This document shows positions 1 through 64,000 of a DNA stretch of 64,000 nt, piece after piece (the first letter of the stretch is position 1; each line of letters opens with the position of its first letter). The stretch comes from Candidatus Eiseniibacteriota bacterium (GTDB lineage Bacteria > Eisenbacteria > RBG-16-71-46 > CAVPCR01), in assembly GCA_963823555.1 (NCBI GenBank), contig CAWGMA010000004.1, positions 640,001 through 704,000 on the forward strand. Direction: 5' to 3'. The notes under the pieces are model-generated. The model had not been told where the DNA came from and searched no databases. It was given only the letters and a program-made list of their open reading frames with translations. The position numbers and the translations under genes were made by a program.

Positions 1-564
1 GATTACCTCCAAGGCCACCCGGACTTCGCGGTCACACCGGACGGCGTCGTGCATGCGGTGTGGGAGGCGATCAACGACGCGACGTTCCTCTCCAACCTGG
101 AATATGCCTACTCCACCGATGGCGGAACCACCTTCTCCACGCCCTGCGCCCTGAGTGGCGGGGCCGTCCACACGGAGTCGCTTCCCGTCGTGGCCCGGAC
201 CCCGGGGGGTGGACTCGCCATCGGCTGGCACGACGATCGTGCCGGCGATACGGACTGTTACGTGACGACCGCGCAGGCCGTGGCTGGCGCCGCTAGTGCC
301 GGTGCTCCGCCCACCCGCGCCTGGCCCACGGCGGCTCCGAATCCATTCACGAGCTCGCTCCGTATCGATCTACCCGCAGCCGACGTTCCATCCGCGCTTG
401 CGATCTACGATGCCCAGGGCCGGTTGGTTCGCGATCTCCTCCCCGACGGGGCGCGCGTGGAATGGAACGGACGCGATTCCAGAGGCGCGGCCGTGCCGGC
501 CGGCGTCTACTTCCTCAAGCACTCCGCTTCGGGGGGCACGTTGCGGGTGACCCGCCTCAATTAG
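1..564 (+). CDS. Secreted protein, 5'-partial, with BNR/propeller-like segment and C-terminal FlgD-Ig (T9SS-CTD-like) domain
   Basis: Frame is open from base 1 (DYLQGHPDFAVTPDGVVHAVWE). It contains YSTDGGTTFS (Asp-box-like) and the tail PNPF...IYDAQGRLVR...WNGRDSRG...GVYFL. Confidence 0.75.
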   Translation, partial: DYLQGHPDFAVTPDGVVHAVWEAINDATFLSNLEYAYSTDGGTTFSTPCALSGGAVHTESLPVVARTPGGGLAIGWHDDRAGDTDCYVTTAQAVAGAASAGAPPTRAWPTAAPNPFTSSLRIDLPAADVPSALAIYDAQGRLVRDLLPDGARVEWNGRDSRGAAVPAGVYFLKHSASGGTLRVTRLN

Positions 565-569
565 GCAAA

Positions 570-881
570 CTAGATCTCGTTCACCGGCCGCCGGCGCCTG
601 CTCACCCGCTTCTCCTTCTTCCGCCGGCGCTGTGTCTCGAGCTTGTGCAGGACCTGCTGGATCGCTTCCTGCATGTTGAAGCCACGAGCCTCCCCGCGGT
701 AGTACCCGCTCCGCGAGTGAATCCGGCCGCGAGCCCGGATCTCGGCGCCTTCCGGCTCCAGGATCCACTCGACGGCGACGATGCTCTGGAAATAGCGGTC
801 CAGTTCCTCCGCGGCGGCGCGAGCCAGTCGATTGGCCAGAGCCTTGTCGCCGGGAATCCGGCAGGTGACGATGATGACCAT
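570..881 (-). CDS. hpf: Ribosome hibernation promoting factor (HPF/RaiA, short form)
   Basis: 103 aa from ATG at 881 with AAGGGA RBS. Pattern LDRYFQSIVAVEWIL...EARGFNMQEAIQQVLHKLETQRRRKKEK resembles the S30AE/HPF fold. Confidence 0.7.
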   Translation of the reverse strand: MVIIVTCRIPGDKALANRLARAAAEELDRYFQSIVAVEWILEPEGAEIRARGRIHSRSGYYRGEARGFNMQEAIQQVLHKLETQRRRKKEKRVSRRRRPVNEI

Positions 882-894
882 CGGAGATTCTCCC

Positions 895-3804
895 TTATCG
901 CCTAGAGGCATGGACGGCCCGGCTCGATGAGCGAGTCGAGCCGCGGCCGGTGAGGAGAGCTACAGGAAGATCGGTGAGAATCTGCGCCACCTTGAGGCGG
1001 CGCGTTCCGCCCGGCGCGCGTTCGGTAGCGAGTTCATGGCCGGTGAGCGCGTCGATCCAGTGGAATGGAGCTCCTCCCGGGAGCGCGACCGCGGTCGCGC
1101 CCCAGGTCCGCGGGCCGAGCGGCATGCGGCGTCCGGCGCCGAGTGCCACGGGCAGCCGGGGCACGATGGCCAGGGCCCACTTCTTCCCGCGCACGCGCGC
1201 GAAGGCACAGATGTGGTCACGCTGTTTCCCGGTGGTACGCAGGGGAAGGTAGCGGCCCGACAGGAACAGCGCGGGTTCATCCCGCCGCAAGGACAGCGCC
1301 TTCCACAAGACGTGGAGCTTGATGGCGCCATCCTTCCACCGGGCGCGCATCTCGGTGAATCGGCGCGCGCCAAAGCCGCGGCCGAGGCCGGCCAGAAGCC
1401 GGGCGTTCAGAGCGAAATCGACCGGACCCCGGTTGTCGGGGTCCACGAGCCGCAGATCCCAGCGCTCGGCGCCCTGGTAGAGATCGGAAACGCCGGGAGC
1501 GGCGATGCGCAGGATGACCTGGGCCAGCCCGTTGACGGCGCCGGCCCGCGCCACCGGTTCCAGAAAGCGCTTGAAGTCGGCTAGGAATCGGTTGCCGGTG
1601 CCCGGCGCCAGGATGCGATCGGTGAAGGCGAGGAGGGCCGCTTCGTATTCGGCATCCGGCGCCACCCAGCTCGAGTTCACCTTGGCCTCGCGCGCTGCCT
1701 TGACGAGATACTCCTTCACGCGGCGGCGAAAGGCCGGTACGTCGCGCGGGGCGAGCGGCCAGGCGCCAAGGAGCGTCTGGTAGATGTGTGCCTCCACGTT
1801 GCGGTCGGGAACCAGCCGGCCGCGAACCGCCGGCCGCTTCCGAGCGTTCTGGCGATGCCACCGTTTGAGCCGGCGCTCCCAGATCTGCGGCATCTCGCTC
1901 AAGACCTGCAGGCGCGCGCGCACATCCTCCCCGCGTTTCGTGTCGTGGGTGGTCGTCGTGTTCATCGTGAGCGGTAGCCGGCGCGCACGTCGCGCCATCC
2001 GCTGGTGGAACTCCTGCGTGCCCAGCCCATCGCTTCCCGGCTCACCGCCCACATCGTTCAGCGCCAGGAGGCGGTTGTAGGTGTAGAAGGCCGTGTCCTC
2101 GACCCCCTTCGCCATGATCGGCCCGGTGAACTGCTGCCAGCGCATGACGAATGCGAGCCGGTCCGCCTGATCGGTTGCCGGGAGCTCGGCGGCCCCGGAG
2201 AGCAAGAGCACCCGGCGTACGAAATCGAAGGCGACATCGTTGATGCCGGGATTGAGGCGCCGGGCCAGGGCGATGGCGCGCTCGATCTCCCGCCGCTCGC
2301 GGGCCGGCGCCATGAGGTCGCGAACATACGTGCGATAGACGGAGAAGCAGATCATCACGGCGGACAAGGCCTGTTCGAGCTCGTCCGCCGGCAGGAGGCG
2401 GGCACGGGCATCCCGGGTGGCGAGTCGCATCAGAGCGAGGATCAGCGCCGAAAGCTCCGCTCCGAAGTGCATCGCCACGACGTGTCGCTTGCTCTCGAGA
2501 ATGTGCTCGGCGAACGGGCGCTCGTCTCCGGTGAAGCGAGCGTAGACCCCGGTGAGAGCGCCGCAGCCGGCGCCGTCCACCAGGAGCTCATTCACGAGAT
2601 TGAGGAAATCGTACCCGGTGGTCCCCTGAACCGGCCACTCCGGAGGCAGGTCCTCATCCGCCCCGAGGATCTTCTCGACGATGACATAGGCGTGCGGCCC
2701 GATCTCCGCGCGTATCCGCTCGAGGTAATCGAAGGGGTCAGCCAGCCCGTCGATGTGATCCACGCGTAAGCCGGCGATGAACCCGGAGCGCATGAGTTTG
2801 AGTAGAAAGCCATGACGAAGCGCGAAGACTTGCGGATCCTCGATACGTAGGCTTACGAGGTCGGTGATGTTGAAGAAGCGGCGATAGTTGCCGTCGTCGA
2901 CGCCCAGCCGCCAGTAGGCGAGGCGATAGTGCTGGATCCCGAGCAAACGGTCCAGGGCTTCGAAGCTCTGCGGGTCGCCGCGCCGGCCGTTCATCGCCCG
3001 CACGCGAGCGGCGAGAAACCGCTGGACGCGGGGCACGCTCGCGGCGAGCGCGTGAAGCTCGGCCTTGATCGCCAGGCGCCGGCGGTGATGGCTGGCGGCC
3101 GTGAGCCGCGGTGCGGAGTCGGCGAATCGGACCACCCGCTCGAGGTGCCGGTACCAGGCCCCGGCCACCTGCCGGTCGAGCTCACGCCCGAGCCCGGCGG
3201 CGTCGGGGCCGAGGATGAGCGGATAGGTCTCCACCCCCACCGGCAGTCGATGCTCGTAGTAGCGAATGCAGAAGCCCGCTGCGTCGAGCTCCAGCCGCAG
3301 CTGCCCGTCATAGAGAACCTGGCCGTAACGCGAGCCGAGAATGGGGACCAGCACCCGGCCCTTGAGATCGGGACGCGGCGGATTCCAGTTGATGTCGAAG
3401 GTGGCGGCGTGCGGCGAGAACATCCCCGCCTCGAGCACATCGGACCACCATGGGTTCTCCGTGCTCGCCGCCATGTGGTTGGGCACGACATCGAGCAGAA
3501 TCCCCATCCCGTACCGGCGGAGACGGTCGACCAGAGAGGTGAAGCCGGCCGCGCCTCCGATCTCCGGGTTGATCTGGTTCGGATCGACCACGTCATAGCC
3601 ATGGCTGCTGCCGCGACGGGCCTTGAAGATGGGCGAGGCATAGATGTGGGTGATGCCCAGGGCATGCAGATAGGGCACCAGGGCTTCGGCCTCGGCGAAG
3701 CCGAATGCGGCGTTGAGCTGTAACCGATAGGTGGCGATCGGAGCCGCGATTCCCGGGCGGCGCGTGGCGAGCGCTCGGCGGCGGTCGGTGCTCGTCATGC
3801 TCAC
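895..3804 (-). CDS. treY: Malto-oligosyltrehalose synthase (GH13)
   Basis: ATYRLQL, GSSHGYDVVD, DVVPNHM, NYRRFFNI, GLRVDHIDGL, MAKGVEDTAFY, THDTKRGED, LVDPDNRGPVDF. Confidence 0.95.
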   Translation of the reverse strand: MSMTSTDRRRALATRRPGIAAPIATYRLQLNAAFGFAEAEALVPYLHALGITHIYASPIFKARRGSSHGYDVVDPNQINPEIGGAAGFTSLVDRLRRYGMGILLDVVPNHMAASTENPWWSDVLEAGMFSPHAATFDINWNPPRPDLKGRVLVPILGSRYGQVLYDGQLRLELDAAGFCIRYYEHRLPVGVETYPLILGPDAAGLGRELDRQVAGAWYRHLERVVRFADSAPRLTAASHHRRRLAIKAELHALAASVPRVQRFLAARVRAMNGRRGDPQSFEALDRLLGIQHYRLAYWRLGVDDGNYRRFFNITDLVSLRIEDPQVFALRHGFLLKLMRSGFIAGLRVDHIDGLADPFDYLERIRAEIGPHAYVIVEKILGADEDLPPEWPVQGTTGYDFLNLVNELLVDGAGCGALTGVYARFTGDERPFAEHILESKRHVVAMHFGAELSALILALMRLATRDARARLLPADELEQALSAVMICFSVYRTYVRDLMAPARERREIERAIALARRLNPGINDVAFDFVRRVLLLSGAAELPATDQADRLAFVMRWQQFTGPIMAKGVEDTAFYTYNRLLALNDVGGEPGSDGLGTQEFHQRMARRARRLPLTMNTTTTHDTKRGEDVRARLQVLSEMPQIWERRLKRWHRQNARKRPAVRGRLVPDRNVEAHIYQTLLGAWPLAPRDVPAFRRRVKEYLVKAAREAKVNSSWVAPDAEYEAALLAFTDRILAPGTGNRFLADFKRFLEPVARAGAVNGLAQVILRIAAPGVSDLYQGAERWDLRLVDPDNRGPVDFALNARLLAGLGRGFGARRFTEMRARWKDGAIKLHVLWKALSLRRDEPALFLSGRYLPLRTTGKQRDHICAFARVRGKKWALAIVPRLPVALGAGRRMPLGPRTWGATAVALPGGAPFHWIDALTGHELATERAPGGTRRLKVAQILTDLPVALLTGRGSTRSSSRAVHASRR

Positions 3805-6221
3805 TCCCCGACGTGGATACCGAGTAGCTCGCCGAGCGAGGTGAAGTAGCGCATCCAGGTCGTCGCCCCTGGCGTCTGACGGTCCCGCATCCGGGGATCG
3901 ATCTCACGCATCAGTTCATGGAACTGGTTCTGGACCCGCCACAGGTTGGAGTCGAGGTTGGTGCTCACCGCGATGCGGACCAGGCCCTGGATCCGCTGCA
4001 AGAGGGCGAGCTTCTCAGGAGTCCTGGCAAAGGACTCCATCAGGCGCTCCAGGGTACGGGTCATGGCATAGCCGAGTCCCGCGGTATCGAGGGCGACTCG
4101 CTCGAGCTCGGCCGCGCTCAGGAGCGAGCGAATGTGATCGAGGTCGGGCTCTTCCTCGGCCAGGGCGCGGCCGATCGAGCTGTTGAGCGCGAACTCGGCC
4201 GCATTGTGCAGTGCTCTGGGAGCCGGGGTTCCGAGCTCGGCCAGGAAGCGGAGGATCGGGGCATGGTGCTCGTAGATTTGGCGCATCGTGCTCTCCGCGT
4301 CGGCGAGCGTTGTCTCCAGGATGAGCCCGATCACCTTGCGCTGCTCATCGCGGAAGAGCGAACGCAGGGAGGAGGTGACACCCGCGAAGTGGTGGTCGAG
4401 CACGCGCACCGTGGCCGGCAGGTCACCGGTCACGAACGCCTCGCTGGCTTCCTGCACCAGCGAGTCATAGGCCTCGGTCCCGCGGTACTCGCGCACGCCG
4501 GCCTGGATGTTGTGATCGCCGAAGTGCAGGACACCGTAGCTCAGGTTGGCCGTCTCTCCGGTGATCTCGGAGGTGATGCGCGCCCGGCCGACCAGGAGCC
4601 GGCGCCGCCCGGCATGGGCGCGCATGGCGTCCTCGCGATCCACGGCATAGCAGTAGATCCGGTCCTTGTCGGCATAGCTCTCGAAGAGCGAGCTGATGGC
4701 ATAGTGGGCAGCCACGCTCTTCAGGTCGACCATGGCGGGACGGACGAACTTCTCGTAGATGCGCTGGCCGTCTCCATGTTCGGGGAGGTTGCTCTTGGCC
4801 GCGCTCAGGCGCTCGAGGAATCCCGCCTCGAGGTCATCAGCCCCCAGCACCCGCTCGGCGAGCTGGAGGGCGCGTCCGGCGTACTGGATGACCTGCACGG
4901 TCTCGATGCCCGAGAGCTCGTCGAAGAACCAGCCGCAGCTCGTGTACATGAGCATGGCATGCCGCTGGAGCTCGAGGAGCTCGAGGGCGGCGACCCGGTC
5001 CTCCGGTGCGAGATCCTGACGGGCGTGGCGCGTGAAGAACGCCGCCTGGCTCTCGAGCGAGCGATCGAGAACAACCCGGATGTAGTCGTCCCGCGCCGCC
5101 CAGGGATCCTCGAGCAGGCGCCCTGCTTTCTCCTCGAAGCGGGGAGCCAGGGCGTCGCGCAGCCAGTCGAGCGCGTCGCGGAGCGGAGTGCGCCATTCTT
5201 GATTCCATCCGGCGTGGCCCGTGTTGCAGCTGCAGTCGCGATACCAGCGACCGACACCGTGCACGCAGCTCCAGGCCGTCGGCGTGAAGAGTTCGACTTC
5301 GTGCGTTGGGGGATGACGTTCCAGGAACTCGCCGTAGATGGTGAGCGTCACCGCGGGTGCTTCCTCGATGGTGTGAAGCGCATACGCCAGGGCCATATCC
5401 CCGTGGTGATGGTGATGTCCGTAGCTCTCGCCATCGGTGGCGATGTGTCCGAGCTGCGGCCAGTCGCGCTCGTCGGACAGCGTGTCGAGGAGTCGCTCGG
5501 CGAAGCGCCGTCCGTCGGAGAGAAGGCCCTCGAAGGCGACGCCATGGGAGACCGGGCCATCGTAGAAGAAGACGGCGATCGAGCGGCCGCTGGGCAGGTT
5601 CACGCGATAGGCCCGGCTGGGATCGATCCGGGCGCCGCTGACATCATGCCAGCCGCGGCCACCGATGCGGCGCACGCGCCGCGCCTGCCCCGGGGCGAGA
5701 ATGGTGAAGGCGATCCCTTGCTCGGCGAGCGCTTCGAGGCTCGCCTCATCGACCGCAGTCTCCGGGAGCCACATTCCCTCCGGCCGTCGGCCGAACCGGT
5801 GCTCGAAATCGGCGATCCCCCATATCACCTGGGTGTGCCGATCGCGCTCGGTGGCCAGGGGCAAGATCATGTGGTTGTAGACCTGGGCGGTGGCGCAGCC
5901 ATGTCCGGAGAATCGCCCCTGGCTCTCACGATCCGCGTCGAGGACCGCCGCATAGGTCTGTGGCGCTCTCTCCGCGAGCCAGCTCAGGAGCGTCGGCCCG
6001 AAATTGAAACTGATTCGCGAATAGTTGTTGACGATCTGCTCGATCCGTCCGCTCTCGCCCAGGATGCGTGACGCGCCGTTGGGAGTGTAGCACTCGGCGG
6101 TGATTCGCTCGTTCCAGTCGTGGTACGGGTAGGCCGAATCCTGGAGCTCGATGGCCTCCAGCCACGGGTTCTCGCGCGGCGGCTGGTAGAAGTGTCCATG
6201 CAGGCAGACGTAACGCTCCAT
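3801..6221 (-). CDS. GH57-family glycoside hydrolase with DUF3536 domain
   Basis: HGHFYQPPRENPW, PEGMWLPETAVD, ATDGESYGHH, WSCVHGVGRW, MYTSCGWFFDE. Overlaps the treY start by 4 bp. Confidence 0.9.
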   Translation of the reverse strand: MERYVCLHGHFYQPPRENPWLEAIELQDSAYPYHDWNERITAECYTPNGASRILGESGRIEQIVNNYSRISFNFGPTLLSWLAERAPQTYAAVLDADRESQGRFSGHGCATAQVYNHMILPLATERDRHTQVIWGIADFEHRFGRRPEGMWLPETAVDEASLEALAEQGIAFTILAPGQARRVRRIGGRGWHDVSGARIDPSRAYRVNLPSGRSIAVFFYDGPVSHGVAFEGLLSDGRRFAERLLDTLSDERDWPQLGHIATDGESYGHHHHHGDMALAYALHTIEEAPAVTLTIYGEFLERHPPTHEVELFTPTAWSCVHGVGRWYRDCSCNTGHAGWNQEWRTPLRDALDWLRDALAPRFEEKAGRLLEDPWAARDDYIRVVLDRSLESQAAFFTRHARQDLAPEDRVAALELLELQRHAMLMYTSCGWFFDELSGIETVQVIQYAGRALQLAERVLGADDLEAGFLERLSAAKSNLPEHGDGQRIYEKFVRPAMVDLKSVAAHYAISSLFESYADKDRIYCYAVDREDAMRAHAGRRRLLVGRARITSEITGETANLSYGVLHFGDHNIQAGVREYRGTEAYDSLVQEASEAFVTGDLPATVRVLDHHFAGVTSSLRSLFRDEQRKVIGLILETTLADAESTMRQIYEHHAPILRFLAELGTPAPRALHNAAEFALNSSIGRALAEEEPDLDHIRSLLSAAELERVALDTAGLGYAMTRTLERLMESFARTPEKLALLQRIQGLVRIAVSTNLDSNLWRVQNQFHELMREIDPRMRDRQTPGATTWMRYFTSLGELLGIHVGE

Positions 6222-6236
6222 CCTTGTTTCGCTCCT

Positions 6237-8073
6237 TCAGCGCGTGAAGAGGACCACGGACTCCGGGCTCAGGTGGATCTGGGCGCTCGGTTGGACCGTT
6301 TCGGGGATCGAGCTCCCGGGGCCGGCCCAGCGCTCGGCCGCGGAGTCGAGCCGCAAGCGCCAGGGACCCGGCTCGGAGGCGACCGTGATCGGGACTGGTT
6401 GCCGGCCGAAGTTGATGAGAGTGATCGCCCGCGCCGGATGGAGCCCCCGGTCCAGACGCAGCACCCGCGTCGCTTGATCCCCGTGGACCACCATCTCTTC
6501 CTTCTTCAAGCGGGCGAGGGCCGGGATCTCCCGGCGCAGGCGCAAGCACTCGGCATGGAAGCGATACAGCGCCTGATGGCGGCCTTCATGGCGCAGCCCA
6601 TGGTCGAGGCGCGCGCTCAGGAATGTCTCCTCGGCCTGCGGATCAGGGATCTCCCCTTCCCAGGCGAAGCCGGCGAACTCCTCCTGCCTTCCGTGACGCA
6701 CCGCCGCCACCAGATCGGGATCGGAATGGCTCACGAAGTAGGGAAAGGGTGCGGTCTCCCCGTACTCCTCGCCCATGAACAGGAGCGGAATGAAGGGGGA
6801 TAGGATGACGGCACCGGCCGCGACCTTGAGCGCTTCGAAGGAGACAAGCTGGCTCCGCCGGTCGCCTTGCCGGCGATTCCCCACCTGATCATGGTTCTGC
6901 GAGAAGACGACGAAGCGATCGGCGGGAACGGCGAGCGACGAGGTGCCGTGACGGCGGCGGCGAAAGCCCGAGTACTGCCCGGAGAGGACGAACCCCTCGC
7001 GGTACGCCTTGACGAGGTCGTCGAAGTGGCTGAAGTCCGCGTAGTAGCCGTCCTTCTCTCCCGTGAGGACGCAATGGAGCGCGTGGTGGAGGTCATCGTT
7101 CCACTGGGCGTCGAAACCGAGTCCGCCGGCTTCGGTCGGACGGAGAACGCGCACATCGTTGAGGCTGCTCTCGGCGACCACCTGGACCTCGCGCTCCAGG
7201 GCCGTCGAGCTCTGCTTGACGGCGGCCACGAGCTCTCCCAGGAAGGGGGATCCCGAGAAATCGAAGATGCCGTGCACGGCATCCACGCGCAGGATGTCGA
7301 TGTGGAAGTCGACGATCCAGGACACGGCGTTCTGGATGAAGAAGTCGCCGGACCTCGTCGCTGTCCGGACCGTCGAAGTTGACGGCCATCCCCCAGGGTG
7401 TGCGGTAGCGGCCGGAGAAGTAGGGCGCGAAGTCGCCGAGGTAGTTGCCCTCGGGTCCGAGATGGTTGTAGACCACATCGAGCGCCACGGCGAGACCACG
7501 CTCGTGGCAGGCGTCGACGAAGTTCATGAGCCCGGACGGACCGCCATAGCTCGCCTGCACCGCATAGGGATAGACGCCGTCGTAGCCCCAGTTGCGCTCG
7601 CCGGGGAACTGGGCGACCGGCATGATCTCGATCGCGGTCACGCCGAGGTCGCTGAGCGCGTCGAGGTGCGCGATCGCGGCGTCGAAGGTGCCCTCGGCGG
7701 TGAACGTGCCGACGTGGAGCTCGTAGAAGACGAGCTTCTGGCGGGGGAGGCCGCGCCAGGAGCGATCGTGCCAGGCGTGAGCCGCGACGTCGACGACCGC
7801 CGAGGGGCCGTGCACGCCCCGCGGCTGGGAGCGCGAGGCGGGATCGGGTCGCTCGCGTTCCCCGTCCGAGCGGTGGAGCCGGTAGAGGTAGAGATGTCCA
7901 GGGCTGACACCATCGAGGACGCCCTCGTGATAGCCGCGCGCGGTCCTGTTGAGGGCATGAACGCGCTCGACCGGTTCGACGATGCGCACCTCGACCTGTT
8001 CGGCGGCCGGGGCCCAGACCCGGAAGCGACAGCGCCCCCCGGAGAGCGGGATGGCGCCGAGATCAGGCGTCAT
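6237..8073 (-). CDS. treZ: Malto-oligosyltrehalose trehalohydrolase (one apparent frameshift near 7345)
   Basis: ORF 7093..8073 gives [38 protein letters not shown] 6237..7499 gives [35 protein letters not shown]. Confidence 0.9.
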
Positions 8074-10033
8074 GGGTCGCGCTCTTGAAGAAGACCGCCG
8101 CCAGCGGCGGCAGCACCACGTTCACCGACCAGCGGCGACCATGCGCCGGGATCGGAGTCGCCTCGAGGCCGCCGAGGTTGCCCTGCCCGCTGCCGCCGTA
8201 GATCGACGCGTCTCCGTTCAGGATCTCGCGCCAGGCGCCGCTCCGCGGCACGCCCACGCGATAGTTGTGACGGGGAATCGGCGTCAGATTCATGGCCACG
8301 AGGATCACGTCGGCGGGGTTCCGGCCGCGGCGCAGGAACGAGAGAACGCTGTTCTCGGAGTCGTTGGCATCCACCCACTCGAACCCGGCCGGGTTCGTAT
8401 CGAACTCATGCAGGGCCGGCTCGCTCTTGTAGATGCGGTTGAGATCGGCCACCCAGCGCGCGATGCCCTGGTGTAGCGGCTCCGCCAGGAGATGCCAGTC
8501 CAGGCTCGTCTCGTGGTACCACTCGTTCCACTGGCCGAAATCCCCCCCCATGAACAGGAGCTTCTTCCCGGCTGGGCGTACATGTAGCCGAGAAGCAGGC
8601 GCAGGTTGGCGAACTTCTGCCAATGGTCCCCCGCCATGCGCTGCAGCAGCGAGCCCTTGCCGTGAACGACCTCGTCGTGGGAGAGGGGGAGCACGAAGTT
8701 CTCGTGAAAGGCATACAGCATGCGGAAGGTCAGGTCGTTGTGATGGAAGCGGCGGTGAATCGGATCCAGGGCCATGTACTTCAAGCGTGTCGTGCATCCA
8801 GCCCATGTCCCACTTGAGCCCGAATCCGAGCCCGCCGACATAGAGCGGGCGAGAGACCATCGGCCAGGAGGTCGATTCCTCGGCGATCGTCTGCACATCA
8901 GGAAAGCGGGCGTAGATCGCCTCGTTCAAGCTGCGCAGGAAGGAGATGGCCTCGAGGTTCTCCCGCCCCCCGTAACGATTCGGGATCCACTCGCCTTCGC
9001 GGCGCGAGTAGTCGAGATAGAGCATCGAGGCCACGGCATCCACGCGCAGCCCGTCGGCGTGGTACTTGTCGAGCCACAGGAAGGCGCTGCTGAGGTCAGG
9101 AAGCTCCGGACCTCGTTCCGTCCGTAGTTGAAGATGTAGCTGTTCCAGTCGGGGTGGAATCCCTGGCGCGGATCCTGGTGCTCGAAGAGGTGAGTGCCGT
9201 CGAAGTAGCAAAGGCCGTGCTCGTCGCTCGGGAAGTGCGAGGGAACCCAGTCGAGGATGACCCCGATGCCGCGCTGGTGGAGGTAGTCGATCAGGTACAT
9301 GAAGTCCTGAGGCGAGCCGTAACGACTCGTGGGCGCGAAGAAGCCGGTGACCTGGTAGCCCCATGAACCGTAGAAGGGATGCTCCATGACCGGCAGGATC
9401 TCGACGTGGGTGATAGCCCATGCGCTCGACATGATCGGCGAGAGCCGGCGCCAGCTCCCGGTAGGTGAGGGGACGGTTTCCCTCCTCCGTGACGCGGCGC
9501 CAGGATCCGAGGTGGACCTCGTAGATGGCGATCGGGCCCGCGAGCGAGTTCTTCGGCGCGCGTCCGGCCATCCACTCGGCGTCGCCCCAGGTGTAGTCCA
9601 GGTCCCAGACCACCGAGGCGGTGCGGGGTGGCACCTCGTGCTTGACAGCGAAGGGATCGGCCTTGTCCACGCGGTAGCCGTTGTGCCGTGACTGGATGTG
9701 GTACTTGTAAACGCTCCCGCGTTCCACTCCCGGGATGAACCCCTGCCAGATCCCAGATGAACTCGGCCGCAATGGATGTTGCTTCTTGCTCCAGCCGTTG
9801 AATTCCCCGCTCACGAAGACCTGCTCCGCATTGGGGGCCCACACGGCGAACTGGGTGCCGAGAACGCCGTCGAGGGAGATGACGTGCGATCCCAGTCTGT
9901 CATAGAGACCGGTGTGGGTGCCCTCGTTCATCAGATAGTGATCCTGATCGCCGATCCACTTGGGGTTGGCTTCGACCGTCTGGGCTCCGGGGGGTCTGGG
10001 CCTGGCCGAACGGATATCGCGAGACATGGTCAT
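8063..10033 (-). CDS. glgB: 1,4-alpha-glucan branching enzyme (about 4 apparent frameshifts near 9415, 9085, 8785, 8570)
   Basis: ATG at 10033 with [91 protein letters not shown] and KKLLFMG are spread over three frames. Confidence 0.9.
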
Positions 10034-10097
10034 CGCGGGCCTCCTTTCAATTGAAGGGAGAGAGGATAGGCGGGGCGCCGCGGCCGCGGACGGGACG

Positions 10098-13436
<3,339 letters not shown>

Positions 13437-13494
13437 AATCTCCGATTTTGAGTGCTATACCGTCCGTGGCCATTGTGCCGAGCCTGCGTTGTTG

Positions 13495-15537
13495 CTACAT
13501 ATAGTAATCGAAATCGCGTTCAGTACGCAAGCGCCTTCGCAGCTTGAAGATCTGCGCCGGCATCACATGTGGATTGATCTCCACATAGTTGCGCGGTCCA
13601 TGCCACAAGTAGCGGGCCTCGCTGAGCAGATCGTGGACCTGATAGGGGTGACGTTCCGTGATGGCGAGATCCTCGATCGGGAGCTCGAGCCAGCCGGAGT
13701 GCGTGTGATGGGGATCAAGGTTGACGACCGTGAGGATGACGCTGGATAGATCGTCGCTGCTCTTGCTGTAGGCGATCAGCTGATCATTGTCGATAGGATG
13801 GAATCGCAGATTGCGATTGCTGTGCAGGGCGACGTTCTCGCGGCGGATGTGATTGATCCGGCCGATCAAGTGCCGGAGGCTCTCGGGGTGATCGAGGTCC
13901 CAGCGGCGGATCTCGTACTTCTCCGAGTTGAGGTACTCCTCGCGCCCCGGCTCGAGCGGCGTGTTCTCGAGAAGCTCATAGGCGGGGCCATAGATGCCGT
14001 AGCTGGCACCCAGGGTGGCGGCGAGGACGACGCGAGCGAGGAAGGCGGCCTGACCCCCGGCCTGGAGGTACTCGGTCAGGATGTCGGGGGTGTTGGGCCA
14101 GAGATTCGGCCGGAAGTACTCGCTCACCTCGCTGCGCGTGAGTTCCGTCAGGTACTCGCGGATCTCCCAGGATGTGTTGCGCCAGGCGTAGTAGGTGTAG
14201 GACTGGCTGAACCCGAGCTTGGCGAGGCGATACATCACCTTGGGGCGAGTGAAAGCCTCCGAGAGAAAGATGATCTCGGGATGTCGTTCTTTCACCGTCG
14301 AGATCAGCCATTCCCAGAAGGCATAGGGCTTGGTATGCGGGTTGTCGACGCGGAACACGCGCACGCCCTGCTCGATCCAGAAGAAGACGATGCTGGCGAG
14401 CTCGACCCAGAGCTCGCGCCACCTCTCGCACTCGAAGTCGAGGGGGTAGATGTCCTCGTACTTCTTGGGAGGATTCTCCGCGTACTGGATCGAGCCATCT
14501 GGACGATGCCGGAACCACTCCGGGTGTTCCTTGACGTAGGGATGATCCGGCGAGCACTGGAGGGCGAAGTCGAGGGCGATCTCGATGCCCCGGTCGCGGG
14601 CTGCGGTCACCAGCTCGCGGAAGTTGGCCAGCGTCCCGAGCGCCGGGTGCACGGCCTTGTGTCCGCCCTCGGGACCGCCGATCGCCCAGGGACTGCCGAC
14701 ATCGTCCGGCCCTGCCACCGGGGTGTTATTGCGGCCCTTCCGCAGCGTGCGCCCGATGGGATGAATCGGTGGCAGATAGAGAATGTCGAATCCCATCTCG
14801 GCCACGAGCGGCAGCTGGGCCGTGACATCGGCGAACGTGCCATGGCGATCGATTCCGAGCGGCGTCGAGCGCGGGAACATCTCGTACCAGGCGCCCACCC
14901 GGGCCCGCTCGGGATCGACGACCACTTCGAGCACGCGCTCGTAGCTGGCGGCATGACGGCGGTCGGGAAAGGCGCTCAAGAGGTGCATGAGCTCGGGCGC
15001 GAGGGCGAGCTCGGCGCCGTCGGGCCTCTGGCTTCCGGATTTCACCCGCTCCGCCCATTCCCGAATCCGCGCCGCATCGCTGGTGCCCGCCCGAGCGCTC
15101 GCCGCGGCGATCAGCTCGGTGCCGGCCAGGAGCTCGAGCGCGACATCCTGGCCGGCTTCGTGCTTCTTCTCGAGCTGGCGCCGCCAGGTGAGGAAGGGAT
15201 CGACCCAGGCCGTGATCGTGTACTGGTAGCGACCGAGCTCCGCGACCTTGAAGCCCCCCCGCCAGCGGTCGTTGACCAGCGGCTCCATCGTCGACTCGCG
15301 CCAGTCCCTGGCTCCGGCGTGCCGATAGCGGACGATGGCACAAAGGACATCGTGACCATCGGCATGGATGTCGGCGGTGACCTCGACCTCCTCCCCGACG
15401 ACGCGTTTCACCGGGAAGCGGCCAGCGTCGATCTCGGGCTTGACGCCTTCGATGGTGATTCGCGATGGTAGCTCGCCGGGGAGCTCGGAATGGATGGCGC
15501 GAGCGAGCGCGGTTCCTGGCGACGGGTCGTGGGTCAC
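13495..15537 (-). CDS. glgE: Alpha-1,4-glucan:maltose-1-phosphate maltosyltransferase
   Basis: AWYEMFPRS, YLPPIHPIG, GSPWAIG, YAENPPKKYEDIYP, FRVDNPHTKP, LSEAFTRP, NSEKYEIR. Confidence 0.95.
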   Translation of the reverse strand: MTHDPSPGTALARAIHSELPGELPSRITIEGVKPEIDAGRFPVKRVVGEEVEVTADIHADGHDVLCAIVRYRHAGARDWRESTMEPLVNDRWRGGFKVAELGRYQYTITAWVDPFLTWRRQLEKKHEAGQDVALELLAGTELIAAASARAGTSDAARIREWAERVKSGSQRPDGAELALAPELMHLLSAFPDRRHAASYERVLEVVVDPERARVGAWYEMFPRSTPLGIDRHGTFADVTAQLPLVAEMGFDILYLPPIHPIGRTLRKGRNNTPVAGPDDVGSPWAIGGPEGGHKAVHPALGTLANFRELVTAARDRGIEIALDFALQCSPDHPYVKEHPEWFRHRPDGSIQYAENPPKKYEDIYPLDFECERWRELWVELASIVFFWIEQGVRVFRVDNPHTKPYAFWEWLISTVKERHPEIIFLSEAFTRPKVMYRLAKLGFSQSYTYYAWRNTSWEIREYLTELTRSEVSEYFRPNLWPNTPDILTEYLQAGGQAAFLARVVLAATLGASYGIYGPAYELLENTPLEPGREEYLNSEKYEIRRWDLDHPESLRHLIGRINHIRRENVALHSNRNLRFHPIDNDQLIAYSKSSDDLSSVILTVVNLDPHHTHSGWLELPIEDLAITERHPYQVHDLLSEARYLWHGPRNYVEINPHVMPAQIFKLRRRLRTERDFDYYM

Positions 15538-15667
15538 GAGAGCCTATCCTCCTTGCGGGTGCCACGAGGGGACAGGCATATCCCCCGTGGGCGCGGCGAT
15601 TCTCGCAAGCCCGGAGCTGGGGATCAAGCCGTGAAAGCACGCTCTCTCAGCGCACGGGATGCAACGC

Positions 15668-15698
15668 AAAGGGCGACCACTCGATGAGTGGTCGCCCT
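15668..15698 (-). terminator. Probable intrinsic terminator after the large surface-protein gene
   Basis: Perfect 13-bp stem AGGGCGACCACTC-gat-GAGTGGTCGCCCT at 15670-15698, followed by a short T run on the minus strand, ~24 bp after the stop at 15722. Confidence 0.65.
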
Positions 15699-15721
15699 CT
15701 GGACCGCCTCCTTCGATCGAC

Positions 15722-18700
15722 TCAGCGCAGGAGCAGCGTGCGCTTGGTGTCGACGATGCCCGGAGCTTCGAGCCGCATGAAATAGGTCCCGGCTGCCGCC
15801 CTCCCGCCCGTTTCGCTCTGGCCGTCCCAGGCGATCTCGTAGGCGCCGATCCCCTGCTCCTCCTCGACCAATCGGCGGACCAGGCGCCCCTGGACGTCGT
15901 AGATGCGGAGCCGTACCTGGCCAGGCGTGGCGAGCTCGTAACGAACGCTTGTCGAGGCCCGGAACGGATTGGGGAACGAGCCCATGAGCTGTGTGACCTC
16001 GGGCGCGGCCAGTGGTGACTCCGCGCGCAGAAGCGCCAGCTCGCCTCCTGCCGGCGCAATCGGGGTGGCGAGCGTGATCTCGAGCGTCGGGCGGAGAGCC
16101 GAGTTCGAGTGCTCGGAGGCGTAGAACCGGCGCTCGGAATCGAGCGCCGTCTGGACCGGGCCGATCCAGAGGCCGTTGTTGTTCCAGTTGCCCGCGACCC
16201 ACTGCTGCACGGCGGTCGTGACATCCCACTCGACCCAGGCGCCGCTCGAGTGGATCGTGGTCACGGCGAGCGGGGTCGCGGTGCGGTCGAAGTTGGGATC
16301 GTTGTTCACCGCACCATCGCTGGCCGCCGAGGCTCCGGGACCGGACCAGGGCTCGCTGGAATACCGCGCGTAGTTCCAGCACGAAGCGCCGACCTCGGTA
16401 CGCGGGCCCGATTGCGTCCCCTCCGCCCAGTCCTTGACCAGGCGATAGACCGCGAAATCCATGGCCGACGAGGTGACCGTCGAGAAGTTGTAGAGCTTGA
16501 GTCGTGCCGAGACCACCGCGGTTCCCGCCGGGATGCTTGCTAGATCGAAGCGCACGAGCCCCGGCTTGGGCGGCGTCGAACCCCGCTTGCCGATCCCCAC
16601 CTCGTAGCGCCCCCCCGCGTTCGAGTTCACGTTGGATCCCTCGAGGAGGTAGTTGTCATCGGTGCCGCTGTAGCCGTCGAGCCCCTCGCGGAGCACGATG
16701 GTGCCCCCGGCCTGGATGATGGAGGCCGTGGTGGTGGCTGGCTGGGAGTTGAGACCACCGTCGTTGACGACGAGCGTGACGGTGTAGCTCCCGGCGGCGG
16801 CGTAGGCGTGCGTGGGAGTGGCCCCGGTCGCGGTCGCGCCGTCGCCGAAGGTCCAGCTGTAGGTCAACGGTTGTCCCTCGGGATCGGAAGAGCCCGAGCC
16901 GTTGAAGGCGACCGGCTGGCCGGGCGTGCCCGTGTAGGGGCCGCCGGCGTCGGCGATCGGCGGCTGGTTGCCGGCGCCGATCGAGGCCGTGGTGGTGGCT
17001 GGCTGGGAGTTGAGACCACCGTCGTTGACGACGAGCGTGACGGTGTAGCTCCCGGCGGCGGCGTAGGCGTGCGTGGGAGTGGCCCCGGTCGCGGTCGCGC
17101 CGTCGCCGAAGGTCCAGCTGTAGGTCAACGGTTGTCCCTCGGGATCGGAAGAGCCCGAGCCGTTGAAGGCGACCGGCTGACCGGGCGTGCCTGTGTAGGG
17201 GCCGCCGGCGTCGGCGATCGGCGGCAGGTTCACCGGGCCGCCGTCGCCGATCGTCACCACGAGCTCGGGGCGCAGGTCGGGATTGCTCGCCTCGGAGGAG
17301 TAGAAGCCCCGCTCGGACTGCGTGGCGAGATCGACCGGCTGGATCAGGATGCCGTTGTTGTTCCAGCTGCCGGCGACCCATTGCTGCACCGCGGAAGTCA
17401 CGTTCCACTCGTACCAGCGACTGGCGCCGGCGATCGTCGTCACCGCCTCGGGCGTGGCCTTGCGATCGAAGCTGGGATCGTTGTTGGTGGCGGCGTCGCT
17501 CGCGGCGGATGCCCCCGCCCCCGACCAGGGCAGGATGCCCAGCTGGGCGCTCGACCAGCAGACGGCTCCGTTCTCGTTCCGGGGGCCCGATTGCGTCCCC
17601 TCGTTCCAGAGCTTGACCAGGCGATAGGCGCCGAACACGGTCGTGGCGGACGTGCTGCTATTGAAGTTGTACAGGCGGAGCGTCGCGCTCTGGATCGTGC
17701 TCCCGGCGGGGATGCTCGACAGGTCGAAGCGGAACACACCCGGCTGGGCCGGAGTGTTGTTGCGCTTGCCGATCCGGACCTCGTAGCGGCCGCCGGTGTT
17801 GGCGTCGACGCGGTTGGAGCTTCCGATCATGTAGGCGTCGTCGGTCCCGGTGTAGCCATTGAGGCCGTTCTTGAGGACGATGGTCGCGCCGCCGCCCCCG
17901 GCCGGTTGCACGTCGGCCGTGGTGGTGGCCGGTGCCGAGTTCTGGGCGCCGTCGTTCACGACGAGGGAGACGGTGTAGGTGCCGGCGCTCGAGTAGGCGT
18001 GGCTGGGGGTCGCCCCGGTCGCCGTCGCCCCATCACCGAAGTTCCAGGCATAGGTGAGAGGCTGGCCCTCGGGATCGGAAGAGCCCCTGCCGTCGAAGGC
18101 GATCGGCTGGCCGGCGGTGCCGCTGTAGGGTCCGCCGGCGACGGCGATGGGCGGCGCGTTGGTGCTCGTGACGGTGGCCGTGGTGGTGGCCGGTGCCGAG
18201 TTCTGGGCGCCGTCGTTCACGACGAGGGAGACGGTGTAGGTGCCGGCGCTCGAGTAGGCGTGGCTGGGGGTCGCCCCGGTCGCCGTCGCCCCATCACCGA
18301 AGTTCCAGGCATAGGTGAGAGGCTGGCCCTCGGGATCGGAAGAGCCCCTGCCGTCGAAGGCGATCGGCTGGCCGGCGGTGCCGCTGTAGGGTCCGCCGGC
18401 GACGGCGATGGGCGGCGCGTTGGTGCTCGTGACGGTGGCCGTGGTGGTGGCCGGTGCCGAGTTCTGGGCGCCGTCGTTCACGACGAGGGAGACGGTGTAG
18501 GTGCCGGCGCTCGAGTAGGCGTGGCTGGGGGTCGCCCCGGTCGCCGTCGCCCCATCACCGAAGTTCCAGGCATAGGTGAGAGGCTGGCCCTCGGGGTCGG
18601 ACGAGGCGGTGCCGTTGAACGCGATCGCCTCGCCGACACCCGCCGCATAGGGTCCGCCGGCGACGGCGATGGGCGGCAGGTTCCCCCCACCCCCACCCGT

Positions 18701-20533
18701 CGAGTAGGTGATGACGAGGGTCGGGCGCAAGGAGGAGTTGGAGGCCTCCGTCGCGTAGAAGCCTCGCCGCGTGTTGCCGGTCTCGTACACCGTGCGCAGG
18801 AGGATCCCGTCGTTCTGCCACTGGCCGCCATGCCAGTTGGTGACAGCCCGCGTGAGATCCCAGGTGTACCAGCGATTGGCGCCGGTGAGGGTCGTCACCG
18901 CCTCGGGAGTGGCGTAGCGGTCGAAGCTGGGATCGTTGTTCTGGGCGGAGTTGCTGGCCGCATCGGCTCCCGGCGCCGACCAGTCGAGCTCGTACAGGCG
19001 CGCAGCTCGCCAGCACGAGGCTCCGACCTCCTGGGACGGGCTCGAGCGCGTCCCTTCGCCCCAGCGCTTGGTCAAGCGATAGGCGGCGACCTCGGACGGG
19101 CTCGCGGAGTCGGTCGCGTGGTTGTAGAGCTCGAGCCGGGCGTCCGTGATGTTCGCGCCCGCGGGGATGCTCGACAGGTCGAACCGGATCAAGCTACGGC
19201 ATAGATCGGTCACCAGATCGACGGTGCCGCCGTGGAGCCCGACCTCGAAGGTCCCGCTGTTGCCCTTGTTGTCCAGGTTGCGGAGGTCGATCATCGAATT
19301 GTCTTCGGCGCCCGAGTAGCCGTTCACACCCTGGCGAAGTGTGACGGTGACCGTGGGCGAGCCGTCGGTCGTGGCGCTCGCGACATTCGAGATCGCCGCG
19401 CGATTGCCGCCGTCATCGACGACCTTGACCGCGAAGTAGTACGTGGTGCCGGGGAGGAGTCCGGCCACCTGCATGGTCTCGCCCGCGCCGAAGGGGGCCG
19501 GCGCCGGCTCGTTCTCGACCTGCATCGCGAGGCCGAAGTTCGCGGCGTTGATTGGTTGCTGCGACATGCGGAGGTCGTAGCGCGCCGCGCGGCCGGTGAT
19601 GCCGTCATCCCCGCTGGCGGTGAAGGTGAGGGTGATGGTCGTCTGGCCGGCGCTGGCGATCGACAGGTCGTCGACGTAGAGCGGGGGCGAGGTGTCTCCG
19701 GCGGCCTGGCTGATGGCCGTTCCGTAGACCTGCGCCATCTCGGCATAGCCGGTCGAGTTGGGGTGCAGCGAGTCCGACATCCAGTCGCCGGGCCCGAACG
19801 TGAACAGAGCGGGGTTGGCGATGAAACGCGAATAGTGGTCGGCGAGCGCAACGCGGACGGGCGTGCCGGTCACCGTGCCCTCGGCGAAATCCTCGGACAT
19901 GGCGATGAGGGCGCTGTTGAAGGCCTCGACGTCCGCGGTCCGGTTCCGCATGGGAATGACGAGCGAGAGGACGAAGTGATGGAGCTGGTTGCTCTGCGTA
20001 CCGTCCTGCCAACGCAGGAGATAGCGCAGGAACTCGGCGATCTCCGCCGATTGCGTGTTGTTGAGGGTGACGCCGTGATTGTCGGAATACTGCCCGTAGG
20101 GTCCGCTCTGGCTGTTGAGATCGTTGGTGCCGAGGTGGACCGCGACCAGGTTCGGCGTCGCGGGAGGGCCGAGATCGGGTGTCGTGTCGAAGGTGCCGGT
20201 GCCGCCGAAGGCGGGCGGATAGAACTCGTCGATCCTCCGGCCACCCTGGAAGTGCCCCTGCAAGGGAGCCGATCCCGAGGAGCCGACGAAGTTGAACGTG
20301 TTCTGCGGGTCCCCGGCGAGAATCGCCCGGAGATCGTCGCGGAAGCCGGGCGGGGCCGGATAGCCTTCCGTGATCGAGTCGCCGCAGAGCAGCATGTTCA
20401 CGGTCGTCACCGCCGCTTGCGGAAAGGCGGTGCCGTCGTCGATCACGACCTCCTCGGGTGGCTTGGCGAGAGCGAGCGAGGGGATGGCGAAGGCCAGAAC
20501 CGTGAGCAGGAGAGCAGCCTGGTGCTTGTTCAT
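15722..20533 (-). CDS. Large secreted protein: SGNH/GDSL hydrolase + FN3 + 3 DNRLRE-like domains + 5 PKD domains + FlgD-Ig tail
   Basis: Signal peptide MNKHQAALLLTVLAFAIPSLALA. SGNH blocks GDSIT, HLGTND, DSLHPN. FN3 LLPGTTYYFAVK. Three xRFDLxSIPAG...AxLxLY domains. PKD motif YxWxFGDG...HAY. Tail PNPF...IYDVQGRLVR...WDG...GTYF. Confidence 0.85.
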   Translation of the reverse strand: MNKHQAALLLTVLAFAIPSLALAKPPEEVVIDDGTAFPQAAVTTVNMLLCGDSITEGYPAPPGFRDDLRAILAGDPQNTFNFVGSSGSAPLQGHFQGGRRIDEFYPPAFGGTGTFDTTPDLGPPATPNLVAVHLGTNDLNSQSGPYGQYSDNHGVTLNNTQSAEIAEFLRYLLRWQDGTQSNQLHHFVLSLVIPMRNRTADVEAFNSALIAMSEDFAEGTVTGTPVRVALADHYSRFIANPALFTFGPGDWMSDSLHPNSTGYAEMAQVYGTAISQAAGDTSPPLYVDDLSIASAGQTTITLTFTASGDDGITGRAARYDLRMSQQPINAANFGLAMQVENEPAPAPFGAGETMQVAGLLPGTTYYFAVKVVDDGGNRAAISNVASATTDGSPTVTVTLRQGVNGYSGAEDNSMIDLRNLDNKGNSGTFEVGLHGGTVDLVTDLCRSLIRFDLSSIPAGANITDARLELYNHATDSASPSEVAAYRLTKRWGEGTRSSPSQEVGASCWRAARLYELDWSAPGADAASNSAQNNDPSFDRYATPEAVTTLTGANRWYTWDLTRAVTNWHGGQWQNDGILLRTVYETGNTRRGFYATEASNSSLRPTLVITYSTGGGGGNLPPIAVAGGPYAAGVGEAIAFNGTASSDPEGQPLTYAWNFGDGATATGATPSHAYSSAGTYTVSLVVNDGAQNSAPATTTATVTSTNAPPIAVAGGPYSGTAGQPIAFDGRGSSDPEGQPLTYAWNFGDGATATGATPSHAYSSAGTYTVSLVVNDGAQNSAPATTTATVTSTNAPPIAVAGGPYSGTAGQPIAFDGRGSSDPEGQPLTYAWNFGDGATATGATPSHAYSSAGTYTVSLVVNDGAQNSAPATTTADVQPAGGGGATIVLKNGLNGYTGTDDAYMIGSSNRVDANTGGRYEVRIGKRNNTPAQPGVFRFDLSSIPAGSTIQSATLRLYNFNSSTSATTVFGAYRLVKLWNEGTQSGPRNENGAVCWSSAQLGILPWSGAGASAASDAATNNDPSFDRKATPEAVTTIAGASRWYEWNVTSAVQQWVAGSWNNNGILIQPVDLATQSERGFYSSEASNPDLRPELVVTIGDGGPVNLPPIADAGGPYTGTPGQPVAFNGSGSSDPEGQPLTYSWTFGDGATATGATPTHAYAAAGSYTVTLVVNDGGLNSQPATTTASIGAGNQPPIADAGGPYTGTPGQPVAFNGSGSSDPEGQPLTYSWTFGDGATATGATPTHAYAAAGSYTVTLVVNDGGLNSQPATTTASIIQAGGTIVLREGLDGYSGTDDNYLLEGSNVNSNAGGRYEVGIGKRGSTPPKPGLVRFDLASIPAGTAVVSARLKLYNFSTVTSSAMDFAVYRLVKDWAEGTQSGPRTEVGASCWNYARYSSEPWSGPGASAASDGAVNNDPNFDRTATPLAVTTIHSSGAWVEWDVTTAVQQWVAGNWNNNGLWIGPVQTALDSERRFYASEHSNSALRPTLEITLATPIAPAGGELALLRAESPLAAPEVTQLMGSFPNPFRASTSVRYELATPGQVRLRIYDVQGRLVRRLVEEEQGIGAYEIAWDGQSETGGRAAAGTYFMRLEAPGIVDTKRTLLLR
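16722..17225. repeat. Two near-identical 261-bp tandem units (PKD domains)
   Basis: GAGGCCGTGGTGGTGGCTGGCTGGGAGTTG starts at 16722 and at 16983 (spacing 261). Confidence 0.9.
17915..18676. repeat. Three 261-bp tandem units (PKD domains); two look identical, the third diverges in part
   Basis: GGCCGTGGTGGTGGCCGGTGCCGAGTTCTGG starts at 17915, 18176 and 18437. Confidence 0.9.
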
Positions 20534-20923
20534 CGCTGTCTTTTCTTGGCGCTCGGATCGAGGAGCAAGTGGGAAAGGGGCGAGCTCGAGCGTTGGCGTC
20601 GAGCGGAGACCTCGGGCGGACGGCACCCGATTTCAGTCATTGATGATAGCATGGCCGTGAACCGGAGGGATAGTCGACAAGCGCAGCCGGGATCGGAGCT
20701 TGGACCTCCAGAGCGCCCGCCCCCGGTCCGCGAGCATTGACAAGTGAGGTGCCGCACGTCGGGGTTGCACCAATCATCATTCCATTGTGTGAATCGAGAT
20801 GTCGTTGACGCAACCCAAGGTACGAGTGGGGCGTAGACTCCTTCTGTATACCGGGCGCGGAGTCTCCTTCGCGCCGGGGACGGACCCTTCCACCACCCAG
20901 CGGCCGCGGCCGGGGAGACGTTC

Positions 20924-21676
<753 letters not shown>

Positions 21677-21680
21677 CCCC

Positions 21681-22937
21681 ATGAGCCTGTTCAGCCGGGC
21701 GGACCCGCTCGACCTCGATACCTGGCAGGAGATCCTCGACACGGTCCGCAAGAACAAGCTCAGGACCTTCCTCACGGCCTTCAGCGTGGCCTGGGGCATC
21801 TTGATGCTCGTCGTGCTCCTGGGCTCCGGCCAGGGGCTCTCGCACGGCGTCGAGTACGGATTCCGCGATGACGCCACCAACTCGATCTGGATGCGCAGCG
21901 GTCAGACGAGCATGCCCTTCCGCGGACTCCGGCCGGGGCGCATGGTGCAGTTCACCAACCTGGACCATGAGACCATCAAGGAGCAGGTGCGGGGCGTGGA
22001 GCACATCACGTCCCGGTTCTTCATCCGTGGCAACCTGACCGTGGCCTACCGCAACGAGACCTCGAGCTTCAATGTGCGCTGCGTTCATCCCGATCACCAG
22101 TATCTCGAGAAGACCATCATCACCGAGGGCCGCTTCCTCAATCCGCTCGACCTGAAGGAATTCCGCAAGGTGGCGGTCATCGGTGATCGGGTCAAGACCC
22201 AGCTGTTCAAGGGCCGGCCAGCGCTCGGTGAGTACATCAAGGTCAACAGCATTCCGTTCCGCGTCGTGGGCGTGTTCGTGGACGAGGGGAGCGAGGGCGA
22301 GATGGAGACGATCTATCTTCCCATCACCACGGCCCAGCGCGCCTTCAACGGGGCCAATCGCGTGGCCATGATCATGATGACGGTGGGGGAGGCGACGCTC
22401 CCGGAGAGCCAGGCGATCGCCACCGAGCTCCGCAATCGCATCGCCGAGCGCCACGACTTCGACCCCGATGATCAGCGCGCCATCTTCATCGTCAATGCGG
22501 TCGAGGCCTTCCAGCGCTTCGTCAACCTGATGGGTGGGATCCGCATGTTCATCTGGGTGATCGGCGTGGGCACGCTGCTGGCCGGGGTGGTCGGCATCTC
22601 GAACATCATGATGATCGCGGTCAAGGAGCGCACCAAGGAGATCGGGATCCGCAAGGCGCTGGGAGCGACGCCGTGGTCTGTGATGAGTCTCGTGCTCAAG
22701 GAAGCGGTGCTGGTGACGGCGGTGGCCGGATACCTCGGCCTGGTGGCCGGGGTCCTCGTGCTCGAGCTCATGGCCCGCCAGATCACCGGGTCGGACTTCT
22801 TCCGCAATCCCGAGGTCGATCTCGGCATCGCTCTCTCGGCGACGGTGCTGCTGGTCGCGGCCGGGGCGATCGCCGGCTTCTTCCCGGCGCGGCGGGCGGC
22901 GGCGGTGCGCCCGGTCGAAGCGTTGCGTGACGAGTAG
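21681..22937 (+). CDS. ABC transporter permease (MacB/FtsX family)
   Basis: NKLRTFLTAFSVAWGI, periplasmic EGRFLN, GISNIMMIAVKERTKEIGIRKALGA, PARRAAAVRPVEALRDE. Confidence 0.9.
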   Translation: MSLFSRADPLDLDTWQEILDTVRKNKLRTFLTAFSVAWGILMLVVLLGSGQGLSHGVEYGFRDDATNSIWMRSGQTSMPFRGLRPGRMVQFTNLDHETIKEQVRGVEHITSRFFIRGNLTVAYRNETSSFNVRCVHPDHQYLEKTIITEGRFLNPLDLKEFRKVAVIGDRVKTQLFKGRPALGEYIKVNSIPFRVVGVFVDEGSEGEMETIYLPITTAQRAFNGANRVAMIMMTVGEATLPESQAIATELRNRIAERHDFDPDDQRAIFIVNAVEAFQRFVNLMGGIRMFIWVIGVGTLLAGVVGISNIMMIAVKERTKEIGIRKALGATPWSVMSLVLKEAVLVTAVAGYLGLVAGVLVLELMARQITGSDFFRNPEVDLGIALSATVLLVAAGAIAGFFPARRAAAVRPVEALRDE

Positions 22938-22949
22938 GAAGGGCGAGAG

Positions 22950-24218
22950 ATGCGCTTTCTGTTCGACCTCGATCACTGGCAGGAGATCAAGGTGGTGTTG
23001 TTGCGGAACCGCTTGCGCACCGGGCTCACCGCCTTCGGGGTCTTCTGGGGCATCTTCCTCCTCATGGTGATGCTGGGGACGGGAGCGGGGTTGAAGAACG
23101 GCGTCATGCGTGGCTTCGAGGGTGTGGCGACCAACAGCCTCTTCGTCTGGACCCAGCGCACCCAGAAGCCGTGGGCCGGCATGCCCGCCGGACGCTCGAT
23201 CGAGCTCGCCAACGCCGATGTGCAAGCGATTCGGGACAGGGTGCCCGAGGTGGCCGTGGTGGCGCCGCGCAACCAGCTGGGCGGCTACATGGGGGGAAAC
23301 AACGTCACCCGTAGGCAGAAGGCGGGGGCCTTCAGCGTCATGGGCGACTATCCCGAGATCCGCCAGGTCCAGTCGTTCCGGCTGGATGCCGGCCGCTTCC
23401 TCAATCCGCTCGATCTGGAGGAGCGGCGCAAGGTGGCCGTCATCGGCACGCGCGTCCGCGAGGTGCTCTTCGAGCAGGGCGAGGATCCGGTCGGGGATTC
23501 GATCGTCATCAACGGCGTCTACTTCCAGGTGGTCGGAGTGTTCCGCTCCGTGCAGTCAGGGGATGATGCCGACCGCGATGCGCAGACCATCTTCGTACCC
23601 TTCACGACCTTCCAGCGAGCATTCAACTACGGGGATCGGGTGGGCTGGCTCGCCATCATCTCGGATCCGGACGTGCCCGCATCTCGAGCCGAGGAGAAGG
23701 TGATCGCGCTTCTCAAGTCGCGCCACAAGGTGGCGCCGGACGATGTGCGGGCATTCGGCCACTTCAATCTGGAGGAGGAGTACCAGAAGATCCGGGGCCT
23801 GTTCTCCGGCATTCGCATCCTGGTGTGGATCGTCGGGATCGGCACGCTGGCCGCCGGAGCGATCGGTGTCTCGAACATCATGCTGATCATCGTCAAGGAA
23901 CGCACGAAGGAGATCGGCATCCGGCGTGCCGTGGGCGCCCGGCCGGTCGCCGTGGTCACCGAGATCGTGCTCGAGGCGGTGATCCTGACCGCGATCGCGG
24001 GCTATCTGGGGATGGTGGCCGGCATCGCCGTGATGGAGATCGTGGGTCAGCTCCTGCCTCCAGGGGACGGGACGCGGATGTTTGCCAACCCCGACGTGGG
24101 GGTGAAGGAGGCGCTGGAGGCGCTCGCGATTCTCATCGCCGCCGGGATCCTGGCCGGGCTGGTGCCGGCGCAGCGCGCCTTGCAGGTGAGCCCGATCGTC
24201 GCCCTGCGCAGCGAGTGA
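22950..24218 (+). CDS. ABC transporter permease (MacB/FtsX family), paralogue of the upstream permease
   Basis: NRLRTGLTAFGVFWGI, GVSNIMLIIVKERTKEIGIRRAVGA, PAQRALQVSPIVALRSE. Confidence 0.9.
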   Translation: MRFLFDLDHWQEIKVVLLRNRLRTGLTAFGVFWGIFLLMVMLGTGAGLKNGVMRGFEGVATNSLFVWTQRTQKPWAGMPAGRSIELANADVQAIRDRVPEVAVVAPRNQLGGYMGGNNVTRRQKAGAFSVMGDYPEIRQVQSFRLDAGRFLNPLDLEERRKVAVIGTRVREVLFEQGEDPVGDSIVINGVYFQVVGVFRSVQSGDDADRDAQTIFVPFTTFQRAFNYGDRVGWLAIISDPDVPASRAEEKVIALLKSRHKVAPDDVRAFGHFNLEEEYQKIRGLFSGIRILVWIVGIGTLAAGAIGVSNIMLIIVKERTKEIGIRRAVGARPVAVVTEIVLEAVILTAIAGYLGMVAGIAVMEIVGQLLPPGDGTRMFANPDVGVKEALEALAILIAAGILAGLVPAQRALQVSPIVALRSE

Positions 24219-24256
24219 GTGATGTTGTCGCATCGAACCGAGCTTTGGGGATCCAC

Positions 24257-25357
24257 ATGAAGAAAGTGTTCTCGCTACTCCTGATCGTCTTTCTGCTCGC
24301 GCTGTTCGGCGGCACGGTCTACTTCCTGTGGGCCAAGTCCCACCGGCCGGATGTCGTCTACCAGACCGAGTCGCCGCGGATCGCGACCATCATCAAGAAG
24401 GCGGTGGCCACTGGATCGGTCGTGCCGCGGCAGGAGGTGGAGATCAAGCCGCGGGTGTCCGGCATCGTCGAGCAGATCGCCGTCGAGGAGGGACAGATCG
24501 TCAAGACGGGGGATCTCATCGCCAGGATCCGGCTGGTGCCCGACATGGTGAGCCTCAACAATGCGCGCAACCGGCTGGCCCGCGCCGAGATCACGATGGA
24601 GAGCGCGCGCAAGGACTACGAGCGCAACCAGGCGCTTCAAGCCGGGGAACTCCTCTCGCAGGCGTCCTTCCAGCAGTTCGAGCTGGCCTACGAGAGCGCG
24701 CAGGCCGAGCTCGATGCGGCCCGTGACAACCTCGACCTCATCGAGAAGGGCGTGTCGCGCGGCGGCGGCAGCACATCCAACACGCTCGTGCGCTCGACGA
24801 TCCCCGGCATGGTGCTCGAGGTGCCGGTCGAGGTCGGGCATTCGGTGATCGAGACCAACACCTTCAATGCCGGTACGACCATCGCCACGGTCGCTGACAT
24901 GGACGACATGATCTTCGAAGGGCGGGTCGATGAGTCCGAGGTCGGCAAGCTCGAGCCGGGGATGACCTTGCTCCTCACGATCGGTGCCATCGAGGATCGC
25001 CGGCTCGAGGCCACACTCGAGCACATCGCGCCCAAGGGCGTCGAGGAAGAGGGCGCCATCCAGTTCCAGATCCGCGCTGCGCTCAGGCAACAGTCGGGCG
25101 TCTTCGTGCGGGCCAATTACAGCGCCAACGCCGACATCGTGCTCGATCGCCGCGATGATGTGCTGGCGATCAACGAGAGCCTGCTCCAGTTCGAGGGAGA
25201 CAAGCCCTTCGTGGAGGTCGAGGTCGCGCCGCAGCAGTTCGAGCGCCGCGATGTCGAGGTCGGGCTTTCCGACGGCATCCAGATCGAGGTGGTCTCCGGG
25301 CTCGGGGAGAGCGACAAGATCAAGGGCCCGCCGGTGATGGCGGGTGGCGAGGGGTAA
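24257..25357 (+). CDS. Periplasmic adaptor / membrane fusion protein (MacA-like)
   Basis: ATG at 24257 (MKKVFSLLLIVF, a TM anchor). EVEIKPRVSGIVEQIAVEEGQIVKTGD is a lipoyl-like motif, followed by a coiled coil, VDESEVGKL and VEVGLSDG. Confidence 0.9.
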   Translation: MKKVFSLLLIVFLLALFGGTVYFLWAKSHRPDVVYQTESPRIATIIKKAVATGSVVPRQEVEIKPRVSGIVEQIAVEEGQIVKTGDLIARIRLVPDMVSLNNARNRLARAEITMESARKDYERNQALQAGELLSQASFQQFELAYESAQAELDAARDNLDLIEKGVSRGGGSTSNTLVRSTIPGMVLEVPVEVGHSVIETNTFNAGTTIATVADMDDMIFEGRVDESEVGKLEPGMTLLLTIGAIEDRRLEATLEHIAPKGVEEEGAIQFQIRAALRQQSGVFVRANYSANADIVLDRRDDVLAINESLLQFEGDKPFVEVEVAPQQFERRDVEVGLSDGIQIEVVSGLGESDKIKGPPVMAGGEG

Positions 25358-25368
25358 GATAGAACTCG

Positions 25369-26568
25369 ATGAAGCCGCCGGCGATCCTCATGGGCCTCGT
25401 GATCGGGGCTGCCGTCGTCTGCTCGCATGCGGGGGGCGCCGATCCAGTCGTGCCCGGGTTCTCGGTCGAGCCCTATGCCGCGGCGGCGTGGCCCGCCTGG
25501 ATGTCCTTCGACCGGCAAGCCGGCGTGCTCTATACGGGCGTCGAGGCCGGCTCGCCGGTCAGGATCTGGCGCATCGCGGCGGGCGGCGCTCCGGTGGAGG
25601 AGTATGGCGCCGATCCCATCCTCGATCCGGACGCCGTGCTCCATGACGCCGCGGGATTCGTCGCCGATCCAGGGGCGGTCCTCGTTGGCGGGCGGAGCGG
25701 CGGGCTGCCGGAGATCTGGGCCATCCTTCCGGATCCGGCCCAGACGGTGGTGGGCGTGTTCGGACCATCGAACGAGTGGACCAACATCTCCGACATGGAG
25801 TTCGACAGCTCGGGCCGTCTCCTGTTCGGCGATGAGAACGGTACGACCGGGCGTGTGCTGGCGGCGGAGCCTGGACAGGCTCCAGCGGAGCTGTTTCCCG
25901 TCAACGGCAGGGTGGCGGCGCTCGAGGTGGATGCCGCGGACCGCATCTACACGAGCACCTTCGATGGCCGCGTGATGATCCATGCTGCTGACGGCAGCGT
26001 GGTCGCCGACCCGTTCCTCGAGGGCCTCGGTGATCGCATCCTGCCGATCGCGATCGGCAAGGGTGGCCCCTGGGGCACCGATCTCTACACCGTGAACCAG
26101 CACAGCGGGGAACTGATCCGGGCCGACATGACAGCCGACACGACGGTGGTCGGCGTCGGGTTCGACGGCTTCCTGGCCGATTTCGAGTTCGGTCCTGACG
26201 GCGCGCTCTATGTCTCGGATCTGCTCGGCACGATCTGGCGCATCGCCCCCGAGGCTTCAACCGCGATCGGGGGGCCGGATGGCGGCAGAGCCCAGCCCCG
26301 GCTCGTCATCTCGCATGCAAGCCCCGTGAGGCCGCCCACGGCCGTCACGTTCGGGCTGCCGAGAGCCGGGCGAGCGCTGCTCCGGGTCTATGACGTTCGC
26401 GGCAGGGCCGTGCGCACCCTGATCGATGGCGTGATCGGCGCCGGGGATCATGCTGCGCGCTGGGACGGGCGCGACAGCGCGGGGCATCCCGTTCCCGCCG
26501 GGATCTACTTCTATCGGCTCGAGGCCGGCTCGGAGATGCGTGCGAGTCGAGTCCTCTTGCTTCACTAG
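25369..26568 (+). CDS. Secreted beta-propeller-like protein with FlgD-Ig tail
   Basis: Signal peptide; repeated DMEFDSSGRLL / LEVDAADRIY / DFEFGPDGALYVSD blades; tail VYDVRGRAVRTL...WDGRDSAG...GIYFYRL. Confidence 0.75.
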   Translation: MKPPAILMGLVIGAAVVCSHAGGADPVVPGFSVEPYAAAAWPAWMSFDRQAGVLYTGVEAGSPVRIWRIAAGGAPVEEYGADPILDPDAVLHDAAGFVADPGAVLVGGRSGGLPEIWAILPDPAQTVVGVFGPSNEWTNISDMEFDSSGRLLFGDENGTTGRVLAAEPGQAPAELFPVNGRVAALEVDAADRIYTSTFDGRVMIHAADGSVVADPFLEGLGDRILPIAIGKGGPWGTDLYTVNQHSGELIRADMTADTTVVGVGFDGFLADFEFGPDGALYVSDLLGTIWRIAPEASTAIGGPDGGRAQPRLVISHASPVRPPTAVTFGLPRAGRALLRVYDVRGRAVRTLIDGVIGAGDHAARWDGRDSAGHPVPAGIYFYRLEAGSEMRASRVLLLH

Positions 26569-26598
26569 AAGCCGGTCCGCCCAGTGTGCGTGTGATGA

Positions 26599-27564
26599 TC
26601 ACCTGACCACGGGCGTGAGTCCCAGTTCCTCGAGGTACTTCTCGTCTCCAGGCTGGTTGAGTTTCCAGTACTCGAGCCGGGCTGAGCCGGTGAGCTCGCC
26701 CGTGTCCGCTCCCTCGAGCCCCGAGCGCGAGCTGCTCGGGCGGGCGGGTTGCCATGACCAGCGGATCACGCGGTGGGGATAGGCCTGCTCGATGTGGAAG
26801 CGTCCCTCGCGACCGTCGGCGGGACGGACCACATAGACATCGGTCTGGAACTCGCCCGCGGGCACGCGGACTTGTTCCGGTCGCTTGAGCCGCTCGATGG
26901 TGGCGGAGCTCCAGGCGATCTTCTGATGCGTCAGGCGGCGGTGGAAGGAACTCGCCAGGAAGGGGAACGAGCGTTTCTCACCGGCCTTCATGAAGGGGCC
27001 GCGCAGCCCGCGGAGGATGATGAAGAGATTGTCCTCGGTGACGCCGTCCCGGGGGATTTCGAGGGAAAGGGCCGAGGACTCATCCTCGAAGTAGCTGAAG
27101 AACTGCTCCGAGAGGCCCGAGTCGCGGAAGTGGAGCTCCTCGTACACCTGGCCGCACCATTCGGAGCTACTGAAGGCGATCTTGACCGGTCGAAAGTCCT
27201 GGCTCCGGGTGAAGAGAGAGATGATCGTGCGGTAGTCGTAGATTCCGGTCTGGAAGTCGCGGGCCAGGTTGAGCTTCATTGCTTCGAAGGTATCGGCGGG
27301 GTCCCTGGATGGATCATCCACCTTGACATGCTTGGCGGAGCTGAATGGTTCCGTGACGTAGATCAGCACGGCACGGCCGGGGCGGGTCTCTCCATATCGC
27401 TCGACCACCAGGCGGTAGCCGTCGAGCTCGGCCTTCCCGTCGTGCCAGTGGGCGCCAAAGTCCGGGTCGTTGTTGCCGGCCTTCGCCGCTGGCGCCATGG
27501 TCGCCGCGAGTGCGCAGGCGAGAAAGCCCCAGATCCAGCTCCGAATGATGGCCGATTCGCTCAT
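26599..27564 (-). CDS. Conserved secreted hypothetical protein
   Basis: Signal peptide ending APAAKA. WHDGKAELDGY...RYGE...LIYVTEPF, KLN...FQTGIY, EWCGQ and RLEYWKLN resemble a conserved uncharacterised family recalled from Bacteroidota (from memory, not searched). Confidence 0.65.
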   Translation of the reverse strand: MSESAIIRSWIWGFLACALAATMAPAAKAGNNDPDFGAHWHDGKAELDGYRLVVERYGETRPGRAVLIYVTEPFSSAKHVKVDDPSRDPADTFEAMKLNLARDFQTGIYDYRTIISLFTRSQDFRPVKIAFSSSEWCGQVYEELHFRDSGLSEQFFSYFEDESSALSLEIPRDGVTEDNLFIILRGLRGPFMKAGEKRSFPFLASSFHRRLTHQKIAWSSATIERLKRPEQVRVPAGEFQTDVYVVRPADGREGRFHIEQAYPHRVIRWSWQPARPSSSRSGLEGADTGELTGSARLEYWKLNQPGDEKYLEELGLTPVVR

Positions 27565-27799
27565 ACTGGCTGATCCTCCCTGCCGTGGCCTTACGGCGTG
27601 CATTCATCGGTGCAAGGTAATGTAGCAAATGGCTAGAGGCGACGCGAACTTCACGGTCTCCGGTGAGCGCCGCGACCCCGCGCTCGTGCGCCGCGCTGTT
27701 GCCCGCGCTTTCGCCGGCGACGAGGGAGCAGTGAGAGCGTTCGTCTCCGGTTCGTCTCCGGGCGCTCGCCGATCGTGTGACCCTTGTTCTTCCCTCCCT

Positions 27800-30154
27800 T
27801 CATGCCGCCAACTGCTTGGTAGCGAGGTGTCGGTGGGTACGACACCAGGTGTGCCAGCGGTCGATAGCGGCGCGGACTTGATGCTCCGAGGCGCGGCGGC
27901 CGTTGGTGTAGGAGACGAGGGCGTGGCCGGTGAGGGGGTGGATGCCGAGGCGGAAGGAGAGGGCCCAGGGGGCCCAGCCGCCGATCTCGATGGTGCCCTG
28001 GTGGAGGAGGGCGTGGTGGGCGCGGCAGAGGGTGACGAGGTTCCACCGGGCGTGAGGGCCGCCGCGGGAGCGGAACCAGAGGTGGTGGACCTCGAGGTGT
28101 TGCCGGGAGGTGCAGCCGGGCACGGCGCAGCGGTGGCGGTCGCGGCGGACGATGGGGTGGAGCCGGTGGTGTCGGCGCGCGGCGGGGGAGTCGTGCTCGA
28201 GGATGAAGTGGACGAGGAGGACCTCGAGGAAGGCCGAGTCGGGTGGGGAATCGGTGTGAGCGTGGGGCGCGAGGATCTGTCGGCAGCGGCGGAGGGCGCG
28301 GCGGAGGAGGGAGAGGACGTCGTGGGGAGCCCAGAAGCGGATGCGGGCGACGGGGCGGTCTGGGAGGAGGGGGAGAGCGTAGTCGAGGCCGCGGATGCGA
28401 GGCGGCTGGCGGCGGGAGAGGGGTGGCAGGGGCCAGCCGAGGGGCGGCGCGGCGGCGGTGAGCATGTCCGCCGCTGCCAACGCGTTCGTGATGGCAGGAG
28501 CGCGAGCGCGGCTGCGGCGATCTCGCGGCTCCGCTGCAAACGCGTTCGCGGCGGAGGTGTCGGCGACGCACTGGGCGTAGGTGCGCAAGATCGCGGGGTC
28601 GGCGCCGGGGAGCATGTAGAGGGCGGCGTGCTCGACGGTGCGCTCGATGTCGCGGGCGGAGAGCGCGCGGGCCCAGGCGACCCAGAGCGGCTCGGTGGAG
28701 GGGTGGACGACGCGGAGGAGGGAGCGGGTGGCGGTGTAGCCGAGGGAGCCGTCGAGATAGGCGCGGCGCAGCAGTCGGAAGCGGCGCAGGGCCCGAGAGA
28801 AGGCACTCAGGCTCTCGGCGTGGCGGCGGGTGAAGCCGAGGCGGTCCGCGCAGTACTGGTCGTAGGAGCGGGCGCCGAGGTGTTCCCAGGCGCGGGTGTG
28901 CTCGAGGCGGTCGAGGTGGCGGCCGAGCTCGAGGCGGAGCCGGCGCTTGCGGGTGATGAGCCGGGCGAGAACGGCGGCGAGCTCGAAGGGGTCGCCGGTG
29001 CTGCCGACTCGCTCCTCGGGGCCGAGAACCGGTGCGGGGGGCGCATGGGCTCCCGCGGCGGCGCGGGTGTCGGTCTCCGTGCTCTCTGACGGTGGGGACG
29101 CGCACGGCTGCGGCGCCCCGTCCCCCGGCGCGGGGAGGAAGGAGTAATCGAGACCGCTGGCGACGATGATGTCGAGGAGGCTCTGGCGGCGGGGCTTCTG
29201 GTTCATGAGCCGGCTGAGCGCAGCGACGCCCCGCTGGCGGCGGAACTCCGCTTCATGGCGCTGGGTGTCGGCGGGGTCCTCGTCGCCGACGCGGGCGAGG
29301 TAGTCGGCGGCGATCCACTCGGCGCACTGGTGGAGGGGAGCCTCGCGGCCGGCGGCCCTGCGCGCGGACTCGACGGCGACGGCCCACAGCTCGCTCGTGC
29401 GCGCGGGGACGGGCACCGACATCCAGTCGCCCTCCGCGGGAGCATCGGGGTCGAGGAGATTCAAGCCCGGGCGGAGCTGGGCCTCGAGGCTCGACGACGC
29501 CGCGACGACATGTGGCGCCGCGTCGCTCGGTGCGGTAACGGTGTTGTCGGCGGTTGCGCCGGCAGGGGCAGGGGTCGTGACCTGCGGGGCCTCCACCCGC
29601 CGCCGCTCGAGCTCGGCCCGCACCGCGGCCCCGAGCTCGGTGACCGAGCACCCGGCAGCCCGCTCGATCCACACCCGGCGCTCGGCGGGCGCGGACTCCG
29701 CACCGAGGACCCGCATGAGAGGCCCGACCTTGGAGGCGTGGAGGTGGCCCTGGGCCCATGCGCGCTCGAGCTCGGGCACCGCACCCAGGGCGCGCCCGAG
29801 CTTCAACAGCTGCCGTGCCTTGCCCTCCTTGAGACCGAGCTGATCGTAGGCGTAGTCGATGGCGCGCGCGTAGCCGAGAGGTCGAAACAGCTCCTGGTCC
29901 CAGACCCGGACCAGGCCGCGGGCGAGCTCGCGATCGAGAGCGAGGTGTGCCCCGGCGAGCGCGCGGGTGTCGCGATCGAGCTCGAAGGCGGCGCGGGTGA
30001 CGGCGGCGAGCGCGGCGGCGGTGACCGGCTGGCCGCGGGTCGTGGTGACCGGCCGGCCGCGGGCGCCGATTGACGCGCCATCGGGCGGGCGATCGAGTGC
30101 GCATGTCGCATTGCCTATCGGAGCGGTCATTGGGATCTCTCCGGCGAGTGCCAT
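27800..30154 (-). CDS. HNH endonuclease with long DUF222-like N-terminal region (possible selfish element)
   Basis: ATG at 30154 with AGGAG RBS. The C-terminus RRDRHRCAVPGC...LEVHHLWFRSRGG...NLVTLCRAHHALLH is a Zn-HNH signature. Two related helical modules precede it. Confidence 0.8.
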   Translation of the reverse strand: MALAGEIPMTAPIGNATCALDRPPDGASIGARGRPVTTTRGQPVTAAALAAVTRAAFELDRDTRALAGAHLALDRELARGLVRVWDQELFRPLGYARAIDYAYDQLGLKEGKARQLLKLGRALGAVPELERAWAQGHLHASKVGPLMRVLGAESAPAERRVWIERAAGCSVTELGAAVRAELERRRVEAPQVTTPAPAGATADNTVTAPSDAAPHVVAASSSLEAQLRPGLNLLDPDAPAEGDWMSVPVPARTSELWAVAVESARRAAGREAPLHQCAEWIAADYLARVGDEDPADTQRHEAEFRRQRGVAALSRLMNQKPRRQSLLDIIVASGLDYSFLPAPGDGAPQPCASPPSESTETDTRAAAGAHAPPAPVLGPEERVGSTGDPFELAAVLARLITRKRRLRLELGRHLDRLEHTRAWEHLGARSYDQYCADRLGFTRRHAESLSAFSRALRRFRLLRRAYLDGSLGYTATRSLLRVVHPSTEPLWVAWARALSARDIERTVEHAALYMLPGADPAILRTYAQCVADTSAANAFAAEPRDRRSRARAPAITNALAAADMLTAAAPPLGWPLPPLSRRQPPRIRGLDYALPLLPDRPVARIRFWAPHDVLSLLRRALRRCRQILAPHAHTDSPPDSAFLEVLLVHFILEHDSPAARRHHRLHPIVRRDRHRCAVPGCTSRQHLEVHHLWFRSRGGPHARWNLVTLCRAHHALLHQGTIEIGGWAPWALSFRLGIHPLTGHALVSYTNGRRASEHQVRAAIDRWHTWCRTHRHLATKQLAA

Positions 30155-30322
30155 GTCCACCGCTCCTGAGATCACGATGCGTGCCAGTCGCAGCGCTCCC
30201 CTAACTGATGATCACTGCGTTCATCCCCCTCCTACCACCCGCCACACACCGACAACGCCGTTCACACAACCGGCAACCGCGTTGACGGTGGGTGCGATTG
30301 CGCGCTTCCCCCAGGAGCGGAC

Positions 30323-30458
30323 GGCGCATTGAGAGAGCCGCATTGAGAAAGCCGCACTGAGAGAGCCGCATTGAGAAAGCCGCACTGAGAGAGCCGCATT
30401 GAGAGAGCCGCACTGAGAGAGCCGCAGCGAGAGAGCCGCAGAAAAGAAAGCCGCAGAG
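30323..30458. repeat. Tandem array of about 9 x 14-bp units, consensus GCCGCA(T/C)TGAGA(G/A)A
   Basis: Units start at 30323, 30337, 30351, 30365, 30379, 30393, 30407, 30421 and 30435, degenerating towards the right. There are no spacers. Confidence 0.95.
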
Positions 30459-30535
30459 GCCGCGAAGGTGAATGCCGAAGACGGCCAGGTGGCGTTCGCA
30501 GCAGGCTGTCGAAAAGGCAAACGACCCGCAGGCAG

Positions 30536-31264
30536 TCAGCTCTTGTTCCGAACGGTCGAGCGGCCGCCATCAACGCTCATGATCTGACCCGTGATCCAGT
30601 CGGCCTCCGGGGAGATCAGGAAGGCCGCCAACGCGGCGATATCCTGCGGCGCGCCGAGCCGCGGCAACGCGTGCAGCCCCGCGATGGCGGTGGCGATCTG
30701 CTCACTGGAGAGGATGCCCGCAGCGAGCGGAGTGCGGGTGAGGGAAGGGGCGATGGCGTTGACGCGCACCTTGGGAGCAAGCTCCGCGGCGAGTGACAGA
30801 GTCAGGCCGTTCACAGCGCCCTTTGCCATGCCCATGGTGGCGTGCATCGTGAAGCCCTGGAGTGCCGCAACGCTGGAGAGGAGCACGACGGAGGCAGTAC
30901 CATTGCAGGCCTTGAGAGCTGGCAGAGCCGCCTGGGTCGCCAGAGCTGCTCCGACCGCATTGACACGGAAGTCGTGGATGAAATCGGCTTCGGTAAGCCG
31001 CTGGAAGCTCCGCAGCGTGATCGTGCCCACGGCATACACGAGACCATGCAGCGGTCGCCCCACCTCCTCCGCCACCCGCGGGAAGAGAGCGGTATCGCAG
31101 ACATCGCCACCGGTGTACGTGGCGCCGAACTCGTCCGCAACCGCTGCCAGCTTGTCGGTGCTCCGCCCGACGAGATGGAGATCATAGCCGCGCCCGTGGA
31201 GTGCCCGTGCCGTGGCCGCCCCGATCCCGCCCGAACCGCCGTAGATGAGAACCTTGTCACCCAT
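30536..31264 (-). CDS. Short-chain dehydrogenase/reductase (SDR)
   Basis: GGSGGIG Rossmann motif, LSSVAA, AKGAVNGLTLSLAAELAP, VRVNAIAP, WITGQIMSVDGG. Confidence 0.9.
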   Translation of the reverse strand: MGDKVLIYGGSGGIGAATARALHGRGYDLHLVGRSTDKLAAVADEFGATYTGGDVCDTALFPRVAEEVGRPLHGLVYAVGTITLRSFQRLTEADFIHDFRVNAVGAALATQAALPALKACNGTASVVLLSSVAALQGFTMHATMGMAKGAVNGLTLSLAAELAPKVRVNAIAPSLTRTPLAAGILSSEQIATAIAGLHALPRLGAPQDIAALAAFLISPEADWITGQIMSVDGGRSTVRNKS

Positions 31265-31297
31265 TTCTGCTCCTCCATATCGAGCCAGTCGATTTCG

Positions 31298-32170
31298 TCA
31301 GTGAACAACCCGCACCGCCACCACCACGCCCTCCCGCGCCGGTTGCAGGCGGACCACGACGTTCTGTGGTTCGTCGAGGCCCAGGAAGGCATCGGTGAAG
31401 AAGACGCCGAAGAAGTGGCCGATGGCCATGCCGGCGAGGACATCGGAGGGATAGTGCTGGTTGGCCTCGACGCGCGCCCAGGCGGTGGCGACCGAGAGCG
31501 TACCGAGCCCGATTCGCGTCGCTGCCGAGGCTGGCGCCGGCCACGCCAAGGCCTCGATGTTCTTCCTGGTCAGCGCATTGTAGTGCGTGGTCGACGCAGC
31601 ATGCGCGGAGGGAAAGCTCTCTCCGCCGCCGTTCGGGCGCGTGCGGTTGGTAGCGCGCTTGAGGCCGGCCACCGCCTCCCGTTGCAGGAAGCCGGAGGCT
31701 ATCTGGACACCGAAGCCGCGCGCCTTGTTCAGCACCCACTCGCCGGGTTCATCTCCGCTCGGGGTCGCCACGGCGGAGGCGATCCAGAGCGCCGCCGCGG
31801 CGCTCTTCAGGTGGTCGCTCATGCGGTCGGCGTTCCTCTGGGAGCCGAAGATCGGCGTGTTCTCCGCTGCCCACTCGACGACCTCCTGGTCCGCATCACC
31901 GATCTGGAAGGCGAGTGCCCCAGCGGCAGGGATCCAGGTCTCCGGCGCCAGGGCGGCGTTCTGCGCCGCGCGGCCTACGCACGCCCATCCTGGCGTCAGG
32001 GTAGCATCCTCGCCCCAGTGCCTGATACCGGGCAGGGTCTCGCATCCGGAGAGTCCAAGAACCTCCGGGAGACCAAGCACGACCAGGCGCCGGCAGGACA
32101 TCATCCGGCTGGGAGCTGCTGTGCCGCCCTCAGGAGTCGGCATGCCGGTTCGTGTCGCTGCGTGGCGCAT
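31298..32170 (-). CDS. PAP2-family phosphatase, probable lipoprotein (start uncertain)
   Basis: KRATNRTRP, SFPSAH and ARVEANQHYPSD are the three PAP2 motifs. LGLSGC is lipobox-like. Confidence 0.8.
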   Translation of the reverse strand: MRHAATRTGMPTPEGGTAAPSRMMSCRRLVVLGLPEVLGLSGCETLPGIRHWGEDATLTPGWACVGRAAQNAALAPETWIPAAGALAFQIGDADQEVVEWAAENTPIFGSQRNADRMSDHLKSAAAALWIASAVATPSGDEPGEWVLNKARGFGVQIASGFLQREAVAGLKRATNRTRPNGGGESFPSAHAASTTHYNALTRKNIEALAWPAPASAATRIGLGTLSVATAWARVEANQHYPSDVLAGMAIGHFFGVFFTDAFLGLDEPQNVVVRLQPAREGVVVAVRVVH

Positions 32171-32410
32171 GGCATCGCCCTGGACTCGCTCCTGCGACCG
32201 TGTCACCTCGAGACCGCACTGGCTCATCACATGACGGTGATGAATGCACCACAAGATAACCACAACGGCAATCGAATTGGGTTGAACGGTTGCGCTATGA
32301 TCACCGCGGCACCGGTGATCATTCCCGGTGCTCGGAAGGCGGTCCGAAATCCCGCGGGCCCCGCCTCGTCCCCGCGAGCTACACCCACTCATTCAAGTCC
32401 CGGGGGTGTC

Positions 32411-34162
32411 ATGCTGGCGCGTAATCCTTCCCAGCCCTTGCTGGGCATTGCTGTCCCTGCCTTCAGTCTGAGCCTCACCTTCATCCTCTTGAGCGCGCAT
32501 CCCACCATCGCCCAGTGGCAGCGCGACGGCGTTCCCGTCTGCAACGAAACCGGGGATCAGACTGATCCCTTCCTCGTTCGCTACGGCGGTGGCGCCTTCG
32601 TGATCTGGGAGGATGAGCGGACCACGCCCTCCCGCATCTTCGCCCAGCGACTGAACGGTGCCGGCGATCCGATTTGGTTGGCGGGTGGGATCCAGGTCGC
32701 AACCAAGCCCGGGCGGCAGCAGAAACCGGTGGCTGTCGGCGATGCCGTGGGCGGTGTGATCATCACCTGGATCCAGGACGTCAATGGCCAGGACGATGTC
32801 TTCGCACAGCGCCTCGACGGCAACGGAGTGCGGTTGTGGGCGGCCGATGGGATCGCGGTGTGCACGGCATCGGGCGCGCAGACCGGGCTCGCCATCATCT
32901 CCGATGGCCGGCAGCCGCTCGTGGAGCCCCCCGGCGCCATCATCGCCTGGACGGACGGCCGCGCCGGTTTGAACACGGACATCTACGCCCAGGCGATCAG
33001 CTCGGCAGGTGTCCTGCGCTGGCAGGCGAATGGAGTCGGAGTCTGCGTCCTCAACGGGATCCAGGAGGATGTCGCCATGGTGACCGATGGCACCGGGCTG
33101 GTCAGCAATCCGCGCGGGGCTATCCTCGCCTGGCGGGACGAGCGGTCCGGAGACGGCGACATCTATAGCCAGCGCCTGAACGCCGGTGGCGTGCCGCAAT
33201 GGATCACGAACGGCGTCGCCGTCGCCACCGGTCAAGTCGAACAGCGCGATCCGCAGATGCTCTTTGTCGGATCAACAAGCGCTGTCATCGTCTGGGAGGA
33301 CGGTCGCGGTGCGGATCGCAGCTACACCATCTACGCCCAGAAGGTCGCGAACAACGCGGTGAGCTGGACCCAGGACGGCGTGCTGGTCTGCAGCAGCGGC
33401 GGCGGTCAGACCAGACCAGCCGTTGTCTCCGACGGTGCCGGCGGTACGCTCGTCGCGTGGCGGGATGCGTGGGACTTCTTCAACCCGGTTGTTGCCATGC
33501 AGCGTCTCGATCCCGGCGGCGCGCGGCTCTGGGCCCCCGATGGCGTACCGGTGAGCATCGTGCAGCGCGGCGGCCGTCCGGCGCTCGTCAGTGCCGGCTC
33601 GGGGTCGGCGGTTGCCGCCTGGCCGGACTTCCGCGCCGACAACTTCGGGGATGTCTTCACCCAGAAGGTGGACGTGAACGGGGTCGCCCAGTGGCAGGCC
33701 GATGGCGTGCCGTCGTGCCTCGCGGCGGGTACGCAGAGCGAGATCGTCGCCGCTCCCGACTCGACGGGTGGCGCCATTATCGCCTGGACCGACTACCGCA
33801 GCGGCTCGGCCGATATCTATGTGAATCGGGTGAGCGGTGACGGCGCTGTCGTCGCCATCGCCGGGCAGGCGCCGCCGAGTCCGTCTTTCTCGCTCTCCGC
33901 GCCGCTGCCGAACCCGAGCGCCGGCGCTTTCGCCTTCGAGCTCGATCTTCCCGAGGCGCGGGCGGTCACGGCGCGCGTCTTCGACGTGCAGGGACGCCTG
34001 GCCGCGACACTGGCGCACGAGCAGCCGTTTCGGTCAGGGCGCAGCGTGCTCCACTGGGAAGGTCGCAATGCGCTTCAGCAGCGCGTCCCGGCCGGCGTCT
34101 ACCTCGTGCGTATCGATGCGGGGCAAGATACGGCGACGCGGCGTCTGGTGATCCTGAAGTAG
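32411..34162 (+). CDS. Secreted repeat protein (about 8 WxxDGVxV(C) units, probable beta-propeller) with FlgD-Ig tail
   Basis: ATG at 32411 followed by a signal peptide; repeated AWxDxR...DI(Y/F)xQ(R/K)...G...WxxDGVxV; tail PNPS...VFDVQGRL...WEGRN...GVYL. Confidence 0.8.
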   Translation: MLARNPSQPLLGIAVPAFSLSLTFILLSAHPTIAQWQRDGVPVCNETGDQTDPFLVRYGGGAFVIWEDERTTPSRIFAQRLNGAGDPIWLAGGIQVATKPGRQQKPVAVGDAVGGVIITWIQDVNGQDDVFAQRLDGNGVRLWAADGIAVCTASGAQTGLAIISDGRQPLVEPPGAIIAWTDGRAGLNTDIYAQAISSAGVLRWQANGVGVCVLNGIQEDVAMVTDGTGLVSNPRGAILAWRDERSGDGDIYSQRLNAGGVPQWITNGVAVATGQVEQRDPQMLFVGSTSAVIVWEDGRGADRSYTIYAQKVANNAVSWTQDGVLVCSSGGGQTRPAVVSDGAGGTLVAWRDAWDFFNPVVAMQRLDPGGARLWAPDGVPVSIVQRGGRPALVSAGSGSAVAAWPDFRADNFGDVFTQKVDVNGVAQWQADGVPSCLAAGTQSEIVAAPDSTGGAIIAWTDYRSGSADIYVNRVSGDGAVVAIAGQAPPSPSFSLSAPLPNPSAGAFAFELDLPEARAVTARVFDVQGRLAATLAHEQPFRSGRSVLHWEGRNALQQRVPAGVYLVRIDAGQDTATRRLVILK

Positions 34163-34178
34163 CCTGTGAATGCGAGAG

Positions 34179-34211
34179 ACGAGGGCCGCCCGTGACGGGC
34201 GGCCCTCGTTT
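34179..34211. terminator. Hairpin between convergent genes, probable (bidirectional) terminator
   Basis: Perfect 14-bp stem ACGAGGGCCGCCCG-tga-CGGGCGGCCCTCGT, 16 bp after the stop at 34162. Confidence 0.7.
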
Positions 34212-34243
34212 GACGCGGAGAACGTTGTTGCTGCTTTCAGGTT

Positions 34244-34339
34244 CTACTCGAAGGCTGCCTTGATGCGGCCCCACTGTCGATCAGCGTCCAGATCGCTGGT
34301 GATCTGGATGGAAAAGCCACTGGTTGACCGGGCGGCCAT
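34244..34339 (-). other. 31-codon mini-ORF or gene remnant ending in a WGxIK-type tail (MAARSTSGFSIQITSDLDADRQWGRIKAAFE*)
   Basis: Translated by hand; below the ORF-track cutoff. The C-terminus parallels SWGQIKSLF* at 48588. Confidence 0.35.
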
Positions 34340-34489
34340 CGAGCGCGGAGTCGATCAGGGGCGCGAGGTGGGTCAGTTCGTCAACGCCCTTGCTTTCCGG
34401 GTGCCGCAGTCCGTCGCATCCACCGGAGAGGGGTCCCACAACATCGCTCATGACGTCGCAGGATCGCTGGCCGGCCGTCGGCCACTGCC

Positions 34490-36271
34490 TCAGCGGACGA
34501 GATGGACCTTCTCCGTCGTCTCGAGATGACCCGCCTCGAGATGGAAGAAATAGGTGCCGCTCGGGATCTCCGCGCCCCGGTCGTCACGGCCGTCGAAACG
34601 CAAGCGGTGGTTCCCGCCCTCGACCATGCCGTCCACCAGCGTCCTCACGCGGCGGCCCTGAACATCGAGCACCCATAGCACCACCCGGCCGCGCCCCGGC
34701 ACCGAGTAGTCCACGACCCCGGCTGGATGGAACGGATTCGGCTGCACGGCGAGCGCGAGGCCCAGGCGCGGCGCTTCGTTGCGGATCCCCTGCGCGGCGA
34801 GCACTCGGCTCACGGCGGCGTAGGCATCGATGAATCCCCAGCCGTGGTCGTTGTCATCGCCGGGTGTGCCCTCGTCACGCGCCGTCTCCAGGAGGATCTG
34901 CTTCGCGGTCGTGACATCGAGATCCGGATCGGCCTCGCGCATGAGAGCGAAGATGCCGGCGACGTGCGGCACCGCCATGGCCGTCCCGCTCCAGTAGGCG
35001 TAGGAGCCGTTGTTCGTCGATGAGAGCACGTTGACGCCCGGTGCCACGACTTCGGGCTTCTTGGTCACGCCATCACATCCCGAGGGTCCCCGGCTCGAGA
35101 AGATGGCGATCGGGTAAGGGAACACCTCGCCTTCCTGGGCGCTCGCGGCCCCGATCGCGAAGGCGTTGGTCGGAGTCGTGATGCGATCGGCGGGGGAGCC
35201 GATCGTGCGTGCTCCGGGCCCGTCGCCTCCGGCCGAGAAGACCACCGCGCAGCCCGCCGCCTCGCAGGCGTCGATGATCGCCCACCACCGGGCATCGCAG
35301 TCCGGATAGCCGAGGAGCTCGTTCACGCGCCACGCGTTCATCACGACGTCCGGAACATCATCGATCGTCTGGGGATTCTCGTCCGGGTCGGAGACCCATT
35401 GAAAGGCGGCGATCACATCGCTGTCGAACTCGTGGCTCACAGGCTGGTCGATCGCGTTGCAGGCGATCCACTGGGCGCCCCAGGCGACACCGATCGTATC
35501 CAGGCCGGCGTCTGCCAGACCAACCGCCGTCCCCATCGTATGCGTGCCGTGGCTGTTCAGGTCGACCGGAAACTGCGTGTTGCCGCCCAGGACATCCTTC
35601 CAGGCCCATTGCCATGGCATCCCGGGCTCCGCGCCGCGCCAGCGCGAGGCGAGAGCAGGGTGGGATCCCATGACGCCGGTGTCGAGGCCACACACGAGCC
35701 GCCCCGCCCCGGTGATCCCCAGCTCGTACCAGACCCGGTGCGCGTTGATGGCGCGAACCCCGGGAGTGCTGCCGATGAAGGCCGCCTCCGATCCTGGCGT
35801 CTTGCTGTAGGGCTCCGTGGGCGACACGCTCAAGCTGGTGGTGATGATGCGGACATCGGATCTTGTCGCTACCTGGCGCACGGCGGCGACGCTCATCCGT
35901 GCCGCCACCAGGTTGGCGATCCAGTACGGCTTGCAGGCGGTCACCGCGCCCTGGGCGCGAAGCGACGCGAGGCGGGCGAGGAGGGGGCCCTGCGTGTCCG
36001 CGGCCATGTCCTTGAGCGCCGTGATCACCCGCTCATGGCGGATGGCCCGGGTGGCGTGCTCGGTGCGGAGCTCCTGGTCGAGGACGCGGATCGGCACCTG
36101 GTCGACGAGGAAGATGAGCACCGAGACCTGGTCGGTAGCAGGGAGAGCTGCCAGCTCGTGTTCCAGAGCGGGGTCGATCACTCCGGCGCCGGCGGCGGTG
36201 ACGAGAAGCGGGAGAGCGAGCGTGGTGCCGAGAAGGCGGCGGATGAGGTCCAGGCTCGGAGATCGCGCCAT
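34490..36271 (-). CDS. S8 subtilase-family protein with propeptide and FlgD-Ig tail; catalytic Ser replaced by Ala
   Basis: GLDTG (Asp), SHGTHTMGT (His), FSSRGP and KPEVVAPGV are present, but SGTAMA replaces SGTSMA and SAGG replaces SAGN. Confidence 0.85.
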   Translation of the reverse strand: MARSPSLDLIRRLLGTTLALPLLVTAAGAGVIDPALEHELAALPATDQVSVLIFLVDQVPIRVLDQELRTEHATRAIRHERVITALKDMAADTQGPLLARLASLRAQGAVTACKPYWIANLVAARMSVAAVRQVATRSDVRIITTSLSVSPTEPYSKTPGSEAAFIGSTPGVRAINAHRVWYELGITGAGRLVCGLDTGVMGSHPALASRWRGAEPGMPWQWAWKDVLGGNTQFPVDLNSHGTHTMGTAVGLADAGLDTIGVAWGAQWIACNAIDQPVSHEFDSDVIAAFQWVSDPDENPQTIDDVPDVVMNAWRVNELLGYPDCDARWWAIIDACEAAGCAVVFSAGGDGPGARTIGSPADRITTPTNAFAIGAASAQEGEVFPYPIAIFSSRGPSGCDGVTKKPEVVAPGVNVLSSTNNGSYAYWSGTAMAVPHVAGIFALMREADPDLDVTTAKQILLETARDEGTPGDDNDHGWGFIDAYAAVSRVLAAQGIRNEAPRLGLALAVQPNPFHPAGVVDYSVPGRGRVVLWVLDVQGRRVRTLVDGMVEGGNHRLRFDGRDDRGAEIPSGTYFFHLEAGHLETTEKVHLVR

Positions 36272-36728
36272 GGCTACCTCGGGCGGGTGGAGTCCGATGA
36301 CACTCGATCGCGAACGTTACCTGCCGATTCTACCGCGGCGGGTCGCCGATCGCCATGCCGGGGGCACGCGGGCTCGCCGGGACCGGCTGCCCCCGGGTCC
36401 TCCTGATCCCATCCATCCATGGGCCCATCCACGTGCTCAGGCAACGAGGTCGACTGTGCCCCGGTGGCCTTGCCCGTCTCCCTCGCATGCTGTTCGGCTT
36501 CTTCTCCCTGTATGGATCGGCCTCCCGATCCTACCCGTCGGTTCCAGCGCGCCGGAGCCTCGCATGGTCCCCGTCCGGTAGTGGGGTCAGGCGGAGGCGC
36601 TGCGCGGTGAGCTGCAGAGTGGCATCTCCGCCCCGGCTCTTGTAATCTCCGCGACACCGATGGTGGCGTCTTCCATCTCCCTGAGGCGCCGGCCCGATTC
36701 AATCCACCCTCACCCAGGGGGTCCCGGA

Positions 36729-38519
36729 ATGATCGAATTCGCTCGGCCCGGAACGCCGGCCGACGGCGGCAAGCTCATCGTGATCACGGCGCCCTTGACC
36801 GAGATCGTCGACCATGCGGGCTACTTCATGCAGATGGCGATGGCGTCCTTGCCGATCTGGATGGAGCGTGTCCTCGACAGCAAGTACCCGCAGTGGCGGG
36901 AGGTGGAACGGGAGAGCGACGGGTCGGCGCGCTACATGCCCGCCGGCGCCCGGCTGATCGAGAAGTCGCTGCTCCGCGTCCATGATCGCGATGACATCGT
37001 CGTCTGCTTCCCCGAGGACTTGCCCAGGTTCATCGGCCCTCGAACCCGGGTCGTCGCCGTCAGCACCCACAACCCGCTCGGCGTGACCTTCGCCGCGGGT
37101 GTCTACACCTCGATCTTCGGCTCTTCGCGCTTGCCCATCAACTCCCACTACGCGCGCGAGATGTTCGCCACCATCAAGGCGAATCCTCATCGCAAGAACT
37201 TCAAGGTGATCGTGGGCGGCTCGGGCGCCTGGCAGATCATCCAGACCGAGACCTATGACGAGCTGGGAGTGGATTGCGTGGTCGAGGGCCGGAGCGAATC
37301 GGCCGATACGCTCGCGCTCTTCGCGCGCGCCATCCGCGGCGAGGACTTGCCCCAGCGCATCGAGGTCGAGCACCCCGTCGACCGCGACGCCATCCTCTTC
37401 CCGGACTCCCGGACCACCTTCGGCGTGGTGGAGCTGACCACGGGCTGCGGGCGCCGCTGCAACTTCTGCGCGCCCGACCTGAACCCGCAGATCGATCTCC
37501 CCAAGGACAAGATCATGGACGCCGTCCGGGCCAATGTTCGGGACGGCAACAAGCAGATCTCGCTGGCCACCGAGGACATGTTCATCTGGGGCCAGGTCGA
37601 CACCGGGACGCCGTTCTTCTTTCCCAACCGTGAGGCCCTGCTCGATCTCTACGCCGACGTCGTCAACACGCCCGGGGTCGAACAGCACCTCCTGAGCCAC
37701 TGCACGATCGCGCCCGCCGTGGTGGATCCCCTCTTGATCCAGAAGCTATCGGAGCTCCTGTTGCCCAAGAGCCCGATCCATCTGCCGCTCCTCAGCACAC
37801 ACCCGAAGAAGAAGATCCTCTCGCCGTTGATCGGCCTCGAGACCGGCTCGGTGCGGATGGCCAGGAAGATCATGCCGAGCAAGGCCGTCCCCTTCTCGAT
37901 CGATGACTGGCCGAGCGTGGTGCTCGAGGGCTTGCGGGTCATGAACGCCAACAACTGGTTCCCGGCGATGACCCTGATGGTCGGGAATCCCGGGGAGACC
38001 GATGACGACGTGAGCGCCACCCTCGACCTGGTGTACGAGATCGAGCGGCGGCGGCTCTTCGCGTTCCTCATCCCCTCGATCTTCACCCCGCTCCAGGATA
38101 CGCGGATGGAGCAGAAGCGCGGCGTCGACGAGAACCAGAAGCTGACCCCGCTCCAGTGGCAGCTGATGATGAAGTGCTGGAAGATGAACCTGCGACCGGG
38201 CAACTACAGCTGGTGGGGGCCGATCGCCTGGCGGGTCGGCGCGATCGTGATGTGGCTCTACCGGCTCCGTCGCTTGAACGGCCCCAATTTCACCTGGCCC
38301 CTGTTGATGTTCTCCGGCGCCATCTCCGAGCGGGATCTGGCGCGCATGGGCAAGATCTACATCGGCAAGCCCCTGCGCACCAAGAGCCGGAAGGAACTCG
38401 TGGCCACGATCCGTCCCGCGCATCGCCGGCACCTGCGCGTCGACAACGGCGATCTACCGGAGGAGACCGCACCTCTCTCCATGACGATCAAGGCAGCTAT
38501 CGCCCCCTCGGTGTCGTAG
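36729..38519 (+). CDS. Radical SAM protein with N-terminal B12-binding-like domain
   Basis: GCGRRCNFC (CxxxCxxC), upstream KVIVGGSGAWQ...VVEG, IGLETGS, GNPGETDDD. Confidence 0.85.
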   Translation: MIEFARPGTPADGGKLIVITAPLTEIVDHAGYFMQMAMASLPIWMERVLDSKYPQWREVERESDGSARYMPAGARLIEKSLLRVHDRDDIVVCFPEDLPRFIGPRTRVVAVSTHNPLGVTFAAGVYTSIFGSSRLPINSHYAREMFATIKANPHRKNFKVIVGGSGAWQIIQTETYDELGVDCVVEGRSESADTLALFARAIRGEDLPQRIEVEHPVDRDAILFPDSRTTFGVVELTTGCGRRCNFCAPDLNPQIDLPKDKIMDAVRANVRDGNKQISLATEDMFIWGQVDTGTPFFFPNREALLDLYADVVNTPGVEQHLLSHCTIAPAVVDPLLIQKLSELLLPKSPIHLPLLSTHPKKKILSPLIGLETGSVRMARKIMPSKAVPFSIDDWPSVVLEGLRVMNANNWFPAMTLMVGNPGETDDDVSATLDLVYEIERRRLFAFLIPSIFTPLQDTRMEQKRGVDENQKLTPLQWQLMMKCWKMNLRPGNYSWWGPIAWRVGAIVMWLYRLRRLNGPNFTWPLLMFSGAISERDLARMGKIYIGKPLRTKSRKELVATIRPAHRRHLRVDNGDLPEETAPLSMTIKAAIAPSVS

Positions 38520-38545
38520 GAGACGCGCAGGCTCCAGTGGGGATG

Positions 38546-39516
38546 CTAGCCTGAGCTGCCGGTCGCGCTCCCGTTCTCATCGAGCCAGCGGAGCAACTGG
38601 GAGATGCTCCCGAAGGCGAGCGCGATGCTCGTGTCCGCAGCGCCGTAGTAGAGGTTGATCGTGTCGCCGTCGGCGCCGAGCGTGTAGCCGCAGGGGAACG
38701 CGACGTTGCTCACGTCGCCGTGGCGCTCGTAGGACGCCTCGGGTCCGAAGATCCACGAATCGCCGCGCGAGATGCAGTGATCCGGCTTCTCCAGATCGAA
38801 GAGGGCAACACCGAGGCGGTATAGAGATCCAGCCGCCGTCTGTCGAACGCCGTGGTAGAGCATCAGCCAGCCTCGTGGCGTCTCGATGAGCGGCGGCGAC
38901 AGCCCGACCTTGTTGGCGTCCCACCAGCCACCCCGGCGGGCCTGCAGGACCAGCTTGTGCCTTCCCCAGTTGCGGAGATCCGGCGAGTAGGAGATCCAGA
39001 TGTGCGCCCCGGAGTCCGTCGTCGGGCGGTGCATGAGCGCGAAGTTGCCGTCGATGCGCCGCGGCAGCAGCGCGGCGTCCTTGTCGTCGGGCTGCATGAC
39101 GAGGCCAAAGCGCTCGAAGTGCCGGAAGTCCGTCGGTCAGCGCGAGCGCCACACCCGGCCCGCCCTTGCTGAAGGCGGTGTAGGCGATGGCGTACTTGCC
39201 GAGTTCGTCGACGAACGTGATCCGCGGGTCCTCGATCCCCCACAGCTCCTCCGGATAGTTCTCGGGGTCGGGGCGCAGCGTCGGCTCGGCGTCGATGACC
39301 CATCCGTCGATGCCGTTGGCCGATCGCGCCGCACACAGGTGCGAGAGGCCCGAGCGGTCCTCCACCCGGCACAGCAAGCAGCGTCGTGCCGTCGTCGAGC
39401 TGAGTGGCGCCCGCGTTGAACACGGTGTGGGCCGGATAGGGCCAGTCGGCTGCGGTCAGGATCGGGTTCTTCTCGTGCCGGAGGAAGAACGTCTCGTACT
39501 TGTGCCCTGGCATCAT
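38546..39516 (-). CDS. GH130-family glycosidase/phosphorylase (2 apparent frameshifts)
   Basis: NPILT...VFNAGA, RVEDRSGLSH, GIEDPRIT, DDKDAALLP, HRP, GWLMLYHGV, VAFPCG and YYGAADT are spread across three frames. Confidence 0.85.
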
Positions 39517-41813
39517 CGCACGACCTCCATGGAAACCGCCTTGCGGATGACGTCGGCACGCTCGATCGAACGCATGTCCACGAGAGCGAGCAGGAAGGAG
39601 AGGGTCGACTCCGCGCCCTGGTTCTCGTTGATGCGATCGGCGTGGAGCCCGTCACGACAGCCGCCCGTCGAGGCGTCGTAGAGCGCATGCTGCAACTGGT
39701 TCTGGCCCAGGAACCAGTCGAAAGCGCGGCGAGCGTTCTCGGCCCATGGACCTCCTCCGGTCACGTCGGTGCGCCTCGAGACACGCCGAGACCATCGCGC
39801 AGGCCTCGACGGGCTGCTGGTCGAACGACGCCCGCGGCGCTCCTCGCTCGTAGAAGCCGTTGGAGCCGATCGGGGCGAAGTACCCGTCTGCGGAGCGCTG
39901 GATCGAGACCAGCCATTCGAGGGACCGCAGTCCCGCGCCGGTCATCTCCTCGTGCTCCATCCAGGACCCGGAAACGACGAGGGCCTGTGACAGTCGCGCG
40001 TTGCAGTAGGTGACGCGTTCTTCGAACCACGGCCAGTCGGGGGCGCTCGTGCGCCGGTACAGGTCGAGGAGCCGCTCCGCGAGCTCCTTGCCCATCGACT
40101 GCACGTTGCTGTCCCCCTGGAACGCTCGCAGGTACTCGTCGATGCCGAGGAGCGCGAACGCCCACGCCCGCGGACTGGTGAAGCCGGACACGGCGGGCAG
40201 GGCGGCGTGGAAGAGGTCGCCCCCGAGACTTCGCGTCCCCGGATCGCTGGCGCGGCCGACGACGGTCCCGAGCGCCCAGAGCGCGCGCCCGTGGCTGTCC
40301 TCCGAGCCGCACGCCTCGATCCACTGCCGGGAGTAGGACATGAAGTTTCTGAATCGTCCGGTGTTCTCGTCGAACGCATGGCTCACGAAGGCCAGGTAGC
40401 GCGAGGCGAGCGCGCGCACGGTCCGGGCGTCCTCGGTGCCCGCGTCCTCGAGGAGCGCCGTCAGGAGCAGCGCCCGCGCGTTGTCGTCGAGACAGTAGCC
40501 GTCGTCGTAGCGTGGGACGCTGAACATCGCGTGCTGGAGCATGCCGGTATCGTCGGTCATGAGGCGGAGGTGCTCGAGGTTGATCTCGGGCAGCTCGGCG
40601 GGGCGCTTGGCGAGCGTCCGCGCCTGGAACGAGGTCCGCCGCCGCTTGGCGTGCTCGATGCGCGCCCGCTCGAAACTCTCCGCGTAGCGGCGCGCGACCG
40701 CCGGCCAGCGCATGTCGCGACCGTGGGCGGCGCCGCGCTCCTGCAAGGCGAGCCTCCTGGCGTCATCGCCGAGCAGCCCGATGACCTCGCGGGCGATCGC
40801 CGCGGCGTCCCCCCAGGGGACGAGGATCCCGCGCCCGTCGGCGAGGAGCTCACGCGCGTAGAGGTAGGGGGTGGAGATCACGGCCTTCCCGGAGCCGAGC
40901 GCGTAGGCCAGCGTTCCCGACGTGATCTGCTCCGGCTTGAGGTACGGCGTGATGTAGATGTCCGCCGCGGAGAGGAACTCGTGAGCTCGTCCTGGCTCAC
41001 GAAGCGGTTGTGGAAGATCATGCTGGAATCCACGCCGAGCTTCCGCGCGCGGTTCTCGAGCATGATCCGGTAGGTTTCGCCGTGCCGCTCCTTGACGTGC
41101 GGATGCGTGGCGCCGAGCACGATGTAGACCGTGTCGGGGTAGCGCTCGAGGATCGCCGGCAGCGCGTCGATGACGTGCTCGATCCCCTTGTCCGGCGAGA
41201 GCAGCCCGAACGTGAGGATCACCGATTTGCCCTCGACGCCGAGCCGGTTCTTGCTGTCGCCGGCGAGCGGGCACGTCGGGATGCCGTGCGGGATGAGGTC
41301 GATCTTGTGGTCCGGCACGCCGTGCACCTCGCGGAGCAGCTCGGCGCCGTGCGCGCTCATGACGACGAGGCGTTCCGAGAGTCGCGATCAGCTCGTCCAT
41401 GGCGTGGCGCTGCTAGAGGATCGGGTGCGGCGAGGATCGTGTGGAGCGTCGTCACGATCGGCATGCGCAGCTCGCGCAGCAGCGCGAGCACGTGGCTGCC
41501 GGCCTTGCCGCCGAAGATCCCGTACTCGTGCTGCACGGACACGAGTCGACCATGTTCACGTTCAGGAAGTCGGCCGCGCGCCGGTACGACGCGATGTCGT
41601 TCTCCTCGATCTCGAAGCGAACCCGCGCGGGGTACGCGTGATGCCTGCCGGCGTCGTTCATCGCCAGCACGAAGCACTCGAGCGCCGGGAACTCGGTGCT
41701 CGATCGCCTCGCTCAGATCGCGTCGTGAAGGTCGCGATCCCGCACTGGCGCGGCAGGTGATTGCCGAGCATGGCGATTCTGCGGATGGCCCCGCCGGCGG
41801 TCAGTGGATCCAT
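39513..41813 (-). CDS. GT4 glycosyltransferase with large C-terminal helical domain (several apparent frameshifts)
   Basis: PRQCGIATF, QHEYGIFGG, TFGLLSPDKGIE, QITSGTLAYA, STPY. The C-domain has GYCLDDNARAL, EDSHGRALWALG, FDQQPVEA, NENQGAES. Confidence 0.85.
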
Positions 41814-42185
41814 GTTCGCTCCGATCGAGCGCCATCGTGGTAGAGGGCGTGCGTGCCGTCGGCGCGAGGCTCTCGATCTCGTGTCTGCGCCGAGTCAAGA
41901 TGGGATCGAGTGCTTCCTCGGCCCATTGGCGATTCCATCTTGGGGATGGGACAATTCGCGGACTGATGACCTGCCCCCAGTGTGTGGTCTCGTGAGCAGG
42001 ACTATACACGTTCCCGTAGCTTGCCGGGAGGGAATCAACTTCGGCGAGCATCCACGGTGGGGAAGTGCGAGGGTGATACCGTTCGCGGCGTCAGACGTCT
42101 GGAGCGCCCACCTGCCGGCTGTGCGATCGGCAGGCCGGTAGTGCCGAGGGAGTGAATGCGTCATATGTCCCCGTGCGTGTGAGTG

Positions 42186-42194
42186 TGATAGAAT
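42186..42194 (+). promoter_or_regulatory. Possible extended -10 promoter element
   Basis: TGnTAGAAT about 75 bp upstream of the ATG at 42268. Confidence 0.3.
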
Positions 42195-42267
42195 GGCATC
42201 AAAGCAACCGGCGCAAGCAAAAGGCCCCGCCGGACCTCATGAGCCAGCCCCCTGCACGGAATTTCCA

Positions 42268-43869
42268 ATGTCGAACGGCAACCGAACCCTCTCCCTCTGC
42301 TTCCTCCTGGCGCTCATGGCCTGGGGCGGCGCCGCCTCCGCGCAGTGCATGCTCGCCAACCCGAGCTTCGAGATCCCCGGCACCGGCGGCATGCGCTTCG
42401 GCGGGTGGAACCAGTTCGGATCCGTGGGCTCGTCCGCCGATGCCACGCACGGCGCGGTCGCGGCCCGGGTGTCCGGCCCCAATCAGGGCGGCTGGGATGT
42501 CTCGGGGTTCTGGCAGCGCCTGGATTCGGCTCCCGGCGAGCGGTGGACCGCTTCGGTCAAGGCCTGGCACACGCCGACCCGCCCGCTCACCGGGCAGTCG
42601 GTGGCGATCCTCAACATCGAGTGGAGAAGCTCGAGCGGCGCCCTGATCGACTACGAGTCCCACGCGGTGGCCAGCGCCTCGACCCCCCTCGACGAGATCC
42701 AGCTCTTCACGGTGGAGAGCGGGCCGGCGCCCGCGGGCACCGCCGCCGCGCACTTCCTTCTCGGCGTCCTGCAGAGCCCCACCGATCCAGTGCCGGATGT
42801 CTACTACGACGAGGCCACCTTCGACAATCTGGGTCCTCCCACGCTCGATGAGAAGCAGTGGTTCGACTTTCCCGGCGGGCGGACCGTCGACTTCAGCGGT
42901 CGCATCTGGCGCGTGAAGGGGCCCGGCTACTACGGCCCGGGCCCGAACCTCTTCAGCGACGCGCCGAGCTCGGTCTGGGTGGACGTGGAAGGCAGGTTGC
43001 ACTTGACGATCCGGCGCATCGCCAGCTCCTGGTACAGCACGGAGGTGGCTCTCGAGGAAGCGCTGGGCTACGGCGACTACATCTTCACGACCCGCGGGCG
43101 GCTCGATGAGCTCCATCCCAATGTCGTCCTCGGCCTCTTCCTGTGGCAATACGGGGCGTGCTACGACCCGGCCTATCTGTGGTGGAACCCCCACAACGAG
43201 ATCGACGTGGAGTTCAGCCGGTGGGGGCAGCCGGGGATCGATGGGGCGCAGTTCGTCGCCCAGCCCTTCGACTACCCGGGGAACATCAACCGCTTCAGCG
43301 TCACATTCAGCGCCGACGAGCTCACGAGCCACGCGTTCAACTGGCTCCCCGATCGGGTCGAGTACCGGAGCTGGCGCGGCGGTCCCGGAGACGAATCGCC
43401 CACGAGCCTGATCCACGCCTGGACGTATCGCGGTCCGCACATCCCGCGACCGGAGCAGCCGCGGGTGCACATGAACCTCTGGCAGTTCGAGGCCCCGCCG
43501 AGCACCGATCAGGAAGTCGTGATCGACGAATTCACCTTCACCCCGGCGGGCAGTCCCAGCGGTCTTGCCGATGTGGAGCCGGCGCCTGCCGCCGCGGTCG
43601 CTCTCCACCCGGCGCGACCGAATCCGTTCAATCCCTCGACAACGATCAGCTACAGCGTGGCGCACTCCGCGCACGCGGAGCTCGTGATCTACGATGTCAG
43701 GGGGAGGCTCGTGCGCGCGCTCTGGCGCGGAACGGTCCCGGCGGGGCGGCACGAAGTGATCTGGGATGGCCGGGATGACTCGGGGGCCCGGGCCGCATCC
43801 GGGGTCTACGCTTGTCAGCTTCGCGTCGGCACGGTCGAGGAGACGAGACAGCTCGTCCTCTTGAAGTAA
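42268..43869 (+). CDS. Secreted CBM-like + GH16-like glycoside hydrolase + FlgD-Ig tail
   Basis: Signal peptide ending ASA; LANPSFE beta-sandwich; LGYGDY; NEIDVEFSRWG (ExDxE); tail PNPFNP...IYDVRGRLVR...WDGRD...SGVY. Confidence 0.75.
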   Translation: MSNGNRTLSLCFLLALMAWGGAASAQCMLANPSFEIPGTGGMRFGGWNQFGSVGSSADATHGAVAARVSGPNQGGWDVSGFWQRLDSAPGERWTASVKAWHTPTRPLTGQSVAILNIEWRSSSGALIDYESHAVASASTPLDEIQLFTVESGPAPAGTAAAHFLLGVLQSPTDPVPDVYYDEATFDNLGPPTLDEKQWFDFPGGRTVDFSGRIWRVKGPGYYGPGPNLFSDAPSSVWVDVEGRLHLTIRRIASSWYSTEVALEEALGYGDYIFTTRGRLDELHPNVVLGLFLWQYGACYDPAYLWWNPHNEIDVEFSRWGQPGIDGAQFVAQPFDYPGNINRFSVTFSADELTSHAFNWLPDRVEYRSWRGGPGDESPTSLIHAWTYRGPHIPRPEQPRVHMNLWQFEAPPSTDQEVVIDEFTFTPAGSPSGLADVEPAPAAAVALHPARPNPFNPSTTISYSVAHSAHAELVIYDVRGRLVRALWRGTVPAGRHEVIWDGRDDSGARAASGVYACQLRVGTVEETRQLVLLK

Positions 43870-43890
43870 GAACCTGGCACCCGGCCGCCC

Positions 43891-46800
43891 TCAGAAGCGA
43901 CACAGCGCGTCGTCGGGCACGGTGACCTCGATCTGCGCGATGCCCCCACACCTCGCGAGGAGCGCCTGGCTGGTCTCTGGATCGAGCTCGTCGCCGGCGA
44001 CTTCGCGGATCTCCCCATCGCTGCCGGTGATGCGGATCGCCGCGACGTTACGGCTCCGCCTGTAGATGATGGGTACCTGGCAGAAGGTGAAGGCGAGCCC
44101 ATCCGCCGGCACCTCGATCGAGATCGGATGCCCCTCGAGGTCATGGAACCGGGCGCGCCCGCCCTCCCGCCGGAACTCGCTTGCCCGGAGCAGCACCGGC
44201 TGAAAGCTCACCACGCCATCCGCTGCGCGCACGCCCAGCTCCCCGAATCGGGTCAGGATCTCCTCCTTGACCTGTCCCGTCATGCCCGGTTGCTGCGCCC
44301 CGGCGTGCGCGGGGGTATGGGAGTAGGGGTCGGTGGGGAAGGCGCCGTATTCGCCGACGCGTCTTCTCGAAGCCGAGGCCGGAGCGGATGCGATAGTAGA
44401 AGCCGACCAGCGCCTCCTGACGTCGCGCTCGACTCCTCCTCGTGGATCGGCCCGCAGGGCTACCTCCTGCACCGCGAGCAGGAGCTTCGCCACCATGTGC
44501 CAGTAGATGCAGCCCAGGCCTTCGTAGCCGTACATGGTGCCCGAGCGGCCGGTGAAGGACCGGTGATCGAAGACCGCCTCGAAGACATCGAGGACGGCCT
44601 GGCGATCCCGCGTCACCGCCAGCGCCCAGCGCTCCTCCTCGGCGAGCCGATCCAGGGCTGCGGCGACATCGAGCGCATTGCGGAAATCGCTGTTGAAGCG
44701 GTAGATGCCGAGCGGCATCCCGCGCCAGGATCGAGCGCTCTCCCGCCGCGATCAGGTCGCGGAGGAGCGGCACCGCCAGGACGCGCTCCGGCGGAACCAC
44801 GTTCGCGATCGAGGAACTCCGGCAACTCCCGGGCCGGATAGAGGAGGAAGCTCCGCTGGTCCTTCCGGTAGAGCTTGCTCTTGAAGAGGATCGAGAGAAG
44901 ACGTGCCGCCTCCTCCGGGTCCACGACGCCGGAGCTCAACGCCGCCACCTGACCTTCGAGCATCTCGTAGAGCGGGCGGATGCCGGCCGCCGACCCATCG
45001 GGGGCCATCACCAGCAGGTTGTAGGCGTGGTAGAGCCCGTCGGCGCGCCGATTGGCGCGGATCGCATGGTCGATGAAGGCGAGAGCATGCGCGAGGAGCT
45101 CCTCGATCTCCGCCGTTTCCAGCTCCTCCTTGCCCGAGAAACCGCTCCGGTACACCGTCTCCCGATAGGCGGAGAACGCCTCGCCCAGGGCGTCCAGCAC
45201 CTGCTTCCGATCGCGGTCTTCGAGCGCCGCTGAACCGAGGAGCGGGCGGCTCTCCGCCATGATCACGCCGAGTCGCCGCAACCACGCCGCGACCTCGGTC
45301 GAGATCGCGACCGTGTCGCCGTCGAGATCCGCGAGAAGCTCGGCCACGAAGCGGAGATAGCGCCGCAGGTAGCACAGGGTCACCACCGAGAGTCCATGCC
45401 CGACCAGCGCATTGTTGGCGTCGTTCCACTCGGGTCGCTGGGTGTTCATCCAGATGCCGCCGTCGGGAACGAGGTTCGACAGCTTCGAGAGCGCCGGGAG
45501 GAGGAGCTTCTCGACGAGGTTGACGCGGTAGATCGTGCCGTCCCGATCGGGAAGGAGCTTGCCATCGGCGCCGATGGCGCGGACACGCTCCTCGATCCGC
45601 GCCGCCAGCTCCGTGTCGAAGACGATGGTGTGGTGCGGATCGGCGAGGATCTCCCGGTACGGCTTCAATCGGTAGGGAACATCGGCAAAGGAGAAGATCT
45701 CGCGCGTGAGGAGGCCTTCGAGCGCGCCGGGGGAGACCCGCACCAGCGCCTCGATCAGCTTGAGCAGGTAGATGATCTGATGGTCGCCCCAGTATCCGAT
45801 GTTGCTCCACGGGTCGTCCGGATCGACGGTCTCCCAGTCCATCCCGTCGGAGGTGACCCGATAGGGATTGAAGCCATCGATCGTCGACATGTTGACGAAC
45901 TTGGTGACGAAGCTCGGGAGGAACATCGGGAAACTGAGGCTCAGGGCTTCCCAGTTCTGGAAGATGTCACGCCAGTTGCCCTCGTAGTAGGAGCGCGCGC
46001 GTGCCGTCCTCGTTCTTGACCCGGATCTCGAACCGGTTCCAGGGACGGCTGGGGTCGCCATGGCGCCGTCCGAAGTAGAGCGGCAGGTACTCCCGGCTCA
46101 GTCGTTCGAGATCCGAGTCCCCCGTGCTGTCGGCCGCGCGGAGGAGATCGGCCAGCGCGATCTCCGCGGGGAGCGAAGCGACGAGAGCCTGATGGCGGTC
46201 CGCCACCGACCGCTGGCGCCGGCGCAGGAACCGGAGGAAATCCGCCGTCGGGATCCGGTCGTTGTCGGCGAACACCCCGCCTCGCATGTTGTTGAAGAGA
46301 ACGTTGGCGAAGTGATGGGCACTCGCCTCGCGATGGGCCGTGAACTCGAGCCCGTCGGCGCTGGCGACGATCCGGCACAGGTTGTCGGAGGCCTGGTCGA
46401 GACTGTTCTCGATCGCCTCGTCGAGGCGGTGTTGGGTGAGGAGCCGGGCGCGAAGCGCCGCCAGCTCGATGTGGTCCGAGACCCGCATCGGCGACGAGGT
46501 GCCACCGGGCTCCGGCGCCAGGCTCGAGATCGAGCGCAGCGGTGGCCAGGTAGTTGCCCCGCCTCCCGGTCAGGAGGTTCTCGGAGCGGAGGCGCTCGCC
46601 GCGGCGAAAGGCCTCGACCGCGTCGGCCGAGACGAGGATGGCGGCGTCGTCGAGCCCGGCACACCAGACCGCGTTCGCCCGGAGCTCCTCCGAGGCCTCG
46701 GCTCGATCCACGATGCGCGACGTGAGGGAGAAGATCCCGAGTCCGGTCTCCAGGTCGCAGTCCACCCGCTTGTAGGCGTCGACGAGACTGCTCGATCCCT

Positions 46801-47363
46801 GCTGCAGGGCGAGCGGCACGCCGTGGGGCATCACATTGCGGAGGCCGTCGAGGAGGGAGACTCGAGCCGGTCGCGAGTCGAGATTCTCGATCATCGCCGT
46901 CCGCACGAGCCCGAAGGCGTCACATGCCGACCAGCGGTAGCGGAAGGCGAGCCGGAGGTCGTGGTTGACCTCCTCGAAGACGAGTCGATTGCCGAGCGTG
47001 TTCTTGTAGAGATTCCGCTCGACGCTGAAATCGCCCCCGCAGGTGTCGGCGAAGGGTTGCCAGAGGGTGGTCGTGCGCTGGTCGCGGCGGACCCGGAACA
47101 GGGTGATCGGCCCGGTGTGGTGGTGAGCGTGGTGGAGCTTGTCGACCGTCTCGTAGGGGAAGAGGCACCCATCCGGCATCGATCCGGCCTGCGGTCAGGC
47201 CGCCGCCGGAGGAGATGAACATCCACAGATCGGTATCGCTGGGGATGCTCATCAGGAAGGAGGGCATCAGGTGATAGGAGGAGATCCGATAGGACTCCTC
47301 GCCATCCACCGTCGTGAACTCGCCGGTTGGTTCGGAGATGCCGCTGACTACGGTCGTCGCCAT
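43891..47363 (-). CDS. Probable GH149 beta-1,3-glucan phosphorylase (~1150 aa, several apparent frameshifts)
   Basis: LWMFISSGGGLTAGR, HFANVLFNNMRGG, EYLPLYFGRRHGDPSRPWN, YEGNWRDIFQNWEAL, IGYWGDHQIIYL, IWMNTQRPEWNDANNAL, YEMLEGQVA, YEGLGCIYWHM, AFPTDPYSHTP...QQPGMTGQVKE. Confidence 0.75.
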
Positions 47364-47540
47364 AGCTGCTCGAGTTCCGGCGAGTCGTCGCGGATCATCA
47401 TCGCGAGGGCACGAGGGTCCCACCGCGCCGCGACATCGCGCCCGATACGAGCTGCGCCTCAGGCCGACTGAGGCGCAGCTTCTCGTGTCCGCGATTCTCG
47501 CGCCGGCCTCCGGCGGCCAGGGAGCCGCCGGCCGGCGTCG

Positions 47541-48473
47541 TCACTTGATCAACGTCATGCTGCGCGATGACCGGCCGAGCGGCGTCTCGAGCACGTAGTG
47601 GTAGACGCCGGCAGCAGCCGGAGAGCCGTTGGCCATCTTGCCGTTCCAGGTCGCCTGATGGGGACCGGCATCGAGCTGGCCCTCGAGCAACGTGATGACG
47701 AGGCGGCCGCCAACGTCGTAGATGCTGAGATCCACCGCGCTCTGCTCCGTGAGGTCGAAGCGAATGAGCGTGGCCGGATTGAAGGGATTCGGCACGTTCG
47801 GGTGCAGGACGAGCGACTGGGGCGCCGGCGCCGGAGCGTCGGACACGCCGATCACGAGTTCCTGCAACGAGGCGTCGTCCCAGAAGATCGATCCGCTCTG
47901 GGCGCCGTCGATGTCGACCTTGACGATGACGGCGTGGACCGTGGCCGTGTTGGGCGGCGCCGGAGCCGTGCCGCAACCGAGCAGCGTCCACTCATCCTGC
48001 GGCGTGGTGGCATCGATCAGGTTCGACTCGAAGATGTCGACGCCGAACAGGCCGCCGGCAGCCAGCTGGCCGCTCGCGTCCCGGAACTCGATCTTGTAGA
48101 CGCCGAAGTCGACATCATCGATCGGGTCGGTGCTCGAGTTCATGGCCCAGACCTCGCCGTTCCAGGTCTCGCCGGGTTCGGCAGGCAGTGCTTGGGTGCC
48201 GCCCGAGCCGCCCGCGGGAACGAAGGGGCCGAAGGTCTTCAAGCACTGCGCTCCGGAGCGGAACAGGGTGGCCGTCGTGAAGACGTTGTTGAAGGTGTCC
48301 CAGTCGGCGGTGCCGGGCACATCGCCGCCCGAGGCATCCGGCGCCTCGAAACCGGGATTCAAGAGCTGGGCGGATGCCTCTCCGCCCACTCCCACGAGGA
48401 ATAGAGTCCCTGCGACCATGACGCAGCCCCAGACCAGGGTCCTTGTGAAGGACATGGCGCGCTCTCCTTTCAT
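47541..48473 (-). CDS. Secreted CBM-like beta-sandwich protein with FlgD-Ig tail
   Basis: Signal peptide ending ASA; QLLNPGFE...IFWDDASL domain; tail PNPFNP...IYDVGGRLV...WNGK...GVYHY. Confidence 0.8.
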   Translation of the reverse strand: MKGERAMSFTRTLVWGCVMVAGTLFLVGVGGEASAQLLNPGFEAPDASGGDVPGTADWDTFNNVFTTATLFRSGAQCLKTFGPFVPAGGSGGTQALPAEPGETWNGEVWAMNSSTDPIDDVDFGVYKIEFRDASGQLAAGGLFGVDIFESNLIDATTPQDEWTLLGCGTAPAPPNTATVHAVIVKVDIDGAQSGSIFWDDASLQELVIGVSDAPAPAPQSLVLHPNVPNPFNPATLIRFDLTEQSAVDLSIYDVGGRLVITLLEGQLDAGPHQATWNGKMANGSPAAAGVYHYVLETPLGRSSRSMTLIK

Positions 48474-48587
48474 GCCTCCGGTCGCGACATCCCGACGCCG
48501 GCGCTGCTGCTCGCGCCGGGCCCCAGGGTAGCCCCCGGAGGATCGGGGGCACCCTGGATGGATTCGAAACCGGCTAGGGGCGATCGA

Positions 48588-49239
48588 CTAGAACAGGCTC
48601 TTGATCTGACCCCAGGAGCTCGGCTCGACGGGCACCGGGTCATCGATGAACAGCCGGGCGTCGTCCCAGAAGATCGATCCGCCCTGAGCGCCGTCGACGT
48701 CGACCTTGACGATGACGGCCTGGGCATAGGCGGTGTTCGCCGGCGCGGGAGCCGTGCCGACGCCGAGGAGCGTCCAGACGTCCAGCGGCGTGGCGCCGCT
48801 GATCTGATTCGACTCGAAGACGTCGACGCCGAAGATGCCGCCGGCGGCAAGCTGGAAGTTCACATCGAGGAACTCGATCTTGTAGACGCCGAAGTCGACG
48901 TTGTCGATGGGATCGAGGCTCGAGTTGAGCGCGATAGATCTCGCCGACCCAGGTCTGACCGGGCACGGCCGGGAGCGCCTGCACGGCGCCGGAGCCGCCG
49001 CCCGGGGCGAAGGGCCCGAAGGTCTTGAGGGACTGCGATCCGCTGTGGAAGAGAGCCGCGGTGGTGAAGACGTTGTTGAATGAACTCCAGTCGGCCGTAC
49101 CGGGTACGTCACCGCCGGACGCGTCCGGCATCTCGAAGCCGGGGTTGAGGAGCTGGGCGGATGCCGTACCCGCCATTCCCATCACGAGGAGAGACAACAT
49201 GGCTGCGACGCCAACTGAGAAACGGTTGCGCTTGGTCAT
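48588..49239 (-). CDS. Secreted CBM-like protein, close paralogue of 47541..48473, ending in PVEPSSWGQIKSLF (1 apparent frameshift near 48933)
   Basis: ORF 48640..49239 gives the signal peptide and QLLNPGFE...; ORF 48588..49112 gives ALNSSLDPIDNVDFGVYKIEF...IFWDDARL...SWGQIKSLF*. Confidence 0.8.
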
Positions 49240-49352
49240 GGCTCACGACGCCTTTCCGAGTTGAATCCATCTTGGTCGGGCCGTTCCCGTCGCGGCCATC
49301 CGTGGATCATGGGCCGTCCCTGGGGCCGCGAGGATGCCTGCCCGACTTGACC

Positions 49353-49425
49353 TTGACATCCAGGGCTCCATCATACACTATGTTCGCCAGGCGAACAAAG
49401 CTCTTTTGTTCGGGGCGCGAACAAA
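49353..49425 (+). promoter_or_regulatory. Sigma70-type promoter followed by two tandem operator palindromes (putative ROK repressor sites)
   Basis: TTGACA at 49353-58; -10 is TACACT (49374) or CACTAT (49376). Operators are TATGTTCG-ccagg-CGAACAAA (49379-99) and TTTGTTCG-gggcg-CGAACAAA (49405-25). Confidence 0.75.
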
Positions 49426-49467
49426 GATCCAGCCCTGAGGCCCCGCTCAGGGTGCCAGGGAGACCAG

Positions 49468-50490
49468 GTGCGAGCCGACGGCCAAGCCACAGCCCCGCTC
49501 CTCGAGGTGCGCGAGATCCGCAAGGCCTTCACCTCGCACGGGTTCTTGATCCCCAGTGAGAACGACTGTTGCGGCCCGGGACGTGTCGTTCACGAGTGGA
49601 CCGGGGGGAGGCGGTGGCGCTGGTGGGGGAGTCTGGAAGCGGCAAGAGCACGGTGGCCCGGCTGGTCCTCCGGCTCGAGACGGCCCGATGGCGGGGAGAT
49701 CCGGCTCGATGGGGAGGACGTGCTGGCCCGCGAACCGCGCCGGGCCTCGCTCGCGCTACCGGCGGCGGGTGCAGATGGTCTTCCAGGATCCCTTCGGCTC
49801 TCTCAATCCCGTTCACACGGTCGGCCATCATCTGCTGCGGCCGCTCCTGCGCCATCGATCGCGTCGACGCCAGCGGCGGCGCGGGCGCAGGGCCCTCGAG
49901 CTTCTCCGCACCGTCGGGCTCGAGCCGGCGGCGGAGTTCATCGATCGCCACCCCTACGAGCTCTCCGGTGGCCAGCGGCAGCGCGTGGCGATCGCCCGCG
50001 CGCTCGCCGTCGATCCGGACCTGCTCGTGGCCGACGAGCCGACCTCGATGCTCGACGTCTCGATCCGGATGGGAGTCCTGAACCTCCTCGCCGAGCTCAA
50101 GCGAGAACGCAGGCTCGCCATCCTGCTCATCACGCACGATCTCGCGTCGGCCCGCTATCTCGCCGACCGGGTGCTCGTGCTCTATCCGCGGGCGGGTCGT
50201 CGAGGACGGCCCGAGCGCGGCGGTCGTCGCGGCCCCGGCGCATCCCTACACGCGCGCGCTCCTCGCCGCGATCGCTGACGCCGGTGAAGCGGGTGATTCC
50301 GCCGCCGTGCCGGCCGCCGCCGCGGCCGCGACCGGGGAGCTCGACTCGACACGCGGCTGTCCCTTCGTCGCCCGCTGCCCGGAGGTGCTCGACCGCTGCC
50401 GACGCGGTGGATCCGGCGCCGCGATCGGCCGATGACCGGCTCGTGCGCTGTCACCTCTATCCCGAGGACGCGCACGCGGCACGGAGCTGA
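49468..50490 (+). CDS. Opp/Dpp-type ABC ATP-binding subunit, OppF-like (frameshifted)
   Basis: [74 protein letters not shown]...C...VRCHL. Confidence 0.85.
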
Positions 50491-50496
50491 GCGGCG

Positions 50497-51914
50497 ATGG
50501 GTCGCGTTCGTCCTTCCCGGACGGATTCCTGTGGGGTGTCGCCACCTCGGCGCAGCAGATCGAGGGGGCCGAGCGGGAGGGCGGGCGCGGCGAGTCGATC
50601 TGGGATCGCTTCGCGGCGACTCCCGGCAGCGATCGCCGACGGCTCGGACGCCGAGCGTCGCCTGCGATCACTACCACCGCTGGCGCGGAGGACATCGAGC
50701 TCATGCGCTGGCTCGGCGTGGGCGCCTATCGCTTCTCCATCGCCTGGCCCCGGATCCTGCCCCGCGGGCGCGGTGCCGTCAACGCCGACGGGCCTCGACT
50801 TCTACGACGCGCTCGTCGACGCGCTGCTCGAAGCCGGCATCCGGCCCTTCGTCACCCTCTACCACTGGGATCTGCCGCAGGCGCTCCAGGACGAGGGCGG
50901 CTGGGCCGCGCGCGACACGGTCGACGCTTTCGCCGAGTACACCGATCTGGTGACGCGCGCGGCTCGGCGACCGCGTCGCGCACTGGGTCACGCACAACGA
51001 ACCCTGGTGCGTCGCCACGCTCGGCTACGAGGAAGGGCAGCACGCCCCGGGCTCACCGCGATCCCGCCGAGGCCCTGCGCGTCGCCCACCATCTGCTCGC
51101 TCTCCCACGGCCGGGCGGTCGAAGTCCTGCGGCAGAACGCGCCAGGGAGCCGAGGTCGGCATCGTCCTCAACCTGACGCCCGCCATGCCGGCCTCGCACG
51201 ACCGCGGCCGATCGCGGATGCCGCCCGCCGGTTCGACGGATCCTTCAACCGCTGGTATCTCGATCCGCTCTTCCGCGGGCGCTATCCCGCGGACGTGATC
51301 GCGGATCGCGTCCGGCGGGGCCATCTGGCCGGCCTCGATCTCCCCTTCGTTCACGCCGGGGACCTCGAGACCATCGCGCACGCCGCTCGACTTCCTCGGG
51401 CGTCAACTACTACAGCCGGGTCGTCGTGCGGGCCGGCGACGGACGGCGAGCCGGTCGCCGTTCCGCATGGTGCCCGACGAGGAGCTCACCGACATGGGCT
51501 GGGAGGTCTATCCCGCAGGGTCTCCACGATCTGCTCGTCCGCCTCGATCAGCGAGTACCGGCCGCCGAAGATCTACATCACCGAGAACGGCGCCGCCTAC
51601 GGCGACGCGCCCGACGCCGACGGGCCGCATCGCCGACGCGCGCCGCGTCGACTTCCTGCGCGGCCACCTCGCCGCGGCGCACCGCGCGCATCGCCGCCGG
51701 CGTGCCCGCTCGCCGGCTACTTCGCCTGGTCGCTGCTCGACAACTTCGAGTGGGCGCACGGCTACACCAAGCGCTTCGGCCTCTACTGGGTCGACTTCGC
51801 CACGCAGGAGCGCATCCCCAAGGACAGCGCGTTCTGGTATCGCGACGTCGTGGCCGCGAACGCGGTCACCGACGAGCAGCAATCCCGCTGCAGCAATCCA
51901 CTCGAGGAGGCTAG
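50497..51914 (+). CDS. GH1 beta-glucosidase (many apparent frameshifts)
   Basis: [44 protein letters not shown] (acid/base), IYITENG (nucleophile), [18 protein letters not shown]. Confidence 0.9.
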
Positions 51915-51916
51915 CC

Positions 51917-54900
51917 GTGAGCTCGATCACGGACTGGACGCGGTCGACCGGATCCTGCCTCCCGGATCGTCGGTGGCGGCGGCCGTCGCTGATCATCATG
52001 AGCGCGGGCGCCGCCTCGGCCCAGGAGCCGCGGTCGCGGCGCCCAGACCCGAGCGTCCGCGTCGTCACGGACGCCGTCGGGCTCCAGGCTCCAGGTGGAC
52101 GGCCGCGACTTCATGGTCCTCGGCATGAACTGGGACTACATCCCGATCGGCGCAGAACTACGCCTACGACCTCTGGGAGCAGCCGGACGACGTCATCGAG
52201 GCGGCGCTCGCCCGGGAGATGCCGCTCCTCAAGGCGATGGGGGTCAACGCGATCCGGCAGTACGTCGGGCATCCCGCCGCGCTGGGTCCAGTACATCTAC
52301 GAGCGCTACGGCATCTACACCGTGCTCAACCATCCCGTGGCGCGCTACGGCTACACCCTCGACGGCGTCTGGATCCCGTCGGTCGACTACTCCGATCCCC
52401 GCCTCCGCGCCGCCGTCGACGGCGGAGATCGTCGACCATGGTCGAGGAGTTCCAGGGCGCCCCCGGCGTGCTGATGTGGCTGCTCGGGCAACGAGAACAA
52501 CTACGGGCTCTCCTGGACCTCCTTCGAGATCGAGGCGCTGCCCGAGGGCGAGCGCGACGCGGCCCGGGCCCGCCATCTCTACTCGCTCTTCGGCGAGATC
52601 ATCGCGCGCCATCAAGGCGCGCGACCCGCACCGCCCGGTGGCCATCGCCAACGGCGACCTCCAGTACATCGACCTCATCGCCGAGGAGTGCAAGGACCTC
52701 GACATCTTCGGCACCAACGTCTACCGCGGCATCTCGGCGCGCGACCTCTTCGAGGTGGTCGAAGGACGAAGCTCGGCATCCCGGTCATGTTCACCGAGTT
52801 CGGCGCCGACGCCTGGAACGCGAAGGAGATGCGCGAGGACCAGGTGACGCAGGCCCGCTACCTGCATCGGCCAGTGGCAGGAGATCTACGAGCAGTCGAG
52901 CGGCAAGGGCCGGGTCGGCAACGCCATCGGCGGCTTCATCTTCCAGTGGAGCGACGGCTGGTGGAAGTTCGGCCAGGACGAGCCGCCTCGACATCCACGA
53001 CACGCAACGCCTCCTGGCCCAACGGCGGCTACGCCGAGGACTTCGTCGAGGGCGAGAACAACATGAACGAGGAGTGGTGGGGCATCTGCGCCAAGGGCCC
53101 GCCCGACGCCGCGGGCTCTACGAGCTCTACCCGCGCGCCGCCTACTACGCGCTCCAGCGCGCCTTCCGCCTCGATCCCTACGCCCCCGGCACCGATCTCG
53201 CGGCGATCCGCGCCCACTTCGCCGCCATCGACCCCGTGGCGCGCCGCGCTCGAGGCGCGCGGCGACCAGCGCGAGCCTGCGTCGCCGACGTGCTCGAGCC
53301 GCGTCCGCGCTGAGCGGCGCTGCGGCTGGAGTTCGAGACCTACAGCACCGGCGGCGAGCGACATCACGCACCGCCCGAGCCGAGACGCCGCGGACGGCGC
53401 TGCCCGCCTTCCGCGGCTTCGACCACCTGGAGTCGTTCTACGCCGACTTCGAGGCGCAACCCGGCCGAGAACGTGATCGGCAACGCTCTCGCTCAACGTG
53501 CTCGGCAACGTCCCGCTGAATCCGATCGACGAGATCTTCTACGAGAACCGCGGCCGCCCGCGCACCGTGTCAGACGGACGGGGAGCTCGTTCGAGCTCGA
53601 AGGGCATCGAGCGCGTGAAGGTCTACCGCGCCAGCGTGTCCTGGGACGATCGCTGGTTCAAGCTGGACGGCTTCTACCGCACCGGCCACACCCACTGGGG
53701 CTACGAGGGCGACTTCTTCGGCCTCTACCGCGAGGCCTACTACGGCGAGAACATCGACATCTACAACGGCGAGGCGCCGGTCGGCGTCGAGATCGCGGGC
53801 CGGAAGGCGCTCGACGGGGCTGAAGCTCGCCTTCGGCCCGCAGCTCTGGTGGGGCGCCAACCCGGCGGTCATGCTCGAAGTACCAGCCGCCGCGGTCGGC
53901 CCGTTCGACGCCACCGCGCATCTACCAGGAGGACTTCGCCGCGCAGTCCACGGTCACCAGCTCGGTCGCGATCCCGCTGCCGCCCACGCGCAGGGCCACG
54001 CTCCACCTGGCGACCCGGACGCGGGCCGTTCGGCTATCGAGGTCGGCGGCATCTGGGCGGGCTCCACCAAGGTCGGCGAGCGCTTCCAGATCGCCGAGGA
54101 GATCGGCGAGGCAGCTACCGCGTCCTCCAGGACGAGTCGTGCGCACGCGCGACACCTTCGGCGCCAAGGCCAAGGTCACGATGCGAGGCGGGACGCTGGC
54201 ACTGGTACGCGCAGGGCGCCTACATGGGCCTCGTGGCCGACGGCGGGCCCGACCGCGACCATCACCTTCACCGGCTGGAGCCTCAAGGACACCGGCTCGG
54301 GCAACCAGGCGCAACGTCATCACCGGGCTCGCCGTGCAACGTGGGCAACTTCCAGATCGGGCCGAACTTCCTCTGGCAGAAGCCGATCGTCGGCCCGATC
54401 CCCGGCGACGTGCCCGCTCCCGGCCGGCCGCGCAACGTCCTCGACGATCCGTTCGCCGTGCGCGCCAACCGGGAGACCGTCGGCGGCGAGCTCCTGGTCG
54501 ACCTACGACCCGACGCCGGCGACCTGGATGTGGGCGTGGGACAACGACGTCCGCGAGGACGCGCGATCTCGCCGGCAGCCTGGGCTTCGTCTTCCGGCAT
54601 CTGCCGACCACCCAGGACGCAGCGATCGGCATTCTCGGCGAACGGCCGACGACCTTCGCGTTCCCCGGGGCCCCGCCGCCCCGCGATCTCTGGGAGGTGC
54701 AGGCGCGCGTCGTGTCACGCATGCGGCCGCGATACGCCGCCTCGTCGGCAACTGCCTTCGCCGGCACCGGCGAGCCGAACGGCAGACGATCCGCGGCTCA
54801 TCCACCGCTACGGCGGCGAGCGCTCGCGTCGCCTCGGGGCCGCATCGCCCTCGCGAGCCTTCGCCAAGTTCAACGACTGGGGACCCTACGACTACCACCG

Positions 54901-55154
54901 CGACTTCAACCTCACCTTCCCGGTGCAGCTGATGGGCGACATCTCGTACACGCTGGGCACGCCGCGCTGGTTCGGGTATCCGCAGACCCGCATCGGCGTG
55001 CGCGGCACCTGGCGCTCGCTCGACGAGTACTCGCCGCGCTACTGCCCGGCGACGGTCCCCGGCCCGGGCGGCACTCCGCAGTGCGACCCGACCGCCCCGG
55101 GCGCGAACGGGCGCGAGTGGGAGATCCGGACCTACCTGCACCTTGGCGATCTGA
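51917..55154 (+). CDS. Clan GH-A (GH2-like TIM barrel) glycosidase fused to a predicted outer-membrane beta-barrel (~1050 aa, many apparent frameshifts)
   Basis: GTG at 51917 with GGAGG RBS. GMNWDYIPIG, MGVNAIRQY, WLLGNENNYG, MFTEFGAD, FQWSDGWWK, MNEEWWGI. The C-half has amphipathic aromatic strands ending EWEIRTYLHL. Confidence 0.7.
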
Positions 55155-55169
55155 GGCGCGCCCGCGCGC

Positions 55170-56150
55170 CGTGCTGACTCGCCGCGCAGGTGACAGGCGG
55201 CGGCGTGGCCCGGGGCCGAGCTCGATGCAGCTCGGGCGGGTCCGCTCGCGGCAGAGATCCGATGGCGCGGTCGCAGCGCGGGTGGAAGCGGCAGCCCGAC
55301 GGCGGGTGCTCGAGGCTCGGCGGCGCGCCCGGGATGCTCGCCGAGCTCCGTCGTGTCGCCGCGGACCGAGGGGAAGGCGCGCAGGAGCCCCTGCGTGTAG
55401 GGATGCCGCGGCGTCGCGGCGCAGCTCCGCCGCCGGCCCGACCTCGACCAGCCGTGCCGCGTAGAAGACCGCCACCCGATCCGAGAACTGCAGCATGCGC
55501 GCGAGGTCGTGCGTGATGAAGAGCACGGCGAAGCCGAGCCGCCGCTGCAGCGCCCGGATCTGCTCGAGGATCTCCCGCTCCACGATGACGTCGAGCGCCG
55601 TCGTCGGCTCGTCGAGGATGACGAGCGCCGGCTCGAGCGCGAGCGCGAGCGCGATGCCCACGCGCTGCCGCATGCCGCCCGAGAGCTGGTGCGCGTAGCT
55701 GTCGAGCCGATCGGCGGGGATGCCCGACCATCTCGAGCAGCTCGCCGGCGCGCGTCGCGCGCCCGCGCCGGCGGGACGGCACCGTGCGCGAGCAGCGTGT
55801 CGACGATCTGCTCGCCGACCGTGATCACCGGGTTGAGCGCGTCCATCGCGCTCTGGAACACCATCGAGATCCGCTTCCAGCGCAGCTCGCGCAGCTCCGG
55901 CTCGTCGAGCGCGAGGATGTCGCGCCCCTCGAAGCAGCACGCTGCCGCCCGTGATGACCGCCGGCGGCGGCAGGATGCGCAGGAGCGCCTGGGCCAGCGT
56001 CGACTTGCCGCTGCCCGACTCGCCCGGCGATCCCCAGGATCTCGCCGCGCCCGACGTCGAGCGACACGTGATCGATGGCGCGCACCGGTCCCGCGGTCGG
56101 TGACGTAGTCGACGCAGAGGTCGCGGATCGGAGAGCAGCGGCTCAGTCAT
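55170..56150 (-). CDS. Opp/Dpp-type ABC ATP-binding subunit, OppD-like (frameshifted; 3' end approximate)
   Basis: [68 protein letters not shown]...ACHL. Confidence 0.85.
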
Positions 56151-57092
56151 GATCGCGCCACCACCGGTGTCGAGCGCGTCGGCTCCTGGCCGCGCGCGGC
56201 CAGGTAGCGCGCGCCAGGCGCGCTCGAGCTGCAGCCGCGGATTGGTGATCTCGTCGAAGCCCGAGTTGAGCATGGTGAGGCCGAAGCCGACGAGCGCGAC
56301 GCAGAGCCCGGTGGGCGCGAACGTCCACCAGGCGCCGGTCAGGAGCGCCGAGTCGTTCTGCGCCCAGTAGAGGTTCGTGCCCCAGGTGACGGCCGAGACG
56401 TCGCCCAGCCCCAGGAACTCGAGCCCCACCTGGGCGCCGATCGCGTAGACGGTGCTGCCGATGACCTGGGCCACGAGCAGCGACGTCATGTTGGGCAGGA
56501 TCTCGCGGGTGATGATGCGGAAGCTCGACTCGCCGGCCACGATCGCCGCCGGCGACGAAGTCGCGCTCGGCGCAGCGCCAGCGTCTGCGCGCGCAGCACG
56601 CGCGCGTTCCAGGCCCAGCCGGTGACGACGAGCACGAGCCCGAGCGTGAGCGGGCCCGGAGGGCAGGTAGGCGGCGATGACGATGGCGAGCGGCAGGCCC
56701 GGGATGACGAGGAACACGTTGAAGAGGAGCGAGAGCAGGCCGTCCACGCGGCCGCCGAAGTAGCCGGCGGTGACGCCCACGAGCGCGCCGACGAGGACGA
56801 CGACGAGGCCCACGCCGAAGCCGATCGCGAGCGAGATCCGCGTGCCGACCACGAGCTGCGCGAGCACGTCCTGCCCCTGGCCGGTGGTGCCGAGCCAGTG
56901 CTCGCGCCGAGGGCGGCTGGAGCGGGATGCCGACGAGCGCGTCGGGATCGCCCGACGAGCCAGGGACCGACGAGCGCGACGAGCAGGAAGACCGCGAGGA
57001 TGCGCGGCGCCGATCGTCGCCTTGCGGTCGCGACGGATCGCCTCCCACCAGGCCGCGATGCCGGTCGCCCGGCGATCGCCGGCGTCGCTCAT
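56147..57092 (-). CDS. Opp/Dpp-type ABC permease, OppC-like (frameshifted)
   Basis: HWLGTTGQGQDV, GVTAGYFGG, IPGLPL, EILPNM, LEFLGLGD...TWG, NPRL. Confidence 0.85.
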
Positions 57093-58081
57093 GACGCGGG
57101 CTCCCGGGTGCGCGGATCGAGCCACAGGTAGACGAGGTCGACGAGCCAGTTCGCGCCGAGCACCGCCAGCGTGATGACGAGGAAGATCCCCTGCATGAGC
57201 GGGATAGTCCTGGTTGCGCACCGCCTGCACGAGCAGGTAGCCCTGGCCGGGATAGGAGAAGACGATCTCGGTGAGGAGCGAGCCGCCGAGAACGAAGCCC
57301 GAGCGCCATGCCGAAGCCGGTGACGCTCGGCAGGAGCGCGTTGCGGGCGGCGTAGCGCAGCACGACGCGCGACGGGGGCGAGCCCCTTGGCCCGCGCCAG
57401 GTTGACGTAGTCCGAGCCGAGCATCGCGATCATGGTGTTCCGCATCGAGAGCAGCCAGCCGCCCAGCGTCGCCAGCACGACCGTGCCGACGGGCAGCACC
57501 GCGTGGCGCACGACGTCGGCGAGGAAGGCGAGCCGAGAAGCCCGGCGTCAGGTCGTCGCCGTAGGCGTGGCCCAGCGGGAAACCAGCCGAGCGTGAAGCC
57601 GAGCACGTAGAGCGCCACCATGGCGAGCCAGAAGTAGGGAAACGCGCCGAGGAAGACGAAGCGTCGAGGGCAGCCACGGTGTCGAGCCAGCCGCGCCGCC
57701 ACCAGGCGGCGGCGACGCCGAGGAGCGTGCCGATGGCGAAGCTGACCACCACCGCCGTGCCGGCCAGGAAGATGGTCCAGACGAGCCCGGTGCCGATCAC
57801 CTCGGCGACCGGGCGACGGGAAGTAGGCGACCGAGATGCCGAGGTCGCCCCGCAGCACGTGCGCGAGATAGGTGAAGTACTGGCCGAGGAGCGGCGCGTC
57901 GGTGAGGCCGAAGGTCTCGCGCAGCGCCTCCATCGCCTCCGGGCTCGAGCCGGCCGCGGAAGCGCGCGAAGAGCGCGGTGGCCGGATCGCCGGGCATGAG
58001 GCGGGGCAGGAAGAAGTTGAGCGTCAGCGCCACCCACGCCGCGAGGAGGTAGAAGCCGAGTCGTCGCAGGATGTAGCGCAC
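57089..58081 (-). CDS. Opp/Dpp-type ABC permease, OppB-like (frameshifted)
   Basis: GTG at 58081 with GGAGGA RBS. FFLPRLMPGDP, QYFTY...GDLGIS, ARAKGL, RNALLP, TEIVFSYPG, DYP, LDPR. Confidence 0.85.
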
Positions 58082-58092
58082 TCGACGTCCTC

Positions 58093-59778
58093 CTAGCGCG
58101 GCGTGAGGGTGGTCAGGACGAGCAGGCACTCGCCGCGGTCGAACTTGTTCGGCGACGGATCGGCGTACGGATGCTCCGCCGACGGGAAGCCCGTCGAAGC
58201 GGCTCGTGTTGTACTCGGCCCAGGACGGGTTCGGGTAGAGCGGGATCGCCGGCGCCTCGGCGACGAAGATCCGCTGCAGCTCGTCGGCGAGCCGGTCGCT
58301 GGCGTCGCCGGATCGGGCTCGCGCTCGAAGGCCGCGAGCGCCGCGTCGGCCGCGGGCTGCCGTAGCGGTGCCAGTTGCCCATCGACGCTCTCGCCGATCG
58401 GGCTTCACCGTCGCCGAGGACATGAGCCAGCGGTAGAAGAGGTAGGGCGTCGGCCCCTCGAACGACCACCCGAGGCTCAGGTCGAAGTTCCCCTCCTGCA
58501 CGCGCTGGAACCAGGCGCTGAAGTCGTAGGTGCGCACCGAGGCCGTCGATGCCGAGCTCGCCGCAGACCGCGGGCGATCACCTGGGAGGCGCGCACCCAG
58601 TCCGACCATCCCGAGACGGTGAGGATCTCGTAGCGCCAGGGCTCGCCGTCGGGCAGGCGCCGCACGCCGTCCTCGCCGCGCGCGATAGCCCGCCTCGTCG
58701 AGGAGCGCCTCGGCGCGGGCCAGGTCGTAGCGCACCCAGTCGTCCGTCGGCGGCGATCTCGGGATCGTGCCAGGCGGCGTAGGCGTCGCTCAGGCCCGTG
58801 GCGTCGGCCGGGCGCGAGTAGCGGTAGAGCGCCACGTCGACCAGGAGCTCGCGGTCGATCGCCATGCTCAGCGCCTTGCGCACCCGCACGTCGTCGAACG
58901 GGGCGCGGGTGGTGTTGGCGTAGAGGAAGATGGTGCTCCCGGTGAGCGGGAACCAGTAGCGGTGGTGCTCCGGATTGCGTCCGACGAAGACGCGGTCGAT
59001 GGCGGGGACGAAGTTCCCGGCCCAGTCCACCTCGTCGAAGACCAGGGCCAGGTTGGCGCGGTCGTTGGCCGGATAGGCGGGGAAGCGGAGCGCCGTCGAT
59101 GCGCGGCCGGCCCTCCTGCCAGTAGCGCGGGTTGCGACCGAGCTCGTAGACCTGGTTGCGGAAGACGCGCACCTCGGTGAAGGGGCCGGTGGCCACCGGG
59201 TTCTCGTTGGGGAACGTCACCGGATCCGCCACCTCGCTCCAGACGTGCTCGGGCACGATCTGCTGCGCCGCCACCTCGTCGAACCCGGGGATGAAGACGC
59301 GCTGGAAGCGGAAGTCGACCGTGCGCTCGTCGATCGGCGACCACGCCATCGAGGAAGCCCCAGACGCCGCGGCGGTCGAGCGCCGGATGCGCTGCAGGAG
59401 CGTCGAAGGTGAACGCGACGTCGCGCGCCGTGAAGGGCTCGCCGTCCGACCAGAGCACGCTGTCCCGGGTCGTCACGCGCAGCACGCGGTTCCCGTCGCG
59501 CCACTCGTGCGCCGACCGCGAGCCACGGCACGTACTCGCGCTGCACGCTGTTGAAGACGAAGAGCGGCTCGTAGATGCCGGCGAGCGTGGGCCAGCGGGC
59601 GGCGGTGGCGGTCGTGAGCGGGTTGAAGTTGCGGATCCAGGAGGCCTGCTGCTCCTGCGAGACCACGAGCACGCCTTCGGGAGCCCGCGGCCGTTCCCGG
59701 ACGCAGGCCGCGTCCCGCGACAGCGACGATCGACAGAGCCATGGCGAGCGTCGCCGGCGCGTGCCGGACGCTCATCAT
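58093..59778 (-). CDS. Family-5 (OppA-like) solute-binding protein, probably oligosaccharide-binding (frameshifted)
   Basis: RNFNP, IYEPLF, PWLA, WSDGEPFTARDVAFTF, IVPEHVW, PVATGPF, PFDDVRVRKALSMAIDR, GWSDW, PAIPLY. Confidence 0.85.
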
Positions 59779-60611
59779 CTCGAACCTGTAGACGCGCACC
59801 CAGTCGACGAGCATGGTCTGCGGGAAGTCCGTGCTCGCGTTCGGCGGGCCGACGAAGTGGCCGCCCACCGCGACGTTCAGGATGATGAAGAACGGATGGT
59901 CGAAGACCCAGCGCCCGCCGGTCGGCAGGCTCGCGCGGAGTGACGACGCAGGTAGGGGATCGTCGTCGACGAACCAGGTGATGCGGCTCCGCTTCCCACT
60001 CGACCGCGAAGACGTGGAAGTCGTCGTCGAAGCCCGCGTCGCCGGAGAGCGTGTAGCGGCCCGTCACCGCGCTGCCGCCCGAGTAGCCCGGGCCCGTGGA
60101 GGCTGCCGTGGAGGATCTCGCGGCTCCTGACCGCGGTACTCCATGATGTCGATCTCGCCGCACGCGGGCCAGCCGACCGTCGTCGAAGTTGGCGCCGAGC
60201 AGCCAGAACGCGGGCCAGATGCCCTGGCCGACCGGCAGCGGATCCGCGCCTCGAAGCGCCCGTGCGTCTGCTCGAAGATGCTCGCGGGTGTTGATGCGCC
60301 CCGAGGTGTAGCTCCGCCCCTGGTAGGTCTCCTCGCGCGCGGTGATGGCGAGGTGGCCTGCGCCGTCGAGCGAGACGTTCTCGGGCGGTCGGTGTCGTAC
60401 TCGAGCTGCGCGTTGCCCCAGTCGGTGCCGATGTCGAAGCGCCAGCGTGGCGGCATCGGGCGACTGCCCGGCCGGTCCCTCGAACTCGTCCTCCCAGACG
60501 AGCTGCCACTCCGCCGAGTCCTCGTCGCAGCCGTCCTGCAGCCGGCGAGCACGAGCGCAAGCGCCGCCAGCAGAGCCAGTCGAACGGAACGATCTGGTGC
60601 CTGCGTCTCAT
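59772..60611 (-). CDS. GH16 endo-beta-1,3-glucanase (laminarinase type), probable lipoprotein (frameshifted)
   Basis: LVLAGC (lipobox-like), LVWEDEF, WGNAQLEYD, YTSGRI, GRFEARI, WPACGEIDIMEY, DFHVFAVEW, FPQTMLVDWVRVY. Confidence 0.85.
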
Positions 60612-61836
60612 GCGTTCTCCGTGCGCCGCGCCGCCGACCGGGAAGAGGCGCGAGTCGGCGAGCGCGGCCTTGAGCACCAGGGTCGCGGCGCCGACCGCCA
60701 CGGCCTGCGGTGCCGAGCTCGCTGGTCCGGATCTCGGCGGCGGCGACCGAGCTGACGAGCGTGCGGCCGCGAACCGTCTCGCGCAGCGGCTCGAGCAGCA
60801 GCTCGCCGAGCCGCGCGAGCCCGCCGCCGAGGATCACGAGCGACGGGTTCATGAGGTTGAGCAGACCGGCGACGGCGATGCCCAGGTGCTCCGCGGCTTC
60901 CCGCACCACCTGCAGCGCCAGCGGATCGCCGGCGAGCGCCGCGTCCTCGATGGAGGTCGATGGTGAGCCCGTTGCCGGCGAGCGCTGCTTTCGGGGTGAT
61001 CGGCGGAGCAGCGACGCGCGCGCGCTCCACCAGCGCCGGCGCGCCGACCAGGGTGGCGAGGCAGCCGCGCAGCCCGCAGATGCAGGGCTCGCCGTGCGGA
61101 TCGATGGCCAGGTGTCCGATCTCGCCGGCGACGCCGGTGGCGCCGCGGTAGATCTCGCCGCCGATGACGTGACCCGAGCCGATCGCCGGTGGCGACCTTG
61201 ATGTAGGCGAAGTCGTCGACGCCGCGCCCGGCGCCCCACCAGTGCTCGGCCAGCGCGCCGAGGTTGGCGTCGTTGTCGACGAGGAGCGGCACGCCGAAGC
61301 GCGCGCGCAGCGCCTCGAGCCCGCTCTCGCCCCGCCACTCGGGAAGCACGACCTCCGAGAGCCGGTCGGGATGCGAGGGATCGACCGGGCTGGGGACGGC
61401 GACGCCGATGCCGACCAGGCGCTGCTGGCCGCTTCCGGCGTCGCGCAGGCAGGCGTCGCAGAGCTCGGCGATGAGGGCTCGCGTGCCCTCGGGATCGGTG
61501 CGCACCGGGTGATCGCGGTGCTCGCCAGGCGAGCACGCGGCCGCGCAGATCGGTGAGCGCCACCGCGACGTGGGCCGCGCCCATCTCGACGCCGAGGATG
61601 CGCAGGCGTCGTCCTGGAACTCGAGCACGATCGGCCGGCGGCCGCCGCGCGAGCGGGCCGGCGCCGACCTCGGCGACCAGCCCGGTCGGCGAGGAGGCTG
61701 CCGACGATCTCCGAGACCGTGGAGCGCGAGAGATCGGCGCGCCGGGCGATCTCGGCGCGCGAGATCTGGCGCTCGTGCCAGATCAGCCGCAGCACCGAGT
61801 CGGCGAGGGGGCGCGCGCGGGTCGGATCGGCTCGCT
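60608..61836 (-). CDS. ROK-family transcriptional repressor (frameshifted; start codon appears corrupted)
   Basis: HTH ISRAEIARRADLSRSTVSEIV, GGRRPIVL, VDNDANLGALAE, GEIGH...CICGLRGCL (Zn motif), NLMNP, LGGG. AGGAGG RBS at 61842-47. Confidence 0.9.
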
Positions 61837-61881
61837 CGGCCCTCCTGGTGCGTGGCTCGCTGGCGCTCGATGGCTGCGAAC

Positions 61882-63243
61882 CTACCTGTGGAAGTACACG
61901 TTGTCGATGTACGCGGTGCTCGTGTCGCCCGAGATGATGAGCTGGGCGAGATGCGCCCGGCTCGTGAGGCCAGTGAACTCGCCAGCGGGATGTCGAGGCT
62001 GACCCATGTCGCCGTGACGAGCGGGGGCGTGGTGGCGGCGTTGAACGTGAGCTCGTGCTCGCTGTCATCGCCGCCGCCGAAGATCGCCGTCCGCGCCGAA
62101 GTCGACGAGCTTGACCCGGAAGACGTTGCCCTCGGGCACCCAGACGTCGAGATGGAAGTGCGTCATCGCCGTGGCGTCGATGGTCTCGGTCGCGAACTCG
62201 ATGCCCGCGTAGATGAGGTTCGTGTAGACCTTGACGTCGTCCCCGGCGATCTCGAGGTCGGTGACGTCGGCCAGGTCCCAGCCCGCCGACCAGGTGTCGA
62301 CGGGGACATCGCTGTAGACGTTGCTGAAGAGCGAGATGACATCCGCGGCGGGAAGCGTCGGCGCCGGCGCCGGCGTGTCGGGCGGGGCGATGGCCATCAC
62401 GTTCACCTCCCCGGTCGCCTCGACCGTGCCGAGCTTGGCGGTGATGACGGCGCTGCCGCCTCCGACCACCCGGATCTCGCCCTCGGTCGTGAGGGCCACG
62501 CTCTCGTCGGAAGAGATGTAGGTGAAGTAGCCGGGCATGTGAGCGATGGTCTCGTCGGTTCCGTCGACGTCGAAGATGGTCTCGGTGCCGTCGATGGGCA
62601 CGGTGGCCCCGACGAAAGCGCTCACCTCCCGCGATTCCATGCTCGGCCGCGGGTTGGTGATCGTGCCGACCTTCTCGAACATGATCTCGTCGAACCAGAC
62701 CTGGTGGCCTTCGTTGCCCTCGGGTCCTTCGGCGAAGAAGAAGAGCCCGCGCTCGGACGCGAGTCGCGCCGGGAGCGGGATCGGGATCACGTACTTCGTC
62801 CAGGTCGTGGTGAGCGGGATGCGGCTCCAGCTGGCCTCGTACTTCGAGGTGCCGGTGTTGTCGTTGCCGAGCCCGGCGATGTCGAGCGTCGTGGGCTTGC
62901 TCGACTTGGCCCAGAAGGTCAGGGCGTCGTAGCCCGAGAGGTCCCGCACGACGTCGGCGGTGAAGGCGCCGCCGGCGTAGCCGCCGTCCGGATCGCCGGC
63001 GCGGGGGATCTCGACCCGGAGCGACGCGGTGCCCTCGTAGGCCTCGTTCGTGTCGATGAAGACGGCGTCGAGGTTGGAGCCGAGGAAGGCCTGGAACTCG
63101 ACCGCGCCGGTGAAGCCGTCCTGGAAGACGATGGGGTCGGTGCTCAGCGGGTAGGGCTTGAGTCCCGAGGTGTCGCGCTCGCAGCCCGCAGCCAGGATGG
63201 CGAAGAGGGCCAGCGTGGCAGTCACCGGAGGCGAGTATCTCAT
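61882..63243 (-). CDS. Surface lipoprotein: CBM-like domain + Ig-like domain + 'PAPTxxAADVISLFS' domain (putative glucan-binding; frameshifted near the 3' end)
   Basis: Lipobox LAAGC; RDLSGYDALTFWAK...WTKYVIPIP...WFDEI; Big_2-like YISSDESVA...GSAVITAKLG; APAPTLPAADVISLFSNVY; ends YIDNVYFHR*. Confidence 0.75.
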
Positions 63244-63340
63244 CGTCGTTCCTTGGATCGGGCTCCGGCGTGAAGGCCGGGATCCAGTCGGGCCAGACCG
63301 GCTGGCGGGTCGTAAGCGGCCACCGTGCCAGCCATTCCAG

Positions 63341-63390
63341 CTTTGTTCGGCCTGCGAGCAAAGTATGCGGGGGCGGTGGCTGATTGTCAA
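63341..63390 (-). promoter_or_regulatory. Sigma70 promoter immediately followed by a third operator palindrome
   Basis: Minus strand TTGACA (63390-85) - N17 - CATACT (63367-62); operator cTTTGTTCG-gcctg-CGAGCAAAg at 63341-63363. Confidence 0.8.
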
Positions 63391-63564
63391 GCACGCCGCT
63401 CGCGGCACCGGGCCGGCATGGAGGGCCGGGCCATGCCTTCACCGGCGGGGGGGGAATCCCACGAGATCCGGGAGCCGGAAGGGATGGGACAGGAACCTGG
63501 ATCCCGATGGCTTGGATATGCTCCACGAGCTGCACGGCCCCGTGAACGAGAACAGGATCAGCGC

Positions 63565-63596
63565 GCATGACGTCACGCTGCATGACGTCACGCTGC
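63565..63596. repeat. Exact 15-bp tandem duplication GCATGACGTCACGCT
   Basis: Copies at 63565 and 63580, each containing the palindrome TGACGTCA. Confidence 0.85.
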
Positions 63597-63689
63597 CCCG
63601 GGGGGCGCATTCGCCGGCGTCGCGATGCGTGCTAGACTCAAACCGGAATCACATTCCGCCGGCTCCGGGCTCTTGCATCTGGAGGCGTC

Positions 63690-64000
63690 ATGAAGGCTTC
63701 CGCCCTTTGCGTCCTCGTCTCGACCGCTTGTCTGCTGTTCCAGGTCCCCGTAGCCCGCGCCACCTTCTCCATCGCTGCCGTCGACCTCCAGACCGGAGAG
63801 GTGGGAAGCGCCGGAGCCTCATGCATCTCGGGCTCCATCATTCTGAGCGATGTGCATCCAGGCGTCGGCGTGATCCATACCCAGGCCTACTGGAACTCCC
63901 AGAACCAGCAGAACGCCCGCAACCTCATGAACCAGGGCTGGTCGCCCGAGGAGATCATCGACTGGCTGGTGGCCAACGATGCCCAGGGCAATCCCACCAT
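63690..64000 (+). CDS. Secreted DUF1028-family (Ntn-hydrolase-like) protein, 3'-partial
   Basis: GGAGG RBS; signal peptide then TFSIAAVDLQTGEVGSAGASC...PGVGVIHTQA; runs off the window end. Confidence 0.8.
   Translation, partial: MKASALCVLVSTACLLFQVPVARATFSIAAVDLQTGEVGSAGASCISGSIILSDVHPGVGVIHTQAYWNSQNQQNARNLMNQGWSPEEIIDWLVANDAQGNPT

Follow-up and report, generated by a model that had tools for sequence, protein, structure and literature searches.

How beta-1,3-glucan could enter a diderm cell through a locus that encodes no TonB-dependent transporter (TBDT) was the question raised by the window, a stretch of 64,000 nucleotides from a Candidatus Eiseniibacteriota genome. A sequence-only reading had described its part from 42268 to 63390 as a beta-1,3-glucan locus of hybrid design in an uncultured diderm. 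That the host is an uncultured diderm was supported; the closest named locus across the GH149 gene is that of Ca. Eisenbacteria L064 (nucleotide identity 73.9%). The following features were assigned.

42268..43869 (+) secreted protein: signal peptide, CBM-like part, divergent GH16-like part (EIDVE), FlgD/T9SS-like tail; intact ORF
43891..47363 (-) GH149 beta-1,3-glucan phosphorylase, five frameshifts (same-genus ortholog and window pieces)
47541..48473 (-) secreted, putatively CBM-like protein with FlgD/T9SS-like tail (FlgD_ig E 1e-9; 73% to the G001 ortholog)
48588..49239 (-) secreted CBM-like paralog lacking the FlgD tail, one frameshift (76-79% to the G001 ortholog)
49347..49374 (+) sigma-70-like promoter for oppF, GH1 and fusion (consensus scan: 2 sites vs 0.6 expected)
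49379..49425 (.) two operator palindromes TWTGTTCG-N5-CGAACAAA in the divergent promoter region (PWM 25.6 and 29.3 bits)
49468..50490 (+) OppF-type ABC ATPase, frameshifted (PF00005, ortholog mapping)
50497..51927 (+) GH1 beta-glucosidase, frameshifted (PF00232, E 2e-54)
51918..55154 (+) fusion of a GH158-like clan GH-A domain (about 52077-53300) and a predicted ~24-strand outer-membrane beta-barrel (about 53300-55150), frameshifted
55170..56150 (-) OppD-type ABC ATPase (PF00005, PF08352, ortholog mapping)
56143..58081 (-) permeases OppC (57090-56143) and OppB (58081-57089) (PF00528, ortholog mapping)
58092..59775 (-) family-5 solute-binding protein (SBP), oligosaccharide-binding class (PDB matches of the ortholog)
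59775..60611 (-) GH16 laminarinase-type enzyme, predicted lipoprotein (PF00722, PDB matches, motif)
60610..61850 (-) ROK-family repressor with N-terminal HTH (PF00480 and HTH)
61882..63243 (-) surface-type lipoprotein: CBM-like, Big_2 Ig and CBM-like modules
63342..63390 (-) third operator (63342-63362), directly at a -10 box (23.3 bits)

Gene content and regulation of the locus

Most of these genes were split by frameshifts, though every part listed above sits at its coordinates and intact orthologs aligned to the window across almost their full length. The indels look like long-read errors. The genes form two convergent units and one divergent unit, with oppF apart from oppA-D. Since this layout is common to a same-genus genome and most relatives, the locus is not misassembled, and a misassembly or recent inversion of 49.4-55.2 kb was discarded.

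The same-genus GH149 ortholog scored 1509.5 on NF058639, the 1,3-beta-D-glucan phosphorylase equivalog (cut-off 1150), and matched PDB 6HQ6 with E=0; its positions 1-1154 were covered by six frame segments of the window at 64-78%. The GH1 ortholog scored above the TIGR03356 cut-off, and the motifs HNEPW (50993) and ITENG (51577) were readable in the window. For the GH16 enzyme at 59775-60611 (GH16b), the ortholog reached 76 bits on PF00722 (cut-off 22), its best PDB matches were beta-1,3-glucanases and laminarinases (E 4e-77), and the E-x-D-x-x-E motif was present as EIDIME at 60156. The proposed phosphorylase, GH1 enzyme, Opp-type importer with a sugar-class SBP, and ROK repressor were thus all recovered, and the locus likely serves the uptake and breakdown of beta-1,3-glucan (e.g. 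laminarin).

Of the two GH16-type enzymes claimed, the second, at 42268-43869, kept its motif but found no family match. EIDVE is readable at 43198, the E-x-D-x-E motif was present in 27/27 orthologs, and the family aligned in register with the GH16b profile (hhalign E 0.014, probability 3%). None of 7 members matched Pfam GH16 (PF00722), even at E up to 5, and no GH16 structure was matched by profile search; with Pfam, the PDB profile search and single-sequence hhalign all failing, the GH16 label is taken solely from the motif. This protein carries a FlgD_ig domain (E 7e-11), and the FlgD-tailed proteins scored 22.4 and 22.1 bits on TIGR04183 (cut-off 23), while SprA and PorV of a type IX system were found in the genome above their cut-offs. 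The two secreted CBM-like proteins (47541-48473 and 48588-49239) were likewise present as described, but neither matched a CBM family; the ortholog of the latter gave a weak NTTRR-F1 match (E 8e-5).

The surface lipoprotein also stood: positions 10-464 of the ortholog map onto the window and the lipobox cysteine was invariant (41/41 rows). Its neighbours in the Atlas, largely from Bacteroidota, have Big_2 or CBM_11 domains, its C-terminal module occurs in three copies in the Persicobacter homolog, and its solved relatives were Ig-domain matches only. A second lipoprotein family ("c0"), encoded after the barrel in 52 loci from metagenomes, had no match in this genome or in L016-L124. Among PDB entries, the SBP ortholog, of which positions 22-556 map onto the window, came closest to 1ZTY, a Vibrio protein that binds chitin oligosaccharides (E 2e-81). 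The Thermotoga glucoside binders 2O7I/4JSD (E 8e-59) came next, then a protein that binds mannosides; binders of nickel or peptides reached E 4e-26 or weaker.

An operator PWM built from 128 ortholog sites gave the consensus TTTGTTCG-N5-CGAACAAA. In the 4.6 Mb genome (completeness 92.5%), three sites exceeded 23 bits, all of them in the locus, and the best site elsewhere reached 14.8 bits. The promoter at the third operator reads TTGACA-17-CATACT (10/12 matches). The locus is likely repressed by the ROK protein, whose regulon is local.

No TonB receptor (PF00593 or PF07715) was matched in the locus, as had been claimed; the seven PF00593 matches of the genome all lie outside it. A co-regulated TBDT elsewhere was considered and rejected on the operator scan, in which the best score near these seven genes was 3.2 bits. 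SusD (PF07980) was found neither in this genome nor in any of the 151 genomes of the phylum (0/151), which makes its absence lineage-wide. One of the seven TBDTs lies some 53 kb off in another sugar locus, of LacI/GH94/GH1/GH144-like content, and could take up glucan oligomers under a different control. Among 160 related loci, TBDT-like genes were seen in two (L054 and L121), in a screen of 34/102 large unassigned ORFs against Pfam and a weak home-made profile.

A GH158-like enzyme joined to a predicted outer-membrane barrel

The fusion at 51918-55154, which the sequence-only reading had listed and not placed at its core, is a conserved, undescribed part of the locus. Positions 41-1047 of its ortholog map onto the window. 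The N-terminal domain has the TIM-barrel fold of clan GH-A and retains the two catalytic glutamates, readable in the window as GNENNY (52487) and FTEFG (52790) and kept in 73/76 and 76/80 aligned rows with a residue there. It is nearest to BuGH158 (6PAL, E 2.9e-10) and GH158(Pro) (9ORO), with which it shares the N-E acid/base and the E nucleophile in register; the relation is remote (14-16% identity in structural alignment), and a membrane barrel stands in place of their eight-stranded C-terminal Ig domain, the model passing from helices directly into the barrel. Pfam gave a weak GH2_C match on the ortholog and nothing else for this domain.

The ortholog models had a pLDDT of 95.2 for the barrel and 92.0 at full length. 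In the barrel model, 24 long strands were counted from the DSSP list, with short turns alternating with long loops, and two helices precede strand 1 in the full-length model. Among the matches listed, fold searches with the barrel model returned membrane barrels only, with a best TMq of 0.38 among the Foldseek matches listed. The best structural match was AlgE (top VIA match; Z 15.4, rmsd 7.0, 308 aligned), and the ushers FimD and PapC aligned across barrel residues 1-599 (Z 12.3 and 11.5), Z-scores among barrels reflecting mostly the shared fold. The barrel matched no Pfam family, and neither a TBDT plug nor a PF00593 barrel was matched by Pfam in two fusion orthologs and two stand-alone barrels. 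The models thus predict a large barrel in the outer membrane, of a family not described so far. The literature on laminarin use, GH149, GH158 or porins yielded no account of the fusion, though subscription journals and supplements may hold one. The porin mentioned for Formosa in the accessible literature belongs to a nitrogen cluster.

Among the 151 phylum genomes, whose kinship makes them non-independent, 52 held both GH149 and the barrel, 2 the barrel only, none GH149 only and 97 neither; in the genome group around L068 the barrel was present in 7/11 genomes. The ABC importer, taken earlier as a defining part, proved optional: of 80 related genome loci it was found in 12, an MFS transporter instead in 34 and both in none, nor did the two co-occur in any of the 160 loci. 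In the barrel tree (FastTree, with long-branch warnings for distant representatives), four ABC/MFS label changes were needed, at least two being forced by well-supported branches. At the inner membrane, ABC and MFS importers replace one another; the barrel is constant.

The system is not limited to one lineage, being present also in Gemmatimonadota, cultured Bacteroidota and marine contigs. In Persicobacter the fusion is followed by the lipoprotein and then GH16. In Bacteroides finegoldii TSDC17.2-1.1 a DUF6377 protein comes first, then the fusion, the lipoprotein homolog (E 8e-94), GH16, two more proteins and BglX; here the fusion heads an operon of fusion, lipoprotein, GH16 and GH3, and no SusC/D was found within 35 kb. 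Moreover, 21 metagenome loci encode the barrel alone, without the enzyme, as a protein of about 575-600 aa whose N-terminus is itself signal-like. Eighteen of these end in Y-x-F, the other three being cut by contig ends; 17/21 adjoin SBP, GH16 or GH1 genes (11 adjoin an SBP). The 13 included in the tree grouped as a single clade (support 100) within the fused forms.

Passage across the outer membrane: the favoured reading and its alternatives

It seems reasonably probable, on the predicted structure and the gene neighbourhood, that the fusion forms a TonB-independent gate for beta-1,3-glucan with a coupled hydrolase, its ~24-strand barrel standing in for SusC/SusD or some other TonB receptor. 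Export by the type IX system is likely for the FlgD-tailed CBM-like and GH16-like proteins, which together with the lipoprotein would bind glucan. The GH16 enzyme, of established family and presumably lipid-anchored at the surface, would cut it to oligomers, which would cross the barrel without TonB energy. The fused GH-A domain, predicted to be periplasmic since a barrel with an even number of strands begins on that side, may shorten the oligomers and maintain a gradient. The binding protein would trap them in the periplasm for import by the Opp-type ABC system, or by MFS in many relatives. Judging from their families, GH149 phosphorolysis and GH1 hydrolysis would then yield glucose-1-phosphate and glucose, and a sugar product may release ROK from the three operators, by analogy with Thermotoga BglR. 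If this holds, the arrangement of passive channel, periplasmic binding protein and inner-membrane importer resembles that of LamB, ScrY and ChiP, sugar-specific porins of 16-18 strands. Unlike these, the barrel is predicted to have ~24 strands, carries a fused hydrolase and is co-encoded with a lipoprotein; no sequence relation to them was found.

An unlikely alternative is that the barrel merely anchors a surface-displayed GH158-like enzyme or acts as an autotransporter-like exporter, oligomers entering through general porins or an unlinked TBDT, of which the genome has seven. Autotransporters consist of an N-terminal passenger domain and a C-terminal barrel of 12 strands. The fusion shares this order of enzyme and barrel, the helices ahead of strand 1 are as in autotransporters and count against the gate, and the full-span structural matches are protein-exporting ushers. 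However, the strand count is about double that of autotransporters, GH16 and the lipoprotein already have lipid anchors, and enzyme-free barrels nested among the fused forms are kept in similar ABC/GH16 operons.

That the same machinery serves mainly another substrate, such as mixed-linkage glucan, cello-oligomers or chito-oligomers, is improbable. The best solved relatives of the SBP do bind chitin oligosaccharides and are closer to it than the Thermotoga glucoside binders, which also weighs against the favoured reading, and GH158(Pro) is active on mixed-linkage glucan too, according to the accessible part of PMC13195107. Against this, GH149 belongs to the 1,3-beta-D-glucan phosphorylase equivalog, the best matches of GH16b are laminarinases, GH17 and GH30 are recurrent in related loci, and no chitinase cluster was found among the recurrent neighbour genes of these loci.

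Pseudogene decay in this genome, irrespective of the role in relatives, is very improbable. In its favour, frameshifts are dense at 50-60 kb while the 42268-43869 gene and a radical SAM gene at 36660 are intact. Against it, raw long-read error produces a bias toward extra bases, and the non-triplet gaps against the same-genus genome favour extra bases (201 vs 91 at 44-64 kb, including alignment noise); frameshifts also occur in unrelated flanking genes, and catalytic motifs, operators and gene ends are all preserved. Finally, export or remodelling of self-made beta-glucan, as by AlgE or PgaA-PgaB, with GH149 working in the synthetic direction as the reversibility of phosphorylases permits, can hardly be credited: the AlgE match speaks for it but may mainly reflect the shared barrel fold, no recurrent glycosyltransferase or synthase was found in 160 loci, and the SBP-dependent ABC, GH1, GH3 and glucokinase neighbours all imply inward flow.

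Relation to known systems and meaning

The "hybrid" of Bacteroidota and Thermotoga designs, offered earlier as the novelty, is partly old. GH149 with an Opp-type ABC system and no outer-membrane transporter was described in 2018: in the accessible part of that account, the Type I clusters of Proteobacteria combine GH149 with a COG0747/0601/1173/0444/4608 ABC system and no extracellular laminarinase (Kuhaudomlarp et al. 2018, PMC5827456). The locus shares with them GH149, the family-5 SBP, a pair of permeases, a pair of ATPases and the lack of a TonB receptor; unlike them, as far as that account goes, its regulator is ROK and not LacI or AraC, and it adds GH16-type enzymes, one secreted and one lipid-anchored, together with a surface lipoprotein and the fusion of GH domain and barrel.

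With the 1,3GUL of Bacteroides uniformis, as given in the available text of Dejean et al. (2020, PMC7157763), the locus shares GH16, GH158, a glucosidase, a surface glycan-binding protein and a local regulator, and the B. finegoldii locus has a similar gene order. It differs in lacking SusC and SusD, in joining the GH158-like domain to a barrel and not to an Ig domain, and in the use of ROK, ABC, GH1 and GH149 by the window's clade. The laminarin PUL of F. agariphila likewise has SusCD plus a GH158, which may or may not be this fusion, a point that weighs against the favoured reading. The BglR (TM0032) regulon of Thermotoga maritima resembles the locus in its ROK regulator with palindromic operator, beta-glucoside use and Opp-type importer, but its validated site, AATTTCTTTCTGAGGAAGATAGA, is unlike the operator found here, and the regulon members described in the sections at hand include no GH149, barrel fusion or T9SS-type tails (Kazanov et al. 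2013, PMC3553997).

More tentatively, and with less than even confidence, the barrel with its partner lipoprotein and a ratcheting glucanase may represent a third general route of glycan entry in diderms beside SusC/D and classical porins. The fused periplasmic glucanase would then cut, possibly processively, and so ratchet beta-1,3-glucan chains across the outer membrane; the route would range across uncultured Eisenbacteria-type lineages, Bacteroides of the human gut and marine plankton, its barrel masked by the annotation "GH2 TIM barrel protein". Such a route would explain laminarin clusters reported without susCD, e.g. in an NS4 MAG (PMC10108472, as far as its accessible text goes). To the large barrels of the outer membrane the fusion would add an unclassified one, and with it a putative union of enzyme and channel. 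Since a cultured Bacteroides from the human gut carries it, the claim is open to direct tests. In the sea, in fungi and in the diet, laminarin-type glucans make up a major pool of carbon, and surveys predict their users via SusC/D or TonB receptors; if the barrel is the gate, a widespread route has been missed.

Layout and sequence state of the glucan locus

The host genome G000 (4.6 Mb, 4 contigs, 92.5% complete), in which the window spans C4:640001-704000, carries frameshifts in most glucan-locus genes of the window, and annotation was made on the intact orthologs of relatives and then placed on the window by tblastn. Mapped back in this way, the orthologs confirmed the locus parts listed in the sequence-only reading. 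The window contains:

36660-38519: radical SAM protein
38546-41700: GH130 phosphorylase and GT4 glycosyltransferase fusion, flanking the glucan locus
42268-43869: secreted GH16-like gene, left of the GH149 gene and convergent with it
Unit 3, leftward out of the intergenic start region of unit 2: two CBM-like proteins, then GH149
Unit 2, plus strand, start at about 49350, converging on unit 1: oppF (49468-50490), GH1, GH-A/barrel fusion (51918-55154)
Unit 1, minus strand, promoter at 63390: surface-type lipoprotein (61882-63243), ROK, GH16 (59775-60611), SBP, oppB, oppC, oppD (oppA-D at 55170-59775)
63690-64000: start of a DUF1028 protein

In the 44-64 kb region, non-triplet gaps relative to a same-genus genome numbered 201 with extra bases in the window versus 91 in the opposite direction (alignment noise included), and all catalytic motifs are still readable in the window. 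Long-read error is biased to extra bases. The gap bias and the readable motifs suggest that such error fits the frameshifts better than decay. At 0.72, the GC content of 50000-62000 exceeds the 99th percentile for the genome, whose 10-kb segments average 0.67 (sd 0.016), and the indel density also peaks there.

The GH149 piece of the window had matches in 16 of 40 relatives, and this locus layout was found in most of the relatives' regions among those listed, with G023 and G025 rearranged. Across the GH149 gene, the closest named locus belongs to Ca. Eisenbacteria (L064, 73.9%), and the remaining named loci are for the most part from Krumholzibacteriota, Latescibacterota and Gemmatimonadota. 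The oppF gene lies on the strand opposite oppA-D and heads its own operator-controlled unit; conservation of this split in relatives suggests an old inversion. In the genome G001, the GH130/GT4 pair sits at the opposite end of the locus.

The GH149-like phosphorylase was borne out, as it passed NF058639 and matched 6HQ6, and the GH1 protein passed TIGR03356. Of the two GH16-type enzymes proposed earlier, the one at 59775-60611 stood, with laminarinases as nearest relatives, but the protein at 42268-43869 failed every GH16 library test; its E-x-D-x-E motif is invariant, and its profile match is in register but weak. The SBP groups with oligosaccharide binders, nearest to a Vibrio chitin-oligosaccharide protein, and the CBM-like labels of the locus proteins are putative. 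The FlgD-like tails of locus proteins score slightly below the T9SS cut-off. SprA and PorV are encoded in the genome, and C-terminal tails of this kind recur in 237 of its reading frames, a putative T9SS-type secretome of very large size.

The barrel and its fused enzyme domain

The C-terminal ~600 residues of the fusion gave no meaningful Pfam match, and 4920 of 7999 scored candidates were relatives. AlphaFold2 with 109 sequences modeled the barrel at a pLDDT of 95.2, and 24 long strands were counted in its secondary-structure list, loop hairpins excluded. The Foldseek and VIA matches listed for the model were membrane barrels only, none of them close; the best structural match listed was AlgE (Z 15.4, rmsd 7.0), and ushers align across the whole model. 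In the Atlas, a stand-alone form of the barrel had the spirochaete Msp family, Porin_4, and clusters without a name as neighbors, which are leads only. Five proteins (P0164, P0226, P0253, P0192, and P0234) branch off far from the other members of the barrel family and end in Tyr or Trp instead of Phe, and P0253 has an additional N-terminal module.

For the N-terminal domain of the fusion, GH158 was nearest both by profile (E 2.9e-10) and by fold, and both glutamates are conserved. Searches of the accessible literature returned no description of a GH158-like/barrel fusion. In F. agariphila, SusCD and a GH158 are described together (bioRxiv 2026.01.10.698779); if that GH158 were the fusion, this would weigh against the gate reading given below. 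The fused enzyme domain is predicted to face the periplasm, and autotransporter-like surface display is allowed by the full-length model, in which helices precede barrel strand 1.

Occurrence of the barrel and exchange of its partners

GH149 and barrel occurred together in 52 of 151 phylum genomes, the barrel alone in 2 (fragmented genomes), GH149 alone in none and neither in 97, a count in which E thresholds differ between searches and related genomes are not independent. Among 80 genome loci, the lipoprotein was present in 56, GH16 in 56, GH1 in 57, ROK in 49 and GH149 in 48. Of these loci, 12 had an ABC importer and 34 an MFS importer, a further 34 (many on short contigs) had neither of the two, and none had both; for 80 metagenome loci these numbers were 13, 19, 48, and 0, respectively. 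The barrel tree (90 rows, most neither-importer loci omitted) required four changes of the ABC/MFS label.

Fusion, lipoprotein and GH16 stand in tandem in two cultured Bacteroidota. The fusion locus of B. finegoldii TSDC17.2-1.1, which includes UHF62_RS12455, has a DUF6377 protein upstream and BglX downstream, and SusC/D are absent from it. Its operon (L206:9937-22903) lies on NZ_OY725931.1, a record labelled plasmid, yet probably a chromosome piece because it holds rpsA and valS.

A barrel without the enzyme, with a signal-like N-terminus, was found in 21 metagenome loci (several near-identical), 17 of which have adjoining SBP, GH16 or GH1 genes; in one cluster the named members are Pseudomonadales and Oceanospirillaceae. 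Under midpoint rooting, the 13 stand-alone tree rows form a single clade nested within the fused forms, suggesting that the enzyme was lost and the barrel retained. Such retention is unexpected for a mere anchor of the enzyme and argues for a channel. From these sequence comparisons and the model, the barrel is reasonably likely to be a TonB-independent glucan gate.

In L125-L145, whose contigs are mostly of marine type and have a GC content of 44-56%, the stand-alone barrels share operons with SBP-oppBCDF, GH16, GH1, glucokinase, and a regulator of the GntR/LacI kind. Moreover, 52 metagenome barrel loci (within L139-L204, e.g., L167:3277-4053 and L169:11809-12426) encode an unnamed lipoprotein family of ~206-277 aa without Pfam match. 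In most cases its gene is the next one downstream of the barrel, and some members are fusions with CBM-like modules. This family, absent from the window's clade, is a candidate barrel partner or lid.

Operators, TonB routes and known glucan loci

The palindrome TTTGTTCG-N5-CGAACAAA occurs at 49379, 49405, and 63342, coinciding with two promoter-like sites, and again at the corresponding promoters of related loci. With a matrix built on 128 distinct ortholog sites, the three sites scored 23-29 bits and the next-best genome site 14.8. From the co-occurrence of ROK and palindrome, we infer that ROK may bind these sites. Within 6 kb upstream of any of the 7 TBDTs, the best operator score was 3.2 bits, and SusD was matched in none of the 151 phylum genomes; a co-regulated TBDT or SusD, named beforehand as a refuting case, was thus not encountered.

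A screen that combined a weak profile with 34 of the 102 large unassigned ORFs in related loci brought up TBDT-like genes in two of these loci. In G000, a second, separate sugar locus ~53 kb away and beyond the window (G000:C4:612000-629400; L207, L208) couples a TBDT to LacI, GH1, GH94, and a GH144-like enzyme matching 8XUL and 5GZH; it also encodes a T9SS-tailed protein and, as judged by eye, a PorV-like one. The ROK operator was not found in this second locus, which likely serves beta-1,2-glucan.

The earlier interpretation held in lacking a co-regulated TBDT or SusD, but not in presenting GH149 with an Opp ABC importer and without SusC/D as a novelty. As described in PMC5827456, Type I clusters combine GH149 with the same five-gene ABC cassette as that of the window and a LacI/AraC regulator, without an outer-membrane transporter, and the Thermotoga comparison was already made for them. 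Given these clusters and the SusD result, the combination is not new in itself. The glucan locus is a further form of the beta-1,3-glucan loci already known. Its noteworthy part is the undescribed barrel, and the reading of this barrel as a gate is testable in a cultured Bacteroides.

Follow-up and report, generated by a model that had tools for sequence, protein, structure and literature searches.

The locus described here raises the question of why two adjacent genes encode nearly the same secreted domain but end in different tails, and what the shorter tail does. The two genes, A and B, lie in the window, the whole stretch of 64,000 nucleotides that was analysed; the genome to which the window belongs is labelled G000, and C1 and C2 are its contigs. 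An earlier note had described A and B as adjacent paralogues, both with a signal peptide and a similar ∼170-residue domain, differing in their tails. This description is borne out (Table 1). The two reading-frame pieces of gene B share 74.4% (86 residues) and 75.5% (94 residues) identity with gene A, that is 74–76%, and the similarity stops at the WDD strand, right after the shared domain as had been stated. Neighbouring genes of A and B encode a GH1 glycosidase, ABC transporter components and a further FlgD-tailed protein.

Table 1. Features of genes A and B (positions are those of the window)
Feature	Position	Strand	Description and basis
Gene A	47541..48455	minus	304 aa; signal peptide, CBM-like domain and FlgD-Ig/T9SS-type CTD
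Gene A Sec-type signal peptide	48369..48455	minus	Residues 1–29, A-S-A end; sequence and homologue alignment
Gene A shared domain, ∼170 aa	47865..48368	minus	Putative beta-sandwich, CBM16/CBM4/CBM22-like fold; model of homologue P0010 and Foldseek
Gene A tail	47541..47852	minus	I-G-V-S-D junction, Pro/Ala linker, FlgD-Ig CTD, stop
Gene B	48588..49239	minus	∼216 aa in nature; signal peptide, same domain and short tag; split in the assembly
Gene B Sec-type signal peptide	49156..49239	minus	Residues 1–28, A-S-A end; sequence
Gene B tag PVPVEPSSWGQIKSLF and stop	48588..48638	minus	Sequence, read contigs
Surplus base (sequencing error) shifting the frame of gene B	48935		Left out in contigs of runs X1, X3 and X20

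The start of gene A was taken at 48455, one further in-frame ATG being located at 48473. The C-terminal tail behind its signal peptide and cargo matches PF13860 (FlgD_ig) with 38.5 bits (cut-off 27), and it passes TIGR04183 narrowly, with 23.2 bits against a cut-off of 23; gene A is an ordinary example of T9SS type A CTD cargo. Gene B ends in ...FWDDARLFIDDPVPVEPSSWGQIKSLF*, the stop codon occupying positions 48588–48590. The base at 48935 is missing from the contigs of three of four public runs, the fourth having no coverage there, and one 151-base contig spans the stop codon with one difference. The frameshift near 48935 is an assembly error; gene B is intact in nature and its stop is genuine. 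Because the read contigs omit that base and span the stop, a continuation of gene B into a FlgD tail, the outcome that would have undone the earlier reading, is excluded. One contig from an RNA run overlaps gene B in part, with about 95% identity; this is no demonstration of transcription. Between 39600 and 58000 of the window, many further genes contain single-base frameshifts (GH1, ABC transporters, a glycosyltransferase), which are probably assembly errors like that at 48935. On the plus strand, 42193–43869 encodes a 558-residue secreted protein with a FlgD tail; its first domain begins like the shared domain, and its middle region, which contains an EIDVE motif, has no Pfam match and is presumably GH16-like.

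The tail of gene B is one of many copies in G000. Its consensus, hereafter the tag, is x-[AP]-V-E-x-x-[ST]-W-G-x-[IV]-K-[AS]-x-[YF]-R, 16 residues in length. In a six-frame translation, 101 of the 109 occurrences of [ST]WGx[ILVM]K fall within 10 residues of a stop, compared to 0–3 terminal matches in five residue shuffles; at the DNA level, the tag pattern matched 84 times in G000 and never in the reversed control. Tags located at most 11 residues from the stop define a set of 104 proteins from 58 BLAST families. A profile trained on the FlgD tails of G000 itself retrieved 252 terminal FlgD copies, and no segment of G000 has both tails. By a loose heuristic, starts resembling a Sec signal peptide, as T9SS type A CTD cargo possesses, are present in 84/104 tagged and 186/239 FlgD-tailed proteins, compared to 460/1013 controls; many of the tagged proteins without a detected signal peptide are frameshifted fragments. 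The cargo in front of the tag is small (median 232, maximum 497 residues), that in front of the FlgD tail having a median of 656. A FlgD-tailed homologue exists for 36 of the 104 tagged proteins, and 17 of these match up to the junction; the tail swap seen in the window is thus a general habit of this genome. The expectations that the motif is common, largely specific to C-termini, mostly accompanied by signal peptides and exclusive with FlgD tails all held. These observations support the view that the tag is a signal on exported proteins, portable and almost always at the C-terminus, and that it fills the slot of a T9SS-type CTD. The earlier note, which read it as a sorting signal, was largely right: the signal and its slot stand; two destinations for the copies and a separate export pathway are conjectural.

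To which cargo is the signal attached in the window? The AlphaFold2 model of P0010, an intact homologue of the window cargo, is a predicted CBM-like beta-sandwich (mean pLDDT 85.7), followed over the tag by coil and a short low-confidence helix at residues 210–216 (pLDDT 59–60). In Foldseek, the best matches of the model were CBM16, CBM4, CBM22 and CBM61 (2zey: E 3e-08, TM 0.70 by target). The galactose-binding-like domains of these families appear to have the same fold as the shared domain but are only about 20% identical to it, and the domain, as represented by P0010, has no Pfam match; it is putatively of the carbohydrate-binding type. The tag, or a variant of it with F, M or I at the W position, terminates 41 of the 82 homologues of the window domain; a FlgD tail is present in 18 and a PEP-CTERM-like tail in 21, and two have neither; the PEP-CTERM-like tail takes the place of the tag in Planctomycetota-labelled and other records. 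Four tag/FlgD pairs among the homologues, whose two members lie on contigs of equal length, suggest that the tandem arrangement recurs elsewhere. In a quick tree of the domain, which covers 70 of the 82 rows, 14 of 15 FlgD rows fall into one supported clade together with two tagged rows, so the tails were switched more than once; we claim no order of events.

The tag is widespread beyond G000. Its DNA pattern is present in 148/151 genomes of G000's phylum and in 9/9 genomes of the phylum of G151; Latescibacterota are patchy, with at least six matches in 20/71 genomes, and in 120 genomes of G234's phylum the pattern is at background level. The number of tagged genes per genome ranges from 1 to 95, across nearly the whole phylum and several neighbours. 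By title, the matches listed in a GTDB scan are mostly from Eisenbacteria, Krumholzibacteriia, Latescibacterota or unclassified organisms. A 31-column profile of the tag retrieved 1,311 clusters at 50% identity, and the best 150 of them all have a motif copy at most 22 residues from the end, none being longer than 473 residues. Tagged genes also occur in two MAGs, G233 and G234, labelled Acidobacteriota and Gemmatimonadota; the tagged contigs of G233 bear FlgD-tailed genes as well, although that genome has no SprA or PorU match, which suggests that these contigs are misbinned. Such conservation over 58 unrelated cargo families in G000 and 1,311 clusters, with invariant residues of its own, effectively refutes the idea of a truncated CTD whose remnant has no function, even though the tail opens with the same junction as the FlgD tail.

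Searches of 71 tags against Pfam and NCBIfam gave no match, including to TIGR04183, PF18962, PF13860 and PF07589; comparison with PDB sequences and the Atlas gave nothing usable, and a literature search at listing level found no description of the motif, or of a T9SS in the tag-bearing phyla. The tag is uncatalogued: we found no family model, solved structure or paper for it. PEP-CTERM signals (PF07589) consist of a transmembrane helix and a basic tail and are processed by exosortase. Like them, the tag is short, portable and C-terminal, and they can replace it on the window cargo domain; different from them, it has no hydrophobic helix or transmembrane segment and no PF07589 match. T9SS type A CTDs (TIGR04183, PF18962, FlgD_ig PF13860), which are shuttled by PorV and processed by the sortase PorU, occupy the same slot behind Sec cargo, in the same genomes; they and the tag have similar junctions of a small residue, V/I and an acidic residue, and a conserved Lys near the C-terminus. 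In contrast to these CTDs of 70–80 residues, the 16-residue tag is predicted to form a short strand and a helix, neither a beta-sandwich nor a three-stranded sheet of 40–80 residues; it often has Pro at +1, is confined to small cargo, can be repeated or internal and matches no model. The short CTDs of Prevotella intermedia are, in the portion of PMC11969387 drawn on here, shortened T9SS signals that keep the cleavage-site motif, which the tag may retain in its junction; at 40–55 residues they retain three strands and motifs B, D and E, all of which the tag lacks. The tag thus fails the tests that define T9SS CTDs and PEP-CTERM signals, and it belongs to no catalogued family.

A lead to the reader of the tag came from proteins that contain several tags. 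Among the best 150 of the 1,311 profile hits, six are multi-tag proteins and all belong to one family, mostly lipoproteins, while none of the other 144 has several tags. In this family the tags form arrays of up to five, and they are found between domains, directly behind the signal peptide in P0094 or within a loop in P0243; both internal tags of G000 belong to the same NTF2-fold lipoprotein family. Since the tag can be internal, tandem or N-terminal in this one family, a docking motif fits it better than a purely terminal export signal. The family led us to a tandem pair, NTF-A (G000 C2:174327–174911) and NTF-B (C2:173417–174076), both on the minus strand. A lipobox-like Cys is present in 19/21 NTF-A and 22/24 NTF-B proteins. 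No consistent acidic export signal follows that Cys, and we therefore do not claim surface exposure. In both proteins C-x-N-P-F often lies directly behind the lipobox, echoing the PNPF motif that opens the FlgD CTD (L335–L354). The pair is often located near tgt-yajC or secD-secF-like genes and a divergent polysaccharide deacetylase.

NTF-A ends in a pattern, [ST][WF][TSG]xL[RK]Gx[FYN], that is in register with the tag. The tag regex matches within the last 22 residues of 42/66 NTF-A homologues, and most of the remainder keep the register with L, M or V in place of W; in 38 of 41 measurable homologues the pattern lies 9–10 residues after the last strand, which contains WxD. At 5 bits or more, the HMM of the cargo tags matches 5/21 NTF-A tails and 4/420 shuffles. 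About two thirds of 24 NTF-B proteins end within about six residues of that same strand, and about six have a tail of their own. To see how a tag may sit on this fold, we modelled P0238, an NTF-B-type paralogue with a cargo-type tag, with AlphaFold2. Based on a 14-row alignment, with confidence and secondary structure inspected, the single-chain model (pLDDT 84) shows the cone of three helices and curved sheet of a predicted NTF2-like fold, supported by the match to 3rob (Z 13.6, rmsd 2.6, 124 aligned residues) and by Foldseek (E 2e-06). The tag block reaches pLDDT 92 and the linker in front of it 68, compared to 59–60 for the tag on the cargo P0010. The confident placement is one in cis, on the same chain.

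We next consider the distribution of the pair. In a sample of 80 genomes, 31 tagged and 49 untagged, NTF-A is present in 28/31 tagged and 5/49 untagged genomes, and NTF-B in 26/31 and 5/49. Two genomes, G153 and G154, were scored as tagged from one locus each; eight Latescibacterota scored as "untagged" contain one pattern match, which begins with a stop or Cys codon in seven, the eighth being G208. Neither protein was found in 22 PorU-less Latescibacterota, whose relatives score 1e-21 or better for NTF-A, and neither was found in 22 genomes of G234's phylum, 15 of them untagged with canonical PorU, by HMMs trained without members from that phylum. The profile is confounded by descent, as the 22 Latescibacterota without the pair appear to form a single lineage that has also lost canonical PorU. 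Four Latescibacterota (G167, G173, G181 and G182) possess the pair with at most one weak tagged cargo, and an Arg variant of the tag, absent from C-termini in G000, does not supply cargo for them; G128 has the pair without any tag-pattern match. The fragmented genomes G233, G234 and G235 have 4–6 pattern matches, and neither lipoprotein was found in them. In Latescibacterota the gene order is a BNR and FlgD protein, two PorV/PorQ-family genes, an M50 peptidase, NTF-A and NTF-B, and in the phyla of G000 and G151 it is a ∼660-residue barrel, NTF-A and NTF-B. In G000 the gene directly upstream of NTF-A (C2:174939–176930) encodes this unnamed outer-membrane beta-barrel, for which only a weak BBP2 match was obtained. 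Because the pair lies beside PorV/PorQ-family barrels or a large barrel, and disappeared along with canonical PorU in one group, it likely belongs to T9SS-linked attachment machinery.

Taken together, these observations point, at about even odds in our judgement, to the following reading: the tag is a copy of the terminal helix of NTF-A that docks in trans on the open site of NTF-B, so that a lipoprotein linked to T9SS attachment keeps small exported cargo at the outer membrane. The tag may have arisen from NTF-A's terminal helix. The groove of NTF-B would be free, its own matching helix being missing in the majority, which stop at the last strand. After Sec export, tagged cargo would bind NTF-B by helix complementation and would be kept at the outer membrane. 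For the duplicated gene of the window, one domain of the carbohydrate-binding type would be routed by two signals. More tentatively, and with slightly unfavourable odds, we extend this to Eisenbacteria, Krumholzibacteria, Latescibacterota and their kin, where an NTF2 lipoprotein without its last helix would capture exported proteins ending in a copy of that helix and display dozens of small modules, both binding modules and enzymes, non-covalently on the envelope, self-tagged and multi-tagged paralogues chaining into a lattice. As far as our look-ups show, neither a tag receptor of this kind nor the derivation of the tag from its family has apparently been described before.

Docking of this type would have analogies. 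In cohesin–dockerin systems, cargo is attached to an anchored scaffold through a portable docking module. In donor-strand complementation, as outlined in the part of PMC9046445 available to us, a peptide of another chain completes the unfinished fold of a subunit in chaperone-usher and type V pili. The proposed docking would work in a similar way; different from both, it would involve an NTF2 fold instead of an Ig or transthyretin-like one, a helix instead of a strand, many unrelated cargo proteins instead of pilin subunits, and no calcium-binding repeats. Several findings count against it. The helix of NTF-A itself could occupy the site of NTF-B; docking alone does not account for the conserved [GASP]-V-[ED] junction; in G000, about 100 cargo genes stand opposite a single untagged NTF-B gene; the alignment behind the model is shallow, and the profile is confounded with PorU loss; five genomes have the pair with no or nearly no cargo, and the three fragmented genomes have tags without the pair. 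Proteins resembling NTF-A also occur in Rhodothermota, Bacteroidota and Ignavibacteriota, none of which is represented in the 123 tag loci listed.

Alternatively, the tag may be a minimal T9SS signal, read by SprA together with PorV or a paralogue; PorU would then cut at x|[AP]-V-E and attach the cargo to a surface glycan, NTF-A being the oldest cargo. We regard this as the main competitor, though a less likely one. The tag sits in the slot of the CTD, and [GASP][VI][ED] is found at a fixed register in 78/104 tags, while [TSVIA][GASP][VI][ED] precedes 51/206 FlgD tails (shuffle mean 12.8, maximum 22), a four-fold enrichment. At known PorU sites the +1 residue is small, and in P. intermedia Ile follows at +2, according to the section of PMC11969387 used here; the invariant Lys near the end of the tag recalls the conserved Lys of type A CTDs, as far as the consulted part of PMC10994853 describes it (for CTD linkers, see the part of PMC4804311 consulted). 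G000 contains SprA, a PorU-PorV operon, a second PorU-like gene (C1:349495–353904), about eight PorV-family loci and 21 Peptidase_C25 matches. Canonical PorU exceeds the cut-off in 20/20 tagged and only 4/30 untagged Latescibacterota; in the other 26 untagged genomes, SprA and PorV-family genes persist along with a long PorU-like paralogue, but FlgD hits number only 6–24. By contrast, PorU is not sufficient for the tag, since canonical PorU without a real tag occurs in 15 of the 60 genomes sampled from G234's phylum, and G234 has four real tags and no PorU match. SprA_N is present in 65/68 genomes regardless of tags, and PorV-family matches in 68/68. The tag lacks the beta-sandwich, where even short CTDs have three strands; Pro is found at +1 in 43/104 tags but in only 5/64 FlgD junctions; and tandem, internal and N-terminal tags are ill-suited to a signal that is cleaved off a terminus. 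When G000 PorV (36-row alignment) was modelled as a complex with the 30 C-terminal residues of gene B (71-row alignment), the score was 0.00 and the controls did not fold, which makes the prediction uninformative for either side. The two readings could be combined, with NTF-B serving as an adaptor of PorU. If the tag does prove to be a T9SS signal, it would be by far the shortest.

A different dedicated reader, such as the second PorU-like C25 protein, the DUF5683-like pair, an M6-like protein or the barrel upstream of NTF-A, is improbable. G000 does have the second PorU-like gene, and the porU-porV operon holds conserved uncharacterised genes; in addition, ten untagged PorU-bearing genomes of G234's phylum have one DUF5683-like gene instead of two and no M6-like gene in the stretch examined. 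Against such readers, all 26 untagged PorU-less Latescibacterota keep the long PorU-like paralogue, whose orthology to the second copy of G000 is putative; the untagged G200 and G203 retain both DUF5683-like genes and the M6-like gene; and the barrel was not found in two tagged Latescibacterota with a single-protein query. The second PorU, the DUF5683-like pair and the M6-like protein were set aside as readers, for they do not track the tag across genomes. The operon itself (G000:C1:700000–716000) continues behind porU-porV with genes conserved in several phyla, encoding an M6-like protein with a CTD, a peptidase-MA/WD40/Omp85 protein, one or two DUF5683-like proteins, an NHL protein, a ∼1,100-residue SprA-related barrel and a BamA-like protein; some Latescibacterota keep this operon from which porU is gone.

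Direct binding of the tag as an amphipathic helix to the outer-membrane surface or a glycolipid, with no protein reader, has still less in its favour. W, I and Y/F lie on one face of the predicted short helix, the net charge is about +1.6, and repeats would add avidity. The helical hydrophobic moment, though, is barely above that of shuffles (0.40 versus 0.36), the near-invariant Gly and Lys together with the upstream V-E would suit a shaped pocket, and neither the packing on the NTF2 domain nor the co-occurrence with the pair is explained.

Naming NTF-B as the candidate receptor turns the question of who reads the tag into a two-protein binding assay, for which culture of the organism is unnecessary. 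Should the docking on NTF-B be right, the tag and its receptor would represent a new class of sorting signal and a new mode of envelope anchoring, the signal having originated in a structural helix of the receptor family itself. It would also yield a display handle of 16 residues and allow much of the secretome of uncultured FCB-related phyla to be annotated.

Some further observations concern individual loci. The C25 matches of G000 (C1:489988–519129 and elsewhere) include six tandem gingipain-like genes of ∼1,600 residues with FG-GAP-like repeats and FlgD tails. A single-copy, lamin-tail-like secreted protein (C1:312343–313191) keeps the tag even in the tag-poor family f7; we considered this protein as a pointer to the tag machinery and rejected it, its neighbours being metabolic, with upstream genes that we take to be an aminotransferase and a carbamate-kinase-like gene. 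On viral contigs we obtained 15 matches, of which four are real terminal tags on proteins of the signal-peptide type or fragments and the rest are due to chance; in IMG/VR, contigs L253, L260, L263 and L264 carry terminal tags on small proteins.

Follow-up and report, generated by a model that had tools for sequence, protein, structure and literature searches.

The window that we analysed, a stretch of 64,000 nucleotides, contains on its + strand a gene of ~1060 codons (51917..55154) whose predicted product joins a glycoside hydrolase domain to an outer-membrane beta-barrel. Based on our models, this fusion is on balance probably a TonB-independent outer-membrane pore for pieces of beta-1,3-glucan, with its own periplasmic glucanase as a sink. 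The parts of this proposal that are directly supported are the single open reading frame (ORF), both glutamates of the enzyme, the barrel-type alternation, the lack of a plug and a neighbourhood of beta-glucan genes that shares an operator. In the proposed mechanism a surface lipoprotein would gather the glucan, secreted GH16-type enzymes would shorten it, and the oligomers would diffuse through a barrel lumen constricted by conserved aromatic loops. The fused periplasmic enzyme, lying below the pore, may cut the oligomers on arrival, and this cutting would maintain a gradient directed inward, with no need for TonB energy. The products would then be taken by an ABC or MFS carrier to cytoplasmic GH149 and GH1. 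The original prediction described a 'cut-and-import' protein; since our topology predicts a periplasmic enzyme, the order is likely the reverse, import and then cut.

The window copy of the gene has a GTG start codon at 51917, preceded by GAGGAGG, and a TGA stop at 55152-55154, and its frame is split by 61 frameshifting indels in the assembly. All of the motifs listed in the original prediction (GNENNY, FTEFG, KVYRASVSW, FKLDGFYR, WHWYAQGAY, FQIGPNFLW, QLMGDISYTL, RIGVRGTW and WEIRTYLHL) were located in the sequence, distributed among the three + frames. A Sec signal peptide (51917..52021, + strand) was assigned by eye and ends in AASA before QE; homologues likewise begin with a hydrophobic stretch that closes in an AxA-type site. 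In a homologue from the same genus (locus L023) the gene is a single ORF of 1076 codons, and one full ORF is found in 92 of 102 related loci, with eight others truncated at contig ends and two broken near residue 510. These intact ORFs rule out two separate genes and bear out the claim of one fused gene. A Pfam scan of the raw frameshifted ORFs of the gene gave no match. The gene was searched in the phylum with a 71-residue in-frame piece, and 70 of the 206 genomes contain it. Of 8000 candidates scored in a protein search, 5046 were matches, annotated, if named, as 'glycosidase' or 'GH2 TIM barrel'; the nearest include Krumholzibacteriota and Eisenbacteria. The family spans more than 5000 sequence clusters, and the fused form is seen in Bacteroidota (including the gut species Bacteroides finegoldii), Gemmatimonadota, Ignavibacteria, Calditrichota, Myxococcota and Eisenbacteria/Krumholzibacteriota.

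The N-terminal half (52055..53257, + strand) is, by profile, fold and model, a clan GH-A (beta/alpha)8 domain nearest to GH158, GH157 and GH2. An AlphaFold model of an intact homologue, made with an alignment of 150 sequences (pLDDT 89.6, pTM 0.81), shows residues 1-398 as a GH-A barrel in which E146 follows the strand 138-143 and E246 lies within the strand 242-247. These correspond to the predicted acid/base glutamate (GNENNY, end of strand 4; 52493..52495, + strand) and the predicted nucleophile (FTEFG, strand 7; 52796..52798, + strand), each present in 150 of 150 aligned homologues, and the claim of an N-terminal GH-A domain with both catalytic motifs is upheld. The best sequence-profile match is GH158 6PAL (E 1.3e-8, spanning only ~190 positions), followed by 9ORO (3e-6) and GH2 (7e-6). 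In the fold search GH157 (9FZ9; Z 28.5, rmsd 2.9, 311 residues aligned), GH2 (27.5) and GH158 (26.9) are nearly tied, mannanases trail by no more than 2-3 Z, and all 50 matches listed are TIM-barrel glycosidases or their relatives. The GH2 TIM-barrel family PF02836 gives partial and weak matches in six of six homologues (21-35.5 bits, cut-off 21), and neither the Pfam scan nor the model contains the flanking sugar-binding and Ig-like domains of GH2. Nor does the model show the Ig-like domain that GH158 has at its C-terminus; the barrel comes straight after the linker. The enzyme is a member of clan GH-A without a clear family assignment. It is likely a beta-1,3-glucanase, and beta-1,3-glucan can be predicted as the substrate with high confidence; an endo-acting beta-1,3-glucanase activity is favoured because of the glucan-enzyme neighbourhood.

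A short helical linker without a plug domain (53258..53302, + strand) leads in the model into strand 1 of a predicted 24-stranded outer-membrane beta-barrel of an undescribed family (53303..55151, + strand; model and fold search). Its start at ~53303 and its length of ~605 residues agree with the earlier estimate of ~53300 and ~600 aa. An AlphaFold run on the C-half and a strand count had been proposed as a check, and this half alone, modelled with 90 sequences (pLDDT 89.6, pTM 0.84), forms a 24-stranded membrane barrel and not a soluble domain. The count is 24 in both the full-length and the C-half model and was made manually from the secondary structure of residues 413-1016, with short in-loop hairpins excluded. 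The links after odd strands are long (7-37 residues) and those after even strands are mostly of 2-6 residues, with two exceptions of 12 and 21. Most strands have one hydrophobic face and an opposite face with conserved Arg, Lys and Glu. The alternation is poor in strands 1 and 4. From these models the C-half is almost certainly an outer-membrane barrel. The enzyme can be placed on the periplasmic side with good confidence, because the N-terminal enzyme sits on the short-turn side of the loop and turn pattern. Unless the linker runs through the pore, the predicted topology is that of a porin, with both termini and the enzyme at the turn side. Secondary structure and loop lengths served to judge which side the enzyme is on, how wide the pore is and how far its lumen is filled. 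An import pore is the probable function of the barrel. The conserved aromatic loop 3 (HWGYEGDFFG; 53678..53779, + strand), which is retained in enzyme-free barrels, is a candidate sugar-binding constriction.

Among the structural matches listed, the barrel resembles membrane barrels throughout, at identities of at most 12% and TM scores of at most 0.38. AlgE (Z 16.6, rmsd 5.2, 277 residues aligned) is followed by MOMP (15.7) and OccD porins (~15), and ushers and MtrB span the whole model. Solved folds close to the barrel are absent among the matches listed, which does not in itself prove that the fold is new. Pfam, NCBIfam and PDB sequence searches returned no match that names the barrel: the whole protein found 0 matches among PDB sequences, a PDB search with the barrel profile gave two antibody light chains only (E 0.6-1.3), and no porin family in Pfam or NCBIfam matched. 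In the ESM Atlas the barrel falls with unnamed clusters (0.96-0.97) and DUF6029 (0.93). A description of the barrel was not found in the literature searched, where coverage of subscription papers is thin.

One question that is raised by such a fusion is whether the barrel serves only to hold the enzyme. A barrel profile searched against 1.84 billion representatives gave 585 matches at E up to 0.001, and several of these are proteins of 564-624 residues with a signal-like start, a C-terminal Phe and no enzyme domain; those named come from Pseudomonadales, Oceanospirillaceae and one spirochaete. Among 80 metagenome loci, 54 carry the fused form, 22 an enzyme-free barrel and four are unclear, and the enzyme-free loci include many near-identical copies. 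A GH16, GH1 or family-5 binding protein gene adjoins 17 of the 22 enzyme-free barrels, and several of these loci also have LacI or glucokinase genes. Neither a TonB-dependent transporter (TBDT) nor a separate GH-A gene was found beside any of the 22; a TBDT plug fragment lies at the edge of one fused metagenome locus, L184. Fused and enzyme-free barrels have 61 positions in common, including HWxxEGDxFG and WGA. In four of 31 full-length representatives both glutamates are lost and the barrel is retained. By sequence comparison the barrel is best read as more than an anchor, and the channel reading is preferred because enzyme-free barrels persist beside genes of inner-membrane glucan importers. 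Of the two roles offered in the original prediction, the channel gains support from these loci and the role of an anchor alone loses it. The enzyme-free barrels of this family that adjoin glucan ABC genes in marine Gammaproteobacteria are new here, and so are the catalytically altered form, the phylum-wide co-occurrence described below and the link to Formosa proteomics.

The fusion is the last gene of a predicted operon that starts with an ABC ATPase gene (49468..50490, + strand; frameshifted, bounds approximate) followed immediately upstream of the fusion by a frameshifted GH1 beta-glucosidase gene (50497..51927, + strand). Two copies of the palindrome TGTTCG-N5-CGAACA, which is likely the ROK operator of this operon, lie before it (49381..49423). 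A third copy (63344..63360) precedes a facing operon on the - strand, which encodes a partner lipoprotein with the lipobox AAGC and CBM11-like, Ig and repeated CBM-like domains (61885..63243), a ROK-family repressor (60622..61819), a GH16 beta-glucanase (59779..60529) and a family-5 ABC importer made of a binding protein, two permeases and an ATPase (55100..59681; frameshifted, bounds approximate). The palindrome has five strand matches in the window against 0.03 expected, and it occurs in 49 of 204 loci, often at most ~250 bases upstream of an operon-leading fusion. Three genes for FlgD-tailed proteins and a frameshifted GH149 beta-1,3-glucan phosphorylase gene (43894..47366, - strand) lie upstream of the fusion operon. 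Elsewhere the genome has seven TBDTs, the nearest ~70 kb from the fusion; SusD (PF07980, PF12771) and LamB (PF02264) were not found by profiles in this genome, which is 92.5% complete.

The same company is found in the 102 related loci, 56 of which could be viewed for at least 8 kb on each side. Glucan enzymes are present in all 56: GH16 in 53, GH149 in 36, GH1 in 26 and GH3 in 18, together with the lipoprotein in 51, a ROK gene in 32 and an ABC or MFS carrier in 42 (MFS 23, ABC 19). Unassigned long genes were Pfam-scanned in 57 of 77 cases, the other 20 being incomplete fusions or further copies of clusters already annotated. Whether homologous loci lack TBDTs had been put forward as a check, and a TBDT is present in one of the 102 loci (one of the 56 fully viewed), with a citrate transporter lying between it and the fusion; a local TBDT profile that recovered eight of eight left-out seeds detected no further one. 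The 18 Bacteroidota loci, in which no TBDT was seen, weigh most, because most of the loci come from phyla in which SusC/D is not the usual system. Of the Bacteroidota loci that extend far enough, 17 of 17 have the lipoprotein gene immediately after the fusion. In B. finegoldii the order is a DUF6377 regulator, the fusion, the lipoprotein, GH16, two further genes and BglX. Pfam finds Big_2 in 29 and CBM_11 in nine of 59 partner lipoproteins, and no SusD family. In 206 genomes of the phylum of the window, the fusion occurs in 70, the lipoprotein in 72 and GH149 in 71; all three are present in 65, none in 130 and one or two in 11, counts that include related genomes and are not independent.

Published proteomics of Formosa offer a view of a syntenic gene, FORMB_24670, which we assigned to the family by synteny and annotation and not by sequence. 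It is annotated as GH2 or hypothetical and has a signal peptide and no membrane helix (PMC6246565). According to the same source the gene order is FORMB_24670, 24680, GH16, PKD, GH149, GH17, GH30 and MFS, which matches our Bacteroidota locus L124; the PKD protein is also found in L114-L117. The supplement of that study (PMC6246565, Table S3) gives FORMB_24670 as 1.19% of the membrane fraction on laminarin and 0.006% on glucose, with 0.18% of the soluble fraction. This gene, placed in the family by synteny, is ~200-fold laminarin-induced and membrane-enriched, and the two laminarin TBDTs of the strain lie below it, with 0.46% and 0.45% of the membrane fraction (PMC6246565). In addition to the syntenic cluster, Formosa has two laminarin loci of the TBDT/SusD type (PMC6246565), so that the fusion would complement as well as replace SusC/D. 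The original suggestion that the barrel fills the role of a missing SusC holds for the locus, where a TBDT is so rare, but not always for the genome. A nine-gene Formosa locus without annotated SusC/D appears in one supplement row of PMC6298971. In Muricauda a 'GH2 beta-glycosidase' gene is reported upstream of GH16 and GH149, and the available text of that report does not mention a barrel (PMC13188888). Clusters with GH149 that lack susCD were also recorded, as were proteobacterial ABC clusters that have no outer-membrane transporter, no importer being named (PMC5827456).

Another option is that the barrel displays the enzyme on the cell surface, as its carrier or anchor, in the manner of an autotransporter with a helix through the lumen, so that laminarin is cut there and taken up by other routes. 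Autotransporter barrels have 12 strands and not the 24 predicted here. A helix (residues 391-409 of the homologue model) does lie ahead of strand 1. The GH158 enzyme of Bacteroides uniformis is a lipoprotein whose location is described as unsettled (PMC7157763), and FORMB_24670 makes up 0.67% of the extracellular fraction in Table S3 of PMC6246565, but both laminarin TBDTs were likewise recorded in that fraction (PMC6246565). Loops 3, 4 and 11 are as conserved as the enzyme domain (0.86-0.97), and glucan ABC operons retain barrels that have no enzyme, none of the 22 having a separate GH-A gene next to it; a surface display of the enzyme is unlikely.

An equally unlikely option is that the loops of the barrel or the enzyme domain keep the barrel shut and that the lipoprotein or a TonB/Exb-type motor helps to open it, which would make it a SusC/SusD-like importer and not a passive one. 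An open 24-stranded lumen would be expected to leak, and the order of fusion and lipoprotein genes in the 17 Bacteroidota loci resembles that of SusC and SusD. TBDTs also lead the Foldseek list of the barrel, though with TM scores of 0.33-0.37 only. Against such gating, the protein has no plug, with only ~15 residues between the enzyme and strand 1, and no match to the plug domain PF07715 or the barrel PF00593 (the latter at E up to 1), and no recurring TonB/ExbBD cluster was seen among the annotated neighbour families. In the phylum of the window the lipoprotein is encoded 7-10 kb from the fusion in a separate operon, and it was not detected in most enzyme-free loci.

A question that concerns the window copy only, and not the family, is whether the locus is a decaying pseudogene cluster and not a poorly polished assembly. 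The 20-kb block around the fusion gene is the most frame-broken of 230 blocks in the genome, and the TBDT genes elsewhere in it are unbroken. Natural gene decay is biased to deletions and accumulates stops. Compared with L023, to which positions 52003-55154 align across the full-length homologue ORF at 83.7% DNA identity, the 61 indels are all frameshifting (0 multiples of three) and consist of 54 insertions and only seven deletions, and the density of 13-22 frameshifts per kb in the fusion gene compares with 8-20 per kb in six neighbouring comparisons. Across 997 aligned codons a single new stop is seen, and the differences fall on third codon positions (23%) more than on the others (14% and 11%). 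Based on this single stop and the third-position bias, sequencing or local assembly errors are the most likely cause, and decay is very improbable; reads of the strain were not found among public sequencing runs (word shares only 5-6%). The last and least credible option is that the barrel and its periplasmic hydrolase secrete or trim a self-made glucan, as in BcsC/BcsZ or AlgE: AlgE is the top fold match, GH149 is reported as reversible (PMC5827456) and some GH17 enzymes as transglycosylases (PMC13188888), but AlgE leads MOMP and the OccD porins by less than 2 Z, no synthase occurs among the recurring neighbours or the 57 scanned long genes (one GT4 only), the genes nearby encode importers, beta-glucosidases, glucokinase and catabolic repressors, and it is laminarin, not glucose, that induces the syntenic gene of Formosa (PMC6246565).

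The preferred reading, a passive pore with a periplasmic sink, is of interest since laminarin is a major marine carbon currency, and studies of its uptake mostly follow SusC/D and other TBDTs. The flux of chrysolaminarin is 5-15 Pg C a year, as cited in PMC6298971. The fusion family is a concrete candidate importer for the GH149/ABC clusters recorded without one in PMC5827456. We see an even chance that it represents a third route of polysaccharide uptake besides SusC/D and the classical sugar porins, with widespread 24-stranded plugless pores whose own periplasmic enzyme pulls laminarin in by cutting, a CBM lipoprotein as the analogue of SusD and enzyme-free forms in marine Gammaproteobacteria, all under the database label 'GH2 glycosidase'. 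If true, this would extend the described repertoire to a 24-stranded barrel other than the ushers and to a pore coupled to an enzyme.

SusC and other TBDT barrels have 22 strands, sugar porins and channels such as LamB, ChiP, OccD and AlgE have 16-18, and fimbrial ushers have 24; with 24 predicted strands the fusion differs from the first two groups as it does from autotransporters. The ushers FimD and PapC are among the few matches that cover the whole model (357-361 residues aligned, Z 11.5-13), but the identity is 8-10% and the fusion has no plug, no chaperone-binding domains and no pilin or chaperone neighbours. With AlgE, OccD/OpdQ, MOMP, maltoporin and chitoporin it shares a plugless barrel with long conserved loops, a polar inner face rich in Arg and Glu, and the best fold scores (Z 13.7-16.6), yet these porins, being smaller, align only up to ~residue 465 of 608, the identity is 6-10% and they carry no enzyme. 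The enzyme resembles the endo-beta-1,3-glucanases GH158 (6PAL, 9ORO) and GH157 (9FZ9) in its clan GH-A barrel and its two aligned glutamates, whereas the identity is 15-21% and a membrane barrel replaces the Ig-like domain of GH158. Another union of transporter and glucanase, the MFS-GH17 fusion FORMB_24740, comes from the same type of laminarin cluster in Formosa and is suggested to improve sugar use, but it is an inner-membrane carrier and not an outer-membrane barrel (PMC6246565). The canonical SusC/SusD locus for beta-1,3-glucan, 1,3GUL of Bacteroides uniformis, likewise has a large barrel gene, a lipoprotein, GH16, GH3 and a preceding regulator (PMC7157763). In the fusion, however, the enzyme takes the place of the plug, no TBDT Pfam family is matched, and the partner is a CBM/Ig lipoprotein instead of SusD. 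The fusion would act in the place of SusC/D or in the way of a sugar porin, yet it is a member of neither family.

Three copies of a palindromic putative operator, TGTTCG-N5-CGARCA, lie in the window at 49381-49423 and 63344-63360, and the palindrome is also present in 49 of 204 loci. Its likely binder is the ROK repressor of the beta-glucan locus (60622-61819, minus strand).

Three genes upstream of the fusion of a GH-A enzyme domain with a predicted outer-membrane barrel (51917-55154, plus strand) encode secreted proteins that match no catalytic Pfam family (42193-43869, plus strand; 47541-48473 and 48588-49239, minus strand), two of them with a FlgD-type C-terminal tail. The two minus-strand genes are tandem duplicates of each other, 75-83% alike and lying 786 bases apart, and many fusion loci of the phylum also carry such secreted proteins. 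At five loci (L068, L070, L077, L079, and L105) a CBM9-DUF5916 gene is found a few kb upstream of the fusion. Among L140-L204, divergent clades have after the fusion a conserved gene of 205-275 residues without a Pfam match, often accompanied by a second, separate GH-A gene of ~600 residues; others carry a 423- or 558-residue gene of no named family in that position.

The window fusion contains four compensating indels at a variable loop near residue 510, and two homologues lose frame at the same loop (L083:3900-4010 and L090:11490-11600); these breaks are probably assembly noise. Window positions 40001-60000 form the most frame-broken 20-kb block of a genome that is otherwise largely clean, which a poorly read-covered accessory region would explain.

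Elsewhere in the window, the minus strand encodes a glycogen/trehalose cluster (GlgE, TreS-maltokinase, branching enzyme, GH57-DUF3536, and alpha-amylase-family genes; 1162-15459) and a secreted protein of 1600 residues that combines a GDSL esterase domain with many PKD domains, CBM96 repeats and a FlgD tail (15728-20548). The segment 28001-30000 is an outlier in composition (GC 0.75, GC skew 0.21), in which scripted ORF calling gave no protein-like ORF.

Four full-length fusions, P0258, P0263 (Fibrobacterales), P0299, and P0374, have both catalytic glutamates replaced, and their GH-A domains may serve as binding-only or gate domains. Barrels of the same family also occur without the enzyme, on marine Gammaproteobacteria-like metagenome contigs (L125-L148 and L156), where their neighbours are family-5 ABC cassettes, GH16, GH1, LacI, and glucokinase; at L133-L135 the barrel lies next to a multidomain GH16 gene as well as a cassette for type I secretion, and at L125 and L127 it comes after type II secretion genes.
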